A stretch of DNA of 64,000 nt, taken from Armatimonadota bacterium. Lineage in GTDB: Bacteria > Armatimonadota > SYMT01 > JACQGL01. This document shows, piece by piece, positions 1 through 64,000 of this stretch. A program made the position numbers and the translations under genes. The stretch covers positions 712 through 64,711 of the forward strand of contig JACQGL010000205.1 of the NCBI GenBank assembly GCA_016199525.1. The letters are read 5' to 3'. The notes under the pieces are model-generated. The model ran no database searches and was not told the DNA's origin. It was given only the letters and a program-made list of their open reading frames with translations. Within the stretch, counting starts at the first letter, position 1. Each line of letters starts with the position of its first letter.

Positions 1-1761
1 CGGCTGGATACCAGCGAGCTGCAATCACGGGTGGATGAGCGGCGCGCGAACCGCACCATGGCGGAGCAGATGGCGGCTATATCGCAGCTCGAATACCAGC
101 AAGCCCTGGCCTCTGTGGCGCAGGCGCGCGCCGAAGTGACGAGCAAAGAGGGCGCCCTGGAGGAGGCCCGCCGCATGCACGCCAAAGCGCACGGAATGCT
201 TAAAGAGAACCAGGCTATGCTGGTGGAGGCCCGCAATGAGCTGCGAGCGATGCAGGCGGAACTCACCGCCGCCCAGCAGGAGCGCTCGGAAGCCGACGCG
301 ATGCTCCAATCCGCCCAGGCGATGCAACCAGAAGCGGAAGCGATGCTTGCCTCGATGCAGGCGGACCAGGCCTACTGGGTGAAAGAGATCGCCCGCATGA
401 AAGCGCTGCTGAATAAGGGCGCTGTGTCTCAGGAGGAGTTCCAGCGCGAGGAGGCGATGGCGAAGAGTGCCGATGCCAAGGTGCGGCAGGCAGAAGCCAA
501 ACTCCAGGCGGTTGGCAGCGACATCCGGGCGGCGCGCTCCCGGCTGGCTAAAACGGAGGCAATGGTCGAGAGCGCGCTGGCCAGGATTTCCCAGATGCAG
601 GCCCGCGTGCAGGGGTCGGAAGCACGCATCGAGCAGGCCCAGGCTGAGATCGGGACCCACGCAGGCCATATCAAGACCGCCGAGGGCGACCTGGAGGCGG
701 CGCGCGCCAACGTGCGCGCCATGCAGGCGATGGCCAACGCAGCGACAAAGAAGATCGGTCAGGCGCAGGCCGGAGTTCAGGAGGCGGCAGCGGCGCTCAC
801 TACCGCCAGCGTTGTCAAAGGCTACACCGAAATCCGCTCCCTGGTGGATGGCGTGGTCACCCAGCGGGTGATCAGCCCCGGAGTGCTGGTGAACCCTGGC
901 CAGCTGATCCTGAAGATCGCCCAGATCAGCCCCATCCGCCTGCAGGCGAACGTGGCGGAGGCAGACCTCGAGAAGGTGCGCGTGGGAGCGCGAGCTGCGG
1001 TGCGGAGTCAGAACCATACGGGCAAACCGGTGGTGGCTCGCGTGACGACCATCACCCCCGCGGTGGACCCGATAGCGCGGACGGGCGTAGTCGAGGCCGT
1101 GATCCCCAACCGGGACAGCCGCTTCCTGCCAGGCCAGTACGTGGTAATGGAAATCTCTACGGGGCGATCCGCGGACGCCCTGCGGGTGCCCGCCAGCGCC
1201 ATCCGGTGGCGCACTCCTCCCTCCGGCGGCGTCCTCTCCACTCAGCCCATGCCCTACGTGTGGGTGGCGGAACCCTCGGCGCGGGAGGGAGAATACGCCG
1301 TCCGCGCCGTGGACGTGCAGGTGGGACTCAGCAACGATACCTACGCCGAGATCCTCTCCGGCCTGGAAGAGGGGCAGCAGGTGGTGGTGGCGGGCTACCA
1401 GGACCTGCGGAACGGCGACACCGTGCTGTCCGTGGTGACCCCCGCTGGCGCCCAGCAGTACACCTGCCCCATGCACCCGGAGGTCGTTAAGGACCAGCCC
1501 GGGCGGTGTCCTAAGTGCGGGATGAACCTGGTGCCGCTGAAGGAGAAGGGTCAGGCAGGCACAGGGACAGCACCCCCGGCAGACCACGCACAGCACGCCG
1601 CACCGTCGCCCCAGAGGGATGACGCGCGGCCCGCCGCACCCGCCGCGGGAGCGGTGCGGTACGTCTGTCCGATGGATAAGGAGATCGTCCAGGACCAACC
1701 GGGCCGCTGTCCGAAGTGCGGCATGGAGCTGGTGCCACAGACGGAAGGGAAAGGACAATGA
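1..1761 (+). CDS. Heavy-metal RND efflux periplasmic adaptor (membrane fusion protein, CusB-like), 5' end open to the window edge. It has a Met-rich N-terminal coiled coil and two C-terminal CPMH..PGRCPKCGM metal-binding zinc-ribbon modules.
   Basis: ORF 31..1761 has no in-frame stop back to nt 1 and no N-terminal TM anchor in the window. It has a HlyD-like beta-barrel/lipoyl region and the motif YxCPMHPEV..PGRCPKCGM twice. Its stop overlaps the next start (ATGA). Confidence 0.8.
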   Translation, partial: RLDTSELQSRVDERRANRTMAEQMAAISQLEYQQALASVAQARAEVTSKEGALEEARRMHAKAHGMLKENQAMLVEARNELRAMQAELTAAQQERSEADAMLQSAQAMQPEAEAMLASMQADQAYWVKEIARMKALLNKGAVSQEEFQREEAMAKSADAKVRQAEAKLQAVGSDIRAARSRLAKTEAMVESALARISQMQARVQGSEARIEQAQAEIGTHAGHIKTAEGDLEAARANVRAMQAMANAATKKIGQAQAGVQEAAAALTTASVVKGYTEIRSLVDGVVTQRVISPGVLVNPGQLILKIAQISPIRLQANVAEADLEKVRVGARAAVRSQNHTGKPVVARVTTITPAVDPIARTGVVEAVIPNRDSRFLPGQYVVMEISTGRSADALRVPASAIRWRTPPSGGVLSTQPMPYVWVAEPSAREGEYAVRAVDVQVGLSNDTYAEILSGLEEGQQVVVAGYQDLRNGDTVLSVVTPAGAQQYTCPMHPEVVKDQPGRCPKCGMNLVPLKEKGQAGTGTAPPADHAQHAAPSPQRDDARPAAPAAGAVRYVCPMDKEIVQDQPGRCPKCGMELVPQTEGKGQ

Positions 1762-4700
1762 GTGAGCCGCGCCCTGAGGGTGTCCACCGCCCGCGCTACG
1801 AGGTGCGAGGCGTCACGCCCCTGCACCTGATCCACAAGTGGTCGATTGAGCACCCGTACGTGGTGATCGCCTTCTACGTGGCGGTGGTTGCGCTGGCCTG
1901 GCTGGCCATCACCCGCGCCATGCCGCGGCGCTTCGCCCCCTACGTGAAAAGCCCCCTCATCGGCGTGGTCACCATGATGCCGGGCCTCTCCGCTCAGGAG
2001 ATGGAGATCTACATCAGCAAGCCGATCGAGGAGCAGCTGGTCAACATCAAGGGGCTGCGTTATATCCGCTCCACCTCGCAGGATGGCTTTTCCCTCGTTT
2101 CCCTGGAGTTCCACTACGGGACGGATGTGGAAAAGGCAATCTTCGACGTGCAGGCGCTGATGAACGTGATCCAGGCAAACCTGCCGGCCACCGGCGCCAA
2201 CCTGAAGCCGTCCTGGGTGGTTGCCATCGACCCCCTTAACATCCCGATCCTCTCCCTCAGCCTGCGCGGGGACCCGGCGCAGGGCTGGGACGAGCTGCGC
2301 GTGCGGGAGTTCGCGGATAACACGGTGGTCAACCGGCTTAAGGAGATCACCAGCGTCTACTCGGTGGTGCCGTTCGGGGGCTACCGGCGGCAGCTCCAGG
2401 TAATTGTGGACCGCAATAGGCTGGCGGCCTATCGGCTCTCGATCCTGGACGTGAAGAATGCAATCGACCGCTTCAACGTAACCCGCGCCGCGGGCACGCT
2501 GACCTACGGGCCGTACGAGGGCATCGTGCGCGTGGATACCCGCGCATTGCAAGCGGAAGACGTGCTCAACTATCCGCTTACCAGCGTGACACCGGGCGCG
2601 GCCGCGCTCACCAGTGGCACGGCAGGCGGCGGTATGGGCGGCAGTACGGGCGGCGGCATGGGCGCGATGGGCGGTGGCGCTGAGACCCTTCCTCTCACCC
2701 CTCCCCTATCAGGCGAGGGGCCGGGGGAGAGGTTGGGATCGGCGGCCTCGCCCCGCATCGTCTATATCCGCGACGTGGCGCGGGTGATAGACACCCACTG
2801 GGAGCGCCGCAGTGCCTACCACTACCTCAAGCACGACCCGGGAGCGCCGGGCGAGGTGATTCCCTCCGTGGAGGTCTCCATCATCCAGGACCCGGGCGCC
2901 AGCTCGGCGACGGTGGTCCCCGCGGTGATGAAGGTCGTGGAGAAGCTGAAGAATGATAACCCTGGCCTCACGTTCGAGGTAGCCTACGACAACGCCCACT
3001 TCGTGAACATCCTGTTTGAAAACGTCTGGCACGAGCTGCTGATAGCCATCCTCCTCACCGGCATCGCTGTGCTCTTCTTCCTGGGGGAGTGGCGAGGCAC
3101 ATTGATCGCGATGGTCACCCTCCCCACCTCGCTGGGCTTCGCCGTGCTGCTGATGGTGCCGTGGGGAATGACGTTCAACAGCGGCACGCTCATCGGCCTG
3201 CTGCTCTCCATCGGCCGGCTGGTGGACGACAGCATCATCGACATCCACGCTGTGGAGCGCCACCTGCGCATGGGTAAGGACCCGAAGACCGCCACCATCG
3301 ATGGCATCGCCGAGGTGCGGCTGGCGGTGCTCGCCTCCACGTTAATGATGGTCCTGGCGATGACGCCGCTGCTGTTCACGGGCGGCATCACGCAGCTGAT
3401 GTTCCGGGAGCTGGTGTGGCCGATCATCTTCGGCCTGCTGGCCTCGATGCTCGTCTCCTTCACGCTCACCGCCCTCCTGTGCGCCAACCTGCTGCGCCAC
3501 GAGGAGGCGCGCGAGGTGGATCGGCGGCATCCCGTACTGCGCTGGCTCTACGTACCACTGGATCCGTTCCAGCGACTCCTGGATCGCCTCGAGGCAGGCT
3601 ACAGTCGCCTCATCAGGTGGATGCTGCGGAACCGGTTTAGCAACCTCGCCCGCATCATGGCGACGGTGATCCTGGGGTTCACTTTCTACTACTTCATCGG
3701 CAGCGAGATGATGCCACTGGCGGACGTGGGTCAGGCGAGCGGCCTCCTGGAGATGGCGCCGGGGACCTCCTTCGCGCAAACGGAGCGCGCGGTGCAGCAG
3801 CTCGAGCGGATTATGCTCAAGTACCCCGAACTGGAGAAGGCCAGCATCGAGATCGGCCAGGAAACGATGTTCGAGAGCTTCACCCCGTTCTACACTGGCT
3901 ACCAGATGCCGCAGACGAACGCCGCCGCGATGATGCTTACCTTTAGCGATAAGGATGACCGCAAACGCAGCATCTTCAAGGTGATAGATGGCATCCATAA
4001 AGAGGCACTGGCCACCATCCCCGGTATCCGGCGGCTGCAGATCAAGGAGATGGGCTCGGACGTGATGGCCACCGCTGCGGCACCCATCCACGTCAATATC
4101 TATGGCCCCGACCTCCAGGAGCTGGACCGGCTGGGCCGGGAGGTGGAGCAGGTGGCCCGGAAGATGTCCACCGATCTGTACCAGCCGGCGACCACCTGGG
4201 CCATGGGAGTGCCCGACTACCAGATCCGCGTCGATCCGCAGCGGGCGCAAGAGGTGGGCCTCTCTCCCGAGAACATCTCCCAGCAAGCCTACTATGCCCT
4301 GCGTGGCGGTCTCACCAACGAGTTCTACCGCCTGCCAAACCTGCGGCAGAACACCATCCTCGTCCGCTACGAGGCGGAGGAGCGGCGGGGGCCGCAGGAT
4401 CTGGAGAACCTGTACCTGACTACCGCGGATGGGCGGCAGGTGCCCCTGAAATCGGTGGCCACGGTGGAGCGTCACGTGGCGCCCACAGTAATCGAGCACG
4501 ACGGCCTGCGGCGCGTCCTCGGCATCACGGGCTACTACCGGATCGGCCACCTCCCCTCCATGGACGTGGTCATGGAGCTGGTGGCGAACGCCTATCGGGA
4601 AGTCAACTTCCCGCCCGGCTACGGCATGGAGATGCGGGGCGACATGACCCAGATGATGGACAGCTTCCGGCGGCTGCTTACCGGCCTGGGGCTGGCGCTC

Positions 4701-5258
4701 ATCTTCATGTATCTGGTGCTGGTGGCGCAGTTCCGCGGCTTCCTCCAGCCCTTGCAGATGATCGCCTCCCTGCCCCTGGAGCTGGCGGGGGTCTTCTTTG
4801 CCCTCTGGCTGGCGGGGCAGGCGTTCTCCACCGTCTCCATCCTGGGCATCATCGTCCTCACCGGTATGGACATCACCACCGCCGTACTGCTCATCGACAT
4901 GATCATGCGCTACCGGGATCGCGGCGTACCGCGGGACCAGGCGATTATCGAGGCGTGCCCGCAGCGGCTCCGGCCGATCCTGATGACGTCCATGATCAGC
5001 ATGATCGTCCTTCTGCCGGTGGCGCTGGCGCCGAAAACAGGGCTGGATGCCTATCAGCCCCTGGCCACGGCGGTGGTGGGTGGCCTGGCGGTGGGGACCG
5101 TTCTGAGCCTCCTGGACATCCCGATCATGCACACTTACGTGGATGACTTCATCCGGTGGCTCAACCGCACGATCCTAAACCGGGAGTGGCACTGGCCGGT
5201 GACAGCGTCATCCGAAGAAGGTGCCGCGCCGGGCAGCCCGCCGGCAGGAGGGCATTGA
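1758..5258 (+). CDS. RND efflux permease (AcrB/CusA/CzcA superfamily, probably heavy-metal HME type)
   Basis: ~1167 aa with a 12-TM RND architecture and large periplasmic loops. ATG at 1758 overlaps the adaptor stop, with GGAAAGGA as RBS. It carries a Gly/Met-rich low-complexity insert. Confidence 0.9.
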   Translation: MSEPRPEGVHRPRYEVRGVTPLHLIHKWSIEHPYVVIAFYVAVVALAWLAITRAMPRRFAPYVKSPLIGVVTMMPGLSAQEMEIYISKPIEEQLVNIKGLRYIRSTSQDGFSLVSLEFHYGTDVEKAIFDVQALMNVIQANLPATGANLKPSWVVAIDPLNIPILSLSLRGDPAQGWDELRVREFADNTVVNRLKEITSVYSVVPFGGYRRQLQVIVDRNRLAAYRLSILDVKNAIDRFNVTRAAGTLTYGPYEGIVRVDTRALQAEDVLNYPLTSVTPGAAALTSGTAGGGMGGSTGGGMGAMGGGAETLPLTPPLSGEGPGERLGSAASPRIVYIRDVARVIDTHWERRSAYHYLKHDPGAPGEVIPSVEVSIIQDPGASSATVVPAVMKVVEKLKNDNPGLTFEVAYDNAHFVNILFENVWHELLIAILLTGIAVLFFLGEWRGTLIAMVTLPTSLGFAVLLMVPWGMTFNSGTLIGLLLSIGRLVDDSIIDIHAVERHLRMGKDPKTATIDGIAEVRLAVLASTLMMVLAMTPLLFTGGITQLMFRELVWPIIFGLLASMLVSFTLTALLCANLLRHEEAREVDRRHPVLRWLYVPLDPFQRLLDRLEAGYSRLIRWMLRNRFSNLARIMATVILGFTFYYFIGSEMMPLADVGQASGLLEMAPGTSFAQTERAVQQLERIMLKYPELEKASIEIGQETMFESFTPFYTGYQMPQTNAAAMMLTFSDKDDRKRSIFKVIDGIHKEALATIPGIRRLQIKEMGSDVMATAAAPIHVNIYGPDLQELDRLGREVEQVARKMSTDLYQPATTWAMGVPDYQIRVDPQRAQEVGLSPENISQQAYYALRGGLTNEFYRLPNLRQNTILVRYEAEERRGPQDLENLYLTTADGRQVPLKSVATVERHVAPTVIEHDGLRRVLGITGYYRIGHLPSMDVVMELVANAYREVNFPPGYGMEMRGDMTQMMDSFRRLLTGLGLALIFMYLVLVAQFRGFLQPLQMIASLPLELAGVFFALWLAGQAFSTVSILGIIVLTGMDITTAVLLIDMIMRYRDRGVPRDQAIIEACPQRLRPILMTSMISMIVLLPVALAPKTGLDAYQPLATAVVGGLAVGTVLSLLDIPIMHTYVDDFIRWLNRTILNREWHWPVTASSEEGAAPGSPPAGGH

Positions 5259-5953
5259 TGGATACGCAAGAACGCAGCGAAGCTACCACTCCGGGACGCG
5301 GAGACAGCAAGACCCGACGCCGCAGTGACGGTGCCACGGCGCCGCGTGTCCCCGCGGCGGGAGCGTCCGCCGGGAGCCGCACACCCGAACGCCGGCTCAC
5401 CTCCACGCTTTTGGGTTTCTGGTTCGGGCCGGGGCTACTGCTCGCGCTCCTCGCCATCGTGATCGTTGCCCCCCACCTGCCCTCCGGGGGCAGGGGCGAC
5501 GTTTCATTCCCAACCTACCAACAGTCCGGGGACCACAATCGGCCGCCGTCGGCCACCGCATTGCAAGGGGTGACGGCCATAGACGCCGTGCCCGAGCCGG
5601 ATTGGCTTCTGGGCCAGCGGCACGCGCTGCGCCTGACCGCGTCCCAGGTGAGCCGGCTCCGCCGGTTGCAGACCCGTTGGCAGCGCGAGACGCGCGCGCT
5701 GCGAGAGGCGCTGGACCAGGCATCCGCCGACTTCGATCGGGCGATGTCCGAAAACAAGGGGCAGGTTACCACGATCATGCAGCTCCGGGAACGTGCCGCG
5801 CCGGTAACGCAACTCTCTCGACAGCTCTCGGATGCCCGCCGCGCCTGGTGGGACGAAGCGTCCCGCGCGCTCAGTGCCGCGCAGCGGCAGAGCGCGGAAA
5901 GATTATGGACCGCTCGCTGGACGAAGCGCACGGATGACAAGGAGTCTCGCTGA
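5258..5953 (+). CDS. Small periplasmic LTXXQ-motif protein (CpxP/Spy/ZraP-like) with one N-terminal TM or signal anchor
   Basis: TGATG overlap with the RND stop. It has a hydrophobic segment LLGFWFGPGLLLALLAIVIVA and motifs LTASQVSRLRRLQ and LSAAQRQ in a helical, charged C-terminal half. Confidence 0.6.
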   Translation: MDTQERSEATTPGRGDSKTRRRSDGATAPRVPAAGASAGSRTPERRLTSTLLGFWFGPGLLLALLAIVIVAPHLPSGGRGDVSFPTYQQSGDHNRPPSATALQGVTAIDAVPEPDWLLGQRHALRLTASQVSRLRRLQTRWQRETRALREALDQASADFDRAMSENKGQVTTIMQLRERAAPVTQLSRQLSDARRAWWDEASRALSAAQRQSAERLWTARWTKRTDDKESR

Positions 5954-7476
5954 TGAAATCGTTACCGCTGCTTTCGCTGTTGGGCGCGGCCGCTTTGGCG
6001 ATGTCACCCGCATTTGGGGCGCCTGAGACCGGCGTGTCCGATCACCAGAAGCCGCCCGCAGCGACGGCAGAGGCAGTGCTTGCCAGGCGCCCGATCATCA
6101 ACCAACCGCTGACTCTGGATCAGGCGGTTGAGATCGGGCTGCGCGAGAGTCCGGTCACCCGTGGTGCGGTTCAGGAGGTGGAAGCGGCGGTGGCCCGCGT
6201 GGCGGCGGCGCGGGCAGAGCTCCGCCCCTGGGCGTCGATCAACACTTTTGTCGCCGGTGGCAGCGCCGCCAACGTGGTGGGCAGCAGCGACCCTGTGCAG
6301 CCGCGGATGTTGATGGGGGTGCCCGGCGGCAGCTTTTTCGATCAGAACGTCAGCCTGATGGTCCCCCTGTTCACGGGCGGCCGCCTCCCGGCGATGGTCC
6401 GGCAGGCGCGGGCGCTCCAGCAGGCTTCGCAGGCGGATCTGGCAGCGATGCGCCAGGAGGTCGTGCTGATGGTACGGGTGGCCTATCGGGAGGCGCAGGC
6501 GCGGCGGAGCTTTGTAGATATCTACCGCGCCACACTCGCTGCTCACGTGGAGCGGCAGCGGATCGATCAGGTGGCCTACGAGGAAGGGAAGATTCCGCAC
6601 TTCTATGTCCTGCGAAATGTGGCCGAGGTAGCCAACAGCCAGCAGCTGCTCACGTATGCAGAACGGGACCTGGACGTGAGCCTGATTGAGTTGAAGACGG
6701 TGATGGGCGTGCACCTGGATTCTCGCCTGGAGCTGACGGACCCGCTGAAGTTCGAACCGAGCCACACCATCACCGCCGCCTACACGGGGGAGCGGGCGGC
6801 GGATACATTGGCGCGCGCTGCCGACGGCGCCACGGAAGCTCCAACGCTCGCGCAGCTATTGGAGGTGGCCGCGCGCCACCGTCCCGAACTCGCCGCCGCC
6901 GCCCGGCGGGTGGATGCCAGCCTAGCGGAGGTGAACGTTGCACGTAGCGCCTACCAGCCGCAGATTAGTGCCGGCGTGATGGGCGATTTTATGAAGATGC
7001 GCGGGGCCTCGCCCTTTGGTGGGACCACGTTCTCGGTCGTCGCCTCGCTTCCCATCCTGGACGGCGGCGTGCGCAAGGCGCGGCTGCGCGAGTCGCGGGC
7101 GGAAGCGAAGCGGATGGAGGAGGAGCGCCAGCAGGTAGCCCTCCGGGTGGGTCAGGAGGTGGCATCGGTCTCGCTGAACTTGCGTGCCGCGGAAAAGAAC
7201 GTGCAGGCAGCCCAGACGGGGGTAACCTCCGCCGAAGAGGATTACCGTGTGTCCCTGCTGCGCTATACGGAGGGCAAGGGTATCAACCTGGAGCCACTCG
7301 ACGCCCTCGCCGCGCAGGTGCGCGCTCAGAACAACCTTGTCCAGGCGCTGTTCGACTACAACGTGGCGCAGGACCAACTAGCACGCGCCCTGGGGATGCT
7401 GCCGACGCCTGGCGGCGCGCCAACAACCGGAGCACCAACGGAACAGGGAAGCGCGGCGGGCGCGGGAAACGGGTAG
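5953..7476 (+). CDS. Outer membrane efflux protein (TolC/CusC-like outer membrane factor)
   Basis: Signal peptide MKSLPLLSLLGAAALAMSPAFGAPE. ~500 aa with the two-repeat coiled-coil architecture typical of outer membrane factors. TGATG coupling to the upstream gene. Confidence 0.85.
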   Translation: MKSLPLLSLLGAAALAMSPAFGAPETGVSDHQKPPAATAEAVLARRPIINQPLTLDQAVEIGLRESPVTRGAVQEVEAAVARVAAARAELRPWASINTFVAGGSAANVVGSSDPVQPRMLMGVPGGSFFDQNVSLMVPLFTGGRLPAMVRQARALQQASQADLAAMRQEVVLMVRVAYREAQARRSFVDIYRATLAAHVERQRIDQVAYEEGKIPHFYVLRNVAEVANSQQLLTYAERDLDVSLIELKTVMGVHLDSRLELTDPLKFEPSHTITAAYTGERAADTLARAADGATEAPTLAQLLEVAARHRPELAAAARRVDASLAEVNVARSAYQPQISAGVMGDFMKMRGASPFGGTTFSVVASLPILDGGVRKARLRESRAEAKRMEEERQQVALRVGQEVASVSLNLRAAEKNVQAAQTGVTSAEEDYRVSLLRYTEGKGINLEPLDALAAQVRAQNNLVQALFDYNVAQDQLARALGMLPTPGGAPTTGAPTEQGSAAGAGNG

Positions 7477-7566
7477 GCGATGAGCAGAAGGCCACCTGGC
7501 GAGGCCCGGTGGCCTGGAGGTGGCTCGTTGGGGATTGGGCCTGGTACGCGCCGAAAACGGGGGCTG

Positions 7567-8385
7567 ATGTGGCGGGTGGCAGCGGCGACGCTTGTGCTGG
7601 CAGTCGTCAGCGCGAGCGCCCTCCCGGGAGCCCCCGGGGGAGCGGTGCAGGAGGTTACGGCCGACCTGATCCCGGCCGTGCCTCCGGAGCGCGTGTCGCC
7701 CCGGAACCTGGAGCGAATCACCCGCCGCTACCTGGGTACCCGCTACCTGCGGGATGCCCTCGGCGAGCAGCAGGGGCCGGATCCGGACCCCGTGTTCCGG
7801 CGGGACGGCGTGGACTGCCAGACCTTCGTTGAGCAAACCCTGGCGGAGGCCCTGGCGACCACGCCCGCGGAGGTGCGCTGCACCCTTATCCGGCTGCGCT
7901 ACCACGGCGGTAAAGTGCGCCTGGACCGCCGGTTCCACTATTGCCTCCCTGAGTGGCTGGATAATCCCTGGCCTGTGCGCGACATGACGCGCGCTATTGC
8001 CGGCCGTCGCGTCCAGCAGTTGCGGGTGACGATCCAGCGCGAGCGCTTCCTCCGGCGGCGTGGCTGCTCTCCCGAGGTGGCGCGGCAGTACCCTCCCCTC
8101 TCCGTCCGCACCCACTACATCCCATCCACCTCCGTTCCCTGGCTCCAGAGGCGCCTGCCGGACGGCGGCATCGCGGTATTTATCCTGCGGGTCCCGAAAG
8201 CTTTCGGGATGGCGGGCCACATGGGCTGGCTGTTCCGCCGTGGGAACCACGTGATCCTGCGACACGCCAGCCAGCGCCAGGGCCGCGTGGTGGATGAGTC
8301 CCTGCTCGGCTTCCTGCGCCGCGGGCAGCACCGGTTCAGAGGGCTGGTGGTTCTGCAACCGGACGTGGCCCGCTGGAGAGGGTGA
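7567..8385 (+). CDS. Secreted hypothetical protein (possibly DUF1460 / amidase-like). An alternative start is at 7480.
   Basis: Signal peptide MWRVAAATLVLAVVSASALP. No recognisable catalytic motifs. It contains one in-frame copy of the CCCGAAAGCTTTCGGG palindrome, read as VPKAFG. Confidence 0.5.
   Translation: MWRVAAATLVLAVVSASALPGAPGGAVQEVTADLIPAVPPERVSPRNLERITRRYLGTRYLRDALGEQQGPDPDPVFRRDGVDCQTFVEQTLAEALATTPAEVRCTLIRLRYHGGKVRLDRRFHYCLPEWLDNPWPVRDMTRAIAGRRVQQLRVTIQRERFLRRRGCSPEVARQYPPLSVRTHYIPSTSVPWLQRRLPDGGIAVFILRVPKAFGMAGHMGWLFRRGNHVILRHASQRQGRVVDESLLGFLRRGQHRFRGLVVLQPDVARWRG
8192..8209. repeat. Palindromic repeat copy TCCCGAAAGCTTTCGGGA (inside a CDS)
   Basis: Perfect 18-bp palindrome with an AAGCTT core. 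Confidence 0.9.
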
Positions 8386-8424
8386 ATCCGAAGGGCAAGG
8401 CACGCTGATTGGCAGAGGGAACTG

Positions 8425-8444
8425 GCCCCGAAAGCTTTCGGGGC
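8425..8444. repeat. Palindromic repeat copy GCCCCGAAAGCTTTCGGGGC (convergent intergenic, possibly a bidirectional terminator-like hairpin)
   Basis: Perfect 20-bp palindrome lying between the stops of convergent genes. Confidence 0.9.
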
Positions 8445-8450
8445 TGGTCT

Positions 8451-9908
8451 CTATCCCTCGTCCCGCGGGCCGGATCGAGGCCGCGGTTCCATCGAAGCCC
8501 GTGCGTGCGAGGCCGCCAGCTCCACGCAGATGCGATCCACCCAGATCAGGCCCAGCTGTGTCCACGCGGTCACGAGCAGGGGTTGGGAGTCGCGCAGCAT
8601 CTCATCTTCCAGATGCACTTCCAACGTCCTCTCACGGGCCTGGCCACGCGCATCCGGCAGATCCCAGGCGTTCCCGCGCCAGGTGAGCCGCAGCGGTGGG
8701 CCGGGGGGAACGAGCGGGTGGAGCGCCAGGTGGTAGGCGATTCCCGGAGAGATGGGGGCAGCGAACCGCAGGACGGCTTGGAATCGCGTGCCGTCCCGCC
8801 GCACTACCAGGCCGACCAGGTCTCCCGCGGGCACGGCGGCCCGCAAGGGCGCGTCACCGCGCGGGTAGCGGGAGCGGAACACCCCGGGCATCGCCAGGCC
8901 GTCCTGGGCCAACCCCAGCGAGGCATCCGCGGGCGAGAGCGGCGATAACTGCTCGAACAGCTCGTTCGTGCGCAAGAAGCTGTGCAGGAACCGGCCGATG
9001 CAGCGCATCTGGCTCCGGTGGCGTGCCGTGGCGCGCCGCTTGGCGATTCTTTCCTCCGCGGTGAGCGGCAGCGTTGCCCAATCGCCGTGCGCCAGGTGCG
9101 CGGGGGGGCCCAGCGGGAACTTCTCCCACCTCCCCTGCGGCACGGGCCAATCGCCATGATGAGTCAGGTAGCTGTATACGCCCCGCAATTCGTCGTCCCA
9201 GGCCCCATTGGGGCGGGCGCGGAGCGCCGCGGTAAGCAGGCAGAACGTGGCCCAGTGATCTCCGTGGTCATCCTGGGGATGAGGCGCGTAGATACGCGTG
9301 GGGCGCTCACGGCGCAGAGCTTCGGAGAGATCATCCAGCACCGCCCGGGCGCAGTACGGCGTTCCTGGCTGCCGGGCGTTCTCATACGGCACCCTGTCCG
9401 CCTGCGTGTAGCGGGAGCGGTAGGGCTGGTCGGGCGACCAGTGCGTCAACCACAGCTCGTGCAGACCACCATCGGGGTAACCAAGGAAGATGGCAGTTTC
9501 GTGCGGCAGGCCGAGTTCCGTGAGGGCAGCACGCGTCTCCTGCTGACGCACCGTTCCCAGCAGCCGGCAGGCGCGCCACAGGCCTCCCACGCCGCGCATC
9601 TCGCTGTAGGCGGCGAATGGGAAGCCATCCCCGTGGGTGAGGAACACGATCCTCACCCGCGCCCCGACGGCGACGGCGCGCTGCAGCAGACCGCCGAGGG
9701 CCAGAACCTCGTCGTCCGGATGGGGACAGAGGACGAGGAGGCGATCTTCGGGGCCGGGCGGCGAGTGAAGGGGACGATCGCCGTTGCGTGCCCGCAGGTT
9801 GGCGGCGTAAGCGCGCACCGCCGCGGCCGTCCCATAGAGCGGCGACCTGGCCACCAGTCCCACATACGCCCCCACCGGGAGGCGGACCTTCGGTCTTTCA
9901 GCCCTCAT
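8451..9908 (-). CDS. PIG-L/LmbE family N-acetylglucosaminyl deacetylase with a C-terminal extension of ~230 aa
   Basis: Motif LVLCPHPDDEVLALGG and the HxDH pattern typical of the LmbE fold. Confidence 0.75.
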   Translation of the reverse strand: MRAERPKVRLPVGAYVGLVARSPLYGTAAAVRAYAANLRARNGDRPLHSPPGPEDRLLVLCPHPDDEVLALGGLLQRAVAVGARVRIVFLTHGDGFPFAAYSEMRGVGGLWRACRLLGTVRQQETRAALTELGLPHETAIFLGYPDGGLHELWLTHWSPDQPYRSRYTQADRVPYENARQPGTPYCARAVLDDLSEALRRERPTRIYAPHPQDDHGDHWATFCLLTAALRARPNGAWDDELRGVYSYLTHHGDWPVPQGRWEKFPLGPPAHLAHGDWATLPLTAEERIAKRRATARHRSQMRCIGRFLHSFLRTNELFEQLSPLSPADASLGLAQDGLAMPGVFRSRYPRGDAPLRAAVPAGDLVGLVVRRDGTRFQAVLRFAAPISPGIAYHLALHPLVPPGPPLRLTWRGNAWDLPDARGQARERTLEVHLEDEMLRDSQPLLVTAWTQLGLIWVDRICVELAASHARASMEPRPRSGPRDEG

Positions 9909-9963
9909 TAGTCAGCTCGCCAGCAGGCGAAGTTGGCTGGCAAGCAGTGGTACAAAGATAGAA

Positions 9964-10054
9964 CGGAGCGACTGGGATTCGAACCCAGGAGGGAGCTTTG
10001 AGACCCCCTACACGCTCTCCAGGCGTGCTCCTTCAGCCACTCGGACATCGCTCC
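9964..10054 (-). tRNA. tRNA-Ser (anticodon GGA), long variable arm, CCA not encoded
   Basis: The reverse complement folds as a cloverleaf: acceptor GGAGCGA/TCGCTCC, anticodon stem CACGC/GCGTG with loop CTGGAGA, a long variable arm, and T-arm CTGGG-TTCGAAT-CCCAG. Confidence 0.85.
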
Positions 10055-10124
10055 GTATGAGGTGAGCGAGATTGTACCACGGCGCCAGAGCAGTGTCAAG
10101 CAAGCGTCGGCCCCCCGGCGAACC

Positions 10125-10703
10125 TCACCGCCCCTCTTCGCGGTCCCGATGTATCTGGCTGGGTGTCGGCCCGACCTGGTCCTGATACTTGCTTCCCGGC
10201 CGACTCCCGTACGGGCGCGCGGCCGGCGAGGTGAGCCACTGGAACGAAATCTGGCAGATGCGCATGTTCGGGTGCAGCGCCACCGGCATCTTGCCCACAT
10301 TAGAGAGTTCCAGAGTAACCGTGCCCCTAAACCCCGCGTCCACGAATCCGGCGGTGGCGTGAACCATCACCGCCAGCCGCCCGATGCTGGATCGGCCGTC
10401 CACGCGGGCCACGAGATCCTCTGGCACCTCCACGCGCTCCTTGGTTGTTGCCAGCACGAACTCCCCCGGGTGCAGCATAAACACTTCGCCGTCGGGGACC
10501 TCAACCACCTCAGTATATGCCGTTGGGTCATCCAGCCGTGGATCGATGTAGGGCTTGAGCGACGTGCGAAAGATGACGAATCGGTTGCCCAAGCGCAGGT
10601 CCACCGAGCAGGGCTGAATCTGCACGTCGATGTCTTCCAGAGGGCCGATAACGATTCGGCCCGCTTCCAGTGCCGCGCGGATGTCTCTATCGGAGAGGAT
10701 CAT
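10125..10703 (-). CDS. dcd: dCTP deaminase
   Basis: N-terminus [19 protein letters not shown], 192 aa, typical Dcd. Confidence 0.9.
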
Positions 10704-11488
10704 TGGCTATCTGAAGGAGCGGTTCACCGCACCGGCGCAGAGCGGAGAGCGTGGATCTCCAAAGTGCGAAGCAGGATCCAGACCTCCGAGCGTCGGATCT
10801 ATTGCCTCGATGGGCAGCGCCAGCGCACTGGCAGCGTACTCCTCTGGCTCGACGGGATACCAGTCTTACCCATACGGGGCCGTCGGGCCAGGCCGAAGCG
10901 ACAGCGGCGGATGGCACCCGCCATCTCTTCCATCTTAACCGTTCCGATCTCCTGCCGTCCGTTCGCCCGGCAACGCCGGGAGTAGCAGGCGGCCTTCCAG
11001 GGGGAGGGTTGTTCTGCCAGACTGGATGTGATACGCTCTTCCAGCGGAAGCCAGGCACGCCTGGCCGCTGGCATAGCAGGTGTCCCCTGTTCGCAGCCGG
11101 AGAAGGAGAAGGATTGTCTGGCTGCCGAATTCGTATGAGATGGCAGCCGTGCACGGTTGTAGAGAGGTCTGGAGGACGCGCGTCAATTTTGTGCCCTGCC
11201 CGCCACCCAGTGGTGCACCTGCTGCCGGCGCTGCTTCTGCATTCCAGCGCACTACTTCGGGCGAGTGGTCGGCGGGCAACCGTGGCCGGTTCCTGCGCAA
11301 GCGGCTCGCGGCGCGGGCGGCGGTAGACCAGCGTGTCGGGCTGCCTCTGGGAGCGGCGCTATTCCGGATGCGCCCGGTGGCGGGGACGATTCGTTGCCGG
11401 CCATGGTGACTGATCCAGGAGAGCTGTCGGCGGCTGGTCAAGATTCCCCGACTCGCCGCCCCGCATCGCTGGCAAAGGTGGAGCGCGC

Positions 11489-13507
11489 GTGTTGCGTCGC
11501 CAGAACCCGATGACTCGCTCGCACCTCGACGTGGAAGCATTTCCTTCGCCACCACCCGGCCCCGAAGGGGAGGTATCCCTCCTCGAAGGCGCCGTGCGTC
11601 ACGCCCTGTCGCTCGGCACACGCTGGCTGCTCGCGGACCAGCGGCCGGATGGCCACTGGGTGGGAGAGCTGGAGGGCGATACCATCCTGGAGTCGGAGTA
11701 CGTGCTGCTCCGCCACTTTATGGGCTGCCTGGATGCCGACCGCCTGCGCCAGCTGGGGAACCATCTGCGGCACACGCAGCTGGCGGAAGGCGGCTGGGCG
11801 CTCTACCCCGGCGGTCCTCCTAACCTGAGCGCCTCTGTGAAGGCCTACCTCGCGCTGCGCCTGGCAGGGCTGGATGCCGATCACCCGGAAATGGTCCGCG
11901 CCCGCCAGATCATCCTGCGCCTGGGCGGCGTTACGGCCTGCAACACGTTCACCAGGATCTACCTGGCCATTTTCGGCCAGTACGACTGGGACGGTACCCC
12001 CGTTGTGCCGCCGGAACTGGTGCTGCTGCCCCGCTGGAGCTACCTTAACCTGCACGAGATTTCCTCCTGGTCCCGCGCCATCCTGGTGCCACTGGCGATT
12101 ATCTGCGCTCACCGGCCCTATTGCCCGTTGCCACGCGGGATCAACATCGACGAACTGTTCGCGGGAGGGCGGCACGGCCCTCATCTCCGCCTGCCGTGGG
12201 ACCGGCGCCGCCTTTCCTGGCGCAACTTCTTCCTGCTCCTGGATCGCTGCCTGCACTGGGGCGAACGGAGCGGCTGGAAGCCGTGGCGCCGCCGTGCCCT
12301 CGCCGTGGCGGAAAAGTGGATGCTTGAGCGCTTCGCTGATAGCGGCGGCCTGGGCGCCATTTTCCCTCCCATCGTCAACGCCCTGATGGCCCTCCGCTGC
12401 CTCGGCTACCATGACGATGACCCCGCCGTCCGCTCCCAATGGCGAGAGATCGAGGCGTTCGAAATTGTGGAGGAGGATCGCATGCGGCTGCAGCCATGCG
12501 TCTCCCCCATCTGGGATACCGCCCTCGCGCTGCTGGCGCTCACGAACGCCGGAATCCCGCCCGACGATCCGACGCTGGTGCGGGCGATCGACTGGCTGCT
12601 AACAAAGCAGACGCAGAAGCGCGGGGACTGGTCCGCCAAGCGCCCGCGCGTCGAACCGGGTGGCTGGTACTTCGAGTACGAGAACGAATTCTACCCCGAC
12701 GTGGACGATACCGCGGTGGCGCTGATGGCGCTGGCCCGTATCCACCATCCCGACCAACGGGCCGTCTCCGACGCTGCGCGCCGCGGCCTGGAATGGGTAT
12801 TTGCTATGCAATGCCGCACCGGCGGCTGGGGCTCTTTCGATGTGGATAACGACCGCATGATCTTCGCCCAGATCCCGTTCGCAGACCACAACGCGATGCT
12901 CGATCCCGCCACCGCGGACATCACCGGTCGCGTGCTCGAAATGCTGGGCCATTACGGCTACGATAAGCGCGACCAGCGCGTGGCTCGCGCGGTGCGCTTC
13001 CTGAAACAGGAGCAGGAGAAAGACGGCTCGTGGTTTGGCCGCTGGGGCGTGAACTACATCTATGGCACCTGGCAGGTGCTGAAGGGTCTGCGGCTTATCG
13101 GCGAAGATATGACCGCTCCCTACGTCCGCCGCGCCGTTGAATGGCTGCGCGCGGTGCAGAACCCGGACGGCGGGTGGGGTGAATCGTGCGACTCTTACGA
13201 TGATCCAGCGCTCAAGGGCATCGGGCCCAGCACGGCGTCCCAGACGGCCTGGGCCGTGATGGGGCTGATCGCCGCGGGCGAGGCTCCCTCCGACGCGGTC
13301 CGGCGCGGCGTTAATTTCCTGGTCCGCACCCAGACTCCGGACGGCGGCTGGGACGAGCCCTGGTTCACCGGCACTGGTTTTCCCAGGGTGTTTTACCTGC
13401 GCTACCACCTGTACCGCAACTACTTCCCCGTGTTCGCGCTGGGAATGTACGCGCACGAGATCGGGATGAACCGGAACAATAAGGCAGCCGTAAATGGCCG
13501 CCAGTGA
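11489..13507 (+). CDS. shc: Squalene-hopene cyclase
   Basis: DVDDTA catalytic motif, QW repeats, ~670 aa. The start could be the downstream ATG at 11510. Confidence 0.92.
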   Translation: MLRRQNPMTRSHLDVEAFPSPPPGPEGEVSLLEGAVRHALSLGTRWLLADQRPDGHWVGELEGDTILESEYVLLRHFMGCLDADRLRQLGNHLRHTQLAEGGWALYPGGPPNLSASVKAYLALRLAGLDADHPEMVRARQIILRLGGVTACNTFTRIYLAIFGQYDWDGTPVVPPELVLLPRWSYLNLHEISSWSRAILVPLAIICAHRPYCPLPRGINIDELFAGGRHGPHLRLPWDRRRLSWRNFFLLLDRCLHWGERSGWKPWRRRALAVAEKWMLERFADSGGLGAIFPPIVNALMALRCLGYHDDDPAVRSQWREIEAFEIVEEDRMRLQPCVSPIWDTALALLALTNAGIPPDDPTLVRAIDWLLTKQTQKRGDWSAKRPRVEPGGWYFEYENEFYPDVDDTAVALMALARIHHPDQRAVSDAARRGLEWVFAMQCRTGGWGSFDVDNDRMIFAQIPFADHNAMLDPATADITGRVLEMLGHYGYDKRDQRVARAVRFLKQEQEKDGSWFGRWGVNYIYGTWQVLKGLRLIGEDMTAPYVRRAVEWLRAVQNPDGGWGESCDSYDDPALKGIGPSTASQTAWAVMGLIAAGEAPSDAVRRGVNFLVRTQTPDGGWDEPWFTGTGFPRVFYLRYHLYRNYFPVFALGMYAHEIGMNRNNKAAVNGRQ

Positions 13508-13522
13508 AACGGAAAAACAGCG

Positions 13523-14527
13523 ATGAGATTTCCGCCGCACATCACCGTCGATCTGATCCGCTACCAGGTGGCCAGGGCGCTCCGCGGGGAGCGCCGCTAC
13601 CCGATGGTGCTGATGCTGGAACCGCTTTACACCTGCAACCTGGCGTGTCTGGGCTGCTCGGTGGAGCGCCACACCGGCCGACTCCAGGACAGGCTGCCCC
13701 TGGAAGCCTGCCTGAAGGCGGTGGATGAATGCGGCGCGCCGAACGTCTCCCTCTGCGGCGGCGAGCCCACCATCTACCCCGAACTGAAAGAACTGGTGGA
13801 GGGCATCATTGCGCGGCGTCGGCATATCTACCTGTGCACCAACGCTCTCCTGCTCGATCAGAAAGTCTACGGTATTATCCCGCCTCATAAGCGACTGACC
13901 CTCAACATCCACCTCGACGGAATGCGTCCCACGCACGATTTTGTCTGCGACCGGGCGGGCGTATTCGATAAAGCAGTGGCAATGATCCGCGAGGGCAAGC
14001 GCCTGGGCTACCACGTGGTCACCAACACCACCGTCTTCAAAGATACGGATATGGAGGAGATCGAGCGGCTGTGCCAGCTGCTCACCGATATCGGGGTGGA
14101 TGGGATGCTCGTGACCCCTGGCTACGAGTATGAATCGCTGCTCGGCCGGGACCTCTTCCTCCACCGTGAGGAAACGCACGAGAAGTTTCGCCGCGTCCTG
14201 GAACTCTCCCGGCGCTACCGGCTGACCTCTACGCCGCTATTTCTGGAGTTCGTGGCCGGCCTGCGCGAGCTGCCCTGCTCCCCCTGGAGTACCGTCACGC
14301 TCACGCCAAGGGGCTGGAAGGGCCCGTGCTACCTGATCGGCCTGAAGTACTACCCCACCTGGGAGGAGTTCTGGAACGGAGTGAACTGGGAGTACTGGGA
14401 GAGCCGGCAGGATGCGCGCTGCCAGAACTGCAAGATGCACTCGGGGTTCGAGGCTTCTGCCGTCCGCGAGGCCAGCCGGAGCGTGCGTGAGCTGGGGCGG
14501 CTGCTGACCTGGAACCTGCTGGGGTAG
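13523..14527 (+). CDS. hpnH: Hopanoid biosynthesis radical SAM protein HpnH (adenosylhopane synthase)
   Basis: CNLACLGC radical-SAM cluster motif, plus YLCTNALLL, SPLFLEF and C-terminal CQNCKMHSGFEASAV, which are characteristic of HpnH. Confidence 0.9.
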   Translation: MRFPPHITVDLIRYQVARALRGERRYPMVLMLEPLYTCNLACLGCSVERHTGRLQDRLPLEACLKAVDECGAPNVSLCGGEPTIYPELKELVEGIIARRRHIYLCTNALLLDQKVYGIIPPHKRLTLNIHLDGMRPTHDFVCDRAGVFDKAVAMIREGKRLGYHVVTNTTVFKDTDMEEIERLCQLLTDIGVDGMLVTPGYEYESLLGRDLFLHREETHEKFRRVLELSRRYRLTSTPLFLEFVAGLRELPCSPWSTVTLTPRGWKGPCYLIGLKYYPTWEEFWNGVNWEYWESRQDARCQNCKMHSGFEASAVREASRSVRELGRLLTWNLLG

Positions 14528-14542
14528 CAGCACCGGAATGGC

Positions 14543-15598
14543 ATGGCTGTCCTGGTCACAGGGGGTACCGGCTTCATCGGCAGTCACATCGTCCGCGCGC
14601 TCATCGAGCGCGGCGAACGGCCCCGCTGCCTGGTGCGACGCGATAGCCGCCTGGAGAACCTGGCGGGCCTGCCGGTGGAGCGGATCGAAGGGGACCTGAC
14701 TGATCCCGCTTCCCTGGCGCGGGCAGTGCGCGGCGCCGATCAAGTCTTTCACGCCGCCGCCGACTACCGCCTCTGGTCGCGCGATCCGGCGCAACTCTAC
14801 TGCGTGAACGTGGCGGGCACGCGAGCATTGCTCCGTGCGGCGGCAGAGGCGGGGGCGAAGCGCATCGTCTACACGAGCAGCGTGGGGGCCCTGGGCATCC
14901 CCGCGGACGGCTCGCCGGGAACGGAAGAAACGCCGGTTGCTCTGGCCGATATGGTCGGCCACTACAAGCGCAGCAAATTCCTTGCGGAGCAGGAGGCGCT
15001 GCGCCTGGCCGCGCAGGGCGCGCCGGTGGTCATCGTGAATCCGAGCACGCCTGTGGGACCGGGGGACATCAAGCCGACGCCCACAGGCCAGATCATCGTC
15101 GATTTCCTGCGCGGTCGGATGCCCGCGTACGTGGATACGGGGTTGAATCTGGTGGCGGTGGAGGACGTGGCGGTGGGCCACCTCCTGGCCGCGGAGCGGG
15201 GTCGGGTGGGCGAGAAGTACATCCTGGGTTGCCGTAACCTGACGCTGCGCGAGACGCTGGAAATTCTGGCGACAGTGACCAGCTTACCTGCTCCCCGGGT
15301 TAGAATACCGTACCATGTTGCCTGGATGGTGGGCGCGCTGGACACGCTCATCAACGGCACGCTGCGGGGACGACCGCCCCGCGCGCCGCTGGAGGGGGTG
15401 CGGATGGCGCGCAAGAAAATGTTCTTCAGCGCCGAGAAAGCGGTCCGCGAGCTGGGATTGCCCCAGTCCCCGGTGGAGCAGGCGCTGGCGCGCGCCGTTG
15501 CCTGGTTCCGCGAGCATGGCTATGAGCGAGATACCGCACCGGAACCCCCGGAGGCGCGTGTTAAGCAGGGCGCCGGCGGCGGAAAGGGTCGCTTATGA
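14543..15598 (+). CDS. hpnA: NAD-dependent epimerase/dehydratase, hopanoid-associated sugar epimerase HpnA-like
   Basis: Rossmann motif VLVTGGTGFIGSH. Sits between hpnH and ispH, and has an ATGA overlap with ispH. Confidence 0.7.
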   Translation: MAVLVTGGTGFIGSHIVRALIERGERPRCLVRRDSRLENLAGLPVERIEGDLTDPASLARAVRGADQVFHAAADYRLWSRDPAQLYCVNVAGTRALLRAAAEAGAKRIVYTSSVGALGIPADGSPGTEETPVALADMVGHYKRSKFLAEQEALRLAAQGAPVVIVNPSTPVGPGDIKPTPTGQIIVDFLRGRMPAYVDTGLNLVAVEDVAVGHLLAAERGRVGEKYILGCRNLTLRETLEILATVTSLPAPRVRIPYHVAWMVGALDTLINGTLRGRPPRAPLEGVRMARKKMFFSAEKAVRELGLPQSPVEQALARAVAWFREHGYERDTAPEPPEARVKQGAGGGKGRL

Positions 15599-16470
15599 AG
15601 GTTTACCTGGCCAACGAAGTGGGCTTCTGCTTCGGAGTGAAGCGGGCCATTAATATGACCCGCCAGGCCCTGGCAGAACACAATCACGTCTTCATTCTCG
15701 GTGATGTGGTCCATAACAAGACAGTCACCTCCGAGCTGGAAGCCCGCGGACTGGTGAAGATGGATGATATCGATGGCGTCCGCGGCGGCACAATGGTTAT
15801 CCGTGCCCACGGCCTTCCAGGCGCGCAGATCCAGGAAGCTGAGGAGCGCGGCCTGAGCATCGTGGATGCCACCTGCCCGATCGTCGCTCAAGCGCAACAG
15901 GCCGCCCGCGAGCTGGAAGAGCGCGGCTGCCAGGTGGTCATCATTGGCGACAAGGACCACGCCGAGATTAAGGGGATCATGGGCGCCCTCAAGCGCCCCG
16001 CCCTGGTGGTGGACTCCATAGAAGAACTGCGCCAGGCGAAGCTGGATAAGATCCTGCTGCGCAAGGTGGGGGTCATCTTTCAGACCACCCATTCCTTCCA
16101 GCTCTGCCAGCAGATCGTCAACGAACTCATTATGATGGCCAAGGAGGTGCAGGTCATCAACACGATCTGCCGGCCGGTGCGCAACCGGCAGATGGATGCG
16201 GTGGAGCTGGCGTCCCGGGTGGATGTGATGATTGTGGTGGGCAGCCATTCCAGCGCCAATACCCTGGAGTTGAAGCACCTCTGCCAGAGATACAACCCGC
16301 GCACAATCCATATCGAGAACGCTGACGAACTCGACTTGTCCCAGTTTGAAGGTGTAGAAGCGGCGGGTCTTGCGTCTGGCCTCTCCACTCCTCCCGATCT
16401 GGTAGAGCAGGTGAGGGCGCGGCTGATCGCCTGGGACCAGCAGCGACGCGAATTGGTGAACAGCGAATAG
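15595..16470 (+). CDS. ispH: 4-hydroxy-3-methylbut-2-enyl diphosphate reductase (IspH/LytB)
   Basis: N-terminus GFCFGVKRAI, typical IspH length and motifs. Confidence 0.9.
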   Translation: MKVYLANEVGFCFGVKRAINMTRQALAEHNHVFILGDVVHNKTVTSELEARGLVKMDDIDGVRGGTMVIRAHGLPGAQIQEAEERGLSIVDATCPIVAQAQQAARELEERGCQVVIIGDKDHAEIKGIMGALKRPALVVDSIEELRQAKLDKILLRKVGVIFQTTHSFQLCQQIVNELIMMAKEVQVINTICRPVRNRQMDAVELASRVDVMIVVGSHSSANTLELKHLCQRYNPRTIHIENADELDLSQFEGVEAAGLASGLSTPPDLVEQVRARLIAWDQQRRELVNSE

Positions 16471-16524
16471 GGCAGGACGAACAGACGGGGGAGTGAACGC
16501 ACGCGGTGGCGGCTTGCTTGGGAC

Positions 16525-17334
16525 GTGACCAGCACTGCCACCCTGGTCCGGTTCATTCTTTTATTCCTGCTTCGTTCTTTGAACCCCGTGAACCCCATCG
16601 CCATTGTTACCGCGGTGCCGCTCGAGTGCGCGCCTATTCGCCGACGGCTCGCGAAGCAAGGCATCTGGCGGAGTGCACAAGAGATCTGTTCGGGTCTGGC
16701 GGGGCCGGTGGTGTTTCCTCGCGGGTGGCTCGGGGGCATCCCCGTGGTAGTTGCGTGTACCCGTGCCGGGGGCCGCAACGCGCTGTGGGGCGCCGAGCAG
16801 CTGCTCAGCGTCTGGAAGCCCCGCGCCATCATCGCCGCGGGGCTGGCGGCCGGCCTCGCCCCCGACATCCGGCGCGCCGACCTGGTCGTGGCGACGGCGG
16901 TACGCTCTGGCGAGCGCACCCTACGCTGCTGGCCGGGTCCCGAGGTCGAGTTTGCCCGCTACGGCCCCCTGCTGCACAGCGAGAAGGTGCTGATCGACCC
17001 CAGCGAAAAGCGCGCCCTCGCCGCTACCGGCGCCCTGGCCGTCGATATGGAATCCGCGGCGGTGGCCGAGGTCGCCCTTGCCGCAGGGGTTCCGTTTGCC
17101 GCTGTGCGTGCTGTCTCCGACGCCGTGGACGATCCCCTGCCTCTGGATTTCAACCGCTGCCGCACCCCCAATGGTGACATCTCCCCCCTGCGCGTGGTAC
17201 TGCGCCTCGCGCGCCAACCACGCGCGCTTCCAGGGCTGCTCCGGTTTGCGCGCCGCTGCCATGTCGCGACGTTCTCGCTCGCCGAATTCCTGGCGGCGTG
17301 GCTGCCCGGCTGGGCATCTTCCCTGCCCACCTGA
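16525..17334 (+). CDS. hpnG: Hopanoid-associated phosphorylase HpnG (PNP/UDP phosphorylase family). The start is uncertain.
   Basis: Nucleoside-phosphorylase fold motifs (IAIVTAVPLE, VDMESAAVAEVA) in hopanoid-cluster context. Confidence 0.7.
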   Translation: MTSTATLVRFILLFLLRSLNPVNPIAIVTAVPLECAPIRRRLAKQGIWRSAQEICSGLAGPVVFPRGWLGGIPVVVACTRAGGRNALWGAEQLLSVWKPRAIIAAGLAAGLAPDIRRADLVVATAVRSGERTLRCWPGPEVEFARYGPLLHSEKVLIDPSEKRALAATGALAVDMESAAVAEVALAAGVPFAAVRAVSDAVDDPLPLDFNRCRTPNGDISPLRVVLRLARQPRALPGLLRFARRCHVATFSLAEFLAAWLPGWASSLPT

Positions 17335-17376
17335 AATGCCGACGATGGACATGGACCATGCGGCCCTCCACCGAAA

Positions 17377-18813
17377 ATGCACATGCAGGCACGCGGAGAC
17401 ACGGGGATAGAGAGACAGAAAGAAAGCGAGATAGAGGGGCAGAGGGGCAGGAAACCCGGATGCGCCTTCTGCCGTCGCTCTGTATCTATCCGTCTCTCCC
17501 TCTCTTCTTTGTGCCTGGCGGGCACGCTGCTTCTCTCGGCCGCCGTCCCCAATGCGTTCGGGACACAGGCGCCGAAGCCGCTCTCGCTTGAGGAGAGCCT
17601 CGCCCAGGCGATGCGGGCCAATCCCGCCCTGGAGGCCGCCCGGCACCGCCGGAACGCCGCCCGCGTGGAGGCGGAACGCCAGCGCCCCGCTCTACGGCCG
17701 GAGGTCAATATCGTCGGCTCCCAGCTGCTCCGCGGCCCCGAAGTGACCTTTCCGCGTGGGGATGACTTGGCCACTATCGAGCCTCATTCACGGAGCCGAT
17801 TGTCGGTGGAGGTCGAGCAGCCGCTCTACCAGTTCGGCGCGGGCAGCGCCGCCAGCAGCCGATCCAAGGCCCTGGCGGCGGCGGGCGAGCAGGAGTTCCA
17901 ACGCGCACAGTTGGACCTGGCGCTGGACGTGAAGCGGGCCTATTTCGAGCTGTTATACACCCAGATGGCCGAGCGAGTAGCCGCGCAGGCGCTGGACCTG
18001 GCCCGCGAGCAGCAGCGCATCACCGCCGCCCTCCTGGAGCGGGAGCGGGTGGCGCGGCTGGAGCTGCTGGAAGCGGAACGCGGTGTGGCGGAGGCGGAAG
18101 CAGCCCTCGTCGGCGCCCGGAACGGGGCGCTCCTCGCTCGAGGGGAGCTGAACCGGCTGCTTGGCCGCCCGGTGGGCGCCACGCTGGCCATCACCCCGAT
18201 GACAAACCTGCCCCCCGAGCCGCCGCCGACCGAGCAGCTCCTCCCCGAGGCGCTCCGCGAGCGCCCCGAAGCCATAGCGATGGAGACCGGTATCCAGTCG
18301 GCGGAGGCGGGGGTGCGCCTGGCGCGGGCGGAGCGGCTCCCACGTGCTTCCCTCCAGGGGGGCTACGATCTCCAGACACCTTCCGCCTTCGTGCCGCGCA
18401 GCTCCTGGCGGGTGGCGGTGGAGATCACCGCCCCTCTGTTCGAGACGGCGCGCATACGATACAATGTCCGCGAAGCGGAGGAGCAGCTCGCCGCCTTGCG
18501 TAGCGAGCAAGAGGCCCTGGCGCAGGGCATTGCCCTGGAGATCCACGCCGCGCGGCTGGCAATGGACGAGGCGGGAAAGCGCCACGAGCTGGCCCTGCGG
18601 ATGGAGGCCGCAGCGGCGGAGGCGCAGCGCCTGGTCCAGCTGCGGTTCGAGCTGCTTCGCACCACGCCGGCCGAATTGGCAGGCGCGCGGCTCGCCCTCT
18701 CACGCGCACAGCTGGAGGGCGCGCGGGCGTTCGCCGATGTCTGGATCGCCCGGGCGCGCCTGGAGCGCGCTCTGGGGGCGCCGCTGCCGCCGCAACCTTC
18801 GGCAGTTGAATAA
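17377..18813 (+). CDS. TolC-like outer membrane efflux protein. The start may lie downstream of the annotated ATG.
   Basis: Signal-peptide-like segment LSLSSLCLAGTLLLSAAVPNAFG followed by the coiled-coil repeats typical of outer membrane factors. A purine-rich tract precedes it. Confidence 0.75.
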   Translation: MHMQARGDTGIERQKESEIEGQRGRKPGCAFCRRSVSIRLSLSSLCLAGTLLLSAAVPNAFGTQAPKPLSLEESLAQAMRANPALEAARHRRNAARVEAERQRPALRPEVNIVGSQLLRGPEVTFPRGDDLATIEPHSRSRLSVEVEQPLYQFGAGSAASSRSKALAAAGEQEFQRAQLDLALDVKRAYFELLYTQMAERVAAQALDLAREQQRITAALLERERVARLELLEAERGVAEAEAALVGARNGALLARGELNRLLGRPVGATLAITPMTNLPPEPPPTEQLLPEALRERPEAIAMETGIQSAEAGVRLARAERLPRASLQGGYDLQTPSAFVPRSSWRVAVEITAPLFETARIRYNVREAEEQLAALRSEQEALAQGIALEIHAARLAMDEAGKRHELALRMEAAAAEAQRLVQLRFELLRTTPAELAGARLALSRAQLEGARAFADVWIARARLERALGAPLPPQPSAVE

Positions 18814-18948
18814 TCCGGCGGCGTGGCTGCTGTTCAGCCTCAAGATCCTACTTCCGCTGGAACGCACGGGGTCTGGAAGTAGGAGCAAGAGCACGGTGGG
18901 TAAGGCGGCGGTGGCCTTCCGGAAGCCCCGACTCTTCGGGCCGAGGAG

Positions 18949-18972
18949 CCCTCCCGAACGCTTTCGGGAGGG
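18949..18972. repeat. Palindrome-family variant CCCTCCCGAACGCTTTCGGGAGGG (intergenic hairpin)
   Basis: 10-bp arms with a 4-nt centre, and the same CCCGAA..TTCGGG core. Confidence 0.7.
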
Positions 18973-19026
18973 CATTCGGGACTGTGCTGGTTCATTTAGA
19001 CGACTGCTCAAGGGCTTTTCTTCTCT

Positions 19027-20670
19027 ATGTCTCCTCGGCGGATCCTGGCGCTCGTGGCCCTCGCCCTCCTGGCGGGCGGGCTCACGTGGGCAGTAACGTG
19101 GCGACTGAGCACCCCGGCTCTGACCCTAAACGCGTCTGAAGCCGCGGCCCGCAAGGCCGTCCGCGTGGCCCCCGCGCGCCTGGAGGAGATCCGCGACACG
19201 GCGCTCGTCAGCGGCATCCTGAAGGGTGGGAGCGAGGCGCGGCTGGCCGCGCAGGTAGCGGCGCCCATCCTCACCGTTCAGGTGCGCGCCGGGGAGCGCG
19301 TGCGACGGAGACAGCGGCTCGTCCAGCTCGATAGCACTACGCTCCAGCGGCAGCTCGCCCAGGCGCAGGCGGCGGTAGACGGGGCCGGGAGCGGGCTGGC
19401 CAGAGCGCGCACGGGCGCACGGCTGAAGTCAACCGAGCTGGCGCACCAGGTGAAGCAGGCCGAGAGTGGGCTGGCCCAGGCGCAGCTTGCCCTGGAGAAG
19501 GCGGAGACGGGCGCCCGCGCCAGCCTGGCCGCAGCACGGAGTGAGGTGGAACGCGCCGCCGCGGCTTGGGATGCAGCCCGCGCTCAGCTCCAACGACTCC
19601 ACGAAGGCGCCCGGCCCGAGCAGATCCGTGCCGCCCAGAGCGGCGTCCGACAGGCGCAGATCGCTCTGGAGGCGGCGCGCAAGAACTACACGGACAGCCA
19701 GCTGCTCCACGATCGTGGCGCGCTCTCTGGCGCTCAGCTGGAAGAGGCCAGGCGACAGCTGGATATAGCCCAGGCCGACGACGACCGCGCGCAGGCAGAG
19801 CTGGAACTCGCTCAGGCAGCCGCCACCCCCGCCGAGATTGCCGCCGCGGAAGCCCAGGCGCGTGAGGCCGAGGCGGGCCTGAACGCCGCTCGCAGTGCGG
19901 AGGAAGCGCACATCGAGGGAACGGCGCAGGAGGTTGCCACCGCGCGGGAGCAGGTGCGCCAGGCAGAAGATACGCTGGCGATGGCGCGCGCCGCACGCGA
20001 TCAGCGCCTGCTCGCCGACGAGGACGTGCGCGCCGCCCAGGCGCAGCTCGACCAGGCCGAGGTCCAGCTGCGCCTGACCCGCGACCAGCTCGCTCACACC
20101 ACCATCGCCAGCCCCGTTGACGGCATCTGCACGGAGGTCCACGCCCACGCGGGAGAGACGGCCGTGCCCGGGATGCCACTGGTCACCGTAGTCTCCAGCG
20201 CGGGCGTGCACCTCGAAGCCGCTGTGCCCGCCCGGCGACTCGACCAGCTCCACCCCGGCCAGCCCGCCCAGATCCAGGTCGATTCGCTGCCGGGCCGTGT
20301 CTTCGAGGGCCAGGTCCGAAGTATCTCCCGCGCCGCGGGACCGGACGGGCGGTCGTTCCCGGTGCTGATCGACGTGCTCACCCATGCCCCAGGTCTCACT
20401 CCGGGCGTCTTCGCCCGTGCCACCGTGGTGACCCAGCGCTCCCCCTCCGCGGTGGTCGTCCCCACCGACGCCCTGCGGATCATCGAAGATCGGACCGTCG
20501 TCTGGGTAGTAGTGGGGCAGCGCGTTGCCGAACGTCCCGTCGAAGTAGGCATCCGCGACGAGCGCCGAGCGCAGATCCGATCCGGCGTGCAGCCGGGGGA
20601 GCGGGTCATCGTCTCCGGGGCGGTAGGCCTGCGAGCCGGGGATCCCGTAACCATTGCCCACGACCGTTAA
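19027..20670 (+). CDS. HlyD-family efflux periplasmic adaptor with a very long coiled-coil hairpin
   Basis: N-terminal TM anchor, ~300 aa of Ala/Gln/Arg-rich coiled coil, and a C-terminal beta-barrel domain. Confidence 0.85.
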   Translation: MSPRRILALVALALLAGGLTWAVTWRLSTPALTLNASEAAARKAVRVAPARLEEIRDTALVSGILKGGSEARLAAQVAAPILTVQVRAGERVRRRQRLVQLDSTTLQRQLAQAQAAVDGAGSGLARARTGARLKSTELAHQVKQAESGLAQAQLALEKAETGARASLAAARSEVERAAAAWDAARAQLQRLHEGARPEQIRAAQSGVRQAQIALEAARKNYTDSQLLHDRGALSGAQLEEARRQLDIAQADDDRAQAELELAQAAATPAEIAAAEAQAREAEAGLNAARSAEEAHIEGTAQEVATAREQVRQAEDTLAMARAARDQRLLADEDVRAAQAQLDQAEVQLRLTRDQLAHTTIASPVDGICTEVHAHAGETAVPGMPLVTVVSSAGVHLEAAVPARRLDQLHPGQPAQIQVDSLPGRVFEGQVRSISRAAGPDGRSFPVLIDVLTHAPGLTPGVFARATVVTQRSPSAVVVPTDALRIIEDRTVVWVVVGQRVAERPVEVGIRDERRAQIRSGVQPGERVIVSGAVGLRAGDPVTIAHDR

Positions 20671-20676
20671 TCCGCT

Positions 20677-23600
20677 ATGGGCCTCACGCGGCTATCGGTA
20701 GAACGCCCGCTCGTCCTCTGCATGGCGGTGGCGGCACTTATCTTGCTGGGGCTGCGCGCGCGCGCCCAGCTCCCCGCGGAGATGGATCCTCGCGTGGATT
20801 TCCCCGTCGTCCACGTCGTCACCGTCTACCCGGGAGCAGGGCCGGAGGAGGTCGAAGAGCAGGTCACACGTCCGCTGGAGGAGGCGGTGGCGGGCGTCAA
20901 CGGCGTGACGAGTGTCAGCTCCAGCTCCCAGGAAAACATTTCCTTCGTGAGCGTCGACTTTCAGCTCGGCACCGATCTGAACGCCGCCACCGCCGACCTG
21001 CGCGCCCGCATCGAGGGACTGCGCAGCGATTTGCCCCCCAACGTGGAAGCACCGACGATCACCAAGCTGGATATCAACGCGCAGCCGATCCTGGTGCTCG
21101 GTGTCACCGGCGCGCGCCCGCTCCAGGATCTGCGCGCCATCGTGGACGACGATATCAAGCCGCAGCTGGCGCGCGTCCCTGGGGTGGCGGCGGCTCAGGT
21201 GGTTGGCGGCCGGCGGCGCGAGGTGCGCGTAGCAATCGATCCCGCGAAACTCCAGCTCTACGGCCTCTCGATTCTGGACGTGCTGGAGCCGCTGCGGGCT
21301 GCTTCGCAGAGCGCCCCCGCGGGGAGCATCGTGCAGGGACAGCGAGATCTGTCCGTGCGCGTCCAGGGGGAGTTTCAATCCCTGAACGACATTCGCGCCG
21401 CGCCCATCCCCCTACCCCAGCCGAGCCGTCCAGACCTGTTGCCGCTGTCGCGCAGCCCAGCCGCGCCCAGCACCCCTCTCCGGCTCGGAGATCTGGCCAC
21501 CGTGTCGGATACCGTGGAGAACCAGGAGCAGATCACCCGCGTGGCGCGGCGGGAGAGTATCGGCATCGTCATCACCCGCCTGTCGGATGCGAACACGGTG
21601 AGCACCGCGGCGGGCATCAAGCGCCAGATCGAGCGCCTGCACGCCACTCTTCCCCCGGACGTGCGGCTGGCCGTGCTCCAGGATAACTCCCAGCGGGTGG
21701 AAGACGCCCTGGAAGACATTTACTTCGCGCTCATCTTCGGCTCACTGCTGGCGGTGCTGGTCGTCTTTACGTTCCTGCACAGCGTCAAGGACACGGTGAT
21801 CGTTGCCCTGGCGATCCCCACCAGCATTATCACCACCTTCCTGGTGATGTGGGCGGGCCGGTTCACGCTGAACCAGATGACTATGCTCGCCCTCTCCCTG
21901 TCGGTCGGCATCCTGGTGGATGACAGCATCCTGGTGCTGGACTGCATCCACCGTCACCGCCACCGGGGGAAGGAGCCGCACCAGGCGGCGCTGGACGGGC
22001 GCGCGGAGATCGGCCTGGCCGACGCCACCAACACCCTGGTGGATGTGGTGGTGTTCGTGCCCATCGCCTTTATGGGCGGGATGGTGGGGCAGTTCTTCCG
22101 CCAATTCGGGCTGACGGTCGCCACTGCCACCCTGATGTCGATGTATGTCTCCTTCAGCCTTACCCCGATGCTGGCCGCTCACTGGTTCCGCCCGGGGGAG
22201 GGGCTGGGATCGCCGCAGACCCGCTTCGCCCGCTGGTTCGATCGGCAGTACGGGGCCCTGGATCACGCTTACCGGGGTGTGCTGCGATGGGCGCTGGGAC
22301 GGCGACCGCTGGTAGTGGGCGGAGGGTTCGGGTCGCTCGCCATCGCTGTCCTGCTGGCCTGGCGAGTGGTGGGGTTCGACTTCGTGCCACCCGTAGATCA
22401 CGGCCAGGTAGCGGTGACCCTCCAGATGCCGCCGGAAGCATCCTTGGCCGCCACGGACCGGATGATGCGTCAGATCGAGGACGTGGCCGTCCAGGTGCCG
22501 GAGGTGGCCGAAGAGCGGATGTTCGCCAGCCTGGGAGAGATTATCGGCGGGTTCGGCTCACTGCCCGAGCGAGGGCCGCAGTTCGCCCAGCTAACGCTTA
22601 CTCTGCGCGACAAGGACAGCCTCCTGGACCGGGTGCTGCACCCGTTCGGTGGCTCCGGCAAGCGGCAGCGCAGCGATGAGGAGGTAGCCGCGGACCTCCG
22701 CCGGCGGCTAGCGCAGATGGGAGCGGCGGGGAGGATCATCGTCTCGCCCGTGCGCGCGTTCACCGGCTCCCTGGCGCCCCTGCAGCTCGGTCTCTATGGT
22801 ACGGATCTAAACGAGCTGGAACGGGCTACCGGGCGCGTGCTCGACGTATTTGCCAGCGTACCGGGGTTGCGGAACCCCGACAGTTCCCTGCGCCGCGGTA
22901 AGCCCGAAGTGCAGCTGCGCGTGGAGCGCGAGCGGGCGGCGGACCAGTTCGTCACGCCCGCGGAGGTGGCAGGCGCCCTGCGGGTAGCCTTAGAAGGTGA
23001 TACCAGCGTGCGTTACCGCGAGGGCGGGCACAGCTATGCCGTCCGCGTGCAGCTCGCCCGCGCGGGGCGCAGCCGGCCGGAAGCGCTCCAGGACCTGGTC
23101 GTCGCGCGGCGGGGAGACCACCCGGTGTTCGTGGGCGACGTGACCACCCTCGGGTTCGGCACGGGGCCGACGAAGATTCTACGGCGGGACCGCGTGCGAC
23201 GGGTGGTGATCACCGCCGAGCTGGCGCCCGGGGTATCCCTTGGGGCAGCCCAGGAAGCGGTGGAACGCCGCCTGCGGCAGGTGGATCTGGGCAACGTGCG
23301 GCGCGTCTGGGAGGGCGAGTACGACGATATGATCGAGAGCACGGGCCACATGATCAGCGTCCTCCTGCTCTCCATCGCCCTTTCCTACATATTGATGGCC
23401 GCTCTGTTTAACTCCCTGGTCCACCCGCTGACGATCGTGCTCAGCGTGCCCATGGCCCTGGTGGGGGCGATCCTGGGGCTGATCTTCACGGGCACCACGC
23501 TAAACATCGTGTCGATGATCGGCATCATTATGCTGGTGGGCCTGGTGGCCAAGAACGCCATCCTGCTGGTGGACTATACGAACACGTTGCGCGCCGGGGG

Positions 23601-23865
23601 TCTCGCGCGCGAGGCCGCGCTCCAGGAAGCAGCGCCCGTGCGCCTCCGCCCCATCCTGATGACCACCCTCTCCACCCTGTTCGGGATGCTGCCTATCGCG
23701 TTACGGATCGGGCGCGCCGCGGAGATGCGCGCCCCCATGGCGATCGCCGTGATCGGCGGCCTGGCGCTCTCCACGCTGCTCACGCTGGTAGTGATCCCCG
23801 TTGTCTATACCTACTTCGATGATCTCTCCCGGTGGCTGAAGAAGCTGTGGGGCAGGCAGGGGTAG
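20677..23865 (+). CDS. RND efflux permease (HAE1/AcrB-like)
   Basis: 1062 aa with the canonical RND TM and periplasmic loop pattern. Confidence 0.9.
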   Translation: MGLTRLSVERPLVLCMAVAALILLGLRARAQLPAEMDPRVDFPVVHVVTVYPGAGPEEVEEQVTRPLEEAVAGVNGVTSVSSSSQENISFVSVDFQLGTDLNAATADLRARIEGLRSDLPPNVEAPTITKLDINAQPILVLGVTGARPLQDLRAIVDDDIKPQLARVPGVAAAQVVGGRRREVRVAIDPAKLQLYGLSILDVLEPLRAASQSAPAGSIVQGQRDLSVRVQGEFQSLNDIRAAPIPLPQPSRPDLLPLSRSPAAPSTPLRLGDLATVSDTVENQEQITRVARRESIGIVITRLSDANTVSTAAGIKRQIERLHATLPPDVRLAVLQDNSQRVEDALEDIYFALIFGSLLAVLVVFTFLHSVKDTVIVALAIPTSIITTFLVMWAGRFTLNQMTMLALSLSVGILVDDSILVLDCIHRHRHRGKEPHQAALDGRAEIGLADATNTLVDVVVFVPIAFMGGMVGQFFRQFGLTVATATLMSMYVSFSLTPMLAAHWFRPGEGLGSPQTRFARWFDRQYGALDHAYRGVLRWALGRRPLVVGGGFGSLAIAVLLAWRVVGFDFVPPVDHGQVAVTLQMPPEASLAATDRMMRQIEDVAVQVPEVAEERMFASLGEIIGGFGSLPERGPQFAQLTLTLRDKDSLLDRVLHPFGGSGKRQRSDEEVAADLRRRLAQMGAAGRIIVSPVRAFTGSLAPLQLGLYGTDLNELERATGRVLDVFASVPGLRNPDSSLRRGKPEVQLRVERERAADQFVTPAEVAGALRVALEGDTSVRYREGGHSYAVRVQLARAGRSRPEALQDLVVARRGDHPVFVGDVTTLGFGTGPTKILRRDRVRRVVITAELAPGVSLGAAQEAVERRLRQVDLGNVRRVWEGEYDDMIESTGHMISVLLLSIALSYILMAALFNSLVHPLTIVLSVPMALVGAILGLIFTGTTLNIVSMIGIIMLVGLVAKNAILLVDYTNTLRAGGLAREAALQEAAPVRLRPILMTTLSTLFGMLPIALRIGRAAEMRAPMAIAVIGGLALSTLLTLVVIPVVYTYFDDLSRWLKKLWGRQG

Positions 23866-24257
23866 TCACCACGGAGACGCGGAGAGGGAAGTATGGGGGA
23901 ATGGGGAGTTTAGAATGGAGAGTGGGCGGGCCAGCCAGCGGGAGTGCGGGGGACAAGCGCCGGACGCGGGGCGGAGCGCAACCCGGAGGCCAGCTGGGCG
24001 TTGGTACTTACGGAATGATCGGCTGGCGGGCCGGGCAGTAACGGGAGCCGGGTTCGATCAGGGGGACGGCAGCCCAGTTTCCTCGAGACGCCATCAAACT
24101 ACCGGCGGCCTGGCGGGGTCCTGATCTAGCCAGACTCTGAAGTTCCCGGGGCTGGAGCCCGATTTCATCGGGATTCCGTCAAGATGCGCGTGGAGAAGCT
24201 GTCTCCGGTAACCTGACGGAAAGCCGACGCAGCCGGGCTCATCCGGAGGACAGGCTT

Positions 24258-24467
24258 ATGGGCAGCGGCGAACGCAGGGCGCTCAAGGCGATCATCTTCA
24301 CTCTGCTGGCAGGGCTGCTTCTGCTCTTGTTCCCCAGGGTCGCGGCCGACATCATTATGCCCCCCCGCCTGGATGAGGACGACGCCGTCCTGTTCACGCG
24401 CTGCCTGGGCGCGCTGCTCACCCTCATCGGGCTAGGCTGCGTGGTCTACGTCCTCACGCACCGCTGA
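24258..24467 (+). CDS. Small two-TM membrane protein (hypothetical)
   Basis: GGAGGA RBS 8 nt upstream, and two hydrophobic helices. Confidence 0.4.
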   Translation: MGSGERRALKAIIFTLLAGLLLLLFPRVAADIIMPPRLDEDDAVLFTRCLGALLTLIGLGCVVYVLTHR

Positions 24468-24592
24468 AGGTGCGTCCGAGATAGGGGAAGCGGACGGACG
24501 GCCGTGGTCGCCCGCCCCCTCCACGGATCACCCCGTCACCCTGTCACCGCGGCTCCCGCTCTCCCATTCCACCCCGCCGTGCGGGGCCCCGC

Positions 24593-25057
24593 CTACCGCC
24601 GCCCGCGGCCCCGCGGCCGGCGCACGCGGCCCATGGCGTGGTCGATCTCCTCCGCAGTGGCCTGTATCCGCTCCCAATCGTTCCGAATGCCGCGCTTCAC
24701 GTGGGCGTGCAGGATGCGCGGCTCGGCGCCCTCCAGCGTGGCGGCCAGCTGGCTCCAGGCGAGGCGGAAGTCGGCGTCGCGGCCCTGCTCGTCCAGCAGC
24801 AGCCGGAACGCGCGCGCCTGGCCGAAGACCGTCCCCGCGGCCATCAGGGCAGCGGTCTCCGCCGAGCCCTCACGGCGCTCGCCCTGGTGGTGCATGTCCT
24901 CCGCCAGGCTCTCCAGGAGATCGCCCGCCCGCTTCTGGAGTTCCTCGGCTTTGGGCGTCAGCCGGTGCTCGGCCCGGGCAACTCGCTGCCCCGCCAGCCA
25001 GGCGGCAGGCGCCAGTCCTGCGGCTAGAAAAGAGAGCCCAAATCGCCTGCGTGTCAT
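24593..25057 (-). CDS. Tat-signal secreted hypothetical protein
   Basis: N-terminus MTRRRFGLSFLAAGLAPAAWLAGQRVARA, a twin-arginine-type signal peptide. Confidence 0.55.
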   Translation of the reverse strand: MTRRRFGLSFLAAGLAPAAWLAGQRVARAEHRLTPKAEELQKRAGDLLESLAEDMHHQGERREGSAETAALMAAGTVFGQARAFRLLLDEQGRDADFRLAWSQLAATLEGAEPRILHAHVKRGIRNDWERIQATAEEIDHAMGRVRRPRGRGRR

Positions 25058-25630
25058 CCGTACCCCCTGTTTCTAACGATCCAATAGGCGCGCGCGGAGA
25101 GGATTCTTCCGGCGCTCCATCCGCCAGAGGGATGCCCGCCCTTCTTCTCGCACGGGTACCGCGGTGCCGGAGTGGGAACCGGCAGTCTTGTTCCGACCGC
25201 GGCCCGGGTAACGACCGCCCGCCGCCCCATCTTATCCTTCGGCCGGAGGTCAACGCCGCTCCAGAACCGGCGCCCACACCCTATTGGACCCGGCGCCCGC
25301 CGCCCGGTTCCTTGGAAGCGCGACCGGGCCACTGCCCATGCTAACACCCGTGCTCTCCCCCACCCTCACTCGTTCTCTTACTCGAGGGGCTGTCGAACAG
25401 GAGTAAGAGTAGGAACATCAGCACGACAGGTGTAACAACCCAGAGACAGCCGTAAGCGCTCTCATCCGCGCCACGGAAGCGATGCGCGCGTGATGCAGCT
25501 GGCGGCGGAGATAATGGTTCTGGAGGTGGCAAGCAGCGGCGGAGGTGCCTGAAGTCGGCGACGGTAGCCCAGGCACCTCCGCTCGGAGAACCTCGTCCAA
25601 AAAGAGGCGATCCACGTTCCTGGCGCGTCA

Positions 25631-26542
25631 GTGGCTATGAAACAGGTCGTCAGCGTTAGCCTGGGGTCGCGGAAAGGGGACCTGGAGGTCGAAACCGAGT
25701 TCCTCGGCCAGCGCTTCCGCATCCGCCGCGAGGGCACGGATGGCGACTTCCGCCGCGCCCTGGAGCGAATCACGGCGCTGGACGGTCAGGTGGATGCCAT
25801 TGGCCTGGGTGGGATCGATCTGTACGTCTATGCCGGGGGACGCCGGTACACCATCCGGGACGCCGCGCGGCTTGCCGCCAGGGCACAGAAGACCCCGGTG
25901 GTGGACGGCAGCGGGATCAAGCACACCCTCGAGCGCCAAGCGGTCTGCTGGCTGGATGACCAGGGAGTCCTGCCGCTGCGCGGTTGCCGGACGCTGCTGG
26001 TGAGCGCCGTAGACCGCTTCGGGATGGCAGAAGCGCTCGCGGAGCGGGGAGCAGACGTCATTTATGGCGATCTGATTTTCGGCCTGGGTTTGCCGATCCC
26101 GATCCGCTCCATCGGCGCGCTGCGGCGCCTGGCGCGGGCAGTGCTGCCCATAGTCACCCGTCTACCGTTCCAGTGGTTCTATCCTACAGGCAAACAGCAG
26201 GAAACGTTTCAGCGGCGCTCACCCCGCTACTACCACTGGGCGGAGCTGCTGGCGGGAGACTTCCATTACGTGCGCCGTTACCTGCCCCCGCGTGTAGATG
26301 GCAAGGTCGTACTCACCAACACAGTCCGCGCTCATCACGTGGAGATGCTCGCGCAGCGAGGGATCCGATTACTGGTCACCACCACCCCCGAGTTTGGCGG
26401 GCACTCGTTCGCCACCAACGTAATGGAAGGGGTGCTGGTCGCGCTGCTGGAAAAGCGTCCCGCAGAGGCTACAGAGAAGGAGTACCTGGATCTGCTGGCG
26501 CGGCTGGGCTGGTCACCGCGGTTAACGCCCCTGTCGGTTTGA
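25631..26542 (+). CDS. Conserved hypothetical protein (possibly AroM/Asp-Glu racemase-like fold)
   Basis: 303-aa ORF with globular composition. No confident family assignment from sequence alone. Confidence 0.5.
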   Translation: MAMKQVVSVSLGSRKGDLEVETEFLGQRFRIRREGTDGDFRRALERITALDGQVDAIGLGGIDLYVYAGGRRYTIRDAARLAARAQKTPVVDGSGIKHTLERQAVCWLDDQGVLPLRGCRTLLVSAVDRFGMAEALAERGADVIYGDLIFGLGLPIPIRSIGALRRLARAVLPIVTRLPFQWFYPTGKQQETFQRRSPRYYHWAELLAGDFHYVRRYLPPRVDGKVVLTNTVRAHHVEMLAQRGIRLLVTTTPEFGGHSFATNVMEGVLVALLEKRPAEATEKEYLDLLARLGWSPRLTPLSV

Positions 26543-26775
26543 CAGGTGTTGACGCCAGTGATATACTAACGCGAAAAATTGGGTAGGGTCCTGTAAGCAC
26601 TGGTTTGCCCGTTGGGCATCAGTGCTTCTCTGTTATCGCCCGCATCCATTTGCCAGGCGGATGCGGATTGGTACAAGTGGTACAAGCAGGTTGCGGGCTT
26701 CTTGACCAGGGCGTATCCCGCGCCTGAACCGGGGTCCGGCCATCCGCCGGGCCTTTGAGTTAAAGGAGCACCAGA

Positions 26776-27264
26776 TTGAGCGAAAGGCAAATCATTCTTA
26801 CTGCCTCCGGCTACCGGCGCATTGAGAAGGAACTGAACGAACTTCTGACCGTGCGCCGCAGTCGGGTGGCGGGCGATATTCGGGCCGCCAAGTCGTTCGG
26901 GGACGTGGCGGAAAACCCTGAATACGAGAGTGCCAAGGCGGAGCAGGCGTTCCTGGAAGGTCGCATCCTGGAGCTCAAGAGTATTCTCAACTCCGCACGT
27001 ATCATCGATGATCGGGATGCACCCACGGATGTAGTGGGCGTGGGCTCCGTCGTCCGCGTGCGCGATCTTGAACACCGGGATGAATGGGATTACACTATCG
27101 TCGGCTCTGTGGAGGCAGATCCGGAGGCGGATCGCATCTCCAACGAGTCGCCCATCGGACAGGCTCTCTTGGGCCGCAGGGTGGGCGATACTGTGGAAGT
27201 AAGCGTACCTGTTGGCAAGGCCAGGTACCAGATCGTCTCTATCCGCCGTTTACAGGACGAGTGA
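26776..27264 (+). CDS. greA: Transcription elongation factor GreA
   Basis: 162 aa with an N-terminal coiled-coil and a C-terminal FKBP-like domain. Motifs FGDVAENPEYESAK and GSVEADP. Confidence 0.92.
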   Translation: MSERQIILTASGYRRIEKELNELLTVRRSRVAGDIRAAKSFGDVAENPEYESAKAEQAFLEGRILELKSILNSARIIDDRDAPTDVVGVGSVVRVRDLEHRDEWDYTIVGSVEADPEADRISNESPIGQALLGRRVGDTVEVSVPVGKARYQIVSIRRLQDE

Positions 27265-27528
27265 CGGAACGGACGGCGGCCCCATCCGTAGCCCAACCGC
27301 CGAAGAGCGGCGATCCGGAGGAGGAATGACGAGGGACGAGCCGCGATTGCCAGAAAGCAGCTCTGCAAAGCCTGGTGATGAGCGGCCGTGCCCTGCGTAG
27401 GCGCGCTACGCGCGGCGCGGGTGCCGATTCCCTATTCTTGTCTTCACTCGGCGAAGGCAAGCAAGGGGCGGAAGCGCCGTCGCGAGCGCTTTCTTTTCGC
27501 CCCTGACTTTCCGACCTGCGGGGACCTT

Positions 27529-29046
27529 GTGGACGAACAGCAGGAACTCACCGACCAGATTACAGTGCGGCGCGAAAAGCTCGCCGAACTCCGCCGCCGC
27601 GGCGTGGACCCGTTCACCACCGAGCGGTACCCCCGCACACATACCACCACCGAAGCGGCGGCGGCCTTCCGCGAGTGGGAACAGGTGGGCGAAGCAGCGG
27701 ACCCTCCCACGGCGGCGATCGCGGGCCGTGTGACCTCCCGACGGATAATGGGTAGGAAGGCCGCCTTCCTTGATCTGAGCGACCAGCACGGCCGGCTCCA
27801 GCTCTATGTCCGCGAAGACCATCTCGGGCCGGAGGCGTTCACCCTGCTCGAGTTCCTGGATGTGGGAGACATTATCGGCGCCCGCGGTCCCGTCTTTCGC
27901 ACCCGTGCGGGTGAGATTACCCTCGACACGCACGAGCTGCACATCCTTACCAAGGCGCTTCGCCCGCTGCCTGTGGCCAAAGAGCGCGAGGGCCACGTTT
28001 GGGGCGGCCTCCAGGACGTGGAGCAGCGCTATCGCCAGCGCTATGTGGATCTGGCCATCCACCCCCAGGTCCGCGATCAGTTCCTGCGTCGCAGCCGTAT
28101 TATCTCCGAAATACGCCGCTTTTATGAGGAGCATGGCTACGTGGAGGTGGAGACTCCCGTCCTCCAGACCGTTGCCGGTGGGGCGGCGGCGCGACCGTTC
28201 GTTACCTATCACCACGCGCTGGACCTGGAACTGCACCTGCGCATTTCTCTGGAGCTCTTCCTGAAGCGGCTGCTCGTCGGCGGCGTCGAGAAGGTCTTCG
28301 AGATCGGCCGCGTGTTCCGCAACGAGGGAGTCTCGACGCGCCACAATCCCGAGTTCACCCTCCTGGAGTCCTACGAGGCGTACGCGAACCTCGAAGATAT
28401 CCAAGACCTGGTGGAGCAGCTCATCTGCCGCTTAGCAGTGGCGCTCTGGCACCGTCCGGCGGTGCCATTCCGCGGAGAGTGGATCGACGTGACCCCGCCC
28501 TGGCCCCGCCTGCCGCTCCTGGAGGGCATCGCCCGCTACGCGGGAATTGGCCCTGCCGAACTCGAAGAGTTCGACAGCGCGCGCCACGCTGCGGAGCGAG
28601 CCGGGCTGGACGTCAGCCAGGAGACCCATCTGGGCGGGCTCCTCGAAAAGCTCCACGAGCGGTTCACCCAACCGCACCTGGAGCAGCCGACGTTCATCAC
28701 TGACTTCCCGATCGAGACCTCCCCTCTGGCCAAAAAGCGGCCTGATAACCCGCGACTCACCCGCCGGTTTGAAGCCTACCTGGCAACGCAGGAGATCGCC
28801 AACGCGTTCTCGGAGATCAACGATCCGATCGATCAGCGGGAGCGGTTCCTTGTCCAGGCGCGGCTGCGGGCCGCGGGCGACTTGGAAGCACACCCGATGG
28901 ACGAAGATTTCCTTCGTGCCCTGGAGTACGGTATGCCGCCTGCGGGAGGCCTGGGGATTGGCGTGGACCGCCTAGTTATGGTGCTCACCGATACGGAGTC
29001 TATACGGGACGTGATCCTGTTCCCATTGATGCGCCCGGAGCGGTAG
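27529..29046 (+). CDS. lysS: Lysine--tRNA ligase (class II). The probable start is GTG at 27529; an upstream ATG at 27388 is also in frame.
   Basis: N-terminus ELTDQITVRREKLAELRRRG, class II motifs, and C-terminal GMPPAGGLGIGVDRLVMVLT. Confidence 0.9.
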   Translation: MDEQQELTDQITVRREKLAELRRRGVDPFTTERYPRTHTTTEAAAAFREWEQVGEAADPPTAAIAGRVTSRRIMGRKAAFLDLSDQHGRLQLYVREDHLGPEAFTLLEFLDVGDIIGARGPVFRTRAGEITLDTHELHILTKALRPLPVAKEREGHVWGGLQDVEQRYRQRYVDLAIHPQVRDQFLRRSRIISEIRRFYEEHGYVEVETPVLQTVAGGAAARPFVTYHHALDLELHLRISLELFLKRLLVGGVEKVFEIGRVFRNEGVSTRHNPEFTLLESYEAYANLEDIQDLVEQLICRLAVALWHRPAVPFRGEWIDVTPPWPRLPLLEGIARYAGIGPAELEEFDSARHAAERAGLDVSQETHLGGLLEKLHERFTQPHLEQPTFITDFPIETSPLAKKRPDNPRLTRRFEAYLATQEIANAFSEINDPIDQRERFLVQARLRAAGDLEAHPMDEDFLRALEYGMPPAGGLGIGVDRLVMVLTDTESIRDVILFPLMRPER

Positions 29047-29071
29047 TCGGTGGCCCGAAGGAATCAGTCTC

Positions 29072-29596
29072 GTGGCCGTCACCCCGGATGAATTCAGATC
29101 TGTCCTCGCGCAATGGGCCAGCGGTCTCACCGTGGTGACTACCTGGCGGGTAGGCGGCATCCACGGGATGACCGCCAGTTCCTTCTGTTCTGTCTCACTG
29201 GCGCCGCCCCTGATCCTCGTCTGCGTGGATCGCGCCACGCGCATCCATGCCTATATCCAGGAGCAGAAAGCGTTCGGGGTAAACCTACTGCGTGTGGACC
29301 AGGAGGAGCTCTCGCGCCTCTGCGCGGGTGTGCACGGAGAACAGGGAAACTGGCTGGAGGGCGTCCCGTACCGGACCGCTACCACCCACGCGCCGCTCCT
29401 GGTGCATTGCCTGGCGTGGCTGGATTGTTCTCTCTGGCAGGCCTATGACGGCGGCGACCACACGATTTTCGTCGGCCAGGTGGAGGCGTCCGGCGTTAGT
29501 GGGGGTGAGCCGCTGCTCTGGTACAACCGTGGCCACCGGCGGCTGGCTACGGCGGCGCGGAACCAACCACCGACGGATGCGGATAAGCGCGGGTAA
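29072..29596 (+). CDS. Flavin reductase family protein (HpaC-like)
   Basis: Flavin_Reduct domain signature (SFCSVSLAPPLILVC, GDHTIFVGQVE). Confidence 0.8.
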   Translation: MAVTPDEFRSVLAQWASGLTVVTTWRVGGIHGMTASSFCSVSLAPPLILVCVDRATRIHAYIQEQKAFGVNLLRVDQEELSRLCAGVHGEQGNWLEGVPYRTATTHAPLLVHCLAWLDCSLWQAYDGGDHTIFVGQVEASGVSGGEPLLWYNRGHRRLATAARNQPPTDADKRG

Positions 29597-30061
29597 GCCG
29601 AGCACGTAGCGCCTGCCGTACCTGATCCGACTGACGAAAATCCCTCTGATGGCGCGCCCATCCCGATTTCTCGGGATCCGCCGCCAGGGCCGGATACTCG
29701 ACCATTCTGGGGCAGAGGTGGTTCTCGCACAACCCCTCCAGCTCGCGCGCGCCCGTACGGGAGTGCGGCCCGGCAAACGGCGCAGGTCCCGACTGCGTCG
29801 GAATCGCCAACCGCAGCCCGAACGCCGCGCTGCCCTCCAGGGTGGCCAGGTAACCCGTGCGGTCCTGCCAAACGGACCATTGCTCTGGTTCCCGAACAAC
29901 GGTGTGCACGCAGGTCACCGTTTACAGCGCGAGCGGGGGTCACGAATTCGGCGGCTCTGGTTAGCCAGACGCGCCAAAGGTGGGCTATAATCACACACCA
30001 CGCGTAGTACGTTGCACGCGAAAACAGCCCCCGGCACCAACCCAGAGGCACTTGCAGCACA

Positions 30062-31117
30062 ATGACCATGCACCCGCTCGACGCCATCCGACGCTTGCCG
30101 CTCGCCCACCTGCCCACGCCGCTAGAGCCCGCGCCGAGGCTAGGGGCGGCCCTCGGCCTGCCCCAGCTCTGGGTGAAGCGAGATGATTGTACCGGTCTGG
30201 CGATGGGCGGGAACAAGGCGCGCAAGCTCGAATACCTGGTCGCGGACGCGGTGGCGCAGGGCGCAACAGTACTGATCACCACGGGGGGCGTGCAATCCAA
30301 CCACGCGCGGATGACCGCCGCTGCAGCCTGCCGGCTGGGTATGCGGGCGCTCCTGTTCCTCTCGGACGATCCGCCGCCCGAGCCACAGGGAAATCTGGTT
30401 CTGGACCGCCTGTTTGGCGCCGAGGTGCGCTTCCTGCCGGATGCCCGCCTATCCGAGGTGGATACGGCGATGGCTGAGGCCGCCCGGGACCTCGCGGCTC
30501 TTGGTGAGATACCGTATATAATTCCCGTGGGAGGCTCCACCTCGCGGGGCTGCCTGGGATACGCCCGAGCCGTCCGCGAGTTGGCGGAGCAAGTGGATGG
30601 CGCACAGATCCAGCCGGCGGCAATGGTCGCCGCCGTAGGCAGCTGCGGGACGCTGGCAGGCCTGATGCTGGGCGGGCGGTGCTTCCTTCCGCACTGCCAG
30701 GTAGTGGGTATCAGCGTCTCCCCACCGGCAGCGCGCGCCCGGACGCAGGCGGCCCGCATTGCGACGGATGCGGCTTCCCTTCTGGGGGTGGCCGAGTCGT
30801 TTGGCCCTGAGGACTGCCTCCTGTTCGACGACTGGCTGGGGCCCGGCTACGGAATTCCCACTCCCGCGTCGCTGGCAGCCATCGCCGCTGCTGCTCGCAC
30901 CGAAGGGCTGATCCTGGATCCGGTATACACCGGCAAGGCGCTCGCTGGCGTACGCGGTCTGGCGGAGCGCGGTGTCCTCTCCCCGGATGCGTCGGTAGTG
31001 TTCTGGCACACAGGGGGCGCCCCGGCATTGTTCGCGTTCGCTGATCTCATGAGGGAAGAAGCGATGCGAACGACGGAGGACGCGAGGCAGGCTCAAACCA
31101 GGAAATGTAAAACGTGA
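30062..31117 (+). CDS. PLP-dependent ACC deaminase / D-cysteine desulfhydrase family protein
   Basis: GGNKARKLEYL lysine motif with tryptophan-synthase-beta-like fold features. Confidence 0.8.
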   Translation: MTMHPLDAIRRLPLAHLPTPLEPAPRLGAALGLPQLWVKRDDCTGLAMGGNKARKLEYLVADAVAQGATVLITTGGVQSNHARMTAAAACRLGMRALLFLSDDPPPEPQGNLVLDRLFGAEVRFLPDARLSEVDTAMAEAARDLAALGEIPYIIPVGGSTSRGCLGYARAVRELAEQVDGAQIQPAAMVAAVGSCGTLAGLMLGGRCFLPHCQVVGISVSPPAARARTQAARIATDAASLLGVAESFGPEDCLLFDDWLGPGYGIPTPASLAAIAAAARTEGLILDPVYTGKALAGVRGLAERGVLSPDASVVFWHTGGAPALFAFADLMREEAMRTTEDARQAQTRKCKT

Positions 31118-31219
31118 GGGTAACCGGGTGGGGGAAGCAAGGATACCCGTCGTTGTTGATCCTTACGTTTTACGCATTACATCTTGTGCGTTACGTTATG
31201 CACACCCGGAGATAGAGGA

Positions 31220-32122
31220 ATGGACACCGAGAAGTCAACGTGGAGAACCAAAGTCGGCCTGGCCGAGATGTTGAAGGGTGGCGTCATTATGGACGTCACC
31301 AACGCGGAGCAAGCGCTTATTGCCGCCGAGGCAGGCGCCGTGGCCGTCATGGCCCTCGAGCGGGTGCCCGCCGATATCCGTGCCCAGGGCGGCGTGGCGC
31401 GGATGGCTGACCCGCGCAAGATTCGCGAGATTATCAACGCCCTGCGCGAGTCTCGCTTCGAGATCCCGGTGATGGCCAAGGCCCGCATCGGGCACTTCGT
31501 GGAAGCTCAAATCCTGGAGGCGCTGGGCGTGGATTTCGTCGATGAGAGCGAGGTTCTTACGCCAGCCGACGAAGAGCATCATATCAGCAAGCACGCATTC
31601 CGGGTGCCGTTCGTGTGTGGCTGCCGTGATCTGGGTGAGGCGCTGCGCCGCATCGGTGAGGGCGCCGCGATGATCCGCACCAAGGGCGAGGCCGGCACGG
31701 GAAATGTGGTGGAAGCCGTGCGGCATATGCGCGCCGTCACGGGCGGCATCCGGCGGCTCCAATCGATGCGCGAAGACGAGCTGATGGCGGAGGCCAAGCG
31801 CCTCCAGGCCCCGTACCACCTGGTGGTTGAGGTAGCGCGCACCGGCAAGCTGCCGGTCCCAAACTTTAGCGCGGGGGGGATTGCCACGCCGGCGGACGCG
31901 GCGCTGATGATGCAGCTGGGGGCGGAGGCGGTATTCGTGGGATCAGGCATCTTTAAATCTGCCGACCCGCGGCCGCGCGCCCGGGCCATCGTCGATGCCG
32001 TGGCTTACTACGAAGATCCCAAGAAGCTGGCGGAGATCTCCGAGGGGTTGGGCGAACCGATGTCTGGTATCGACATCCGCCAGCTGGAAGAGAAGCAACT
32101 GCTGGCGCCGCGAGGATGGTAA
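31220..32122 (+). CDS. pdxS: Pyridoxal 5'-phosphate synthase lyase subunit PdxS
   Basis: N-terminus [16 protein letters not shown], with a GAGG RBS before the ATG at 31220. Confidence 0.92.
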
Positions 32123-32703
32123 CTCAACCACGCATAGGAGTGCTGGCCCTCCAGGGGGATGTGCCCGAGCACCTGCACGCCCTGGGGGAAGCAGGCGCGC
32201 AGGCGGTGGCCGTTAAGACTCTGGCCGGGCTAGCCGCGGTGGATGGCCTGGTCATTCCGGGCGGGGAGAGCACTACCATCGGGATGCTTCTGGAGCGGTA
32301 CGGCTTAATGGCCCCGCTGCGCGAGCGCATCGCTGCGGGAATGCCGCTCTACGGCACGTGCGCGGGTCTCATTCTGATGGCGCGCGAGGTCGAGGGAAGC
32401 GAGCAACCGCGTCTGGGGTGTATGGACATCACCGTCCGCCGGAACGCCTACGGGCGTCAGGTGGATAGTTTTGAGGTGGATGTTCCTGCGCCCGAACTGG
32501 GGGGTACGAACCCATTGCGGGCCGTGTTCATCCGCGCGCCGCAGATCACCGCGATCGGTCCCGAAGTGCGCATCCTGGCGGAGATGCCCAACGGTCCTAT
32601 CCTGGTGCGCCAGGGGTCCCTGCTGGGCGGCACGTTCCACCCAGAGATGACGGAGGACCGGCGGGTACACGCCTATTTCCGGCGGATGGTTCAGGAACAG
32701 TGA
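32116..32703 (+). CDS. pdxT: Pyridoxal 5'-phosphate synthase glutaminase subunit PdxT
   Basis: N-terminus [10 protein letters not shown], catalytic GTCAG, 195 aa. Overlaps pdxS. Confidence 0.9.
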
Positions 32704-33860
32704 GAGTTCGCTGGTGGTTGCTGAGTGGCGCCGTGGCCACCGGGCTCGTCGCCGTGGCGGTTGCCGCGGGCCGGGATCACGCAGATCGGCCCGCGTGCCC
32801 GCTCGTGTCCCGCTGGACGCGGTCGTTCACGAATGTGATCTCCCTCTCGCTGGCTCCCGATGGCAGCCGCCTAGCCGTCCTCTCCGCTTACGGGACGATC
32901 ACGTGCCTGGATCGGGCCGGCCAGCTCGCGTGGCAGCAGGACGCCCCGGAAGCGACGCGCGTGCTGGCCGGCCCGGGTGGGCGTCTGGTGGTGGCTTATG
33001 CCCCGCGCCGGCCGCTGGCGAGTAGCGTGTGGCTGTTCGACGAGGACGGACGCCGCCTGGCGGAGATCGCGGCGCCGGACGTGGTGCAATCCCTGGCGCT
33101 TGCCGGGGATGGCCGGCAGGTAGCCATTGGCCTGCGCAATGCCGTTCTCGTCTGCCAGCGCTGGGGGGATCATTTCGATACTCTCCGTGTGCCCGTGAGA
33201 GGCGCCGTCGCCCAGGTCCACTTTGGTCCCGAGCGCACCCTCTACGTGCTGACACGCCAGTCCGATAGCCTGAGACGCTGTAAACTGAGCGGGAAGACGC
33301 TTTGGAAGTTAGATTTCGCGTCGGAGAGCGAGCCCGCGATGGCCTGCACCCCGGATGGCCGCCTCCTCGTCATCGCCAGCCGCGTAGAGGGCAACGGGCT
33401 CCTCATCCGCACGCTTCTCCCGTCGGGCAAAGTGGCCTGGGAGACACGCACCCCGGGTCGGGACCCGGTGCTGCGCCTGGCAACAGATGGTAGCGCCCTC
33501 CTGGTAGCCTATGAGCACTGCCTTGCCCACGAGGAGTATACCTACTTCGAGCGGCGGCTGGGCTATTTCAGCCTGGGCGAAGAGCGAATAGCCTGGGTGA
33601 AAGGCGGTCCCTACACCGTCGCTCTCCCCGCGGCACTGGGCGCCGACGGTGCTTGGGTGGTAACGTTGGATGTGAAGCGTGCGCTCCGGCCGCCGCAGTT
33701 CCGGCTCCTTGGTCGCCACGGAGAGCGACGCTGGATCTACGCCAGCGCTGCCCCCGTGTTGATCGCTACGTCGTCCCTGGACGGGCGGTTTGTGGCGGCC
33801 TGCCGCAGCGACGGGGTGATTGAATTGATTGAAGTGATGAGCGCTCCCCACCCCGGGTAA
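32700..33860 (+). CDS. Secreted beta-propeller (WD40/PQQ-like) repeat protein, hypothetical
   Basis: GTG start overlapping the pdxT stop, a signal peptide, and repeated DG..L/V..A strands. Confidence 0.55.
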   Translation: MRVRWWLLSGAVATGLVAVAVAAGRDHADRPACPLVSRWTRSFTNVISLSLAPDGSRLAVLSAYGTITCLDRAGQLAWQQDAPEATRVLAGPGGRLVVAYAPRRPLASSVWLFDEDGRRLAEIAAPDVVQSLALAGDGRQVAIGLRNAVLVCQRWGDHFDTLRVPVRGAVAQVHFGPERTLYVLTRQSDSLRRCKLSGKTLWKLDFASESEPAMACTPDGRLLVIASRVEGNGLLIRTLLPSGKVAWETRTPGRDPVLRLATDGSALLVAYEHCLAHEEYTYFERRLGYFSLGEERIAWVKGGPYTVALPAALGADGAWVVTLDVKRALRPPQFRLLGRHGERRWIYASAAPVLIATSSLDGRFVAACRSDGVIELIEVMSAPHPG

Positions 33861-34040
33861 CAACAAATCTCCCGGAAGCTCAACCTGTAGCAGGCGGGCG
33901 CTCTCGCGGGTATCGGTTCGGCAGCCCCGATCAGCCGGGGAACGTGGTCGCTATCGCGTCCCAGGTCCGCCGAGTGGTTTCGGTGAGGACCTCGAAAAGA
34001 TCCGCCCCGTGATTGTCGGGGCCTGCCAGGAGGTACCAGA

Positions 34041-35192
34041 GTGAACTCGCGCTCCTTCCTATTCACATCCGAATCCGTAACTGAAGGTCATCCGGACAAG
34101 CTGGCGGACCAGATTTCCGATGCCGTGCTGGACGCCATCCTCGCCCAGGACCCCGAAGGCCGCGTGGCCTGCGAATGCCTAGTGACTACCGGCCTGTGCA
34201 TCGTAGCGGGGGAGATTACCACGGAGTGCTACGTGGAAATTCCCGACATCACCCGCCGGACGATTGAGGAAGCGGGTTACACCCGCGCCAAGTACGGCTT
34301 CGATAGCCTCACCTGCGGCGTGCTCACGGCCATCCAGCACCAGTCGCCGGATATCGCCATGGGCGTAGACACCGGTGGCGCGGGCGACCAGGGGATGATG
34401 ATTGGCTACGCCACGAACGAAACCCCCGAGTTGATGCCCATGCCGATCATGTTCGCTCACAAGCTGGCCAGGCAGCTGGCGCTGGTGCGCAAGACAGGCC
34501 AGATCTCCTACCTGCGTCCGGATGGCAAGAGCCAGGTAACGATCCAGTACGTGGATGGGCAGCCGCGGCGAGTGGATAAAGTGCTGGTTTCTGCCCAGCA
34601 CCAGCCTAATATCCCGCAGAAAACGATCTACCAGGACGTGGTAGATCGGGTGATCCTGCCCGTGATCTCGGAAGAGCTGCTGGACGCCCGCACGCAGTTT
34701 CTCGTGAACCCTACGGGGAGCTTCGCCATCGGCGGGCCGCAGGCAGATACCGGCCTCACCGGTCGCAAGATCATTGTGGACACCTACGGGGGCTTCGGGC
34801 GCCACGGCGGCGGCGCCTTCAGCGGGAAAGACCCCACCAAGGTGGATCGCTCCGCTGCCTATATGATGCGCTACGTGGCCAAGAACCTGGTGGCCGCCGG
34901 GCTGGCAGATCGCTGTGAGATCCAGGTGGCCTATGCCATCGGGCAGCGCGACCCGTTCTCGGTGATGATCGAGACCTTCGGGACGGGTAAGGTGCCGGAG
35001 CAGAAGCTGGTCGATCTGGTGGTCAAGTACTTCGACCTCACGCCACGGGGGATCATCAAACGCCTGGATCTCCAGCGCCCTATTTATCGGCAGACCGCCG
35101 TCTACGGCCACTTCGGGCGGACGGATCTGGGCGTGCCGTGGGAGGACACGGATATGGCGGAGACCCTGCGGCAGGAGGCGTATCGGGTATAG
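34041..35192 (+). CDS. metK: S-adenosylmethionine synthase
   Basis: N-terminus [19 protein letters not shown] motif, 383 aa. GTG start with a CCAGGAGGT RBS. Confidence 0.93.
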
Positions 35193-35220
35193 GGACCACA
35201 GAAGAGGAAAGGAAAAGACG

Positions 35221-35511
35221 ATGGCCAATGAAAATGATGTCGCCGAGAAAATAGAGAAGATTGCAGAACGGCACGTAGATGCGCTGATGCAGATTGTGTC
35301 GCAGCTACCGCCCGAGCGGCAGCAACAGCTGCAACCCCGAGTGGCAGAGTTGGGTGCAGCCGTGTACAGCATCCAGCGGAAGTACGGGGCCCGACGGATA
35401 ACACTGGTGCAGATACGATTATCGCTTGCCGAACGGAACCTGCTGGAGGCACACGCACGGGCGGCACACCAATCACTCAGCGCGTATATCCGCCAGAAAT
35501 GCAATCTTTAG
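35221..35511 (+). CDS. Small ribbon-helix-helix protein (CopG/MobC-like C-terminal RHH)
   Basis: C-terminal segment RITLVQIRLSLAERNLLEAHARAAHQSLSAYIRQK matches the RHH beta-alpha-alpha pattern. It starts 29 nt after the metK stop. Confidence 0.55.
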   Translation: MANENDVAEKIEKIAERHVDALMQIVSQLPPERQQQLQPRVAELGAAVYSIQRKYGARRITLVQIRLSLAERNLLEAHARAAHQSLSAYIRQKCNL

Positions 35512-35522
35512 AGCTTGCGTGG

Positions 35523-36242
35523 CTAATCGGGGTTCTCCTCCAGCCAGCGCTGGAGGGCCGCGTTTTCCTCGGCCAGGACGTCCGCATTTAGCAGCCCCCG
35601 CTGCAGGCCTTCGAAAACAGCCCGGCTGCGGGGGCTGAACATGCTGCCCGGTTCCTCCTCGCGTTCCACACCCAGCCTGGTGTAGAGGCCGTGTAACCGG
35701 TTCTGGGCGCCGCGCCGGGAGAGATAGCGACGCCGGGCGATCCCCCGGTCCGTCAGGCCCAGGGCAATGTCGATCAACGCCTCGTACTCGGCGTCCGTTA
35801 GCGCGCTGGGAGATTGCAGCGCGCGAGCCTGCACGCCGCGAATCTCCCGGTCCAGCCAGCACTGTTCTTCCAGCAGAACCATTCGCACGGCCTGAACCAG
35901 CTTCTCATCCGGGCTACTCTTCAGCACGTAGCCATATACGGTCTCCGGCGGGACGATCTGCGCCAGCCGGCGCACATAGATCTCGTCTTTGAACTGCGAC
36001 CAGAACACGATGCGCGTTTCGGAACGTTCTGCCCACACGCGGCGCGCTATCTCGATGCCATTGAGGCCCGGGAGCTGGATATCCATGACCAGCAGCTGTG
36101 GCTGTTCCTGCCGCGCGTGAATGAGCGCCTGCGCGCCATCGCCCACCGCCGCCAGGGGCAGCGCCTGCGGGATCCGTTCCCGTAACAACCGCTCCAGGTG
36201 CTCACGTTGCGCCGTGTTGTCTTCAACAATCAGCGTTTTCAT
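35523..36242 (-). CDS. Response regulator, NarL/LuxR family (REC domain plus HTH)
   Basis: N-terminus MKTLIVEDN..VMDIQLPGLNGIE with a C-terminal LuxR-type HTH. It lies directly downstream of a HisKA_3 kinase. Confidence 0.8.
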   Translation of the reverse strand: MKTLIVEDNTAQREHLERLLRERIPQALPLAAVGDGAQALIHARQEQPQLLVMDIQLPGLNGIEIARRVWAERSETRIVFWSQFKDEIYVRRLAQIVPPETVYGYVLKSSPDEKLVQAVRMVLLEEQCWLDREIRGVQARALQSPSALTDAEYEALIDIALGLTDRGIARRRYLSRRGAQNRLHGLYTRLGVEREEEPGSMFSPRSRAVFEGLQRGLLNADVLAEENAALQRWLEENPD

Positions 36243-36252
36243 CAGTCAGGTG

Positions 36253-38448
36253 TCAGTTATCAACGCTGTCCGCGGGTGTCTCGCGTAGCGGCAGGCAAAC
36301 TTCCACCCGCGTGCCGCCCGTTTCCCGGGCGCTCCAGCGGACACGAGCGCCGATCAGGTCGGCGCGGTAGCGAATGTTGGCCATCCCGAAAGCTTTCGGG
36401 ACTCCCGCCGCCTGCTCCAGATCCAGGCCGCAGCCATCGTCCCAGATCACCAGGATCAGCGCGCCATCCGCGTGCTGCACCTCCAGACCGGCGTGCCGGG
36501 CGCCGCTGTGCTGAAACAGGTTGTGGATCGCTTCCTGGCAAATGCGGTACAGGGCCAGGCGCTGGTCCGCCGTGAGTGTGGGTTCTTCGCCCACACGGCG
36601 CACGGTAACCGCCAGGGGCGGTGCGCAGCGCGCCGCGCCCGTGCGGAGGGCGCTCTCCAGCGCATCCCCCAGACCCAGCATATCCAGAACGGAAGGCCGG
36701 AGCGCTTCCATTACCTCGCGGACGCTGTTCATCGCGCCCCGCAACTCTGCCTCCAGATGCTCTAGCTCGGACGCGATATCACCGGGACAATGCTTGAGCC
36801 GTTCCGCCTGGGCGGCGATCTGGCGCAGCTCGGGGAGCACCTGGTCATGGAGGTCTGCCGCCAGTCGCCGTCGTTCCTCTTCCGTGCCGGCGAGCACCCC
36901 GGCGGTTCGTGCCGCCAGCTCGGCCCGTTGCCGCTCCAGGAGAGCGGCGCTGAGACGGGCGTTCTCCAGCGCTACCGCCGCCTGCACTGCCGCCGCGACC
37001 AGCAGCTGGCGCTCTTCGGTGGTGTAGGGCAAGCCGCTCTCCCGGGGACCAATCTGCAGGGTGCCCCACACCTCCTGACCGCGGCTCACAGGGATCGCCA
37101 GCTCTGCCTGCTTCTCTGGCGCGCCGTCCGGAAACACAAAGCGCACCAACGTCGGATGCAGCGCCTGCCGAACGCCTTGCTCCAGGGCGCGCAGCACTCC
37201 CTTGGCATCCGTTTGCCCGCCCAGATTCTGCGCCAGCCGGATCAATGTCTGGCGTGTCATGTCAACATCGCGGAAGAACCGACGATCCAGGTCGCGTAAC
37301 ACTTCCTGACGCTTGCCAAGCAGCAGTGCGACAATGAACATCCAGACCAGGTAGGGAACCATCTCTGCCGGGCGGCCGCGAGCGTGGGTCACGGAGATCT
37401 GCCCCAGGCGCCAGACGAGAAGGAACCCGGGGAGCAGAAAGAGCGTGCCCAGCGTCCAGCGTGCCAGCAGGTACTGGAGCGTCCGGCGGGCGACCACCCG
37501 GACTTCCAGCGCCCGCAGCCGGAACACGAGGTGGGCAACAGCAGCCCCAAACAGAGCCGCCGGCAACAGGCTGACCGGGGCGAACTGGTCGGGAACGGCC
37601 CACATCTGCTGCGAGATCCCTACCAGAACGGCGGCCAGTATTGCACCCGCAGCTACCGTGAGAGCGCGGATGATCGGGCGGCTGGCTTCGTCGGCACGTC
37701 GCCAGCCAGCGAGCACGATCGCCAGGCCGTAGATCGCATAACCAATGCCGATTACGTCAAACAGACCTGCCGCCGCCCTGGTTCTGCCTTCGCGCACCAG
37801 GCCGGCGCCCAGCAGGCCAAACAGGAATAGCGGCAGGTAAACGGCAACGGCCATTCGCCAGGGACATTGTGGTTTCTGCCGGGGGGCGGCGGGGAAGATG
37901 GAAAAGAAGTGGGCGGCGAGCGCCAGCGCCACCAGGCGGGGCGCGCGGGGGAACGCGAACACGGGCGCCGATATCAGCACTAATCCCAGAAGCACGGCGC
38001 GGCCATCCCGGGGTTGCTGCCAGAACAGCGCCAGCGCTACCGCTACCAGGCCTCCCTGGAGGAGCGCCAGAGCCCACCAGGCCAGGTGCACCGGCCACGC
38101 GGGTGCGGCGGGCTGAACTGCTAACCGCAGCACCTTTCCCTGGCGGATGATCTCCGCCCAGCCGGCGCGCGGCACGCCACTGCTCCACTGGACCCACTGC
38201 CCTATCCGGGACGGGGCGCCCGCCACCGTGAGCGTCTCGCCGTTTACCCACCGGTCGCCAGTCAGCACGCCGGCGCGACTTAGCGGGCTGCCCGGCTGCA
38301 CGTAAAGCCGCCGCTCCGGCCCCAGCACCAGCGCGCCAGGCGCTGCGCGCGCGCCGCCCACGAGCGGCCGAGCCATCGCACCGAGGAGAGCGAGGCTACC
38401 TGCAAACAGGAGCAGATAGGTGTACCAGGGCCGGGGCATATCTTTCAT
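36253..38448 (-). CDS. Sensor histidine kinase (HisKA_3 / HATPase_c) with a large multi-TM N-terminal sensor domain. The start is probably MKDMPRPW; the ORF is open to 38685.
   Basis: H-box ADLHDQVLPELRQ, an ATPase domain, and ~10 predicted TM helices. It contains an in-frame palindrome copy (GVPKAFGMANIR). Confidence 0.8.
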   Translation of the reverse strand: MKDMPRPWYTYLLLFAGSLALLGAMARPLVGGARAAPGALVLGPERRLYVQPGSPLSRAGVLTGDRWVNGETLTVAGAPSRIGQWVQWSSGVPRAGWAEIIRQGKVLRLAVQPAAPAWPVHLAWWALALLQGGLVAVALALFWQQPRDGRAVLLGLVLISAPVFAFPRAPRLVALALAAHFFSIFPAAPRQKPQCPWRMAVAVYLPLFLFGLLGAGLVREGRTRAAAGLFDVIGIGYAIYGLAIVLAGWRRADEASRPIIRALTVAAGAILAAVLVGISQQMWAVPDQFAPVSLLPAALFGAAVAHLVFRLRALEVRVVARRTLQYLLARWTLGTLFLLPGFLLVWRLGQISVTHARGRPAEMVPYLVWMFIVALLLGKRQEVLRDLDRRFFRDVDMTRQTLIRLAQNLGGQTDAKGVLRALEQGVRQALHPTLVRFVFPDGAPEKQAELAIPVSRGQEVWGTLQIGPRESGLPYTTEERQLLVAAAVQAAVALENARLSAALLERQRAELAARTAGVLAGTEEERRRLAADLHDQVLPELRQIAAQAERLKHCPGDIASELEHLEAELRGAMNSVREVMEALRPSVLDMLGLGDALESALRTGAARCAPPLAVTVRRVGEEPTLTADQRLALYRICQEAIHNLFQHSGARHAGLEVQHADGALILVIWDDGCGLDLEQAAGVPKAFGMANIRYRADLIGARVRWSARETGGTRVEVCLPLRETPADSVDN
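36383..36400. repeat. Palindromic repeat copy TCCCGAAAGCTTTCGGGA (inside the kinase CDS)
   Basis: Perfect 18-bp palindrome, identical to the copy at 8192. Confidence 0.9.
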
Positions 38449-38743
38449 ATAACCGTTCTGTTGCGCCGATGCAATCGGATATCTCCGCCGTTCCCACGGT
38501 GCAAAAGCACAGCCGCCCTGACGCTCTTGCCGCATCAATCGTGCGCTGTTCCCGCTGGGGCGCGGCGGCAGAACCAGGTATGCTGAAGCTGGAGGTGGGG
38601 GAAGAGGAACTACGGGGCGCGTGCCGCCCCCAGCGCTCCCCGCGGCCCCGCCGGAACCCTCTTCCCGTCCTGAGCCGGGGAGCATAGCGGAGAGATAACG
38701 GGAGATACAGTAGCACAGTAGAGACGTCGCAGGGAGGACAAGA

Positions 38744-39403
38744 ATGCAAACGTGGAAGAAGATCGGCGTTTTTGGCGGGCTGGCAGCGGCCCTTGTGGTG
38801 GCCGGCGCAGGCGTTTCGCGCGCTGCAGGGCCAGAGGGGCCCTGGGGCCGGCGTATACGGCTGATTCAGGCGCTGCGGGCGCTGGGGGTGACCCCCGACC
38901 AGGGGCGCGCGCTGAAAGCCGCGGCGGTGCACCTGGCGGTCGAGCGCCGGGCGCTGAACCTGGAAGATCTGTCGGCGCCCGAGCGCAAGGAGCGCCTGTT
39001 CCAGCTGCGCCGCGATTTCTTCGCCCGCGTGGATGCCACCCTTACCGCCGACCAGAAGGCGAAGTTGAAGGCCTGGTTCGAGCAGGGACGCGCGGCGCGC
39101 GCGGAGCAGCTCCGACAGAGAGCTGCCGCATTCGCCACGCAGCTGCAACTTACGGCGGAGCAGCGCGAACGAGCGAAAGACATTATCCAGCAGGCGAAGG
39201 CCAGGATAGACCAGGTGGCAGGCGATGCAGCGGTGGATACGCCTACGCGGCTGGCTACGGCGATCGGGGTGCTGGAAGAGATACCCGGTCAGATCTACCG
39301 CACCCTCACACCTGAGCAGAAAGAGAAGGCAAAGGGCCTGCTGGAGGCGGCTATCCGGTCCCGTCTACCCGTAGAGAACCTCCTCAACCAGGACGCGCCC
39401 TAG
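38744..39403 (+). CDS. Periplasmic LTXXQ-repeat protein (CpxP/Spy/ZraP family-like)
   Basis: Signal peptide, and three LTxxQ motifs (LTADQKAKLKAW, LTAEQRERAKDI, LTPEQKEKAKGL). It is divergent from the kinase-regulator pair. Confidence 0.7.
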   Translation: MQTWKKIGVFGGLAAALVVAGAGVSRAAGPEGPWGRRIRLIQALRALGVTPDQGRALKAAAVHLAVERRALNLEDLSAPERKERLFQLRRDFFARVDATLTADQKAKLKAWFEQGRAARAEQLRQRAAAFATQLQLTAEQRERAKDIIQQAKARIDQVAGDAAVDTPTRLATAIGVLEEIPGQIYRTLTPEQKEKAKGLLEAAIRSRLPVENLLNQDAP

Positions 39404-39416
39404 CTCCATAAACAAC

Positions 39417-39445
39417 GCAGCAATGCGTCTGTTGCTTGCTCTTTT
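39417..39445 (+). terminator. Putative rho-independent terminator after the LTXXQ gene
   Basis: Imperfect hairpin GCAGCAA..TTGCTTGC followed by TCTTTT. Confidence 0.4.
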
Positions 39446-39522
39446 GCCCCTATCTGGACGGCCGGGTTCAGGAGTAGGAGGTAAGAAGCAAGACAGCAGA
39501 AACGCGGCTGTAACGCCGAGCC

Positions 39523-39557
39523 AGAACCAGTTCCGGAGCTGCTCCGGAACTGGTTCT
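39523..39557. repeat. 35-bp perfect inverted repeat AGAACCAGTTCCGGAGC-T-GCTCCGGAACTGGTTCT
   Basis: 17-bp arms around one central nucleotide. Operator-like or cruciform-capable. Confidence 0.9.
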
Positions 39558-40042
39558 ACGTTTCACCTGAGGGCAACCTCACCCCCCGGGCCAGCTCGGG
39601 AGGCATGGCGGGCAGAAGGTCCGAAAGTTGGATCAAACTCCAGGAATCCGATCCCGTAAGTGCGCTGCTCCGGCGCCCGACAGCACCCCTGGCGCTCACT
39701 GCCAGGCCCTATCGACGGTACCTTGTAGGCATACTGCTCCTCCGGGCGACAACCCTACCCAGGCCGATGTTCTCCGCACGATAGAGGATGCGCCGACCCT
39801 GGCGCGGTTCGCCGGGCAGGCCCGTGACGTCGCGTATGGGAAGAGCTAGTGGACCATGAAACCAGTAGAGAGGCAATAAACCGTTTCCGTTCGACTACCA
39901 CACGCCCGCGCAGGTTATGTAAATCTTCTCATCGCTGCGGTTTACGATGGTAAACCCTGTAGGAACCACACTGTTGCCCAGTGCGAATAGAGACCCGCAA
40001 CCAACGCTCTGATGACCAGATAAGCACTGAGTCTGACTGACC

Positions 40043-40072
40043 AGAGCAGCAACGAAACCTTGCTGCTCTTTT
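40043..40072 (+). terminator. Rho-independent terminator (AGAGCAGCAA-cgaaacc-TTGCTGCTCT followed by TTTT)
   Basis: Perfect 10-bp stem, 7-nt loop, and a U-tract on the plus strand only. Confidence 0.7.
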
Positions 40073-40399
40073 CGTGAATACCTTCTATATATCAATAGGG
40101 GAATAACTGTGTCGCCGTACGATTCCCCGTGCTAGGCACGCACTGGCTTACAGCGCCAGGGAGATAAGATCAGCGCTCTTGCAGAGAGAGCTGTGGTAAA
40201 GCGGGATGTCGCTCCTCCCGCTATGCCCGTCCCGCAGTCCCGTTGCACCCGCGTCTGAAAGCAGCTTTAATGGGCTGGATTGAGCCACGAGCAGGAAAAG
40301 CGAAGATTTAGCACAGGCTTCAAGCAGGCTGTACGCTCCCTTTACCGGCCCTTTACCGGCGCGCGGTATGTTGTTGTTGGGGGAAAGGGGGCGAGGGAG

Positions 40400-40483
40400 A
40401 TGTGCGTGCTGTTAGCATTCATCAGTTTTGTAGCCCTGATGTTCATTTCGGACATGCTGGAGCGCCGTCAGCGCCACCGCTGA
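40400..40483 (+). CDS. Possible 27-aa hydrophobic mini-protein MCVLLAFISFVALMFISDMLERRQRHR
   Basis: Strong SD (GGGGGAAAGGGGGCGAGGGAG) before the ATG. A single TM helix with a basic C-terminus. It overlaps the 3' end of the convergent kinase gene. Confidence 0.3.
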   Translation: MCVLLAFISFVALMFISDMLERRQRHR

Positions 40484-41945
40484 CCACTGGCTTTCGTACT
40501 TCGTCCGGTGCCGCGTGCGTGTCACCGTTCTCGAGGGTAATGGCGCCTGTCGGCAATATGAAGGAGAACCGGCTGCCGACGCCCACCGTACTCTCTACGA
40601 ATACCTGGCCGCCGTATGCCTCGATAATCTCCTTGACGATGGACAGCCCGAGACCCGTGCCCGCCAGGTGCCGCGTGTGCGGATCGGAGCTGCGGTAGAA
40701 GCGCTCAAAGATACGCGCCAGATCGGCCGGTGGTATGCCGCTGCCGTGGTCCTCGACAAACACCCTGATCCATTCGTCTTCCCGTTCTGCACCCAATACC
40801 ACGGATTCCCCGACGGGGCTGTATTTGACGGCGTTGTCCAGTAAGTTGGCCAGCACCTGCTCCAGTTGCTGACAGTTCGCGTTAACCACGGCGGGCGGCC
40901 CCGGGGCAACTTCAAAACGCACCTGCTTCTCCGCGGCCACCGGCTCCATTAGCCGGGCGACGTCGTGCAGCACTTCGTTCACCTCAACCGGCGCGCGACT
41001 GTAACGCTCCACTCCGGTATCCAGGCGGGCGATGCTGAGGATGTCGTCCAGCAGAGCGCTGAGGTGCCGGCTCTGCCGTTCCAGGGTTTGCAGGAACTCT
41101 GTGGCGACTGCCGGGTCGTGAATTCCTCCCACGAGCAGCGCTTCGCAGGTGGCCCGCAGCGCCGTCACCGGGGTCCGGAGCTGGTGGCTCACATCCGCTG
41201 CGAAGACCTCACAGGCGTCCCTCTCCTTCTTGAGCCGCTGCACCATCTCCCGCAGGCGGCGGGTCATCAGGTTGAGGCTTTCGGCAAGCCGACCCACCTC
41301 GTCGGACGATGTCACCGTCAGGTGCTGCTCCAGGTCGCCGTCCGCCACCCGTCGCGCCATCTTCTCCATCCGCGCGACAGGTCGCGACAGGCTGGTCGCA
41401 ATCCGGAAGCTGAGCCAGCCCGCCAGCAGCATAGTGACGATCATGGTATCGATGGCCATCCGGCGGATCTTGCTCAGGGCGCGAGCGACGGTGAGGGAAG
41501 GAACCGTGAGCTGGACCTCGCGCACCGGGCTGCCGGCCACGCGCACCGGCTCCACGCTGTGCACGGATTCTACTTTCCGCTCTTCCTCGTGGCATACGGC
41601 ACAGGCCCTCTCCTGCCGGCCGGCGCGATGCACCCCGCTGCTCCCATTGCTCTGGCTATCGGCCAGCGCAACCCCGCCCGCGCCCAGGAGGGTCACCTGC
41701 GCGCCGACCTGCTTGCCCAGCGCATCACAGAGAGACTTGAGGTCGGCGGGAGGACCCGCGCGGTCGAGACTCTGGGACAGCAGCCGCGCCACCAGCCGGG
41801 TATGTTCCGCCGTCGCCTCACGGATGGATTCCAGGTAGTACTGCTTCACGGCGGAGAGGACGCGCACACCGAGTACCGTTACCGCCAGGAAGATGAGCAG
41901 CGTATAGGTAAGGGCAAGGCGGTAGCGGAGGCTGAGAGAGCGCAT
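40443..41945 (-). CDS. Sensor histidine kinase (HisKA + HATPase_c) with a CXXCH heme-c motif in the periplasmic sensor domain
   Basis: Two TM segments flank a periplasmic loop of ~140 aa that contains ACAVCHEEER. Also has a HAMP-like region, the H-box EVFAADVSHQLRTP, and G-boxes. Confidence 0.8.
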   Translation of the reverse strand: MRSLSLRYRLALTYTLLIFLAVTVLGVRVLSAVKQYYLESIREATAEHTRLVARLLSQSLDRAGPPADLKSLCDALGKQVGAQVTLLGAGGVALADSQSNGSSGVHRAGRQERACAVCHEEERKVESVHSVEPVRVAGSPVREVQLTVPSLTVARALSKIRRMAIDTMIVTMLLAGWLSFRIATSLSRPVARMEKMARRVADGDLEQHLTVTSSDEVGRLAESLNLMTRRLREMVQRLKKERDACEVFAADVSHQLRTPVTALRATCEALLVGGIHDPAVATEFLQTLERQSRHLSALLDDILSIARLDTGVERYSRAPVEVNEVLHDVARLMEPVAAEKQVRFEVAPGPPAVVNANCQQLEQVLANLLDNAVKYSPVGESVVLGAEREDEWIRVFVEDHGSGIPPADLARIFERFYRSSDPHTRHLAGTGLGLSIVKEIIEAYGGQVFVESTVGVGSRFSFILPTGAITLENGDTHAAPDEVRKPVVSGGADGAPACPK

Positions 41946-41951
41946 CTTGGT

Positions 41952-42632
41952 TCACCCCTCGAATCGGTAGCCCACGCCGCGGAGGGTGACGATGCGCACC
42001 GGGGCCTCCGGGTTCTTCTCGATCTTCTCCCGAAGGGAGTGAATGTGAACATCCAGGGTGCGCGTCTCCACGGCAAACGGCTCCCCCCACACCGTTTCGT
42101 AAAGGAACTCGCGGGACAACACCCGGCCTTTATGGTTCATGAGGGTTTTCAGTAACTCGAACTCCTTCAGGGTGAGATCCACACGACGGCCCTGCAGGAA
42201 GACCTTGCGGGAGTCGCCGTGCAACTCCAGGTCGCCCGACACGAGGGCCGATTCGGCGACCTCCAGGTCTTGCATCCGGCGGAGGACGGCGCGCACGCGG
42301 GCAATCAGTTCACGAATGCTGAACGGCTTGGTCACGTAGTCGTCGGCTCCCACCTCTAGGCCCACCACCCGATCCACTTCTGCCGTGCGCGCGGTGACCA
42401 TGATGATCGCCGCCGCTGATTCCTTTCGCAGCGACCGGCACACGGAAAGCCCATCTATATCCGGCAAGATCAGGTCGAGCAGCACGACATCCGGGCGCCA
42501 GGCACGCCCTTCCGCAATGGCTGTCTGTCCATCCGAGGCGATACGCGTGAGAAAGCCTTCCTTCTCCAGGGCGTAGCACAGCGAACGCGCAATATCTCTC
42601 TCATCCTCAACTACCAGGACTTTCGTGGTCAT
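41952..42632 (-). CDS. Response regulator, OmpR/PhoB family (the ORF is open upstream to 42923)
   Basis: N-terminus MTTKVLVVEDERDIA..LLDLILPDIDG and a C-terminal winged helix (LRGVGYRF). GGGAGGGGAGGG RBS. Confidence 0.85.
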   Translation of the reverse strand: MTTKVLVVEDERDIARSLCYALEKEGFLTRIASDGQTAIAEGRAWRPDVVLLDLILPDIDGLSVCRSLRKESAAAIIMVTARTAEVDRVVGLEVGADDYVTKPFSIRELIARVRAVLRRMQDLEVAESALVSGDLELHGDSRKVFLQGRRVDLTLKEFELLKTLMNHKGRVLSREFLYETVWGEPFAVETRTLDVHIHSLREKIEKNPEAPVRIVTLRGVGYRFEG

Positions 42633-42738
42633 GGCCCTCCCCTCCCGCGCTCTCCCACCAGCCGGTATCCCCCGGGTGCGCAGGGCGGAACGGGACTCCC
42701 AAAGGTGGTTTGGGGGTGCGCCGCCGGCTCCCCCGACC

Positions 42739-45219
42739 TCAATTCGGCTGCGTTGCATGACAGCGCAAACAATCCTCCAAGGCGAAGGCTCGCGTCCCGT
42801 TATGGCAGGCGCCGCATTGCTGCCCGCCCCCCATCTTCGCCATAGTGCAGGCGCCGCTCTCCGGGCGGCGCATCGGGAACAGACGCGAGTGGCACCCGGC
42901 GCAGCCATTCTCAGTGTACCCACGGTGCCGCGCGTGGCTGAATGTCACGGCGCCCGGGCTGCCCTCACCGGTGGGGAACCGGTAATCCGCCGGGGCAGCC
43001 TGCGCGTTCGACGAAGCCACCGGGCGAACCGTCGGTTTCCTGGGGGTGGCGTGGCAGAGGCCACAATCTGAAGCCACGGTAAACGCCTCCTTGCCGTTGT
43101 GGCAGAATCCGCACTGACGGCCTTCCTTCATGGAGGCCATACGCAGGTCGGGCGAAGAGACCATGCCAAAGAGTGCCGGGTGGCAGGTGGAACAAGTGCC
43201 ACCGCGGGAAAGATGAGCGCGATGGCTGAACGTTACCGGCCCGGGTGCGGCCTGGACGCGTCGCACACGATCCTCCGGCACGCGGTTCACATGCGCGACG
43301 GCGCCGCCCGGCGATGGGGAACTCCCCCGGTGACACAGCGCGCAGTCGGTGGCCACGGTGAACGCATCTCGCCCGTTATGGCACTTGCCGCACCCCTCGC
43401 CCTGGCGCATAGCCGGCATCTTCAGCGGACCGTTTTCCGGCGCTACCATCCCGAAGAGCGCCGGATGGCACGCGGTGCATTCGTCGTTCACGTGCGCCAG
43501 ATGCTGCCGGTGGCTGAAGGGCACCGGGCCCAGGCTCTGCTTCTGTGATGTGAACTGGAAATCCGCGGGCGGCGCAATCTGCCGGGCGGTTACGGAGGAA
43601 ACCGTGATGCCGCTACCGCTGGAGTGGCAGAAGCCACACCCATCCCGGACCTCAAACGCGTCCACACCATTGTGACAGGACTGGCACCGGTCCATCGTGT
43701 CGATGGTGTGCCCGGCGCCAGCACTGGCGGGCCGCGACATGAGAAACAATTCTGCGTGGCACGTTTCGCAGGCGAGATGCTGGCCGTTGACGTGCGTCGC
43801 GTGCCGGAACACCACCGTTCCTGGACTTACGGCGCCTTGAGGAAAGCGCTGCTCCGCAGGCACGCGCAGGGGAACCGTGGCCATGCGCGCCGCGACCTCC
43901 TGGAGGCGCGGGAAGCTGGGGCCCAACCGGCCGCTAGGGGACGCGGCTGCCTCGTTCGCCCGCACGAAAATCGCCGCAAGGGCGAAGAACATCGCCAGGC
44001 CGCTCAGGAAAGCGATACCGGCGGGCGTCGCAATGGGCGCTTCTCCTGGGTGGCCTGCCGGCCGGTTCCGTAGAAGTGGGGCGTAGCTCACGCCCTCCTC
44101 CGACCCTTCCTGGGGGGAAGGAAAGACCGGCAGGTAGCGCGCCGCCATCCCGAACGCCAGGAATCCGCAGGCGATGATGGCGATGGTGATTGCCATCTCC
44201 ATCCAGGTGGGGAAGTAAGCCTGACCGGCGCTCCGCTGAACCCCGGTAAAGCTGACGTTCAGCCGATTCAGCACAAATCCGCACAGCGCCAGGAGCGCGG
44301 CCAGGAACAGTCCGGTGCGGTCGCCGCGCACGCGTGGTGTCAGATAGAACGCTATGGGCAGCACACTGCCCAGGGCGACCTCCAGCAGAAACATCCGACT
44401 CTCCAGGGAACCTTCCAGCACCAGCCCCGCCTTTCCCCGCGCCAGCAGATCGGCCAGCCGGATCGCCAAGCCGAGGAGGAGCACCCCGGCGCTCGCCTTT
44501 GCCAGTCCCTGAAGGATGTCCCGGTGTACGCCAGTTCCGAAAGCCCGGTGGCTCAAATAAGACTCAAAGATAACCATCGACAGCCCAGCGCCCACGGCGG
44601 ACACAAAGAAAAACAGCGGCAGCAGCGGGGAATACCATAGCCCGTGCAGCTTGTTCGGCACGATGAGGAACAGGGTTCCGAGGGATGACTGGTGCAAGGT
44701 GGAGAGCAAGACGCCGGTGATGACCAGCGGCACGATCGCCGCGTGAATCCAGCGGAGGGGTGTCTGGAGGCCGAGCCGCTCAAGTAACGCGGGGCTGAAC
44801 TCCAGGGCGAGCACACCGGTATAGAACATCACGCACATCGCCACCTCGAAGAGCGGCGAGTGGAGGTTGCCCATAATCAGGGGGTGCCAGATGCGGTACG
44901 GCAAGCCGAGGTCGCATAGCAGCGACACGATGACCAGCAGATACCCCAGGAAGGCGGTCAGTAGGGACGCCCGCAGGATGGCGCGGTACTTTTCCAGGCG
45001 GAACACGTAAACCATTGCGGCGAGGGTGAACCCTCCCGCGCTGAGACCGACGCCGCAGAGCACGTCGAAGCCGATCCAGAGCCCCCAGGGATAGGCATCG
45101 CTGAGGGCCGTCGTGGCGCCCAGCCCGTAAACAAACCGCGCCACGAGGGAGTAGATTCCTGCGCCGAGGATGATAATAAGCATCGCGCGCCAGAACGTGA
45201 TGGAAGGACGGGGTCTCAT
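42739..45219 (-). CDS. Fusion protein: N-terminal NrfD/PsrC-like polytopic membrane (quinone-interacting) domain plus C-terminal dodecaheme cytochrome c (4 x c7-type triheme repeats)
   Basis: ~400 aa with ~10 TM helices, then 12 CXXCH motifs with a recurring F.H..H(x6-9)C..CH pattern (for example VTFSHRAHLSRGGTCSTCH). ATGA overlap with the upstream ferredoxin gene. Confidence 0.8.
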   Translation of the reverse strand: MRPRPSITFWRAMLIIILGAGIYSLVARFVYGLGATTALSDAYPWGLWIGFDVLCGVGLSAGGFTLAAMVYVFRLEKYRAILRASLLTAFLGYLLVIVSLLCDLGLPYRIWHPLIMGNLHSPLFEVAMCVMFYTGVLALEFSPALLERLGLQTPLRWIHAAIVPLVITGVLLSTLHQSSLGTLFLIVPNKLHGLWYSPLLPLFFFVSAVGAGLSMVIFESYLSHRAFGTGVHRDILQGLAKASAGVLLLGLAIRLADLLARGKAGLVLEGSLESRMFLLEVALGSVLPIAFYLTPRVRGDRTGLFLAALLALCGFVLNRLNVSFTGVQRSAGQAYFPTWMEMAITIAIIACGFLAFGMAARYLPVFPSPQEGSEEGVSYAPLLRNRPAGHPGEAPIATPAGIAFLSGLAMFFALAAIFVRANEAAASPSGRLGPSFPRLQEVAARMATVPLRVPAEQRFPQGAVSPGTVVFRHATHVNGQHLACETCHAELFLMSRPASAGAGHTIDTMDRCQSCHNGVDAFEVRDGCGFCHSSGSGITVSSVTARQIAPPADFQFTSQKQSLGPVPFSHRQHLAHVNDECTACHPALFGMVAPENGPLKMPAMRQGEGCGKCHNGRDAFTVATDCALCHRGSSPSPGGAVAHVNRVPEDRVRRVQAAPGPVTFSHRAHLSRGGTCSTCHPALFGMVSSPDLRMASMKEGRQCGFCHNGKEAFTVASDCGLCHATPRKPTVRPVASSNAQAAPADYRFPTGEGSPGAVTFSHARHRGYTENGCAGCHSRLFPMRRPESGACTMAKMGGGQQCGACHNGTRAFALEDCLRCHATQPN

Positions 45220-46010
45220 TGGGGCTCGCCTCCTTCGCCTGATTCCGATTCGGCGGCGACTTCCGCGTCGGCCACTGCTTCAACAGACGTCAGGGCTGCA
45301 AGCTGTATGCGCCGATTGATGACCCACGATAGGCCGAACAGGACGGCCGCTCCAAAGCTCACAATGAAGGGAGTCTTCGAGAGCACACCCCAGGTGAGTT
45401 CCGGATAGGCTTCATCGCGGACCCCCGTCTTGAACCCGAGTTCTTCAAACGGTACGGGCGACAGATAGAGCACCGAGGTGCCGCCCGCCTCGCGCAGCCC
45501 GTAAATGTGAGGCACATACTGCTCCGGGTTCTCTCGGATCCGCCGCTCTGCTTCTCTGATCAGGGCGTCCCGATCTCCGAACAGCGTCGCCCCGGTGGGG
45601 CAGACCGCCGTGCACGCGGGTTCTTCGCCCTGCTTCAGACGCTTTTCGTAACAGAGGACGCACTTCTGGGTGATGGGCAGAGCTCTATCCCACTGGTATT
45701 TGGGAATGTCAAACGGGCAGGCCATCACGCAGTAACGACAGCCAATGCAACGGCTGGCGTCGTAGGTTATCGCGCCGGTTTCTGTTTTGCGCAGCGCTCC
45801 CACGGGGCAGACCGAGGCACAGGTTGGCTCCAGGCAGTGCATGCACATGCGCCGGATGAAGGTGTTGTGGCGATAGTCCACGTAGGTCCAGGTGTCCGCC
45901 TCCAGCTGCGATGCTTTTCCGCGGGGCAGATTATTGATCTGTTTGCAGGCCGCGGCGCACGCGCCGCAGCCGATGCACTTCGTCAGGTCGTTCAGAACCC
46001 CGGCTCGCAT
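45216..46010 (-). CDS. 4Fe-4S ferredoxin-type iron-sulfur subunit (HybA/NrfC/PsrB/HmcB-like) with a C-terminal TM helix
   Basis: Four Cys clusters (CIGCGACAAAC..CP, CMHCLEPTCASVCP, CIGCRYCVMACP, CVLCYEKR..CTAVCP). GAGAGGGAG RBS before the ATG at 46010. Confidence 0.85.
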   Translation of the reverse strand: MRAGVLNDLTKCIGCGACAAACKQINNLPRGKASQLEADTWTYVDYRHNTFIRRMCMHCLEPTCASVCPVGALRKTETGAITYDASRCIGCRYCVMACPFDIPKYQWDRALPITQKCVLCYEKRLKQGEEPACTAVCPTGATLFGDRDALIREAERRIRENPEQYVPHIYGLREAGGTSVLYLSPVPFEELGFKTGVRDEAYPELTWGVLSKTPFIVSFGAAVLFGLSWVINRRIQLAALTSVEAVADAEVAAESESGEGGEPQ

Positions 46011-46206
46011 ATTGGTCTCCCTCTCTGCCACGATGGCAACCGGCCGGGATAACCCGGCTCGCCTGAGACCCGGAGTCTGTCAGCGCCGCCCCCGAGTGAG
46101 CCCGCGCCCCTTTTCCGGCGTCCGCCCCACCGCAGAGGGCTGTTCTTCCGCCAAGTACCCATCGCTTTTCGCACGATGGACCCCCGATTCGACCGACGCG
46201 GCCCGT

Positions 46207-46404
46207 TTATGGACCCTTCGAATCGGACAGGCCGCTCATCTGGCGGACCGCTGCATGTGGCGCCCCTCCCGCCGACCCGTCGAGCGTCCACGCTTCTTCT
46301 AGATCCGATCGGACCCCAGCCGCTTTTCGGATTCTTAGCATTTCGCTTACCCAGTCAAGCAGAATGAATGTGACCATGGTGAGCAGGACAAGCATTGCTA
46401 CCAT
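46207..46404 (-). CDS. Small single-TM membrane protein (hypothetical), first gene of the cytochrome operon
   Basis: AAGGAGGT RBS, hydrophobic N-terminus MVAMLVLLTMVTFILLDWV, and an AT-rich promoter-like region upstream. Confidence 0.45.
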   Translation of the reverse strand: MVAMLVLLTMVTFILLDWVSEMLRIRKAAGVRSDLEEAWTLDGSAGGAPHAAVRQMSGLSDSKGP

Positions 46405-46905
46405 CTCGTCCACCTCCTTCCGCGCGCGTCCTGTATCGAGAGGTTACCTGTACACCAGATTTATTGTAGGTTCAGGATGTAAAATCAATTTAAAATCCGA
46501 CATAAGTTCATGTTAATTGTCCGGGCGGCGGGCTCCTGATCGCCGCGACGGCGAGTTCGGGTGAGGGCCGAGAGAGCACCGGCCCACCAACAACACGATC
46601 GGCAGCAGCAGGGGGCACAGCAGGACTCTCAAACGACGGCATCTACAGCGACTGGCCAGCAGGCAGACCTACGGAGAGCAGATCGGGGAGGACGTCCGGC
46701 GCCCGGGTCCGGTAATGGAACCGCGACCGCAAGGGAGCGGCAGGCAAGGGCACCTGGATTGCGGGTGGCGGAGGGGAAACAGCGAACGCAGCGCGAGTAC
46801 CGTCGATTCGGCCCCCCGGCCGTTGCATTACAGAGGGGCTTTGAACGGGGCGTTCGGCGTGGGGTCGTATCCCGAACGCTCCCGCGCTCGAATGGGGAAC
46901 GCCCT

Positions 46906-49077
46906 CTACACCGTTCCTGGGCCCGGCGCGTTCCCCGGCACTCCCGGGGTGATCCCTGGTGGAGAGCCGGGGGTGGGCGGCGAGGGGACGACAATGGGCG
47001 GCGTGCCCCCCAGGCGACGCAGGCCCTCGCGGGCCGGTCGGAAAGCGGGATCCGCCGTCAGGGCGCGCTGATAGTCGGCACGGGCTTCTTCTCGCCGGCC
47101 CAGGGCTTCACGGATCGCTCCCAGATGATAGTACATCTCCGCTTCGCCCGCCTCTCCCCGGAAGCCAGCCATCCGCGCAATTGCGCGCAGCTGGATCGGC
47201 AGCGCTTCTGCGAACCGTTGCTGGCGATAATAGACCCACGCCAGCGTGTCCAGATACGCAGGGTTACCTGGCTCTCGTTTGAGCGCCGACTCCACGAGTG
47301 CAAGTGCCTCATCCAGATGGTCGTTCAGCGAATTAGCCAGCGTGTAAGCCAGGTTGTTCTCCACCAGGGCCCGCTGGCGGGGATCCCGGACGAGGGCTAG
47401 CGCGTCTCGCCAGGCCTCTATCGCCTGCTCCGGGTGCCCCTCACGCTCCAGCGTCCCCGCCATGTCTACTACCAGCAGTTCCGCAACCAGCTGGCGCACG
47501 CGGTCATCGTCCTGGTGGTCAGCCACCAGGTCCTGAAGGCGCCGACGAGCCTCCGGCCAGCGACCGGTCCGGATGAGCCAACTCCCCAGCGCGAGAACGG
47601 CATCCTGGTCGTTGGGCCGCAAGCGGAGGTATTCTTCCAGCTGCTGTGTCGCCTCGCGAAGCTGCCCCTTCCGCCAGAGCAGTTGGGCGAACTGGAGTCG
47701 CGCCTTGGCGTCGGTATATCGTGCTTTCAGGTAGCTATCAAGAAGGGTCCAAGCCTCGTCCAGTTCACCCGTGATCACCAGCAAGCGGGCGAGCTGAAGG
47801 CGCACCTCCACCAGCTGCGGCTGGCGCGCGGCGGCCAGGCGGTACTGCTCGACCGCGTACCCGTACTCCTGCCGCGTCTGGGCAACAGCGCCCTGGAGCA
47901 GCGGGCCCTGCACGCCAAAGTTCACCGTAAGCCCCGCCAGACCGACGACGGCCAGCGCCAGCGCCGGGAGACTGGCGGCGGGCAGTGGGAGCGCTTCCCG
48001 TGCCGCCCGCTCGTCCCCCATCACACGCCCCTCCAGCAGGTAGCCGAGCAGCGCTCCCGCGGCGCCGCCCCCCATCAAGCCGAATACGTCCACCACCTGG
48101 GCATGCGTTGCTGCCACGAGCCCCTGCGCCAGGAGGAGCGGCCCCAGCCACCGGAGGCGTGCGGCGATCCGGGGGGCCTGATAGGCGCGGTACTTCCACT
48201 GGTGCACGGCCAGCGCTCCCATTACCCCCAGCAGCGGCGCGGATCCCAGCACGGAGAGCATGGGATTGAATCGGTAGCTGGCCGCCGCTCCCGCGGTTCC
48301 CGCCAGCAGGAAAATCGTCAGCAGCCGCGCGCGGCCGTAACAGGCCTCCGCCACGCTGCCCACCACAGCCAGCGTCAACAGGTTAATCAGGAAATGGATG
48401 AGGCTCGCACTTAGAAACGCGCTGGTGACCAACCGCCAGTAGTCCCCGGTATCAATGAGTTCCTTTACCTTGGCGCCGAGAAAAACGAGCACGCTGTCAT
48501 TCTGGAAGGCATCCCACCGGAAGCCTCCGATCCAGAAAACGGCGAGCACGGGCAGGGCGAGTGCCACGGCCAGCCAGACAGTAACCACCGGAAACGGCGG
48601 CGGCACCTGGCGCACGGGGATCGTCGTCCCGCCCAGCGCAGGCATAGCCATTGGTGAAGCGGCGCCGGCGCCGTCATCCTCATCCGCGAAAACCCATGGG
48701 GACAGCCCAGGGGGAGGCGGCAAGCGGCCCCCAAGTACGATCACCTGACAGCCGTGGCGGGCGGCAGCCCGTGCCAGCGCCTCGAGACTACGCTCCAGGC
48801 CCGCGTCAAACGGCGGTGAGGGCAGGTCCCGCAAGATCAGCACGGGTGGGGCCTCTGCCATCAGAAAGCGGACTGCCTCCGCAAGCGTCCCCGCGTGATC
48901 GGCCCCCTCCTCGCCCACCTGGCCTGCCACCGTCCAGATCCTGGCGTCCTTGCCCTGGCCTGCGACCATGGCTCGCACCCTCTCGATGATGTCGGCATCG
49001 GCAGGCAGATGCGCCCAGATCAGAGGGCGCTGCTGGTGAAGCGCGCGCTCGAGCGCCTGGTACTCGCTGGGACTCAC
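46906..49077 (-). CDS. Rhomboid-family intramembrane protease with an N-terminal cytoplasmic domain and C-terminal TPR repeats
   Basis: HFLINLL (TM2 H..N), GSAP.. (TM4 Ser region) and a TM6 His region, followed by ~300 aa of TPR-like repeats and a Pro-rich tail. Confidence 0.65.
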   Translation of the reverse strand: MSPSEYQALERALHQQRPLIWAHLPADADIIERVRAMVAGQGKDARIWTVAGQVGEEGADHAGTLAEAVRFLMAEAPPVLILRDLPSPPFDAGLERSLEALARAAARHGCQVIVLGGRLPPPPGLSPWVFADEDDGAGAASPMAMPALGGTTIPVRQVPPPFPVVTVWLAVALALPVLAVFWIGGFRWDAFQNDSVLVFLGAKVKELIDTGDYWRLVTSAFLSASLIHFLINLLTLAVVGSVAEACYGRARLLTIFLLAGTAGAAASYRFNPMLSVLGSAPLLGVMGALAVHQWKYRAYQAPRIAARLRWLGPLLLAQGLVAATHAQVVDVFGLMGGGAAGALLGYLLEGRVMGDERAAREALPLPAASLPALALAVVGLAGLTVNFGVQGPLLQGAVAQTRQEYGYAVEQYRLAAARQPQLVEVRLQLARLLVITGELDEAWTLLDSYLKARYTDAKARLQFAQLLWRKGQLREATQQLEEYLRLRPNDQDAVLALGSWLIRTGRWPEARRRLQDLVADHQDDDRVRQLVAELLVVDMAGTLEREGHPEQAIEAWRDALALVRDPRQRALVENNLAYTLANSLNDHLDEALALVESALKREPGNPAYLDTLAWVYYRQQRFAEALPIQLRAIARMAGFRGEAGEAEMYYHLGAIREALGRREEARADYQRALTADPAFRPAREGLRRLGGTPPIVVPSPPTPGSPPGITPGVPGNAPGPGTV

Positions 49078-49274
49078 GATCTAACCTCTAACTACGCCAG
49101 AAGGCGGCATCGAATCAGACGTTGGGCCTTCCGATTGCGAAGTGCGGAATAGGGATCGAAAGAGTTCACGGTCCTGCGGAGAAAGAATGTGGGGCATTTT
49201 GACCCTTGCTTCCACCCCCCTACTCCGCACACCCATTCTGCCACACTCCCTCTCTCCGCGCTAGGAATTCCGTG

Positions 49275-51269
49275 TCAGTAGTAGATTGTAGCACGCGTCC
49301 ACCTGCGCCCGCCATCCGGGGGCAGGCAGGTGGTGGTGTCCTCCTGAAGGACGAGCGCGGGGCCGCTCAGCGCCTGGCCCGGCGCCAGCATTGCCCGGTC
49401 GTAGAGCGGGCACAACCGCCAGTCATCCCAGTAGATGGGCTGCACGCCGCACGGGCGGGGCTCGGGGCGCCGCCGCAGCGCGCCCGCTGGCAGGCGCGGC
49501 CGGGGGATCCGCCCCGTAGCCCGCAGGCGGACGTTGACCACTTCCGTGGGCTCATTCGGGTCCGCATAACCGAATGACTGGCGATGGCGAGCGTGAAACC
49601 GCTGCGCCCACGCGGCGGGATCGGCCTCTCCCGCCTCCACCCCCAGCTCGTAGGACTGGCCGCGGAAACGCATATCCACCCAGCGAACAAGCACACGGTC
49701 CACAGGAGGGACTCCCTCGGCAGCCAGGTCTGCGTGCGCCGCCGCTTCCAGCTGCGCGAAAGCCTCCGCCAGTGCACCGGGCGCCAAGCGATCCGTGGGA
49801 CGCATCACGGTGCGCGAGTACTCCCGCTCCACATCGCACAGGAGCATCCCGATGGCGGAGAGCGCCCCCGGGTAACGGGGCACGAGAACTTCGGACATCC
49901 CCGTCTCCTCCGCCAGCTGGCAGGCGTGCACGGGACCGCCGCCACCAAAGGCCACCAGGGTGAACTGCCGGATGTCGTGGCCGCGCTCCACGGAAACGCG
50001 GCGCAGCGCCCGCGCCATCTGGATGTTGGCGATGCGGACCACCCCCGCCGCGGCTTCTTCCACGGAGAGCCCTATCGCCTCCGCCAGCGTCGCCAGGGCT
50101 GCCCGGCTCCGCTCAGGATCAATCTTCATCCGGCCTCCCAGGTAGGAAGGAGGATGGAGTCGGCCCAGGACCAGGTTGGCATCGGTAACCGTGGGTCGAT
50201 CGCTCTTGCCGTAGGCGGCGGGGCCGGGATCGGCCCCCGCACTCTGCGGCCCCACCCGCAGGGCGCCGCCCGCATCCCGCCACGCCAGCGACCCGCCCGC
50301 GCCCACGGTGTGAATCTCCAGCATCGGCACACGGATCGGGAGCCCGTCGATCTCCCCCTCGCCGGTGGTCGTGGGCCGGCCCTCCAGCAGCGAGACATCC
50401 GTTGAAGTCCCGCCCATATCGAACGAGAGCACCCGGTCCCGCCCCGCAAGCCGCGCTACGTGCCAGGCGCCCATCACGCCTCCCGCGGGTCCGGAGAGGA
50501 TGGTGCGCACGGCCTGTCGGCGAGCGGCGGCTACGGAAAGCACCCCGCCGTTGGACTGCATGATGCGCAGACGTTCGCCCGGAAGCCCCCGCGCCGCCAG
50601 TGCCGTCTCCAGCCGTTCCAGGTAGCGCGCCACCACGGGGGCGACATAGGCGTTCGCGGCGGTGGTGCTCGCCCGCTCGTACTCCCGGTACTCCGGCAGG
50701 ATCTCGCTGGAGAGCGAGACGTGGAACCCGAGCGCCTCCGCCCGCTCCCCCGCGCGATGCTCGTGCGCGGGGTTGGCGAAAGAAAACAGGAAGCAAACCG
50801 CCAGCGATTCTGCCCCTGCGCGGCGGGCGGCGCGGAGCGCGCACGTGAGGCCCGCCTCCGAAAGCGGCACCAGCGCCCGCCCGTCCCGATCCATCCGCTC
50901 GGCCACCTCGAAACAGAGCGCGCGGGGAATGAGCGGCGGCGGCTTGCGGGGCGCCAGCGCGTAGAGCTGCGGCCGCGTCTGCCGGGCAATCTCCAGCACG
51001 TCACGGAAGCCGGCGGTGGTCAGCAGTGCGGCGCGCGCCCCGCGGCGTTCCAGCACGGCGTTCGTGGCGACGGTGGATCCGTGGACAAGGCGATGCGGCA
51101 CGGGCAGGCCCAGTTCCTTCAGCCCCTGCACGACGGAGAGCGCGGGGTCCTCCGGCGTGCTGGGGACCTTATAGATGCGCAGCGTACCCCCATCCGCGAT
51201 GGCGAAGTCGGTGAACGTGCCGCCGATGTCTACTCCCAGGTTCAGCCAGGGATCAGCGCGCGCGGTCAT
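49275..51269 (-). CDS. Hydantoinase/oxoprolinase family protein (HyuA-like, ATP-dependent)
   Basis: N-terminus LGVDIGGTFTDFA, and an actin-like ATPase fold (Hydantoinase_A) across 664 aa. Confidence 0.85.
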   Translation of the reverse strand: MTARADPWLNLGVDIGGTFTDFAIADGGTLRIYKVPSTPEDPALSVVQGLKELGLPVPHRLVHGSTVATNAVLERRGARAALLTTAGFRDVLEIARQTRPQLYALAPRKPPPLIPRALCFEVAERMDRDGRALVPLSEAGLTCALRAARRAGAESLAVCFLFSFANPAHEHRAGERAEALGFHVSLSSEILPEYREYERASTTAANAYVAPVVARYLERLETALAARGLPGERLRIMQSNGGVLSVAAARRQAVRTILSGPAGGVMGAWHVARLAGRDRVLSFDMGGTSTDVSLLEGRPTTTGEGEIDGLPIRVPMLEIHTVGAGGSLAWRDAGGALRVGPQSAGADPGPAAYGKSDRPTVTDANLVLGRLHPPSYLGGRMKIDPERSRAALATLAEAIGLSVEEAAAGVVRIANIQMARALRRVSVERGHDIRQFTLVAFGGGGPVHACQLAEETGMSEVLVPRYPGALSAIGMLLCDVEREYSRTVMRPTDRLAPGALAEAFAQLEAAAHADLAAEGVPPVDRVLVRWVDMRFRGQSYELGVEAGEADPAAWAQRFHARHRQSFGYADPNEPTEVVNVRLRATGRIPRPRLPAGALRRRPEPRPCGVQPIYWDDWRLCPLYDRAMLAPGQALSGPALVLQEDTTTCLPPDGGRRWTRATIYY

Positions 51270-51275
51270 CGGCGG

Positions 51276-51776
51276 TCAGGGCAGAGGAGTGGCAAACACG
51301 GTGGCCAGGCGCAAGAAGATGGCCCAGATGCTCAGCGGCACCGCCGCGAGGAGTGGGGCCACGATGCTGGCCGCCTTTCCCCCTCTGGCCACGTGCGCCA
51401 GCCAGGCTTCCCGCTGGCTGTGCAGGGCGAAGGACGGACCCGTCCAGCAGGCGATCTGCGCGAGGACGACGGCACGCAGATCGAGCATGTGGACGAACGG
51501 AAAGCCCGGCAGACCCGCATACTGGGCGATAAACGGAGTAGCGAAGCTTACCAGCGCCATTGCCAGCGGCTGCCAGGCTCGCTCCGGGTGGCCCAGGCGA
51601 GACCAGTTCAGGGCTGCGAGCACGCCGCTGGCCAGGATCCCCGCCGGCAGCCAGATGATGGCCCAGGGCACGGTGCACAGGAGGAAGAGGGACAGCGGGC
51701 TCCAGGCAAGCGGCACGGCTTCGGCCACGGCGGCCGCGGTGTGCCGTGCGGCAGGATGATGTTTCCTTGCTGACAT
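51276..51776 (-). CDS. Integral membrane hypothetical protein (~4 TM)
   Basis: Hydrophobic helices. It lies immediately upstream of, and on the same strand as, the hydantoinase. Confidence 0.5.
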   Translation of the reverse strand: MSARKHHPAARHTAAAVAEAVPLAWSPLSLFLLCTVPWAIIWLPAGILASGVLAALNWSRLGHPERAWQPLAMALVSFATPFIAQYAGLPGFPFVHMLDLRAVVLAQIACWTGPSFALHSQREAWLAHVARGGKAASIVAPLLAAVPLSIWAIFLRLATVFATPLP

Positions 51777-52065
51777 AATGAACTCTACGAGGGGACCTCA
51801 CCCCGCGGCCTGATGGTCCTCCGGAACGACCGTTCGTAACCGCGACGCCTGCGGCCGGTGGACGCTGGCGATAACTCGCCTGACGACGAACGGCACGCCC
51901 GGCTCGTAGCAGCGACACCTGCGGTGTGTGGTGACGATAATAGTCACCTGACTACGAGAAACGGGCTGCCGGTCCCACCAATTAGCTCGTTGATCTGCCG
52001 ACTCCCGCCTTTCGGGAAAGACCATTGGCCCGAAGGGCCGCCGGTGAGGAATTCTCCCTACTGTT

Positions 52066-53712
52066 CTATCGCGCATTGAGCTTCCGGCGCAGTTCCTCCG
52101 CGGCGGCACGCACGTCACCGGGCAATGCTTCACGCGCGAGGACAGCGTCCACTTCTGTCAGAGCTTCCTTCTTCCGCCCGCGCTTGTAGAGCACGTTGGC
52201 GAGATGGAAATGGGCGCGCGCGTCCTCGGGGCGGAACCGCAGGTAAATCCGGTACTCCTGTTCGGCGGCGGGGTAGCGCGCCGCTGCGTCGAGGGCGCGC
52301 GCGTGCGCCAGGCGAATCGGAGCGAACGCCGGGCGGCCGGGAACCAGACTGGCAGCGGCTTCGTACTCGCGCCGCGCCTCCCCTGCGCGACCCTGCCGCT
52401 GCTGGAGTTCTGCCAGTTCAAACCGGATCCAGGGGTGATCGGGGGCGGCATCCCGGGCCTGGCACAGCACCGCTTCCGCCTCCGCGAGTCTATTCAGGGC
52501 CAGAAGGGCGCGGGCGTGCAGCAGCCGCGCTTCGGCATCTGCGGGCAGGCGCTGCTCGAGCCCCTGGGCAAGCGCGACGGCGGCTTCTGCATTCCCCTGC
52601 CGCAGGAGCGCCGCGGCCAGCGCGCGCTCGGTGAGGTACCCGTGCCCGTCCCGATCCGATTGCGACTCGCGCAGGGCAGCCACCGCCTCGTCCCAGCGCT
52701 GCTCCCCGGCGGCGGCCAGGCCGCGGTAGTAGGCAGCCTCGGCGAGGCTGCCTTCCGCGGCGACCTCTCGCGCCAGCGCGGCGAGCGCCTGCCAGTTGCC
52801 CGCAGCTTCCAGCGCGGATGCGCGGATGCGCCGCGCGAACCGCTGCCGCGCATCCACCGGTCGCGGGGGCGCCACGCGGGGTGAATCTGCTAGCTGGCAT
52901 CCTGCCCGGGCAAGCAGCGGCTTGAGCGCCGCTACCGGCACCGCCGCCACCTGGGCGACCTGTGGCTCTCCGACAGGCTGGTAGGTGGCCGAGAGGACGG
53001 CGACCACCATCCCGGTATCAGCGCGCAGCACCGGCCCGCCGCTCCACCCGGGCTGGACGCCCGCCGCACCATCCACTAGCAGCACGACATGGCCCCGCTG
53101 CCGCGCCACCTCCACCAGCTGCCCTTCGCCGGCATCGGGCACCGCCTCCTCGGGGCCGGTATCCGCATCCAGGCCGTGAGGGTATCCCAGCAGGCGAAGT
53201 CGGACGCCCTCCAGCGCGGCCTGCAATGCGCCGGGGCGCTCAACCGGCAGCTCGCCGATGGGGAGTGGGGCCAGCCGGCCGTTCTCCAGACGCAGGAGGG
53301 CGAGGTCGGCGTCGGGGTCCGTGGCGCGCAACGAGGCCTCGTGCAGTGCCCCTGTCCAGGGGCTGAGGACGTGCACCGCCGCCGCGGCGGTGCCCCTCCC
53401 CTTCCCGAGCGCGGCACCGACTACATGGAACGCGGTCACCAGCCAGGTTCCGTCGGCGATCGCGAATGCAGTGCCCCGCTCGCGGCGCAGGGAGTCCTGC
53501 ACCAGGATAATGGCGGTCCCCTCGCGGGGATCAAACGGCGCCAGGTTGGCGGGCAGAGCGGACGGCAGGGCCGCCAGTCCCACGACGAGCAAAACCAAAC
53601 CCGACGCAAGGAGCGCCAGACGCGGCGTCACTTGGCGCTTGACCCGCGCCTGGTACCCCCCACTCTCCGTGCCGCCCTCGGCGAGCGGCGCGCCGTGTTT
53701 CGCACTCCGCAC
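52066..53712 (-). CDS. Trypsin-like (S1) serine protease with C-terminal TPR repeats, secreted or membrane-anchored
   Basis: Catalytic triad context TAFHVV (His), DLALLRL (Asp), GWSGGPV (Ser). N-terminal TM/signal and ~250 aa of TPR. Confidence 0.7.
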   Translation of the reverse strand: MRSAKHGAPLAEGGTESGGYQARVKRQVTPRLALLASGLVLLVVGLAALPSALPANLAPFDPREGTAIILVQDSLRRERGTAFAIADGTWLVTAFHVVGAALGKGRGTAAAAVHVLSPWTGALHEASLRATDPDADLALLRLENGRLAPLPIGELPVERPGALQAALEGVRLRLLGYPHGLDADTGPEEAVPDAGEGQLVEVARQRGHVVLLVDGAAGVQPGWSGGPVLRADTGMVVAVLSATYQPVGEPQVAQVAAVPVAALKPLLARAGCQLADSPRVAPPRPVDARQRFARRIRASALEAAGNWQALAALAREVAAEGSLAEAAYYRGLAAAGEQRWDEAVAALRESQSDRDGHGYLTERALAAALLRQGNAEAAVALAQGLEQRLPADAEARLLHARALLALNRLAEAEAVLCQARDAAPDHPWIRFELAELQQRQGRAGEARREYEAAASLVPGRPAFAPIRLAHARALDAAARYPAAEQEYRIYLRFRPEDARAHFHLANVLYKRGRKKEALTEVDAVLAREALPGDVRAAAEELRRKLNAR

Positions 53713-53819
53713 GTTGCACTCCCCCGGTGAGTAATTCGGGCAGGGGGACGCGCGCTCCTTGCCCGCCGCCTACGGCGCAGACGAGGCGGAGGGAACGGCC
53801 GCTCCCCGAGGACCAGCGC

Positions 53820-54062
53820 CTACCCGGGAGCCTCCTCGGGTTCCGCCTCGGCGGGCTCGGTCAGCACCTCCTCCTCATAGTGGCGCTCCAGCTCCCGGAT
53901 GCAATCGGGGCACAGGTTCTCGTATTCAGAGCGGACGTGCTCCAGCACTCCCGCCTCCACCGGCACAGTCGCACGCTCGGGGTAGAGGCGCCCGCAGTGC
54001 GCGCAGGTTACATAGGTGGCGCCCGTGATCTCGGACCGCGGTCCGAGGACATCCTCTTCCAT
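53820..54062 (-). CDS. Small zinc-ribbon protein (two CxxC pairs)
   Basis: MEEDVLG..CAHCG..CPDC with an acidic C-terminus and a GGGAGGAAG RBS. The longer ORF (182 aa) is probably an artefactual extension. Confidence 0.5.
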   Translation of the reverse strand: MEEDVLGPRSEITGATYVTCAHCGRLYPERATVPVEAGVLEHVRSEYENLCPDCIRELERHYEEEVLTEPAEAEPEEAPG

Positions 54063-54288
54063 CGCTTCCTCCCGGCGGCAGCGCGCCGCCAGGCGCAGTA
54101 TACCCCGCACTGCAATCCCGCAGGCGTAGCGAGGGTGGCAGATTCGCCCAGGAACCCATCTGCCGCAGACCGCGCTGTTGCCCGTTGAAAAAGCAAGTCT
54201 ACAAGCAAGCGGCGCGACAGCCATAATCCCTCCTGGGACGCTGCTTGACACGGCGCTGGCATCCGGGTAGCATGGGACGGATCTATCC

Positions 54289-54638
54289 GGGGGCGATGGG
54301 TATCGACAAAGGCGGATAGCGGCGGCAGTTGCGAGCCGAGGCGCCGCTGGCCTCGTAAAAAGCGGCAAAAAACAAACGCCAACACTGGCACGTACGCTTA
54401 CGCTGCCTAATTAGTTAGGGAGCGCGCTTCTCCAGGGCCGGGCCGGGAGCCCGAAGAGAGGCGACGACAATCCTGGCCGCCCGCGTGGGTTTCACCCGCG
54501 AGCCCACGTGCGGTAATCGCGGGCTGGCGCGTGGCCGGTTTGCCGATGGAACGGCGCGCGCGAGACTTAAACATCGGCTACGCTCGTAGGCGCTACCGCA
54601 CGCACCCTTTGGACCCGGGTTCAATTCCCGGCGCCTCC
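54289..54638 (+). ncRNA. ssrA: tmRNA (ssrA), with tag-peptide ORF GCC..TAA encoding ANTGTYAYAA
   Basis: 5' end GGGGGCGATGGGTATCGAC pairs with 3' end CGCCTCC-A. tRNA-like 3' domain GGACCCGGGTTCAATTCCCGG. Internal CCTCGTAAAAAGCGGCAAAAAACAAAC GCCAAC... closely parallels E. coli tmRNA. Confidence 0.85.
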
Positions 54639-54649
54639 ACTTTTCCGCT

Positions 54650-54675
54650 CGCGTCCGGCTCGCCGGACGCTTTTT
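54650..54675 (+). terminator. Rho-independent terminator after ssrA
   Basis: GCGTCCGGC-tcg-GCCGGACGC followed by TTTTTT. Confidence 0.8.
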
Positions 54676-54713
54676 TATGCCCCAGACGTCCCGACGTTGT
54701 CGGGAGGGGCCCC

Positions 54714-56330
54714 ATGCTACCCGCCCGGCAAGCGTCCCCCACCCGGGAGGCAGAGGTGCGCTGGATCGTGGGGAACGCGCGACGCTGGGGCTGGTACTGG
54801 ACGTGGCTGAGCCTCTGGACGCTCATCTGCTGGACGCTCATCTGTGCGGGCGCTCCCGCCTACGGCGCCCGAAGCGGTTCCCGGGATGGCCCGCGACTGC
54901 TCAGCCTCACGGTGGATATCAACCCCGGCGTGACCTGTGTGCGGCTGCGCTGCTCGGCGGCGGTGGAGCAGCCCACCTGGGGTCGGCTTCGCGATCCCGA
55001 ACGGGTGTTGCTCGACGTGCCACGGCTCCGCTGTGAGGGGCTGGAAGAAGATCTGCCGATCGCCGCCGGGGGCATCCGCCGGGTGCGCTTCCTCCCCTCG
55101 GATGGCGAGGGGGCCCGCGTGGAGATCGAGCTGGAGCGCCGCTGGGAAGTGCGCCTGGCGACCGCTGAACGCGGTCGCCAGGTGTCCCTGGAGTTCACAA
55201 CGACCGGGATCCCCGCGCTGGAGCCGCCTCATACCGCAGGCGAGGAACCAGGGACACCAACCGGCCTCCCCTGGCAATCCGCCGCGCCCGAGCTGCCCGC
55301 GCCGCCATCATCCCCCACGCAACCGGAAGCGCCCATCGTTCCTCCCGTGCCGCCCACCCGGACCGAGCTGCCCGAGGCGCCGCGTGCATTGCCGGCGCAC
55401 GTCCTGTCAGTGGAAGTAAAGCGGGACGGACGTGTCGCCGAGGTGGTCATCCACACCAGCCGCGGGGTCCGCGCTTCCGGCTACACGCTGGCAGGGGAGC
55501 GGCCGCGGTTCTACGTGGATCTGGAGCACACCACCCTGGGGGGCACGGTGCTCCCCGCCGTGGTTCCAGGACCGGACCTGCTGACGGTGCGCGCGGGCGA
55601 GCGTCTGGACGATCCGCCCACCACTCGTATTGTGGCCGACCTCGCCTCGGGTGCCGTGGCGCAGCTGGATGCCGACGAGGACGCAGGCCGCTACCGTATT
55701 CGCATCATTGCGCCCGCGATCCGACCGCCTGCGCCCCAGCAGCTGGGCGTCGTGATTGCCCTGGACGCCGGCCACGGAGGAGAGGACTCGGGCGCCATCG
55801 GCCTCACGGGCCTGATGGAAAAGGACGTTACGCTGGACATTGTTCTCCGCCTGCGCCGGCTGCTGGAAAAGGCGGGCTTCGAGGTCGTCCTCTCTCGTGA
55901 CCAGGATACGACGCTGCGGCCGGCAGATCGCGCCGCCTGGATTCGTGCCGTCCGCGCCGATCTGCTCGTCAGCGTACACTGCGATTCTATTGACGACCGA
56001 CCGGAGGTCACCGGCAGCTCCACCTACTTCCGACAGGATCGCGCCGGAGCGCGCGGGCTGGCGGACAGTGTGCAGCTCCGGCTGCGGGAGGCCATCGCGC
56101 TGCCGGATCGCGGCGTTCAACCGGATACCGTGCTCTACCCGCGCAGCGGCCTCTACGTGTTGCGCCATTCGCCCCGACCCTCCGTGCTGGTGGAGACCGG
56201 CTTCATCAGCCATCCTACCACCGAGCAACGCTTCCGCGATCCGGAGTTCCGCGAGCGGATCGCCCAAGGAATCGCCGCCGGAATTCGCCAATACGTCCTT
56301 GCCGGCGGCCTGAAGGAAGTCCGCCGCTGA
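54714..56330 (+). CDS. N-acetylmuramoyl-L-alanine amidase (AmiC-like: AMIN domain(s) plus Amidase_3)
   Basis: C-terminal VIALDAGHGGEDSGA amidase_3 signature. Trp-rich TM anchor. The ORF extension back into ssrA was rejected. Confidence 0.8.
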   Translation: MLPARQASPTREAEVRWIVGNARRWGWYWTWLSLWTLICWTLICAGAPAYGARSGSRDGPRLLSLTVDINPGVTCVRLRCSAAVEQPTWGRLRDPERVLLDVPRLRCEGLEEDLPIAAGGIRRVRFLPSDGEGARVEIELERRWEVRLATAERGRQVSLEFTTTGIPALEPPHTAGEEPGTPTGLPWQSAAPELPAPPSSPTQPEAPIVPPVPPTRTELPEAPRALPAHVLSVEVKRDGRVAEVVIHTSRGVRASGYTLAGERPRFYVDLEHTTLGGTVLPAVVPGPDLLTVRAGERLDDPPTTRIVADLASGAVAQLDADEDAGRYRIRIIAPAIRPPAPQQLGVVIALDAGHGGEDSGAIGLTGLMEKDVTLDIVLRLRRLLEKAGFEVVLSRDQDTTLRPADRAAWIRAVRADLLVSVHCDSIDDRPEVTGSSTYFRQDRAGARGLADSVQLRLREAIALPDRGVQPDTVLYPRSGLYVLRHSPRPSVLVETGFISHPTTEQRFRDPEFRERIAQGIAAGIRQYVLAGGLKEVRR

Positions 56331-56490
56331 ACCACCCGGCAGACTGTAGCCCCGCCGCACGCCGCGGGCCAGCGATCCGCTTGCCGTTGCGTGAGCTCTT
56401 CTCTGCCCCTTTGCATCTTGGTGTGTGCTCTTTGCGTCGCGTTGCGGGGGAATAATGCCGGTAAATGAATACCACCTGGAGTAAGCCACT

Positions 56491-57231
56491 ATGCCAGACA
56501 GGCCGGATGGCCGCCACCCGACCCAAATCCGCCCCGTCCAGTTAATCCGGGGCTGCAACAAGTACGCCGAAGGCTCGTGCCTCATCGAGGTGGGAGATAC
56601 GCGGGTCATCTGCACCGCCTCTGTGGATGAGAAGGTGCCGCCCTTCCTGAAAGGCCAGGGAACGGGCTGGGTCACCGCCGAGTATTCCATGATCCCCCGT
56701 GCCAACCGGCAGCGGACCCCGCGGGAGGTGGGCCGAACGCCTAGCGGTCGGACCATGGAAATCCAGCGCCTGGTCGGGCGCGCGCTCCGGGCCGTGGTGG
56801 ATATGCCAACCCTGGGCGAGCGCACCATCATCGTGGACTGCGACGTGCTCCAGGCAGATGGGGGCACGCGCACCGCCTCGGTAACCGGCGCTTATGTCGC
56901 TCTGGCCGAGTGCCTGGGCAAGCTCCGGCGTGACAACATAGTCAAGCGGATGCCGCTCTATGATCTCCTTGCCGCCGTGAGCGTGGGCATTGTCCAGGGC
57001 CAGTTGCGTCTGGACCTCACTTACGAGGAAGACTCGCAGGCCAGCGTAGATATGAACGTGGTGATGACCAGCGATGGCCGGCTGGTGGAAGTCCAGGGTA
57101 CCGCGGAAGGAGAGCCATTCACGCGCACGCAGATGGACGACCTGTTGAGTCTGGCCTCCGAGGGCATTCAGCAGCTGTTTGTCCTCCAGAAGGAGGCGCT
57201 CGCCTCTCTGCTTCAAGTGGGTGGCAAGTAG
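56491..57231 (+). CDS. rph: Ribonuclease PH
   Basis: Motifs [10 protein letters not shown].., [14 protein letters not shown], and the RNase PH fold across 246 aa. Confidence 0.92.
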
Positions 57232-57337
57232 CCGGGTACGGGCATCCCACGCGAAGGTACAGACAAGAGCCAGAAACGCGGAACGGGGAATCCGGCAGTC
57301 TCTGCTCCGCAGTTTGCAATTCCCGTTGAGAAGCGCC

Positions 57338-57964
57338 GTGCCCATCGATCGGCTCATCCTTGCCACCCGTAACCCGGCCAAGCTGCGGGAACTGCGCGCC
57401 TGCCTTGCCGATGTGCCGCTGTGGCTCGAAACACCCCCAGGCCTGCCGGACGTACCGGAGGCAGGCACCACATTCGAGGAGAACGCGCTACTGAAGGCAC
57501 GGGCGGTGGCGGCCCGCTACGGCACCTGGGCGCTGGCCGACGACTCCGGCCTGGAGGTGGATGTCTTGGGCGGGCGACCCGGCGTTTATTCCAGTCGCTA
57601 CGGCGGTCCGGGGGCCACCGATGAGGAACGCAACGCGCTCCTCCTGCGGGAGATGAACGGCGTTCCCGAGGAGCGGCGCACAGCTCGCTACCGCGCCGTG
57701 GTGGCAGTGGCGACGCCGGACGGGAGCGCGTGGACGTTCACCGGCGTCTGTGAGGGGCAGATCGCGCGGGAGCCGCGGGGCGCGGGCGGATTCGGTTACG
57801 ATCCGATCTTCTGCCTCCCGGAGCGGGGCCAGCGCATGGCGGAACTCTCCCCCGAGGAAAAGAACCGCATCAGCCACCGGGCGCAGGCGCTACGCCAGGC
57901 ACGCTGCTTTCTACGCCAGCTGATGGCTGGCGAGATCACCGGAATTACGGAGGACATCCCATGA
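57338..57964 (+). CDS. rdgB: Non-canonical purine NTP pyrophosphatase (RdgB/HAM1 family). GTG start at 57338; TTG at 57326 is also possible.
   Basis: N-terminus LILATRNPAKLRE, plus FGYDPIF and SHRAQAL motifs. Confidence 0.85.
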   Translation: MPIDRLILATRNPAKLRELRACLADVPLWLETPPGLPDVPEAGTTFEENALLKARAVAARYGTWALADDSGLEVDVLGGRPGVYSSRYGGPGATDEERNALLLREMNGVPEERRTARYRAVVAVATPDGSAWTFTGVCEGQIAREPRGAGGFGYDPIFCLPERGQRMAELSPEEKNRISHRAQALRQARCFLRQLMAGEITGITEDIP

Positions 57965-58950
57965 GCCGCCGACAACGCGAGCTACCCCTGGCCCAGGGAG
58001 AGGCGTGGGAAGTGGACCTGCGGGAACTCCCTATTCCCATCCGGGGAGAACTCGGCTTGCCGCGGGTCCTCCTGGGGGTGGTGGGCGGCGCCGTCGTGGG
58101 CGCCGAGGCGCTCTCCGCCGGAGACGAGGTGGATGCGCCCGCCATACTCGCAAAGTGGACGAAGGCTCCTGCCATCGGCAAGCCGCGTCGGCCCGAGCGG
58201 CTCCGCGTGCGGGACCGCTCCCTCCGGGAGGCACTGCGCGAGTGGGCCGCGGCGCAAGGGATCGCGATTACTGCGGCGCGACGGCTGCCCGAGATAGACG
58301 AGGCGTTCCGCGACCTGGAGACCTTCCTCACCCAGGCGGGGTTTCCCGGCTACGCGCCCCGAACGCCCGAGCAGGAGGCGGCGGTGGAGGCGTTCTTCCG
58401 CGCCGCGGCGGCATTCTACGAAGCGGCTCCCTGGCGGTGGTTGACAGATTCAGATCCGCTGGCCCTCCAGTGGGAGGGAGAGCCGCAACCGCAATATGCC
58501 GCGGTAATGGGGGCGGGCGGCGAAACCTACGGACTGGCACTCTACAGCAGTTGGGAGGCTCTCCAGGCGACCTACGATCTCACCACAGCGGAAGACGAGG
58601 AGGATCTGCGGCACGTCGTCGAGACGATCGAGTCGGTGGCGGTTACCTACGAAGATCTGGGAAGCTTGCTGCCTGCCGCCATGGAAGAGATGCAAGAGCA
58701 CCGCTGGCCGCTGGCCGATCCCACGGCCTATCCCATCGCGCTCCGTAGCGGGCCGCAGGCGGGCGAACTGGCTCCGGAAGAGCTGGGGCCGCTCACCGTG
58801 GCGCTGGAGGCGGTGCAGTGCTTTGCCACGCAATACAGCCGGCGGCTCCGCTCGCGCCGCCGGCCTCTGGTCCAGCCGATGACAATCCAGACGCCGAAGG
58901 GTCCCCGCGGCGTCACTATCCGCTACCCGGTCGGCGAGGAGGCAGACTGA
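57961..58950 (+). CDS. Conserved hypothetical protein (329 aa), translationally coupled to rdgB
   Basis: ATGA overlap and acidic globular composition. No recognisable domain. Confidence 0.5.
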   Translation: MSRRQRELPLAQGEAWEVDLRELPIPIRGELGLPRVLLGVVGGAVVGAEALSAGDEVDAPAILAKWTKAPAIGKPRRPERLRVRDRSLREALREWAAAQGIAITAARRLPEIDEAFRDLETFLTQAGFPGYAPRTPEQEAAVEAFFRAAAAFYEAAPWRWLTDSDPLALQWEGEPQPQYAAVMGAGGETYGLALYSSWEALQATYDLTTAEDEEDLRHVVETIESVAVTYEDLGSLLPAAMEEMQEHRWPLADPTAYPIALRSGPQAGELAPEELGPLTVALEAVQCFATQYSRRLRSRRRPLVQPMTIQTPKGPRGVTIRYPVGEEAD

Positions 58951-59113
58951 ACCGCGGCGCAAGCGGCCGGTGGCGCCCGAGGAGCTGATCATCTCGCTCC
59001 CTCCGGAAGGCAGGAGCCCGGCATCCACCCAGGGGCAAACCCGTGCCGCGACCTCCTGGGCGCGCACCGGGCTGTTCCCTGATGTGTCGAGGGCCGAGGC
59101 CAATCCGCCGGCG

Positions 59114-60811
59114 TTACTGGCAGTAGATCCACTGCGACGCCGCCGCATCCAGCCCGTGCACGCCCCGCAGCTCCGTAGGGGCCGTCACTACGGGACCGGT
59201 GGGGAAAAGATCGATCTCGCTCTCGCCCCCCGGCGCCCAGCGCAGCCGGCGGGAAGTGCCAGGCAGTGGGATCGAGCCGCCCTGGGGCCCGGACCGGCTC
59301 TCCGCCGTCCGAACAGAAGCGCCCGCACCATCCAGCCGCCCATCCCCCCGCTTGATCCAGAGCCGGTAGCGGAGCACGCCGTCTGTGATTCGTAGGGGCT
59401 GAAGCGCCCCGAACCAGTCCGGCCCCACGCGGATCAGAACCAGCCAGCCAATGCGCGCCCGCACCCCCTCTCCGGCCCGCGGCGTCTCGAAAGCTTTCGG
59501 GACTTGTTCACCCGACGCAGCGCCCGGCAACTCCCGCCGCTCGGGCGTGAGCGCCGCCTGACCCCTGGGGCCGGGGGGACCAGCAGCGCCCACATTACCG
59601 CTCGGTGCCGCTGGCGCAGCCGCGCCCCGCAGGCCGTCCGGCAGCGGCGCCGGGGACATACCGCCGGCCCCACTCCCGGTGAACTCGGAATCGTGGAGGG
59701 GTTCCCGCCCTTTCCGCGCGCTGGATTCCTCTGCCGATGCCCCTTCGGGCGCTGCCGGAGTCCGCGATCGGTTGAGGATCAAACGGTCGCCATCGGGTGA
59801 GGGCTTTGCCTCAAACTCCTTCTCTGGCAGGGAACCGAAGCGCGGGCTCCAGACCTCACTCCGCCCCGAAAGCTTTTGGGACCCGACGCTGGTCATCTGC
59901 CGCTGGCCGGCGACCTGCGGTTGCGCGGGGAGCGGTCGCTCCACGGGCGGAGGCGCCTGGGCCATCCGGGGAGCGGTCACGCGGAGCGCCACGCCGTTCC
60001 CCGCTGGTTCGATAACCGCGCCCGTCTGTTCGGCCATCTTTTCCAGGGCAAACCACAGTGGCGCGTCCCGGGCCTGCAGCGAGACACGCGCCTCCGGCGG
60101 CGCCTCCACGTGCACGGGCACATCCGCGGCCTCTACCAGCTGGCGGGCGACGGCCCGCAGGGGCTCCTGCCGGAACACCACCGTGACCGGCCGCTGCAAG
60201 GCGGCCAGCAGCGCGGGGGAAAGATTTTCCTCTGGCACAGCCGCCGCCGCGGAGCGTGCCTCGGCGTTGCTAGCCGGCCGGCGGGGCCGGGGTCGCAGAG
60301 GATGGCGCGGGGCCACGGGAGCCGGCGGTGACACAGGTTGCGGCTTGAGGACCGTCTTGTGAGGCCCTTGTTTACCCGCCGTCTTCGAACTGTGGATGGG
60401 CGGCGGAGATAGGGTCGTTTCCGGAAGCGGAACGCTGACTCCGGGCAGCGCGGGCACGCGGGCGTGGAGCGAGCGCTCCCCCACCGGCGGGGACACGCCG
60501 CGCCCCAGGAGCAGGAGGAAGGCCGCCGCCGCTGCCGCCGGCACCAATGCCGCCGCCGGCCAGCCCCACCGGAAGCGGCGCGCGGGACGATCCTGCGGCC
60601 GAACGCGCGCGTACACAGCGTCGAGCATCCCGGGCGGCGCGGGGTGAGGGGCGACGGAGCGCAGGGCCCGCTCCGCGCACGCCAGCGCTTCGATCTGCGC
60701 GGCGCACGCCGGGCAACCCGCCGCGTGGTGCCGCAGCGCCTCCCCGTCCGCCGGCGACAGCGTCTCGTCCAGGTACCTCTCAACCGCTCCGGCGAAATCC
60801 CTACACTTCAT
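59114..60811 (-). CDS. Anti-sigma factor (zf-HC2 type) with a TM helix and a long Pro/Ala-rich periplasmic domain
   Basis: N-terminus CRDFAGAVERYLD..AGCPACAAQIEAL (zinc-finger anti-sigma). It overlaps the upstream ECF sigma gene. It contains palindrome copies at 59484 and 59865. Confidence 0.7.
   Translation of the reverse strand: MKCRDFAGAVERYLDETLSPADGEALRHHAAGCPACAAQIEALACAERALRSVAPHPAPPGMLDAVYARVRPQDRPARRFRWGWPAAALVPAAAAAAFLLLLGRGVSPPVGERSLHARVPALPGVSVPLPETTLSPPPIHSSKTAGKQGPHKTVLKPQPVSPPAPVAPRHPLRPRPRRPASNAEARSAAAAVPEENLSPALLAALQRPVTVVFRQEPLRAVARQLVEAADVPVHVEAPPEARVSLQARDAPLWFALEKMAEQTGAVIEPAGNGVALRVTAPRMAQAPPPVERPLPAQPQVAGQRQMTSVGSQKLSGRSEVWSPRFGSLPEKEFEAKPSPDGDRLILNRSRTPAAPEGASAEESSARKGREPLHDSEFTGSGAGGMSPAPLPDGLRGAAAPAAPSGNVGAAGPPGPRGQAALTPERRELPGAASGEQVPKAFETPRAGEGVRARIGWLVLIRVGPDWFGALQPLRITDGVLRYRLWIKRGDGRLDGAGASVRTAESRSGPQGGSIPLPGTSRRLRWAPGGESEIDLFPTGPVVTAPTELRGVHGLDAAASQWIYCQ
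59484..59501. repeat. Palindrome copy TCTCGAAAGCTTTCGGGA (1 mismatch), in-frame in the anti-sigma CDS
   Basis: Encodes QVPKAFETP on the minus strand. Confidence 0.8.
59865..59880. repeat. Palindrome copy CCCGAAAGCTTTTGGG (1 mismatch), inside the anti-sigma CDS
   Basis: Core family match, in a different reading frame. Confidence 0.75.
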
Positions 60812-61446
60812 GGCGATCTGCTCGCCGCCTGGTCGGCCGCACAGTCGGCCCCCTCCAGGCAGGCCGCGTAGCGGGCCGCGAAGGACCGCCGCGCCCGATG
60901 GAGCTTGATTTTGACCTGTGGCAGCGTCCAGCCCAGAACCTGGGCGATCTCTTCGTAAGACAATCCCTGAAAGTAGCGCAGCACCAGCACCAGGCGGTAA
61001 TCCGGTATGAGAGCGGTGACCACCTGGCGCACCAGTCGCTCATCATCTTTCTGCTGGAGGCCGTGCCAGGGCGGCGCGCTGCCATCCGGCGCCTCGCGCA
61101 CGTGATCGTCCTCCAGCGAGGCGACTGCCGTCCGCGGTCGCTTCCGCAGGGCGCCCACGCACACGTTAACTGCGATCCGGTAGATCCAGGTGGAGAACGC
61201 CGCGCGACCCCGGAATTCCCCTGCCTTCCGGTAGATGCGCACGAACGTTTCCTGGGCGCAGTCGCGGGCGTCGTCCGGGTTCCCCAGGATTCCCAGGCAG
61301 ATGTTGAAAACGTAGTCCTGGTACTTGAGAAACAACCGGTCGAATGCTTCCGGATTGCCGTCCAGGAAACTCTGGACCAAGGCCAGGTCGCTGTCAGGGC
61401 TAACGGTCACCTTGCGGCCGGCCTCCAGGGTCGGACCCGCCATCAT
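60808..61446 (-). CDS. ECF (sigma-70 family group IV) RNA polymerase sigma factor
   Basis: Region 2 (FDRLFLKYQDYVFNICLGILGN) and region 4 (LSYEEIAQVLGWTLPQVKIKLHRAR). Confidence 0.88.
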   Translation of the reverse strand: MMAGPTLEAGRKVTVSPDSDLALVQSFLDGNPEAFDRLFLKYQDYVFNICLGILGNPDDARDCAQETFVRIYRKAGEFRGRAAFSTWIYRIAVNVCVGALRKRPRTAVASLEDDHVREAPDGSAPPWHGLQQKDDERLVRQVVTALIPDYRLVLVLRYFQGLSYEEIAQVLGWTLPQVKIKLHRARRSFAARYAACLEGADCAADQAASRSP

Positions 61447-61737
61447 CGGCTGAATGCCTTTCGCCTGGCGTTAATGCTACCGGTGATTGGATGCCGTAAG
61501 AAGCGGACGGGTTACAGACCTCGCCACCGCCATTTCATGATACGCCAACAGCGGGCTGCTGGCGGCAGGAAACGCAGAATGCGGATGGCGGATTAAGAGC
61601 TACAAGGTTCCCCCACTCCGCGTTCGAAGGGGTGAGCCCGTGAGTAAGATGCGGCTGATTGCGGCGGGACCGGGGCATAACTTCTTATAAGGGTCCGTGC
61701 AATGCCGTGACACACGCCGCGTGCCTCAACCGCAGTA

Positions 61738-62184
61738 ATGAGCAAATCACTGAATCGAGAAGAAGTTGCCGCACACCTCCGTGCCTACGGGGTGGACCCT
61801 GAGCAACGGGACTGGCCTGCGTCTGCCGCCGCAACGCTGGCCGTGCCGTTCGCGTTCGACGAGCGGATTGGCTACTGGACCGGGGAACGCGATTGGGACG
61901 CTGCCGCCCGGGCCCTGGCGGCGGTGCTGCCGGTTATCGCCCCCGAGCCACTTCTGTGGATTGCCGCCGACGGGACCGGCTGCCTGGTAGAGGCGGAGGA
62001 GTGTCTTGATGCGGCGCACAGGGCGCTTGCCAGGCTGGCGGCAGGAGCGGGATGCGCGGTGGTATTCGCCGGAGATACGCGCCTGCTCGTCGAGGTCGCC
62101 GCGAGCGGCCAGGTCACGATCCGCAGCCCCGATCCGCGCGCCGCAGAGCGCACGGCCAGCGCGCTCACCACCTACATGGCGTAA
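61738..62184 (+). CDS. Hypothetical protein (148 aa)
   Basis: ORF with typical codon composition. No family assigned. Confidence 0.45.
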   Translation: MSKSLNREEVAAHLRAYGVDPEQRDWPASAAATLAVPFAFDERIGYWTGERDWDAAARALAAVLPVIAPEPLLWIAADGTGCLVEAEECLDAAHRALARLAAGAGCAVVFAGDTRLLVEVAASGQVTIRSPDPRAAERTASALTTYMA

Positions 62185-62191
62185 CCTCATG

Positions 62192-62914
62192 TCATCGCGG
62201 CGGCGCCTCGGCCCGTCCGGCGCCCTGCGTCTCGGCAAGGAGGCTCGCCAGGGCGACGCGCAGGCGCTCTGTGGCCGCATCGATCGCCTCCCGTGGGGGC
62301 ACCGCGCCTTCATCCGGTCGCCAGAGGTCGTCGAACCGTAGCGGCTCGCCGAAGCGCACCACCACCGGCCGGGGCGAAAAGCGGGGGATGAGCTTACCGT
62401 AGGGAAGCAGACGCTCCGTGCCACGCAGGGCCACCGGCACCACGGGGACCCCGGTGCGCAGCGCCACGAAGGCCAGGCCCGGTTTGAGCGGCTGCAGCCG
62501 CGCGTCCGGGCTCACGCGGCCTTCGGGGAAGATCACCAGCGCGTGCCCCTGCCGCAGGAGATCCTCGGCCAGGCGCAGAGCAGCGCGGTCGGCGGCCCCA
62601 CGGCGTACGGGGAACACGTGGAAGAGGCGCAGGAACCATCTGGTGGCGGGGTGCTCGAACAGGGTGTGCTTTGCCAGCCAGACCAGGGGCCGGGGGCTGC
62701 TCAGGCCGACGGCGGGCCAGTCCGCGGCGCTAATGTGGTTGGGCGCCAGGATCACCGGCCCCGTGCGGGGGACATTCTGGCGGCCTTCCACCCGCATCCG
62801 GCCGAGGATCTGGTAGCCGAGCCAGATGATGCCGCGCAGAATGGCGCGCGCCAGGTGGTGATACCAGCGGTTATACGGCAGTTCGGCAGGCGGACCAGTC
62901 AGCATCAGTTCCAT
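62192..62914 (-). CDS. plsC: 1-acyl-sn-glycerol-3-phosphate acyltransferase (lysophospholipid acyltransferase)
   Basis: NHISAADWP (HX4D) and FPEGRVS motifs. Confidence 0.82.
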   Translation of the reverse strand: MELMLTGPPAELPYNRWYHHLARAILRGIIWLGYQILGRMRVEGRQNVPRTGPVILAPNHISAADWPAVGLSSPRPLVWLAKHTLFEHPATRWFLRLFHVFPVRRGAADRAALRLAEDLLRQGHALVIFPEGRVSPDARLQPLKPGLAFVALRTGVPVVPVALRGTERLLPYGKLIPRFSPRPVVVRFGEPLRFDDLWRPDEGAVPPREAIDAATERLRVALASLLAETQGAGRAEAPPR

Positions 62915-63267
62915 TATCGGCGGCGGATGCGGGCGCCCAGGATCGCCGATTGCAGATCGCGCATGGCGGCGTAGGGATCACCGGATGCTGCGTTCCAGGG
63001 ACGCTCTTTGGGCCCCGTTCCGCGTTCGGAAGGACATTGGGCACTGAGCGTCTCGCATTGAGCCGCGAGACTGGCTCTCCCAACGCCTTGACATTCAATG
63101 CCCAACGCTACATCTACATCCCCCACTATCCCCCACCTCGCTCCCCCGTTCTCCTGTTCTGCTCTACCGCGCGCCGGCACGGGCGGGCGCGGCCAGGATG
63201 GTTTGCGCGCCCGCTCTCGGGCATAATTGAACCCGGAGAGATGCCCTTTTCCGAAAGGAATCCGCCG

Positions 63268-64000
63268 ATGGCCGCTGCCGCATCCATCACCGCCCTGCCC
63301 ATCGTCTGGCGGCCGACGGACGACGTCCTGCGCTGGTCTCGCCTCTGGCGCTTTATGCACGCTCAGGGAATGGATAACTACGATCTCTTCCTGCGTCGGT
63401 CGCAGCAAGATCTCGCCTGGTTCTGGGACGCGGTTGTTCAGGATTTAGGCCTAGAGTTCTACAGACCTTACTCCCAGGTCCTGGACCTGTCCCGCGGCCT
63501 GCCGTGGACGCGCTGGTTCGTGGGCGGGCAGTACAACTACGTCCACAACGCTGTCGATAAATGGGCCACCAACCCCGCGGAGCGGGACCGCGTTGCTCTG
63601 GTGTGGGAGGGGGACGACGGCGACGTCCGCCGCCTGACCTACGCGGAGCTGGACCGGGAGGTCTGCCGCCTGGCAGGGGCGTTGCGGGAGGAGATGGGCA
63701 TTCGCAAGGGCGATCGGGTAGGCATCTACATGCCGATGGCTCCGGAGACGGCGATCGCCACACTGGCGGTCAACAAGATCGGAGCGATCTATGTGCCGAT
63801 CTTCTCCGGCTACGGGCCGGAGGCGGTGGCGACCCGCCTGGTGGACGGCGGCTGCCGTCTGCTGATCACCGCTGATGGCTTCCGGCGGCGCGGCAACGTG
63901 GTGCGTATGAAGGAGCAGGCCGACGCCGCCGTGGCCCAGGCGCCTGCGGTGGAACGAGTGGTCGTGTGGTCTCGCCTGGGGTGCGAGGTGCCCTGGGATG
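63268..64000 (+). CDS. AMP-forming acyl-CoA synthetase (acetyl/propionyl-CoA synthetase-like), 3' truncated by the window end
   Basis: AAAGGAA RBS. N-terminal Acs-like region (YNYVHNAVDKW..RVALVWEGDDGDVRRLTYAEL) with no stop before nt 64000. Confidence 0.8.
   Translation, partial: MAAAASITALPIVWRPTDDVLRWSRLWRFMHAQGMDNYDLFLRRSQQDLAWFWDAVVQDLGLEFYRPYSQVLDLSRGLPWTRWFVGGQYNYVHNAVDKWATNPAERDRVALVWEGDDGDVRRLTYAELDREVCRLAGALREEMGIRKGDRVGIYMPMAPETAIATLAVNKIGAIYVPIFSGYGPEAVATRLVDGGCRLLITADGFRRRGNVVRMKEQADAAVAQAPAVERVVVWSRLGCEVPWD

Follow-up and report, generated by a model that had tools for sequence, protein, structure and literature searches.

The palindrome YCCCGAAAGCTTTCGGGR recurs non-randomly in a 64-kb window (the whole stretch of DNA analyzed here), with six occurrences at 0–2 mismatches compared with 0.01–0.02 expected. 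We give an even chance to the interpretation that its copies form a local family of a very small repeat with the structure YCCCGA-loop-TCGGGR, and that this REP-like dispersed hairpin originated beside a tRNA-linked GIY-YIG gene and spreads through patch repair triggered by the nuclease. The window represents ordinary chromosomal DNA from an Armatimonadota MAG, and the contig comes from a soil bacterium.

The 16-mer CCCGAAAGCTTTCGGG is present exactly at positions 8193, 8427, and 36385 and with one mismatch each at 18953, 59486, and 59865; 0.02 copies were expected from dinucleotide shuffles, and none of 100 shuffles reached six. With AAGCTT as its loop, the repeat forms the perfect 18-mer TCCCGAAAGCTTTCGGGA, which is found exactly at 8192 and 36384, with one mismatch at 18952 and 59485, and with two mismatches at 8426 and 59864. 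A weak match with three mismatches at 17546 is probably due to chance. Among palindromes of at least 12 nt in the window, the 18-mer alone recurs, and no 14-mer other than the repeat's own occurs more than three times. AAGCTT itself is not unusually frequent (seven sites versus 5.4 expected), and five of the seven sites lie inside repeats. These counts establish that the dispersed palindrome described in the initial annotation is real, and the positions given there were right to within one base (36383–36400 becomes 36384–36401, and 59484–59501 becomes 59485–59502).

Four of the six copies are in coding DNA, and three of these four use one frame. The perfect 18-mer at 8192–8209 encodes (V)PKAFG in an AmiA-like (DUF1460; Pfam PF07313) gene on the plus strand (7480–8385), whose product is 100% identical to MBI3911745.1 from an Armatimonadota MAG. 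The window protein reads RVPKAFG(M) where 20 homologs have a segment two residues shorter (RARGG or KPGI). In the codon alignment, GCC CGC GGC GGG corresponds to GTC CCG AAA GCT TTC GGG (+6 nt), and the ancestral site already reads CCCG..CGGGA. The other perfect copy (36384–36401) is located in a GAF/HisKA_3/HATPase_c histidine kinase gene on the minus strand (36253–38685), beside the gene of its response regulator (35523–36242), and its (V)PKAFG(M) replaces the G2 box (GxGHGL) of the ATP lid. All 42 orthologs (51–64% identity) have G-x-G[HRY]G[LFV] at this position, whereas the window kinase reads G-VP-KAFGM, with two additional residues (+6 nt) and GHGL changed to AFGM. Both perfect in-gene copies overwrite conserved residues, replacing 12–15 nt with 18–21 nt, and the two unrelated genes share 23 nt, GTCCCGAAAGCTTTCGGGATGGC, 8191–8213 being identical to the reverse complement of 36380–36402. 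The alignments show that these two copies are derived patches and not conserved protein motifs.

The remaining coding copies are two decayed ones in a zf-HC2 anti-sigma factor gene on the minus strand (59114–60811), whose ECF sigma factor partner is encoded at 60808–61446. The copy with one mismatch, TCTCGAAAGCTTTCGGGA (59485–59502), encodes VPKAFE in a linker of low conservation, where the length is the same as in the only two full-length homologs; this position reads QVAEAHS in a homolog with 42% identity. The copy with two mismatches, CCCCGAAAGCTTTTGGGA (59864–59881), is in another frame and encodes SQKLSG. The coding contexts were thus correctly recognized in the initial annotation: VPKAFG(M) in the AmiA-like/DUF1460 protein, VPKAFGM in the kinase, and VPKAFE together with the other-frame copy in the anti-sigma factor. 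The ortholog comparison that it had suggested indicates that the in-gene copies are lineage-specific and missing from orthologs, and neither oligonucleotide bias (by the shuffles) nor a conserved protein motif (by orthologs without the peptide) explains them. Its clean six-residue coding insertions are not seen: the perfect copies yield a net gain of two residues, and the two imperfect anti-sigma copies show no length change.

Intergenic copies have extended stems and form long strand-asymmetric RNA helices, with no T-run after them. The perfect 20-mer GCCCCGAAAGCTTTCGGGGC (8425–8444), a C..G variant, lies in the 65 nt that separate the AmiA-like gene from the convergent PIG-L gene; the two genes abut or overlap in relatives, with neither spacer nor palindrome. 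The surrounding hairpin extends over 8416–8452, and its RNA fold is better on the plus strand (−24.9 kcal/mol, z −5.1) than on the minus strand (−16.5 kcal/mol). A hairpin variant previously placed at 18949–18972 is present, but is really a 26-nt near-palindrome with one central mismatch, GCCCTCCCGAACGCTTTCGGGAGGGC (18948–18973; −29.6 kcal/mol, z −5.4), in an RND operon between the outer-membrane efflux gene (17377–18813) and the membrane-fusion gene (19027–20670). Two further hairpins have the TCCCGA/TCGGGA stem and are possible family members: TCCCGACGTTGTCGGGA (54689–54705), with the same 6-bp stem and another loop, lies downstream of the tmRNA gene at a distance of 47 nt and shortly precedes the start of an amidase gene, and TCCCGATTTCTCGGGA (29661–29676; fold z −3.4) is in a 465-nt intergenic gap flanked by the flavin reductase and PALP-enzyme genes. 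Both could be chance occurrences, given an expectation of about 0.6 such stems in a window of this size; 5-bp stems number seven in the window versus 3.8 in simulations.

In approximately 84 kb of DNA from the nearest relatives (60–71% amino acid identity), the 16-mer has no match at up to 3–4 mismatches, and there is a single weak stem match. The exact 16-mer is present in more than 116 loci of other phyla, and the phyla with the identical 18-mer include Bacteroidota, Verrucomicrobiota, and Nitrospirota; the sequence is found in both isolate genomes and MAGs and has diverse flanks. Sequence comparison shows that near relatives lack a repeat whose 18-mer is identical across phyla. The bases flanking the 16-mer are T..A or C..G in 118 of 125 exact copies and A..T or G..C in none of the 125, and T..A and C..G covary at similar loci (L012/L044 and L058/L075). 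Outside long ORFs lie 87 of these 125 copies. The same 804 kb of other-phyla loci contains 47 further family members (0.6 expected), and the family abundance is roughly 3–12 copies per 100 kb. The initial annotation was borne out in proposing a family of very short palindromic repeats in intergenic and coding DNA; what it missed is that the element also exists beyond this genome and is tied there to a small GIY-YIG nuclease gene and tRNA genes.

Among the neighbors of the motif, the only recurring nuclease-type gene is a small GIY-YIG ORF, overlapping it or within approximately 260 nt at six loci. Within the available flanks (up to 8 kb, and up to 15 kb for viral loci), a GIY-YIG ORF is found at only these six of about 126 exact-16-mer loci. 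In the reverse test, a search was seeded with the GIY-YIG protein, and 80 metagenomic loci were examined for the hairpin. A hairpin with the invariant stem TCCCGA/TCGGGA brackets the stand-alone GIY-YIG gene (UPF0213, about 80 amino acids) in 57 of the 80. The 116 hairpin matches at the GIY-YIG loci are distributed within 150 nt downstream (57), within 300 nt upstream (44), and elsewhere (15). Among all 4096 6-mers, TCCCGA is the top hairpin stem at these loci (101 versus 20 for the next unrelated one); family members keep this stem constant, while the loop varies from 2 to 10 nt. The exact window 18-mer adjoins the GIY-YIG gene in L166, L047, and L083. The protein belongs to the UPF0213, Slx1/YhbQ-like class, and the solved structures closest to it are those of UPF0213 proteins (1zg2 and 1ywl). 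The gene lies directly behind tRNA-Asp, tRNA-Ala, or tRNA-Gly genes, and 51 of 77 hairpins are contained in partial copies of an intact tRNA at the same locus, where the hairpin takes the place of the T-arm, anticodon arm, or D-loop. The hairpin, the GIY-YIG gene, and tRNA are therefore tightly associated outside this genome. Unlike most GIY-YIG-adjacent hairpins, none of the window copies is embedded in a tRNA fragment. No GIY-YIG ORF was found in the 64-kb window, so that the nuclease link for this genome is only inferred.

We propose that a GIY-YIG nuclease, presumably encoded elsewhere in this genome, would recognize the conserved stem and/or break DNA at hairpin-prone sites. Short-patch conversion guided by microhomology would then bring in a hairpin from another copy during repair, swapping about 8–17 nt of the target for 16–21 nt, and the nuclease would in this way drive the spread of solo copies. 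In-gene copies could persist, even over conserved residues, and would be survivable because the length of the 18-mer is divisible by three and none of its frames contains a stop codon. Intergenic copies would gain extra flanking pairing and are probably RNA or DNA hairpins. The stem could instead be conserved for another reason, such as RNA processing or control of GIY-YIG gene expression.

An unlikely alternative is a site that host selection has repeatedly created in place through mutation, such as a protein-binding operator, a parS/matS-like organizer, or an RNA hairpin acting as a terminator or stabilizer. The flank covariation and the strand-asymmetric helices of the intergenic copies fit such a site, as do the convergent gene orientation and a weak sign change in GC skew near 36 kb, both resembling a replication terminus. 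The ancestral CCCG..CGGGA in the AmiA-like gene is equally expected under selection building a site. However, overwriting the kinase G2 box would be costly and would require an indel and about five substitutions at once, and the 23 identical nucleotides are common to two unrelated genes. A common binding protein would be needed to account for one 18-mer in many phyla, but the relatives of this lineage lack the site. The variable loop with a retained stem misfits a duplex dyad of fixed spacing, the intergenic copies have no 3′ T-run, and no partition or regulator gene is associated.

Less probable still is a REP/REPIN-type or other element moved by a transposase encoded elsewhere and acting in trans, of the Y1 (RAYT/IS200-like) or another type, in which case the GIY-YIG link would be incidental, both favoring tRNA-proximal DNA. 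The abundance of this short, dispersed, hairpin-forming family and the extended stems of intergenic copies agree with it, as does the arrangement of a gene bracketed by its own hairpins, a hallmark of RAYTs (PMC3116915, PMC2817692). However, the bracketed gene in 57 of the 80 loci is a GIY-YIG nuclease, no Y1 transposase is among the recurrent neighbors of the 126 loci, four of the six window copies are in coding DNA, and target nucleotides are replaced, not duplicated. The REP-like label of the initial annotation holds for the short dispersed hairpin, but the GTAG/CGTC tag of classical REPs is absent from the flanks of the window and other-phyla copies, and the window has no RAYT gene. Its MITE-like label does not hold, because no target-site duplications or terminal repeats were found at the copies.

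The DNA uptake or recognition sequence also suggested there, which biased uptake and recombination would enrich throughout the genome, is highly improbable. The repeat is an over-represented short oligomer tolerated in coding DNA in permissive frames, mostly a single one, but known uptake sequences are non-palindromic 9–12-mers at about 1 per kb, whereas the present palindrome is 18 bp long with roughly one copy per 10 kb. Competence genes are missing from the window, and the identity of the 18-mer across unrelated phyla defeats species-specific self-recognition. Chance, oligonucleotide bias, a conserved peptide motif, or a sequencing or assembly artifact can be practically dismissed, since only the high G+C content of the window favors them, against the shuffles, the unremarkable AAGCTT frequency, the absence of the peptide from orthologs, the retained reading frames, and the occurrence in isolates and MAGs with diverse flanks.

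The preferred reading, a hairpin spread by nuclease-triggered patch repair, can be compared with several known systems. REP/REPIN sequences with RAYTs in Proteobacteria are likewise short dispersed hairpin repeats (here probably tens to hundreds per genome) with conserved stems and variable loops, a small nuclease gene flanked by its own hairpin copies, and extragenic copies that are probably RNA hairpins. They differ in that the bracketed gene encodes an HUH/Y1 transposase instead of a GIY-YIG (UPF0213) protein, and in that REPs carry the GTAG/CGTC tag and are lineage-specific, whereas the stem described here is common to many phyla. The present repeat also has in-gene copies, and its home locus is firmly joined to tRNA genes. 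A second comparison is with free-standing GIY-YIG homing endonucleases encoded within tRNA gene clusters, among them phage T4 SegB (PMC13096335). SegB-type enzymes resemble the present system in the location of the nuclease gene among tRNA genes, the adjoining partial or tandem duplications of tRNA regions, and spread by break repair instead of transposition, as proposed here. Seg enzymes have about 200 or more amino acids with a DNA-binding domain, while the present protein is a catalytic domain of about 80 amino acids only. To our knowledge, Seg enzymes have no conserved hairpin and do not seed dispersed solo repeats.

Rickettsia palindromic elements (RPEs), mitochondrial GC clusters, and Neurospora PstI palindromes are also palindromic selfish repeats that are found in frame in genes and translated. 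RPEs are 100–150 bp, the GC clusters and Neurospora palindromes are organellar, and the Neurospora PstI element is an 18-nt double-restriction-site palindrome; we know of no link of any of them to a repeat-bracketed GIY-YIG gene or tRNA arm replacement. HIP1 (GCGATCGC) of cyanobacteria is a palindrome over-represented in coding and non-coding DNA, but it measures 8 bp, is found at about one copy per kb in cyanobacteria only, does not form a hairpin by itself, and brackets no nuclease gene. The IS200/IS605 elements have a different enzyme fold, insert beside a tetra- or pentanucleotide without base replacement, and leave no 18-nt solo copies. Nevertheless, their TnpA is a small nuclease that reads subterminal DNA hairpins and not duplex sequence, and the same behavior, as proposed here for the GIY-YIG nuclease, would account for a stem that is conserved around a free loop.

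The 16-mer CCCGAAAGCTTTCGGG occurs exactly at positions 8193, 8427, and 36385 of the 64-kb window and with one mismatch at 18953, 59486, and 59865, compared with 0.02 copies expected from dinucleotide shuffles. The same six sites were recovered with its 12-mer core and with the 18-mer TCCCGAAAGCTTTCGGGA, the perfect palindrome with a HindIII core that encloses it. No other palindrome of 12 nt or longer recurs in the window, and its 14-mer is the only one present more than three times. The initial annotation had judged a chance recurrence to be essentially impossible and had assigned several copies to coding frames. Both claims are borne out, its coordinates are right to within one base, and the oligonucleotide bias that it named as a possible objection fails against these counts. 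The family can be described more generally as a hairpin with the stem YCCCGA/TCGGGR and a loop of 2–10 nt, of which the window contains four exact (8192, 8426, 18952, and 36384) and two decayed copies, or approximately 10 per 100 kb. TCCCGA ranks second in frequency among the 6-bp hairpin stems of the window. When the stem is relaxed to 5 bp (TCCCG..CGGGA), significance is lost (7 observed vs 3.8 simulated); therefore, the stem variants at 29661 and 54689 are rated only as possible family members and may have arisen by chance. The two intergenic copies, in the convergent spacer between the AmiA-like and PIG-L genes and between two genes of an RND operon, have longer stems than the 18-mer. One of them folds asymmetrically on the two strands (−24.9 vs −16.5 kcal/mol, via G-U pairs), which suggests some use of intergenic copies as RNA hairpins. 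Rfam 15 has no family that spans the motif, either here or at 33 loci from elsewhere.

The perfect copies within genes are derived patches and not protein motifs. In the AmiA-like/DUF1460 protein (7480–8385, + strand), the window reads RVPKAFGM at a segment that is two residues shorter (RARGG-M, KPGI-V) in 20 homologues of 28–71% identity. At the DNA level, GCC CGC GGC GGG has become GTC CCG AAA GCT TTC GGG, and the ancestral site already contained CCCG..CGGGA. In the HisKA_3 histidine kinase (36253–38685, − strand), the G2 box conforms to G-x-G[HRY]G[LFV]-x-N in 42 of 42 orthologues (51–64% identity), and the window protein alone has G-VP-KAFGM-A-N. The box reads AFGM because of the palindrome, whose arrival involved a 6-nt gain and about five substitutions and destroyed the GHGL motif; judged from this sequence change, the kinase may be impaired or have turned into a pseudokinase. 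Both genes show a net gain of 6 nt, and thus neither event is a clean 18-nt insertion; the target is not duplicated. The 6-residue insertions proposed in the initial annotation therefore hold in part: the 20 AmiA-like homologues and the 42 kinase orthologues do lack the peptide, but bases were replaced as well as gained. Positions 8191–8213 are the reverse complement of 36380–36402 over 23 nt (GTCCCGAAAGCTTTCGGGATGGC), and because of this identity two unrelated proteins both read VPKAFGMA. The 18-mer translates as SRKLSG, PESFR, or PKAFG, and the frames of both strands are all free of stop codons; coding copies survive because 18 nt make six codons without a stop. The imperfect copies in the zf-HC2 anti-sigma gene (59114–60811, − strand) lie in a weakly conserved linker, whose length is unchanged relative to the only two full-length homologues.

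The closest available Armatimonadota relatives, with 60–71% amino acid identity in the host genes, lack the palindrome at the orthologous positions. The 65-nt spacer that holds the copy at 8427 is also missing from them, and the two convergent genes abut there. The 16-mer is absent from approximately 84 kb of their DNA even at 3–4 mismatches, and a single weak TCCCGA stem was found in it. Since near relatives are without the repeat, the family was gained or expanded in this lineage.

The copies lie in ordinary chromosomal gene content with a G+C of 65–70%, and proteins of the window are 100% identical to MBI3911745.1, MBI3911769.1, and MBI3911784.1 of an Armatimonadota metagenome-assembled genome. 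The window includes two RND efflux operons, a hopanoid cluster, lysyl-tRNA synthetase, PdxST and MetK, two-component systems, an ECF sigma/anti-sigma pair, amidases, and a tmRNA gene (54289–54642, + strand; tag peptide ANTGTYAYAA). The hopanoid-type cluster (11489–17334) comprises a squalene-hopene cyclase, a radical-SAM/DUF3463 (HpnH-like) protein, an epimerase, LytB/IspH, and a nucleoside phosphorylase-like protein. Genes for transposases, integrases, partition, competence, restriction, or GIY-YIG proteins (the last searched for with hmmsearch) were not found within the 64 kb; the association with competence or restriction genes that the initial annotation suggested checking is thus absent from the window. 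Genes lie mainly on the + strand up to approximately 35 kb and mainly on the − strand from 35.5 kb, and the cumulative GC skew reaches its maximum at 32–36 kb. This convergent orientation with a skew peak near 36 kb is the pattern expected at a replication terminus. The mechanically called ORF 54531–56330 overlaps the tmRNA gene, and the amidase that it represents more likely starts at an ATG near 54715 than at 54531. The tmRNA gene is followed by a terminator and then by the TCCCGA-stem hairpin at 54689–54705. A tRNA-Ser(GGA) gene (9963–10055, − strand) was called by ARAGORN but did not appear when the full 64 kb were scanned with Rfam at gathering thresholds. Two further inverted structures were observed. 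A repeat of approximately 19–21 nt, ACTCCCGTACGGGCGCGCG with the core CCCGTACGGG, is present in inverted orientation at 10202–10222 and 29744–29764, 19.5 kb apart; one copy is approximately 150 nt upstream of tRNA-Ser, and the other shares a 465-nt intergenic region with the TCCCGATTTCTCGGGA hairpin, 85 nt away. Between the genes for an LTXXQ protein and a HAMP/HisKA kinase, positions 39523–39557 form a perfect palindrome of 35 nt, AGAACCAGTTCCGGAGC T GCTCCGGAACTGGTTCT, which is unrelated in sequence to the 18-mer.

A scan of species-representative genomes located the exact 16-mer at no fewer than 116 loci. Among the matches listed, it occurs in Bacteroidota, Verrucomicrobiota, Nitrospirota, Cloacimonadota, Ignavibacteriota/Chlorobiota, Balneolales/Balneolaceae, and a CPR bacterium. 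Apart from a lysyl-tRNA synthetase fragment, the 116 loci listed show no DNA-level relationship to the window. The flanking bases of 125 copies among these matches are T..A in 73 and C..G in 45, and never A..T or G..C; the two common pairs are exactly the flank variants found in the window, and this pattern is not expected from chance or from generic hairpin selection. Flanks are complementary at many of the loci in other phyla, and 87 of the 125 copies listed lie outside long ORFs. The same 804 kb contain 47 further YCCCGA/TCGGGR members with other loops, compared with 0.6 expected, and 24 of these are more than 1 kb from a seed copy. The density in other phyla, approximately 3–6 per 100 kb, corresponds to REP-like abundance. 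The 16-mer was also found on ten viral contigs, with C..G flanks in six. By ORF coordinates, the copies at 6276 of L112 and 851 of L018, both loci of Bacteroidota, appear to lie inside long ORFs, and that of L112 seems to be in the same PKAFG frame as three of the four coding copies of the window. In similar loci of related genomes (L012 and L044; L058 and L075), the outermost pair of the 18-mer is T..A in one and C..G in the other, a switch that reads as compensatory with pairing kept.

Clustering of the neighboring ORFs yielded one recurrent family of nuclease type, beside generic ABC transporters. Its members are ORFs of 80–98 aa that lie over the motif or within approximately 260 nt of it at six loci, and they consist of the catalytic domain of GIY-YIG nucleases (Pfam PF01541). 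Among solved structures, the UPF0213 proteins 1zg2 and 1ywl come closest, and NCBIfam has no specific family for the GIY-YIG ORFs. We know of no established function for stand-alone UPF0213 GIY-YIG proteins of approximately 80 aa. In the reverse direction, a metagenome scan that started from the GIY-YIG protein (an alignment of two sequences) gave 80 loci, and 57 of these contain the hairpin. Of 116 hairpin matches, 57 follow the gene at a distance of up to 150 nt (typically +7 to +45), 44 precede it by up to 300 nt, and 15 are elsewhere. TCCCGA is the top stem of all 4096 6-bp stems in these loci (101, vs 20 for the next unrelated stem). Stems are invariant across loci, and loops vary between loci and usually agree within one.

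These loci share an order in which an intact tRNA-Asp, tRNA-Ala, or tRNA-Gly gene stands first and one or more units, all closed by a terminator, come behind it. A unit consists of the GIY-YIG ORF and an incomplete copy of the leading tRNA, one arm of which has been exchanged for the hairpin. Asp- and Gly-type copies carry the hairpin instead of the T-arm and Ala-type copies instead of the anticodon arm, with the D-loop exchanged as well at locus L171. In the Ala type, the GIY-YIG ORF takes its stop codon from the tRNA-like D-arm, whose TAG it uses. The flanks of 51 of 77 hairpins recur in the intact tRNA of the same locus. The 18-mer of the window is the Ala/Asp-type hairpin of loci L047, L083, and L166; it directly follows the GIY-YIG ORF in the first two, and in L166 TCCCGAAAGCTTTCGGGA is separated by 19 nt from the GIY-YIG match and by 16 nt from the end of the ORF. 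The association of hairpin, GIY-YIG gene, and tRNA is tight, and in both the tRNA copies and the two patched genes of the window approximately 8–17 target nucleotides have been replaced by a hairpin of 16–21 nt. Arrays or tandem partial copies of tRNAs with a hairpin-replaced arm were seen in L013 (1300–2280), L047 (1–560), L082 (5050–5350), and L171 (1550–2480), and ARAGORN read one such partial copy as a tRNA with the 4-base 'anticodon' AGCT. No tRNA-like sequence flanks the copies in the window, the nearest case being the stem variant 47 nt after the tmRNA gene, and such flanks are likewise missing from the majority of solo copies in other phyla. A general link of solo copies to tRNA genes was not found, with 6 of 135 copies lying within 300 nt of one.

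The best-surviving alternative, to which we assign a low probability, is a selected duplex binding site of the parS or operator type. It is consistent with the terminus-like gene orientation and with the T..A/C..G covariation of the flanks, but a protein that reads a duplex is difficult to reconcile with the variable loop length, an overwritten catalytic motif, 23 nt common to two genes, absence from relatives, and the lack of an associated partition or regulator gene. REP/RAYT elements proper fail as an explanation: the flanks contain no GTAG or CGTC tag in the window or in other phyla, four of the six window copies lie in genes instead of extragenic DNA, and the bracketed gene encodes a GIY-YIG protein instead of RAYT. 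A RAYT (Y1 transposase) gene was found neither in the window nor among the recurrent neighbors of 126 loci. The MITE-like label of the initial annotation does not apply either, as MITEs carry the terminal inverted repeats of a parent IS, duplicate their target site, and measure 50–500 bp, whereas here 18 bp replace target bases without duplication. Intrinsic terminators were rejected, with no T-run after 8427 or 18953 and four copies inside genes; T-runs do follow some copies in other phyla (L091 and L034). A HindIII-site or restriction explanation was also discarded, AAGCTT being not unusual outside the repeats. DNA-uptake signals are non-palindromic, species-specific 9–12-mers that occur about once per kb, and the uptake sequence offered as the other option in the initial annotation is excluded by the palindromy of the motif, its density of only 6 copies per 64 kb, and its identity in many phyla. 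Chance, compositional bias, a protein motif, or an artefact is excluded by the excess of copies and by homologues without the peptide, and a 454/linker-type artefact was rejected as well, since its sequence differs, reading frames are preserved, and isolate genomes carry the motif.

For the nuclease–hairpin reading, the conserved stem would be read by the GIY-YIG protein, the only conserved neighbor; as the loop is not constrained in length, the form recognized would presumably be a hairpin or cruciform. Where the nuclease cuts, another hairpin copy may serve as the template for repair by short-patch conversion, probably aided by microhomology; the ancestral AmiA site already had CCCG..CGGGA. 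The nuclease itself would be encoded in this genome outside the window. Tentatively, and with less than even confidence, we propose that UPF0213 GIY-YIG proteins and the TCCCGA/TCGGGA hairpin form an undescribed, phylum-spanning selfish system. Its hairpin-reading, tRNA-welded nuclease would write 16–21-nt patches by break repair into targets that include tRNA arms and conserved coding motifs, and the system would be functionally analogous to REP/RAYT while using a different nuclease fold. The chance that the nuclease–hairpin pair represents a new class is substantial. The literature, which we covered incompletely, gave no description of the sequence or of a GIY-YIG/hairpin/tRNA system, an earlier description being possible, and a 2006 survey of GIY-YIG proteins does not mention the hairpin.

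If the link holds, dispersed bacterial hairpins are not driven solely by RAYT, and a second, unrelated nuclease family would have evolved the same lifestyle in many phyla. It would also give a testable function to the very common orphan family of UPF0213/YhbQ-like GIY-YIG proteins and account for the unusual pseudo-copies of tRNAs, and the tRNA fragments in tandem, that occur in Bacteroidota and their relatives. The kinase implies that a selfish sequence of 18 nt can overwrite a conserved catalytic motif, the G2 box of the ATP lid, with mutational drive prevailing over purifying selection. For annotation, identical short peptides in unrelated proteins, such as VPKAFGM, can be footprints of DNA elements.

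In kind, the palindrome family belongs with dispersed hairpin repeats. It resembles REP/RAYT systems in its scattered hairpins and in a nuclease gene bracketed by hairpins, and T4 SegB in a free-standing GIY-YIG homing gene situated in a tRNA cluster. Coding DNA is tolerated as a target, as it is by Rickettsia palindromic elements and mitochondrial GC clusters. The family nevertheless belongs to none of these known systems.

Follow-up and report, generated by a model that had tools for sequence, protein, structure and literature searches.

The window, by which we mean the whole 64-kb stretch of DNA that was analysed, comes from an uncultured Armatimonadota bacterium (MAG). It carries the gene for a secreted Spy/CpxP-type protein, here called the LTXXQ protein, back-to-back with the genes for a membrane sensor kinase and a response regulator. 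The features of the locus are as follows.

35523-36242, minus strand: response regulator gene, an ORF of 239 aa
36253-38448, minus strand: sensor histidine kinase gene, an ORF of 731 aa with an alternative start at 38439
36283-36876, minus strand: kinase transmitter, HisKA_3 (residues 525-588) and HATPase_c (residues 630-722)
36961-37257, minus strand: cytoplasmic GAF domain of the kinase, residues about 398-496
37312-38094, minus strand: polytopic membrane part of the kinase, residues 119-379, about nine TM segments, ending with a conserved juxtamembrane LDRRFFRD
38095-38358, minus strand: PDZ-like periplasmic domain of the kinase, residues 31-118, between TM1 and TM2
38449-38743, no strand: divergent intergenic (regulatory) region, 295 bp, aligned with four orthologous regions
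38497-38512, no strand: 6-4-6 palindrome CGGTGCAAAAGCACAG, family consensus CTGTGC-N4-GCACAG, 48 nt before the kinase start codon
38579-38584, plus strand: TATGCT (a TAnnnT hexamer), 66 nt past the palindrome, candidate -10 element of the LTXXQ gene
38732-38737, plus strand: Shine-Dalgarno sequence GGGAGG, read from the sequence, 6 nt ahead of the LTXXQ gene ATG
38744-39403, plus strand: LTXXQ protein gene, an ORF of 219 aa
38744-38824, plus strand: predicted Sec signal peptide, residues 1-27 (MQTWKK...VSRA/AGPEG, cut between A and A)
39417-39445, plus strand: terminator-like hairpin with a T-rich tail, 14 nt past the LTXXQ stop codon

The regulator gene starts 10 nt past the kinase stop codon, while the hairpin behind the LTXXQ gene implies that the latter is monocistronic. 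The kinase reading frame is open back to 38685, and its orthologues favour a start at 38448 or 38439.

A preliminary description of this DNA had noted three LTxxQ motifs in the secreted 219-residue protein. All three are present (LTADQ at residue 100, LTAEQ at 136 and LTPEQ at 188), along with a fourth, VTPDQ, at residue 49. Shuffling the mature protein yielded three LTxxQ motifs in just 2 of 20,000 cases, and no other ORF segment within the window has three or more. As judged by eye, the N-terminus fits a Sec signal peptide, with KK in the n-region, residues 5-28 as the hydrophobic core and VSRA/A as the cleavage site, and this pattern is kept across eight family members. Since the protein has no Cys, it is not a lipoprotein.

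The LTXXQ protein is a member of the Spy/CpxP superfamily, in agreement with the CpxP/Spy/ZraP assignment made earlier. The search proposed for that assignment, with the Pfam LTXXQ model (PF07813), gave a divided answer: the window's own protein scores 23.7 bits, 0.6 bit short of the gathering score of 24.3, but 77 of the 80 relatives found with a profile of the protein and its closest homologue do match (best 1.4e-22). Against structures, a profile of the eight closest sequences matches Spy at 1.6e-5 and CpxP at 0.01, and the 80-sequence profile matches them at 1e-12 and 5.6e-5, respectively. Three homologues are named 'Spy/CpxP family protein refolding chaperone' by JGI. The AF2 model, built on a two-sequence alignment with a pLDDT of 72, is all-helical, its helices beginning two residues past the L of each motif; in a Foldseek search with it Spy is the top match (probability 0.98), but a weak one (E 0.29). 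The protein is also a tandem duplication of a Spy-like unit. Its two halves (residues 34-122 and 123-210) are homologous to each other (hhalign probability 97%, E 4.7e-11), and the C-terminal half covers the whole Spy core in the alignment.

The divergent operon encodes a HisKA_3 kinase and a NarL-type regulator, the sensor having about ten hydrophobic segments, much as first described. From the N-terminus the kinase consists of TM1, a periplasmic PDZ domain, about nine further TM segments, a GAF domain, HisKA_3 and HATPase_c. The window kinase's own PDZ match is weak (E 0.012-0.17), and the PDZ assignment rests on the family profile. When a profile of six orthologous loops was compared with PDB sequences, all 60 of the matches listed were PDZ domains or PDZ-containing proteins, including SNX27 (3.9e-5), an Aquifex S2P homologue (5.3e-5), RseP (6e-5 to 1e-4), DegQ and HtrA; Pfam PDZ_6 was found in five of the six loop members (best 1.1e-5). 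By sequence, the domain is most like the PDZ domains of RseP, DegQ and HtrA, which are proteases of envelope quality control. Homologous sensor modules in Ser/Thr kinases have a PDZ domain above Pfam thresholds, and the polytopic membrane part (residues 119-379), for which no Pfam family was found, is homologous to the equivalent region of those kinases. In the regulator, a REC domain (residues 4-120, E 6.5e-17) is followed by a divergent LuxR/NarL-type HTH (about 146-195) and, at the C-terminus, by an extension of some 40 aa. The protein aligns with DevR/DosR over its full length, through the HTH (E 4.5e-12), and its NCBIfam matches (NarL, NarP, MadR, MctR) are all below cut-off. With a HisKA_3 kinase and a NarL/DevR-type regulator, the pair shares no homology with either the OmpR-type CpxAR or the NtrC-type ZraSR, consistent with the earlier view of its signalling parts.

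In the intergenic region, attention had been drawn to two GTTCCC repeats. Both are present, as CGCCGTTCCC (38486-38495) and CGCTGTTCCC (38544-38553), but they were rejected as a conserved cis element, being kept in the closest relative only; a 10-nt repeat with one mismatch is insignificant in 295 bp of 64% GC DNA. The conserved element is instead the CTGTGC-N4-GCACAG palindrome, which the window, L004, L005/L006, L007, L008, L014 and L017 contain with no more than one mismatch, its right half alone being found in L001 and L013. GCACAG is the sole 6-mer common to six upstream regions, and any shared 6-mer appeared in just 21 of 2000 shuffles. In 184.6 kb of DNA scanned, all matches with at most one mismatch fall at these sites. 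Since L008 and L017 keep the palindrome though their divergent gene does not encode an LTXXQ protein, it is tied to the kinase operon and not to the LTXXQ gene. The palindrome, a candidate operator for the NarL-type regulator, has the same 6-4-6 geometry as the ComA operator, in which inverted TTGCGG hexamers are separated by 4 nt; ComA binds there as a dimer, with a tetrahelical HTH of the same class (PMC4797271). A TAnnnT hexamer lies 66-67 nt from the palindrome in the window, L001, L004, L005 and L007 and is absent at that spacing from L014, and a consensus promoter scan of 38449-38743 gave no convincing sigma-70 promoter; TATGCT is thus at best a tentative -10 element for the LTXXQ gene.

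The gene arrangement points to a link between the LTXXQ protein and the two-component system, if a one-sided one. At seven of seven loci of the LTXXQ subfamily (the window, L001, L004, L005, L007, the P0008 contig and L014), the LTXXQ gene is divergent from an orthologous kinase gene, followed by the regulator gene wherever the contig extends that far. The divergent arrangement described for the window therefore recurs in six further loci, and as their flanking genes differ, this supports a functional link. No subfamily member was found away from the kinase. Beside the more distant LTXXQ proteins P0155, P0159 and P0163 there is no two-component system, so the kinase pairing is peculiar to this subfamily. 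When the search starts from the kinase, only one of the six close orthologues with readable upstream DNA (52-61% identical) has an adjacent LTXXQ gene (L014). The others (L008, L013, L015, L016 and L017) lack it, so the two-component system can work without this neighbour, and the LTXXQ protein looks like an optional partner or target.

We consider it moderately probable that these three genes, found in a lineage that takes in Armatimonadota, form a Cpx-like module for envelope (periplasmic protein-folding) stress. With its PDZ domain within a bundle of about ten TM segments, the kinase would sense envelope disturbance, most likely in the form of secreted proteins that are unfolded or of peptide termini that have become exposed. 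Once phosphorylated, the NarL/DevR-type regulator would bind CTGTGC-N4-GCACAG as a dimer in the shared upstream region and from there control both its own operon and the divergent LTXXQ gene. As a secreted 'single-chain double Spy', the LTXXQ protein may serve as an ATP-independent periplasmic chaperone or adaptor. The analogy of CpxP and ZraP suggests that it probably exerts feedback on the periplasmic face of the kinase as well. If this reading is true, the locus would be a counterpart, of different construction, to the envelope-stress circuits of E. coli, made from non-homologous signalling parts.

Somewhat unlikely, though deserving of weight, is an account that departs from the Cpx-like module in the feedback step alone: the LTXXQ protein would be a stress-induced periplasmic chaperone under two-component control, like spy under BaeSR and CpxAR, and the kinase would sense by its own PDZ and membrane module. 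The scarcity of LTXXQ neighbours among the close kinase orthologues fits this account, as do the use of the same PDZ-polytopic module for Ser/Thr kinase outputs with no LTXXQ neighbour and the better fit of the family profile to Spy than to CpxP. However, looser linkage would be expected of a generic regulon member than the physical tie to the kinase seen in all seven subfamily members, and LTXXQ modulators have precedent in CpxP and ZraP (PMC6737893).

The preliminary description had left a choice between envelope and metal stress. We prefer the former and regard as improbable a circuit of the ZraP/ZraSR or CnrX type for sensing or resisting Zn, Cu, Ni or Co, in which a metal-binding LTXXQ protein would modulate the kinase. 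ZraP does belong to the same superfamily, Metal_resist (PF13801) is also matched by 33 of the 80 relatives, and CnrX appears on the Foldseek list, albeit far down (rank 43). The mature LTXXQ protein, however, has one His, no Cys and no Met, which makes a metal-binding role unlikely and disfavours the metal option; none of the 18 invariant residues of the family is His, Cys or Met, and metal efflux or resistance genes are absent from the flanks of all loci examined. ZraP binds zinc via His and Cys residues, and ZraR is a sigma-54-dependent activator of the NtrC type, whereas the protein here lacks metal ligands and the regulator has no AAA+ domain. What the two systems share is a periplasmic LTXXQ-superfamily protein divergent from its two-component system; in 2012 Appia-Ayme et al. 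(cited in PMC6737893) reportedly described ZraP as both a chaperone and a repressor of ZraSR.

Peptide (quorum) sensing like that of Bacillus ComP-ComA, with the LTXXQ gene a mere neighbouring target, is decidedly improbable. Polytopic kinases with a PDZ ahead of HisKA_3 and HATPase_c have been catalogued as the 'ComP family' (PMC6411480), and the polytopic sensor, NarL/ComA-type regulator and ComA-box geometry of the palindrome (PMC4797271) would suit such a system. This likeness is one of architecture, and the kinase here has a GAF domain and no ComP-specific NCBIfam match. The gene lists of five loci lack a comQ/comX-like pheromone pair upstream, and the divergent partner, in a diderm organism, is a periplasmic chaperone-type protein. 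It is scarcely credible that the LTXXQ gene is a neighbour of the two-component system with no functional tie to it: several close kinase orthologues adjoin other genes, but seven loci share the divergent pairing despite LTXXQ identity of 34-53% and differing flanks, and the subfamily was found only beside the kinase.

Among known systems, E. coli Spy is the best sequence and structure match of the LTXXQ protein. Spy is helical, ATP-independent and induced by envelope-stress two-component systems, and the same may hold for the LTXXQ protein. Spy, however, consists of one unit, forms its cradle as a homodimer and is encoded apart from its regulators, whereas here a single chain joins two units and its gene is tied to the kinase. 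In the DegS/RseP sigma-E pathway, a periplasmic PDZ of the same sequence type monitors envelope protein folding, but through a proteolytic cascade on an anti-sigma factor, while the PDZ here is inside a histidine kinase.

In CpxP-CpxRA of Enterobacteria and Vibrio, the gene for a secreted helical LTXXQ protein is likewise upstream of and divergent from a kinase-regulator operon. CpxA, a HisKA kinase, has two TM segments and a periplasmic domain that is PAS-like, its partner CpxR being of the OmpR type, whereas here a HisKA_3 kinase with a PDZ, about ten TM segments and a GAF domain is paired with a NarL/DevR-type regulator. CpxP is a two-motif protein that dimerises, in contrast to the four motifs and tandem duplication here, and the LTXXQ profile resembles Spy more than CpxP. 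CpxP is the most induced member of its regulon and inhibits the periplasmic domain of CpxA until misfolded proteins titrate it away (PMC6737893). Identity over our loci falls from the regulator (73-87%) to the kinase (36-64%, across its full length) and the LTXXQ protein (34-52%), and CpxR, CpxA and CpxP reportedly show a matching gradient when Vibrio is compared with E. coli (PMC6737893).

Three genes flanking a divergent intergenic region make up the locus, and the open reading frames lie exactly where the preliminary description had placed them:

35523-36242, minus strand: response regulator, 239 aa, starting 10 nt past the kinase stop codon
36253-38448, minus strand: sensor kinase, 731 aa
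38449-38743: divergent intergenic region, 295 bp
38744-39403, plus strand: LTXXQ gene, encoding a predicted secreted Spy/CpxP-like protein of 219 aa

The LTXXQ protein is identical to HY320_12675, annotated as 'hypothetical protein' in an Armatimonadetes MAG. Its gene has a GGGAGG Shine-Dalgarno sequence upstream of the ATG and a terminator-like hairpin 3' of the stop codon. The N-terminus resembles a Sec signal (KK, hydrophobic core, VSRA/A site) in a pattern kept across the family and has no lipobox cysteine; from this predicted signal peptide the protein is likely exported to the periplasm. The three LTxxQ motifs originally noticed are present (LTADQ, LTAEQ and LTPEQ) together with a fourth of the same type, VTPDQ, the four lying at residues 49, 100, 136 and 188. 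Three LTxxQ motifs were reached in only 2 of 20,000 shuffles of the mature protein, and no other ORF segment of the 64-kb window has three or more.

Profile methods settle the proposed membership in the CpxP/Spy/ZraP family. Searched with PF07813, the protein itself scores borderline (23.7 bits versus a gathering score of 24.3; E 8.3e-5), and its relatives match clearly. The NCBIfam models for CpxP and Spy reach only 5e-4 and 2e-3, respectively, single-sequence phmmer against the PDB gave non-significant values for Spy (0.29) and CpxP (0.37), and a word-indexed protein search returned the protein and one homologue only. As single-sequence searches found too little, a profile was needed; that of the protein and its one close homologue, run against a library of 1.84 billion representatives, found 490 proteins at E<=1e-3. 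Among the best 80 of these 490 relatives, 77 match PF07813 at E<=0.001 (best 1.4e-22) and 33 match Metal_resist, a related family. Against known structures, a profile of the 8 closest sequences detected Spy at 1.6e-5 to 7.7e-5 and CpxP at 0.01, and an 80-sequence profile detected Spy at 1e-12 and CpxP at 5.6e-5. Family membership is routine annotation, since three homologues are already named 'Spy/CpxP family protein refolding chaperone' by JGI. A 4-sequence alignment of the LTXXQ protein found only two distant loci among genome contigs and none among metagenome contigs.

The protein is, by sequence comparison, a tandem duplication of a Spy-like unit, a putative 'single-chain double Spy'. An hhalign comparison shows its N- and C-terminal halves to be homologous (97% probability, E 4.7e-11, 83 columns), and the whole Spy core can be aligned to residues 127-207, the C-terminal half on its own. 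The AF2 model, built on a two-sequence alignment (pLDDT 72), is all-helical, with predicted helices starting at residues 51, 102, 138 and 190, two residues after the L of every motif. The protein thus has the paired LTXXQ motifs at helix N-termini and the all-helical unit of ~90-100 aa. The top Foldseek match of the model is Spy (5wo2_B, probability 0.98), a weak one with E 0.29 and a TM score of 0.51 on the target.

The kinase frame is open back to 38685. As five orthologues all begin at an M-x-RPWY motif, the start codon is placed at 38448 or 38439. The preliminary description of the two-component system as a NarX/NarL-type pair with a ~10-TM sensor was right, and a predicted periplasmic PDZ domain and a GAF domain can now be added to it. 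HisKA_3 (PF07730) scores 36.7 bits (gathering score 24) and HATPase_c (PF02518) 34.7 bits (gathering score 26.4), with the GAF domain in front of both and ~10 hydrophobic segments in the protein. The 90-residue loop between TM1 and TM2 likely lies outside the cell because the N-terminus is positively charged and the number of TM segments is even. This loop contains a GSPLxRAGVxxGD motif. The window's own loop matches Pfam PDZ_6 weakly (E 0.012-0.17), and five of the six orthologous loops match it, at best with 1.1e-5. When a profile of the six orthologous loops was compared with PDB sequences, PDZ domains or PDZ-containing proteins made up all 60 of the matches listed, led by SNX27 (best, 3.9e-5), the Aquifex site-2 protease and E. 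coli RseP (4e-5 to 1e-4) and followed by HhoA, DegQ and HtrA1. Such matches point to an extracytoplasmic PDZ domain N-terminal to HisKA_3 and HATPase_c. A word-indexed search with the sensor domain returned only three proteins. An AF2 model of kinase residues 1-400 was not used (pLDDT 57; Foldseek gave only generic 7-TM and helical matches).

A metagenome scan with the kinase sensor alignment returned 72 loci, of which ten distant ones were examined. Nine of these come from soil and sediment metagenomes, and their proteins, 750-1000 aa long, have a C-terminal Hanks-type Ser/Thr kinase as output (L018, L021, L024, L038, L043, L046, L050, L054 and L072; match start ~4001 in most); the remaining one has HisKA_3 and HATPase outputs. 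The window-type sensor profile matches the distant proteins at 1e-8 to 1e-16 (Z = one million), spanning positions 1-398 in several. A PDZ domain is matched in seven of the nine Ser/Thr kinases and exceeds the Pfam threshold in six (e.g. PDZ_6, 39 bits versus 27), which strengthens the PDZ assignment in the kinase of the window; a Pfam GAF match is found in two of the ten loci. In the window the counterpart of the shared module is 37249-38448 (minus strand), comprising the PDZ domain, ~9 TM segments and an LDRRFFRD motif; the membrane part matches no Pfam family, and a GAF domain often comes after the module. The PDZ-polytopic module therefore appears from these sequences to be a portable sensor unit. 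No LTXXQ gene occurs within 4 kb of the distant sensor loci, and a literature search on PDZ-bearing Hanks-type kinases found nothing relevant. A bolder proposal, which we regard as speculative and rather improbable in full, is that residues 1-400 form an undescribed portable envelope sensor, wired to HisKA_3 or Hanks-type kinases in many soil bacteria and partnered in the window's lineage by a dedicated double Spy that presents, or competes with, unfolded envelope proteins at the PDZ domain. A DegS-like peptide read-out would then feed into phosphorylation signalling, not proteolysis.

The regulator has a REC domain (62 bits, Pfam) and gives no Pfam GerE match at E<=1. The missing match is resolved by the alignment of DevR/DosR with residues 2-202 (E 4.5e-12), which runs through the LuxR-type HTH; NCBIfam alignments of NarP, MadR and FimZ extend to residues 192-197. 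The regulator is accordingly classed, on its predicted domains, as a REC protein with a C-terminal tetrahelical LuxR/GerE-type HTH of the NarL/FixJ class, and it bears a C-terminal extension of ~40 residues. Convergent with the regulator gene lies a 96-aa ORF (35221-35511, plus strand) with a C-terminal ribbon-helix-helix/NikA-like match of 28.4 bits (gathering score 27). It is absent from the corresponding place in three of the orthologous loci (L001, L004 and L005), and so is probably unrelated to the module.

The divergence of the LTXXQ gene from a kinase-regulator operon, first described for the window, recurs in all seven loci encoding the subfamily: the window, L001, L004, L005, the partial L007, the P0008 contig and L014. 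L014 was found from the kinase side and the other relatives from the LTXXQ side. In all of them the LTXXQ gene is divergent from an orthologous kinase gene, with the regulator gene next wherever the contig is long enough, and the flanking genes are different in every locus. Compared with the window, the regulators are 73-87% identical, the kinases 36-64% and the LTXXQ proteins 34-52%; CpxR, CpxA and CpxP have the same identity gradient between Vibrio and E. coli (PMC6737893). No two-component system lies beside the distant LTXXQ proteins P0155, P0159 and P0163.

Several of these loci have features of their own. An extra 147-aa gene lies between kinase and regulator in L001 (3655-4098, minus strand), with a weak, below-threshold BamE-like match (E 9e-4). 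Genes for ECF-type sigma factors, absent in the window, adjoin the module in the two most divergent LTXXQ-linked loci, L005 (5935-6510, minus strand) and L007 (2343-3029, plus strand); downstream of the sigma gene of L005 come a gene that faintly matches zf-HC2 (anti-sigma type) and an S8 peptidase gene. On the P0008 contig (JGI 3300041967) two overlapping ORFs are called for the kinase, one of 487 aa for the sensor and one of 253 aa for the HisKA_3/HATPase part; this reflects a frameshift, an assembly error or a kinase that is truly split.

Seen from the kinase, the association is looser. Among six close kinase orthologues (52-61% identical, with readable upstream DNA) only that of L014 has an adjacent LTXXQ gene. 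A PSCyt2/PSD1 gene lies upstream of the kinase on the same strand in L013 and L015, and the divergent gene encodes an ACT-domain protein in L016 and a Kelch-repeat protein in L017. The divergent gene of L008 (1-979, minus strand; Armatimonadota MAG GCA_035761025.1) codes for a secreted, beta-rich protein at least 285 aa long that matches nothing in Pfam. This protein may belong to the outer membrane and may serve the system as an alternative target. The link is one-sided: the LTXXQ subfamily always occurs with the system, and the system often occurs without LTXXQ. That is expected of a dispensable accessory protein or a dedicated target. Most Cpx signalling is likewise independent of CpxP (PMC6737893).

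The divergent intergenic region holds a conserved 16-bp palindrome, CTGTGC-N4-GCACAG, which in the window reads CGGTGCAAAAGCACAG at 38497-38512. L005 and L007 have it without a mismatch, L004, L008, L014 and L017 with one, and L001 and L013 keep only its right half. GCACAG is the only hexamer common to six upstream regions, and any common hexamer arose in only 21 of 2000 shuffles. Within 184.6 kb (the window plus the DNA of the examined loci) these sites account for all matches with at most one mismatch, the window holding no further copies. The distance from the palindrome down to the kinase start codon is 48-132 nt. L008 and L017 retain the palindrome, their divergent genes being of other kinds than LTXXQ; therefore, it belongs primarily to the kinase-regulator operon, which fits autoregulation. 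At the ComA site, two inverted hexamers separated by 4 nt are recognised by a dimer that has an HTH of the same class (PMC4797271). As the palindrome has exactly that geometry, the regulator is by analogy the obvious candidate to bind it.

On the LTXXQ side, a TAnnnT hexamer lies 66-67 nt past the palindrome in five LTXXQ-linked loci. It is a tentative candidate promoter of the LTXXQ gene, because the spacing fails in L014 and no sigma-70 consensus promoter was found in 35100-40500. Other readings of the region fared worse. The GTTCCC repeats earlier suggested as NarL-type sites do exist, kept only in the closest locus, L001; their absence at the aligned positions in L004, L005 and L007 led us to reject them as the operator. 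By eye, a sigma-54 reading of the palindrome was dropped as the regulator lacks an AAA+ domain, and a CRP/FNR reading as the 6-4-6 spacing differs from that of CRP sites. Rfam gave no match at E<=1 in 38400-40460. In several orthologous loci the stretch from the kinase start codon to the palindrome region contains short tandem repeats whose units differ in sequence from locus to locus: units of the CCCATACT type in L005 (~9680-9790), the CACCTAACA type in L007 (~1370-1470) and the GGGAGAATG type in L016 (~3870-3950).

Beyond the LTXXQ gene, no ORF of more than 78 aa occurs in the ~1 kb up to a convergent kinase gene (39404-40442), an unusual situation for a genome of 65% GC; within this stretch are an inverted repeat of 17+17 nt, nearly perfect (39523-39557), and a segment of lower GC (~39850-40110). 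Next comes a second two-component system, a HAMP-HisKA kinase with an OmpR-type regulator, whose neighbour is a protein of 826 aa that is polytopic in its N-terminal half and carries about a dozen CxxCH haem motifs (40443-42650 and 42739-45219, both minus strand). The extracytoplasmic region of the HAMP-HisKA kinase has a CAVCH motif (residues ~106-120) and a faint Pfam magnetochrome match, which suggests a haem-binding redox sensor. The window also holds a tmRNA gene (54289-54642, plus strand; Rfam RF00023, 143 bits, full length).

The domain content, family assignments, duplication, linkage and palindrome observed here would fit an envelope proteostasis module that resembles Cpx but is composed of non-homologous parts, the reading towards which we lean. 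In such a module the PDZ-bearing kinase would detect envelope disturbance, plausibly as exposed termini of unfolded proteins, and the regulator would bind the palindrome to control its own operon and the divergent LTXXQ gene. The secreted double-Spy protein would act as a chaperone and probably feed back on the kinase. It is also possible, if doubtful, that the LTXXQ protein is an output-only effector without such feedback. The envelope or metal stress circuit of non-homologous parts that had been suggested holds up as to the parts, the kinase having HisKA_3 and not HisKA, and is disfavoured as to metal. Metal-binding members like ZraP and CnrX have conserved His/Cys/Met ligands, whereas the mature LTXXQ protein has 1 His, 0 Cys and 0 Met, and none of 18 invariant family positions is His, Cys or Met. 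This composition argues against a ZraP- or CnrX-like metal role, and with the ligand residues missing a metal circuit is very unlikely. Peptide sensing of the ComP kind is highly improbable, there being no pheromone genes of the comQ or comX kind evident in the gene lists of five loci, the window among them. That the adjacency of LTXXQ gene and two-component system is meaningless is scarcely credible, as seven independent loci contradict it.

The pairing of an LTXXQ protein with a two-component system of its own is a textbook matter (Cpx, Zra), and to our knowledge nearly all that is understood of envelope-stress signalling comes from Proteobacteria (Cpx, Zra, Bae, sigma-E) and Firmicutes (Lia). 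A literature search for an LTXXQ/CpxP-like protein paired with a HisKA_3 kinase found nothing relevant. Within the literature covered, four elements appear to be new: the pairing of LTXXQ with a HisKA_3/NarL-type system whose sensor carries a PDZ domain predicted to be periplasmic, the fusion of two Spy units in one chain, the palindrome as a candidate operator, and the sensor module common to this kinase and Ser/Thr kinases. The locus suggests that the same design principle, a gene for a secreted Spy/CpxP-type protein back-to-back with a two-component system presumably controlling it, arose separately in a little-studied diderm phylum. The components there would be different ones: a polytopic kinase with a PDZ domain, a regulator of the NarL type and a fused double Spy unit. 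A concrete candidate operator and a few orthologous loci to compare it with come with the locus. Should the PDZ domain read the termini of unfolded proteins, DegS-type sensing would be linked to phosphorelay signalling.

Neither kinase nor regulator is an orthologue of CpxA/CpxR or ZraS/ZraR by domain content, with HisKA_3 in place of HisKA and neither Trans_reg_C nor a sigma-54 AAA+ domain; the best type matches of the pair are NarL, DevR, UhpB and MctS. The combination of PDZ, HisKA_3 and HATPase_c has been catalogued as the 'ComP family', mostly in Firmicutes (PMC6411480), and the kinase of the window shares with that family its predicted extracytoplasmic PDZ domain before HisKA_3 and HATPase_c.

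Follow-up and report, generated by a model that had tools for sequence, protein, structure and literature searches.

The two-component system described here, encoded in a 64-kb stretch of Armatimonadota DNA (the window), is on balance likely to form part of a self-contained module that regulates a quinone-linked dodecaheme complex, with a sensor kinase that would carry c-type heme on a Cache domain. The system belongs to the OmpR/PhoB family: its regulator combines a receiver with a winged helix, its kinase has HisKA, HATPase_c and an H-box, and together they probably switch on the neighboring 12-heme complex through direct-repeat operators. An initial annotation of this DNA had drawn attention to the kinase as a heme-c sensor associated with a multiheme operon; that observation holds overall, with small corrections to gene order, gap size and loop length.

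Results

Organization of the cassette

The genes for the Fe-S protein, the NrfD-12-heme fusion, the regulator and the kinase are all located on the minus strand (Table 1). To the gene map of the initial annotation we add a start for the Fe-S gene, most likely the ATG at 46010, and ORF1 (46404-46207), which heads the operon and whose N-terminal pattern, MVAxLxLLTxV..L.D, is kept at loci L001, L013, L015 and L016, the last with two copies. No Tat signal is present in the Fe-S protein, and the NrfD fusion contains exactly 12 CXXCH motifs. The two-component genes had been placed on the same strand directly downstream of the NrfD-dodecaheme/Fe-S genes, which is the case, although the intervening gap measures 106 and not 107 bp; likewise, the OmpR-type regulator is present as claimed but precedes the kinase in transcription order instead of following it, with 6 nt between its stop codon and the kinase ATG. 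The gap shows neither a terminator nor significant structure (z = 0.57). Rfam gave no match in or near the cassette, and in the ORF-poor 1 kb downstream (39404-40318) a chance-level match only. The regulator scores 4.7e-27 with Pfam Response_reg and 2.2e-30 with Trans_reg_C, and its closest solved relatives are RegX3 and MtrA.

Table 1. Coordinates of the cassette genes, sensor residues and putative promoter elements in the window.
Feature	Position	Strand	Remark
P1 array, four 11-bp-phased half-sites TTAAC, TTATG, TTTAA, TTTAC	46479..46516	-	upstream of operon
Putative P1 -10 hexamer, TACAAT	46463..46468	-	sequence pattern only
ORF1, 65-aa single-pass membrane protein (MVAMLVLLTMVTFILLDW...)	46207..46404	-	first gene of operon
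HmcB/HybA-like subunit, four [4Fe-4S] motifs and C-terminal TM helix	45216..46010	-	
NrfD/HmcC-like quinone-interacting membrane protein fused to four c7 triheme domains	42739..45219	-	
Gap between NrfD-heme gene and regulator, 106 bp	42633..42738	-	
OmpR/PhoB-family response regulator, 226 aa	41952..42632	-	Response_reg and Trans_reg_C
Sensor histidine kinase, 500 aa	40443..41945	-	TM1, Cache-like loop, TM2, HAMP, HisKA (H254), HATPase_c
Extracytoplasmic sensor domain, residues 33-163, 131 aa	41457..41849	-	Cache/PDC fold
His48 codon, helix alpha1 after TM1	41802..41804	-	candidate distal axial ligand
Cys73 codon	41727..41729	-	third Cys enriched in heme-motif group
CAVCH, residues 115-119	41589..41603	-	putative heme-c attachment (C115, C118) and proximal ligand (H119)
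ORF2, 27-aa single-pass membrane peptide (MCVLLAFISFVALMFISDMLERRQRHR)	40400..40483	+	overlaps kinase 3' end on opposite strand
Putative P2 -10 hexamer, TATGTT	40367..40372	+	10 nt after last half-site
P2 array, four 11-bp-phased half-sites TTCAA, TGTAC, TTTAC, TTTAC	40319..40356	+	convergent with kinase

Topology of the kinase and conservation of the CXXCH motif

Hydropathy places TM1 at residues ~10-32 and TM2 at ~164-186, followed by HAMP (182-233), HisKA (248-311; Pfam 1.1e-14), in which H254 lies within SHQLRTP, and HATPase_c (359-466; 3.5e-29). The loop between the helices is extracytoplasmic because the N-terminus is basic (MRSLSLRYR) and HAMP begins right after TM2, and TolC-like outer-membrane factors and RND pumps encoded in the window point to a diderm cell with a periplasm. 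The kinase contains a single CXXCH, located inside this loop, where the composition of the protein predicts 0.0006 by chance (0.0025 for the whole kinase). Two TM segments flanking a loop with one CAVCH, as originally annotated, are thus found, with the motif between TM1 and TM2 on the outer side of the membrane, but the loop comprises ~131 aa and not ~140. The host makes c-type cytochromes, as indicated by the neighboring gene with its CXXCH motifs, which we count in favor of heme attachment.

Loss of the motif in relatives, raised earlier as a possibility, was not found: C115, C118 and H119 are invariant in 42 of 42 heme-motif relatives, three of which have CX3CH spacing, at sensor identities to the query of 18-33% (one 58% ortholog excepted). 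In a full-length kinase search the best 24 matches all harbor the motif and matches 25-120 lack it. All named heme-motif relatives are Armatimonadota, and the long-form members (~590 aa) retain a cytoplasmic PAS domain. Homologs were taken from an exhaustive HMMER search and the full-length search; a word-index search with the N-terminal 200 aa missed an identical protein, which we take to be a sensitivity artefact. Scanning genome contigs for further cassettes yielded one unrelated HAMP match only, and a scan of metagenome contigs for further close cassettes returned only the contig of L001, already known.

Candidate axial ligands

CX2CH and CX3CH are established heme-c motifs, and His and Cys are known axial ligands of heme. 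Position 48 is His in 37 of the 42 heme-motif members and Cys in three (the CX3CH subgroup), whereas non-heme relatives have Gln or Glu, with His or Cys in ~2% (0-1 of 64). Because His/Cys at this position tracks the heme motif, His48 is a plausible distal ligand. Two heme-motif members have neither residue, which counts against this assignment. In canonical PDC domains, moreover, the ligand pocket is on the far side from the N-terminal helix, so that His48 would reach the heme only after a rearrangement or through a dimer swap of the kind present in GSU0582/0935. A further cysteine, Cys73, is found in 35/42 heme-motif members versus 10/64 non-heme relatives.

Fold and descent of the sensor domain

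The AF2 model of the sensor (pLDDT 86.7) has a Cache/PDC fold, and its top Foldseek matches are the sensor domains of PhoR, WalK and CitA. Confidence drops to low values over residues 103-111, which immediately precede the motif, and is only moderate within the motif, a point against our preferred explanation. Using the sensor alone, phmmer retrieved 177 relatives, mostly PF16736-type kinases of ~590 aa; the PF16736 profile matches 8/19 heme-motif members (best E 2e-4) and does not match the query sensor. Alignment of the heme-motif profile with the non-heme sCache_like profile using hhalign gave a probability of 99.7% (E 1.4e-25) over all 131 columns. Judging from these comparisons, the sensor derives from PhoR/PnpS-type sCache_like sensors.

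Within this shared fold the pocket differs throughout. Position 118 is Arg in 91% of non-heme relatives and in 0% of heme-motif members, which have Cys; position 119 is His in the heme-motif group and Tyr/Phe in non-heme relatives; Tyr129, present in 83% of non-heme relatives, occurs in 0% of heme-motif members; and N106, H107, R110 and E112 are lost from the group. In place of the parent signature N-H...R-P-E...R-x-S-x-T...Y...R, the heme-motif group thus has C-x-x-C-H-x-E and His48. In the alignment the CXXCH falls on the strand that carries the Arg in sCache_like relatives, after their beta2, in a segment ~8 residues shorter than theirs.

The extracytoplasmic CXXCH had been taken as a hallmark of Geobacter heme sensors, a likeness that is functional only. 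Membership in the Geobacter/Tll0287 sCache_heme family (PF11845/DUF3365) is rejected, there being no profile match and no match to solved members: PF11845 did not match the full kinase at E <= 0.01 or any of 19 sensor domains at E <= 10, the heme-motif family profile found no chain of 3B42, 3B47 or 5B82 in the PDB at E <= 10, and none of these three structures is among the 50 best Foldseek matches. Orthology to PhoR, WalK or RegX3 was likewise rejected on NCBIfam scores below the curated equivalog cut-offs, both for the kinase (WalK 278 vs 725, PnpS 239 vs 400) and for the regulator (PhoB 227 vs 296, YycF 241 vs 340, MtrA 228 vs 300).

Operator arrays at two promoters

A strict chain rule (>=3 sites, each 10-12 bp apart) found no operator array because the second half-site is degenerate. 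With steps of 21-23 bp also allowed, and with Markov shuffles and other loci as controls, two phased TTyAC arrays were found in the 64-kb window, P1 and P2, against a Markov expectation of 0.01, and none in ~100 kb of other heme-motif kinase loci. OmpR-type direct repeats, for which the initial annotation had pointed to the gap before the regulator and to the region upstream of 46404, are therefore present in the latter, where they are conserved in orthologous loci; the 106-bp gap contains no TTyAC array or direct-repeat operator. The putative -10 of P1 lies 10 nt after the last TTTAC (9 nt with the hexamer TTTACA), there is no separate -35, and the -10 aligns with CAAAAT in L001 and TATATT in L013, two loci in which the 0/+22/+33 architecture and a conserved AACTT recur. 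P2 is kept in L001 in the same position and orientation, and at its putative -10 the stretch CGCGCGGTATGTT is identical in the window and L001. ORF2, which follows P2, has an ortholog in L001 (MSVLLAILTFVLIAVISDRIERRHKQSHN); as read from the two sequences, six codons differ by synonymous changes only.

Related loci

The cassette of Fe-S, NrfD-c7, regulator and kinase genes recurs in L001 with unrelated flanks. At L014 an orthologous regulator follows the NrfD fusion with its own kinase missing, and 0.7 kb from there is a paralogous pair of regulator and heme-motif kinase. The conserved gene order at these two loci supports the earlier proposal that the regulator is tied to the multiheme module; that only three loci join the two-component system to the NrfD-c7 cassette counts against it. 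In L001 a hairpin of 115 nt intervenes between the NrfD and regulator genes, and co-transcription is therefore not universal. Elsewhere, a family member adjoins a multiheme cytochrome cluster (L003), another adjoins HypA and a molybdopterin oxidoreductase (L002), and the neighbor of a third reads, on inspection of its sequence, like the C-terminus of a hydrogenase-maturation protease (L007); several more distant members are in other contexts with no respiratory neighbors. Similar TTTAAC arrays accompany two NrfD-c7 cassettes of 49-51% identity (L015, L016) that have no two-component system beside them, so arrays of this type could be bound by a regulator encoded at another site. The NrfD-fused dodecaheme complex itself is widespread in Armatimonadota and Acidobacteriota.

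Discussion

Proposed mechanism

From these features we infer heme attachment, axial ligation, the type of signal, binding of the regulator to the arrays and the direction of regulation as follows. The periplasmic Cache domain would carry one covalent c-type heme, held by thioether bonds to Cys115 and Cys118, with His119 as proximal ligand and, likely, His48 on the helix continuing from TM1 as distal ligand. A change in heme redox state, or displacement of the distal ligand by NO, CO or O2, may then move this helix relative to TM2, whereupon HAMP would toggle the protein from kinase to phosphatase mode or back; redox and gas sensing are both compatible with the sequence data. The PhoB/RegX3-like regulator, translationally coupled to the kinase, would bind as two dimers on the four 11-bp-phased TTyAC half-sites that replace the -35, a pho-box architecture. 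At P1 this would activate ORF1, the Fe-S and NrfD-12-heme genes and, by read-through of the terminator-less gap, the system's own genes, constituting positive autoregulation. At P2 it would activate the convergent 27-aa peptide, on a transcript that may run antisense into the kinase gene and so provide feedback.

Alternative explanations

The CXXCH could instead be a periplasmic disulfide switch, or bind Zn/Cu together with the His, in which case the kinase would sense thiol-redox or metal stress. The enrichment of C73 in the heme-motif group would suit such a role, the whole kinase scores moderately, well below cut-off, with heavy-metal sensor kinase models, and the AF2 model imposes no heme-shaped constraint. 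We nevertheless consider this improbable: all 42 members have His directly after the second Cys, at a spacing of exactly CX2CH or CX3CH, His/Cys at position 48 tracks the motif in a manner that fits axial ligation, cytochrome c heme sites (c555, SoxA, c7-like) come up as weak matches when the PDB is searched with a profile of the motif segment, and the neighboring genes encode cytochromes, not metal-efflux or Dsb proteins. Still less credible, to the point of being nearly dismissed, is an ordinary PhoR/PnpS/WalK-like kinase that responds to the same signal as its non-heme relatives and in which the CXXCH is a neutral, lineage-specific substitution. Homology of the sensor to sCache_like domains is in keeping with that account, as are the best NCBIfam core matches of the kinase (WalK, PnpS, PhoR) and the resemblance of the regulator to YycF, PhoB and RegX3, but no NCBIfam score comes near its curated cut-off, none of the conserved pocket residues is retained, with C-x-x-C-H-x-E and His48 conserved in their stead, and no phosphate-regulon genes are adjacent.

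A different possibility, unlikely but the least so of those considered, accepts a true heme sensor and holds its proximity to the NrfD-dodecaheme genes to be incidental, with another OmpR-family regulator binding the TTyAC arrays and the targets of the present system elsewhere. Family members at 30-43% identity do occur in heterogeneous contexts, the L015/L016 cassettes have phased TTTAAC arrays with no adjacent two-component system, and the gap before the regulator is devoid of an array. What speaks for a dedicated module is that the four-gene order is kept in L001 despite unrelated flanks, that the L014 regulator stays with the NrfD fusion even though its kinase is missing, and that in both the window and L001 the arrays bracket exactly the cassette, one of them at the kinase 3' end.

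Evolutionary origin and significance

To our knowledge, c-heme sensor domains of the periplasm have been described in a single family, DUF3365/Tll0287, Geobacter chemoreceptors included. We propose tentatively, with slightly less than even confidence, that in Armatimonadota a covalent-heme Cache sensor was independently invented by in-place conversion of the pocket (Arg to Cys, Tyr/Phe to His, Gln/Glu48 to His/Cys) and not by insertion of a cytochrome, a second and convergent origin that would place the distal ligand on a TM1-continuous helix. In the same proposal the quinone-linked dodecaheme complex would be controlled by a compact redox- or gas-responsive module comprising this sensor, its regulator, a pair of pho-box-like promoters and two short membrane peptides; one of the peptides is encoded antisense to the kinase, in convergent orientation, and could exert MgrB-like or antisense feedback. 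If true, this second lineage, arising from a different Cache family, would mean that heme-c sensing has arisen repeatedly among Cache domains, and it would offer a natural comparison of how signal choice depends on axial ligation (His/His here versus His/Cys for the CX3CH subgroup). The locus would also constitute an unusually complete and testable circuit, with a sensor, a regulator, conserved putative operators at two promoters and a defined target complex of unknown function. Membrane-embedded multiheme cytochromes of unknown function have been described in Armatimonadota of hot-spring mats, where day-night redox swings are strong (PMC11788075).

Comparison with known systems

The family resembles sCache_heme sensors, represented here by Geobacter GSU0582 and GSU0935, a P. 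azotoformans HAMP protein and Tll0287, in having a Cache sensor between two TM helices with one CXXCH, coupled to HAMP/kinase signaling, in that the distal ligand, if any, would come from the N-terminal helical region, and in the expected signal, redox or a diatomic gas (PMC12889525; PMC3460858). According to a 2026 preprint, sCache_heme is the first Cache domain in which a cofactor is bound covalently and is seldom found in Terrabacteria; its CXXCH lies on an insertion that contains a helix and separates beta3 from beta4, with a cytochrome fragment as the proposed source (PMC12889525). The query family, in contrast, has no detectable sequence relationship to sCache_heme, its motif, going by the alignment and the published description, appears to replace the Arg-bearing strand with a net deletion where the preprint proposes an inserted cytochrome fragment, and its lineage, Armatimonadota, belongs to the Terrabacteria in which sCache_heme is reported to be rare. 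With the PhoR/PnpS/WalK sCache_like kinases (PF16736; PDB 3CWF, 4YWZ) it shares the fold and the order TM, sensor, TM, HAMP, optional PAS, HisKA, HATPase; it differs in the loss of the pocket signature from the heme-motif group and in the absence of a PF16736 match to the query.

The putative target is most similar to Hmc/HybAB/Qrc complexes, with HmcC/HybB and HmcB/HybA as the best NCBIfam matches of the membrane part and the Fe-S protein, respectively, and c7-type triheme domains supplying the periplasmic hemes. All scores, however, are below the equivalog cut-offs, NrfD and cytochrome form a single polypeptide, no Tat signal is present in the Fe-S protein and a small membrane ORF comes first. 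The arrays are closest to OmpR-family direct-repeat operators such as the sites of E. coli PhoB, OmpR and PmrA. The regulator falls below the equivalog cut-offs for PhoB, RegX3 and MtrA, and the half-site, putative and recognized from sequence, is TTyAC and not CTGTCAT; the layout is nonetheless that of a PhoB pho box, with tandem direct half-sites at an 11-bp period, a proximal site 9-10 nt before the -10 in place of a -35, and four half-sites that would fit two regulator dimers.

Topology of the kinase and order of the operon

Hydropathy places the transmembrane segments of the histidine kinase at about residues 10-32 (TM1) and 164-186 (TM2), and HAMP (182-233), HisKA (248-311) and HATPase_c (359-466) domains follow. 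The only CXXCH of the kinase, CAVCH at residues 115-119 (chance expectation from protein composition, 0.0025 in the whole kinase), lies in the loop between TM1 and TM2, which faces outward given the basic N-terminus and the HAMP domain directly after TM2. Evidence for a diderm envelope, and hence a periplasm, comes from two RND efflux systems and their TolC-like outer-membrane factors in the window, which also encodes a squalene-hopene cyclase. The outward position proposed in the initial annotation is therefore borne out, as is the single motif, in a loop of 131 rather than about 140 residues.

All relevant operon genes of the window lie on the minus strand. The regulator, previously placed after the kinase, precedes it in transcription order, and the pair does stand on the same strand directly after the NrfD-dodecaheme and Fe-S genes, across a gap of 106 rather than 107 bp. 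A small membrane ORF (MVAxLxLLTxV..L.D, 35-65 aa; ORF1 in the window) stands ahead of every Fe-S/NrfD-c7 cassette examined, and probably represents a subunit or leader peptide missed by annotation. The HmcB/HybA-like Fe-S protein has a C-terminal TM helix and no Tat or Sec signal, and its alignment to the HmcB profile begins only at profile position 37.

Features of the window and of related loci (L-numbers) on other contigs
Feature	Locus	Coordinates	Strand	Remark
ORF1, 65-aa membrane ORF	window	46404-46207	-	first in transcription order
Fe-S protein, four [4Fe-4S] motifs	window	46010-45216	-	second
NrfD protein fused to four c7 domains, exactly 12 CXXCH	window	45219-42739	-	third
Gap, 106 bp	window		-	between NrfD fusion gene and regulator
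OmpR/PhoB-type response regulator	window	42632-41952	-	after gap
Histidine kinase, 500 aa	window	41945-40443	-	six nt after regulator
P2 array	window	40319-40356	+	just past kinase stop, pointing back at kinase
P2 unit	window	40319-40483	+	
P2 unit	L001	11625-11458	-	
TACA(G/T)GT(A/G)A element	window	46440-46455	-	aligned in L001, L013
Small membrane ORF before cassette	L001	5554-5706		
Small membrane ORF before cassette	L013	6007-6162		
Small membrane ORF before cassette	L015	1134-1295		
Small membrane ORFs before cassettes	L016	4142-4249, 5117-5275		
Duplicated cassette	L016	455-8874		
Hairpin	L001	9074-9186		NrfD-heme gene to regulator
Radical-SAM/URO-D genes, joint list	L003; L010; L006	6007-7194; 5376-6872; 5780-6748		
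Second two-component pair	window	35523-38685	-	
LTXXQ/CpxP-Spy-like protein	window	38744-39403	+	about 1 kb from kinase end
tmRNA gene	window	54289-54642	+	Rfam RF00023, 143 bits
RND/TolC systems and squalene-hopene cyclase, joint list	window	1716-7476, 17377-23865; 11489-13507	+	

Conservation of the motif and fold of the sensor

An identical kinase has been annotated in an Armatimonadetes MAG. Searched exhaustively with HMMER, the sensor region by itself returned 177 relatives, the top matches having CXXCH at the same position and the rest being PhoR/PnpS-like kinases of ~590 aa that lack it; with the full-length protein, the motif is present in 24/24 best matches and absent from matches 25-120. 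Cys115, Cys118 and His119 are invariant in an alignment of 42 motif-bearing members, whose sensors are 18-33% identical to the query except for one 58% ortholog (65% over residues 1-240), and the motif loss in orthologs that would have spoken against a heme sensor is thus not seen. Glu121 is found in 37 of the 42 and a CX3CH variant, CGSVCH, in three; every motif-bearing member with a source name comes from Armatimonadota.

The confident AlphaFold2 sensor model (40-sequence alignment; pLDDT 86.7, pTM 0.78; weak only in residues 103-111) opens with a long N-terminal helix, then has a second one, four strands and, at the C-terminus, a third helix. Foldseek found nothing in the PDB at E <= 0.001; the best-ranked matches (E 2e-3 to 3e-2) are extracytoplasmic Cache/PDC sensors, including B. 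subtilis PhoR (3CWF), WalK/YycG, CitA, DctB and PctB/D, and the top 50 include neither GSU0582 and GSU0935 nor Tll0287. Of 19 sensor domains, eight match Pfam PF16736 (sCache_like) and none matches PF11845 (Tll0287-like/DUF3365), even at E <= 10. The family profile retrieved no heme-Cache structure from all PDB sequences, its motif segment weakly matching cytochrome c heme sites and nothing else, and hhalign aligned the heme-motif and non-heme profiles over all 131 columns (99.7% probability, E 1.4e-25). These fold and profile tests place the sensor within the PhoR/PnpS-type sCache_like family as a derived branch, and outside the sCache_heme family (PMC12889525).

Rebuilding of the pocket

Comparing 19 motif-bearing with 64 motif-less sequences column by column, we found Cys118 and His119 (100% each) where the motif-less group has Arg (91%) and mostly Tyr or Phe; Glu121 in 89% against 6%; Cys73 in 74% against 16%; and, at position 48, His (74%) or Cys (16%) against Gln/Glu (73%; His about 2%, 0-1/64). 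The parental signature N-H...R-P-E...R-x-S-x-T...Y...R is gone from the motif-bearing group, and the segment ahead of the motif is ~8 residues shorter. In the 42-member set, residue 48 is His in 37 and Cys in three, the latter being exactly the CX3CH subgroup (P0015, P0021, P0023 (L006)), which also lacks Cys73, a pattern that would fit His/Cys ligation. Because His and Cys are established heme axial ligands and Cys48 coincides with that subgroup, we propose residue 48 as a candidate distal ligand; helix alpha1, which bears it, extends from TM1 and would thereby couple ligation mechanically to the membrane helices. Canonical PDC folds have the N-terminal helix on the far face of the sheet; in 2008, however, Pokkuluri et al. 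reportedly described that the GSU0582/0935 distal ligand comes from swapped N-terminal helices. Such swapped helices are documented as its source in these proteins (PMC3460858).

Putative operators

The initial annotation suggested looking for OmpR-type repeats in the gap and upstream of the operon; they were found only upstream of the operon. An AT-rich element upstream of ORF1, common to the window, L001 and L013, carries TT[ACT]A[ACT] at 0, +22 and +33 in relative numbering; a degenerate site with conserved AACTT falls at about +11, and a -10-like hexamer (TACAAT, CAAAAT or TATATT) comes 9-10 nt after the last TTTAC. This array, P1, thus consists of four phased putative half-sites in 11-bp steps abutting the -10, which is the pho-box arrangement of PhoB promoters. 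Longer TTTAAC or TTAAM arrays with 10-11 bp spacing occur in L015 and L016; in L016 the cassette is tandemly duplicated, each copy with its own small ORF and TTAAM array. When chains of >=3 sites with steps of 10-12 or 21-23 bp were required, just two arrays turned up in the 64-kb window (Markov expectation, 0.01) and none in ~100 kb of further heme-motif kinase loci (52-65% GC). A second operator may be present in the conserved TACA(G/T)GT(A/G)A element downstream of the P1 -10, which in L013 and L001 belongs to an inverted repeat.

The other array, P2, shares the four-site structure and is followed by a CGCGCGGTATGTT stretch identical in the window and L001, then by ORF2, a 27-aa membrane ORF overlapping the kinase 3' end; array, promoter-like sequence and peptide are all kept in L001. 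The P2 unit has phased TTyAC sites, a putative TATGTT -10 and a single-pass ORF of 27-29 aa convergent with the kinase, whose peptide resembles the ORF1 N-terminus, and transcription from it would run antisense to the kinase. The 106-bp gap contains no array, terminator or significant fold (z = 0.57), which makes read-through from P1 into the regulator and kinase plausible in this genome. Between the corresponding L001 genes lies a hairpin of some 115 nt with almost perfect pairing (-71 kcal/mol, z = -7.5), absent from the window, which could be a terminator or an inserted palindrome.

Linkage to the multiheme cassette and competing explanations

The 69% identical L001 kinase belongs to the same cassette (small ORF, Fe-S, NrfD-c7, regulator, kinase), between flanks unrelated to those of the window. 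In L014 (3109-6739), a 61% identical NrfD fusion is directly followed by the orthologous regulator and then by 735 bp without an ORF or kinase, and a convergent paralogous pair with a heme-motif kinase (CSPCH) lies 0.7 kb away; the L013 contig stops after the fusion gene, and the L015 and L016 cassettes (49-51% identity) have no adjacent two-component system. A regulator always immediately precedes the kinase in family loci; the neighbours are a multiheme cytochrome cluster (L003), HypA and a molybdopterin oxidoreductase (L002), a fragment of a putative hydrogenase-maturation protease C-terminus (L007, by sequence inspection only) or non-respiratory genes (L004-L006, L009-L011). The association with the NrfD-c7 module is thus genuine, though confined to the closest clade; for the regulatory connection, support comes from just two or three loci. 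Two family loci have radical-SAM genes (one with SPASM) immediately upstream of the regulator and another has a URO-D family gene there, a possible link to heme or cofactor metabolism.

The best-supported reading, which we consider probable, has a heme-c Cache sensor kinase acting through a PhoB/RegX3-like regulator that activates P1 and P2. P1 would drive the multiheme complex genes and probably the two-component system itself, and P2 the small membrane peptide and potential antisense transcription. The mixed neighbourhoods would suit a genuine heme sensor with unlinked targets, which the shared cassette and arrays of L001 make unlikely. Less likely still is a non-heme Cys/His site at CAVCH, against which stand the invariant motif and the weak cytochrome c matches; an ordinary PhoR-like sensor would accord with the sCache_like ancestry and, given the lost parental signature, is very improbable. 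For the heme-c sensor, the sequence data are compatible with either redox state or a gas as the signal; a conserved sixth ligand would point to redox sensing or ligand displacement.

Elsewhere in the window, the second two-component pair comprises an 810-aa kinase (large multi-TM N-terminus, GAF, HisKA_3, HATPase) and a 239-aa receiver protein whose C-terminal domain has no Pfam match. The secreted LTXXQ/CpxP-Spy-like protein is probably unrelated to the kinase module, since it is absent from L001. A tmRNA gene is also present.

Comparison with known heme sensors

The literature searched has no account of a PhoR-type Cache domain bearing CXXCH. A 2026 preprint claims for its own family the first covalent cofactor in a Cache domain and mentions neither Armatimonadota nor PhoR; the sCache_heme signalling protein studied by experiment acts as an NO sensor (PMC12889525). 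What the present system adds is a full circuit open to testing and a probable second origin for heme-c sensing on the Cache scaffold. The likeness to Geobacter sensors drawn in the initial annotation holds in function and not in membership: the kinase sensor resembles the Geobacter/DUF3365 heme-Cache sensors functionally without matching their profile; its place is among the sCache_like domains, and their pocket residues are gone from it.
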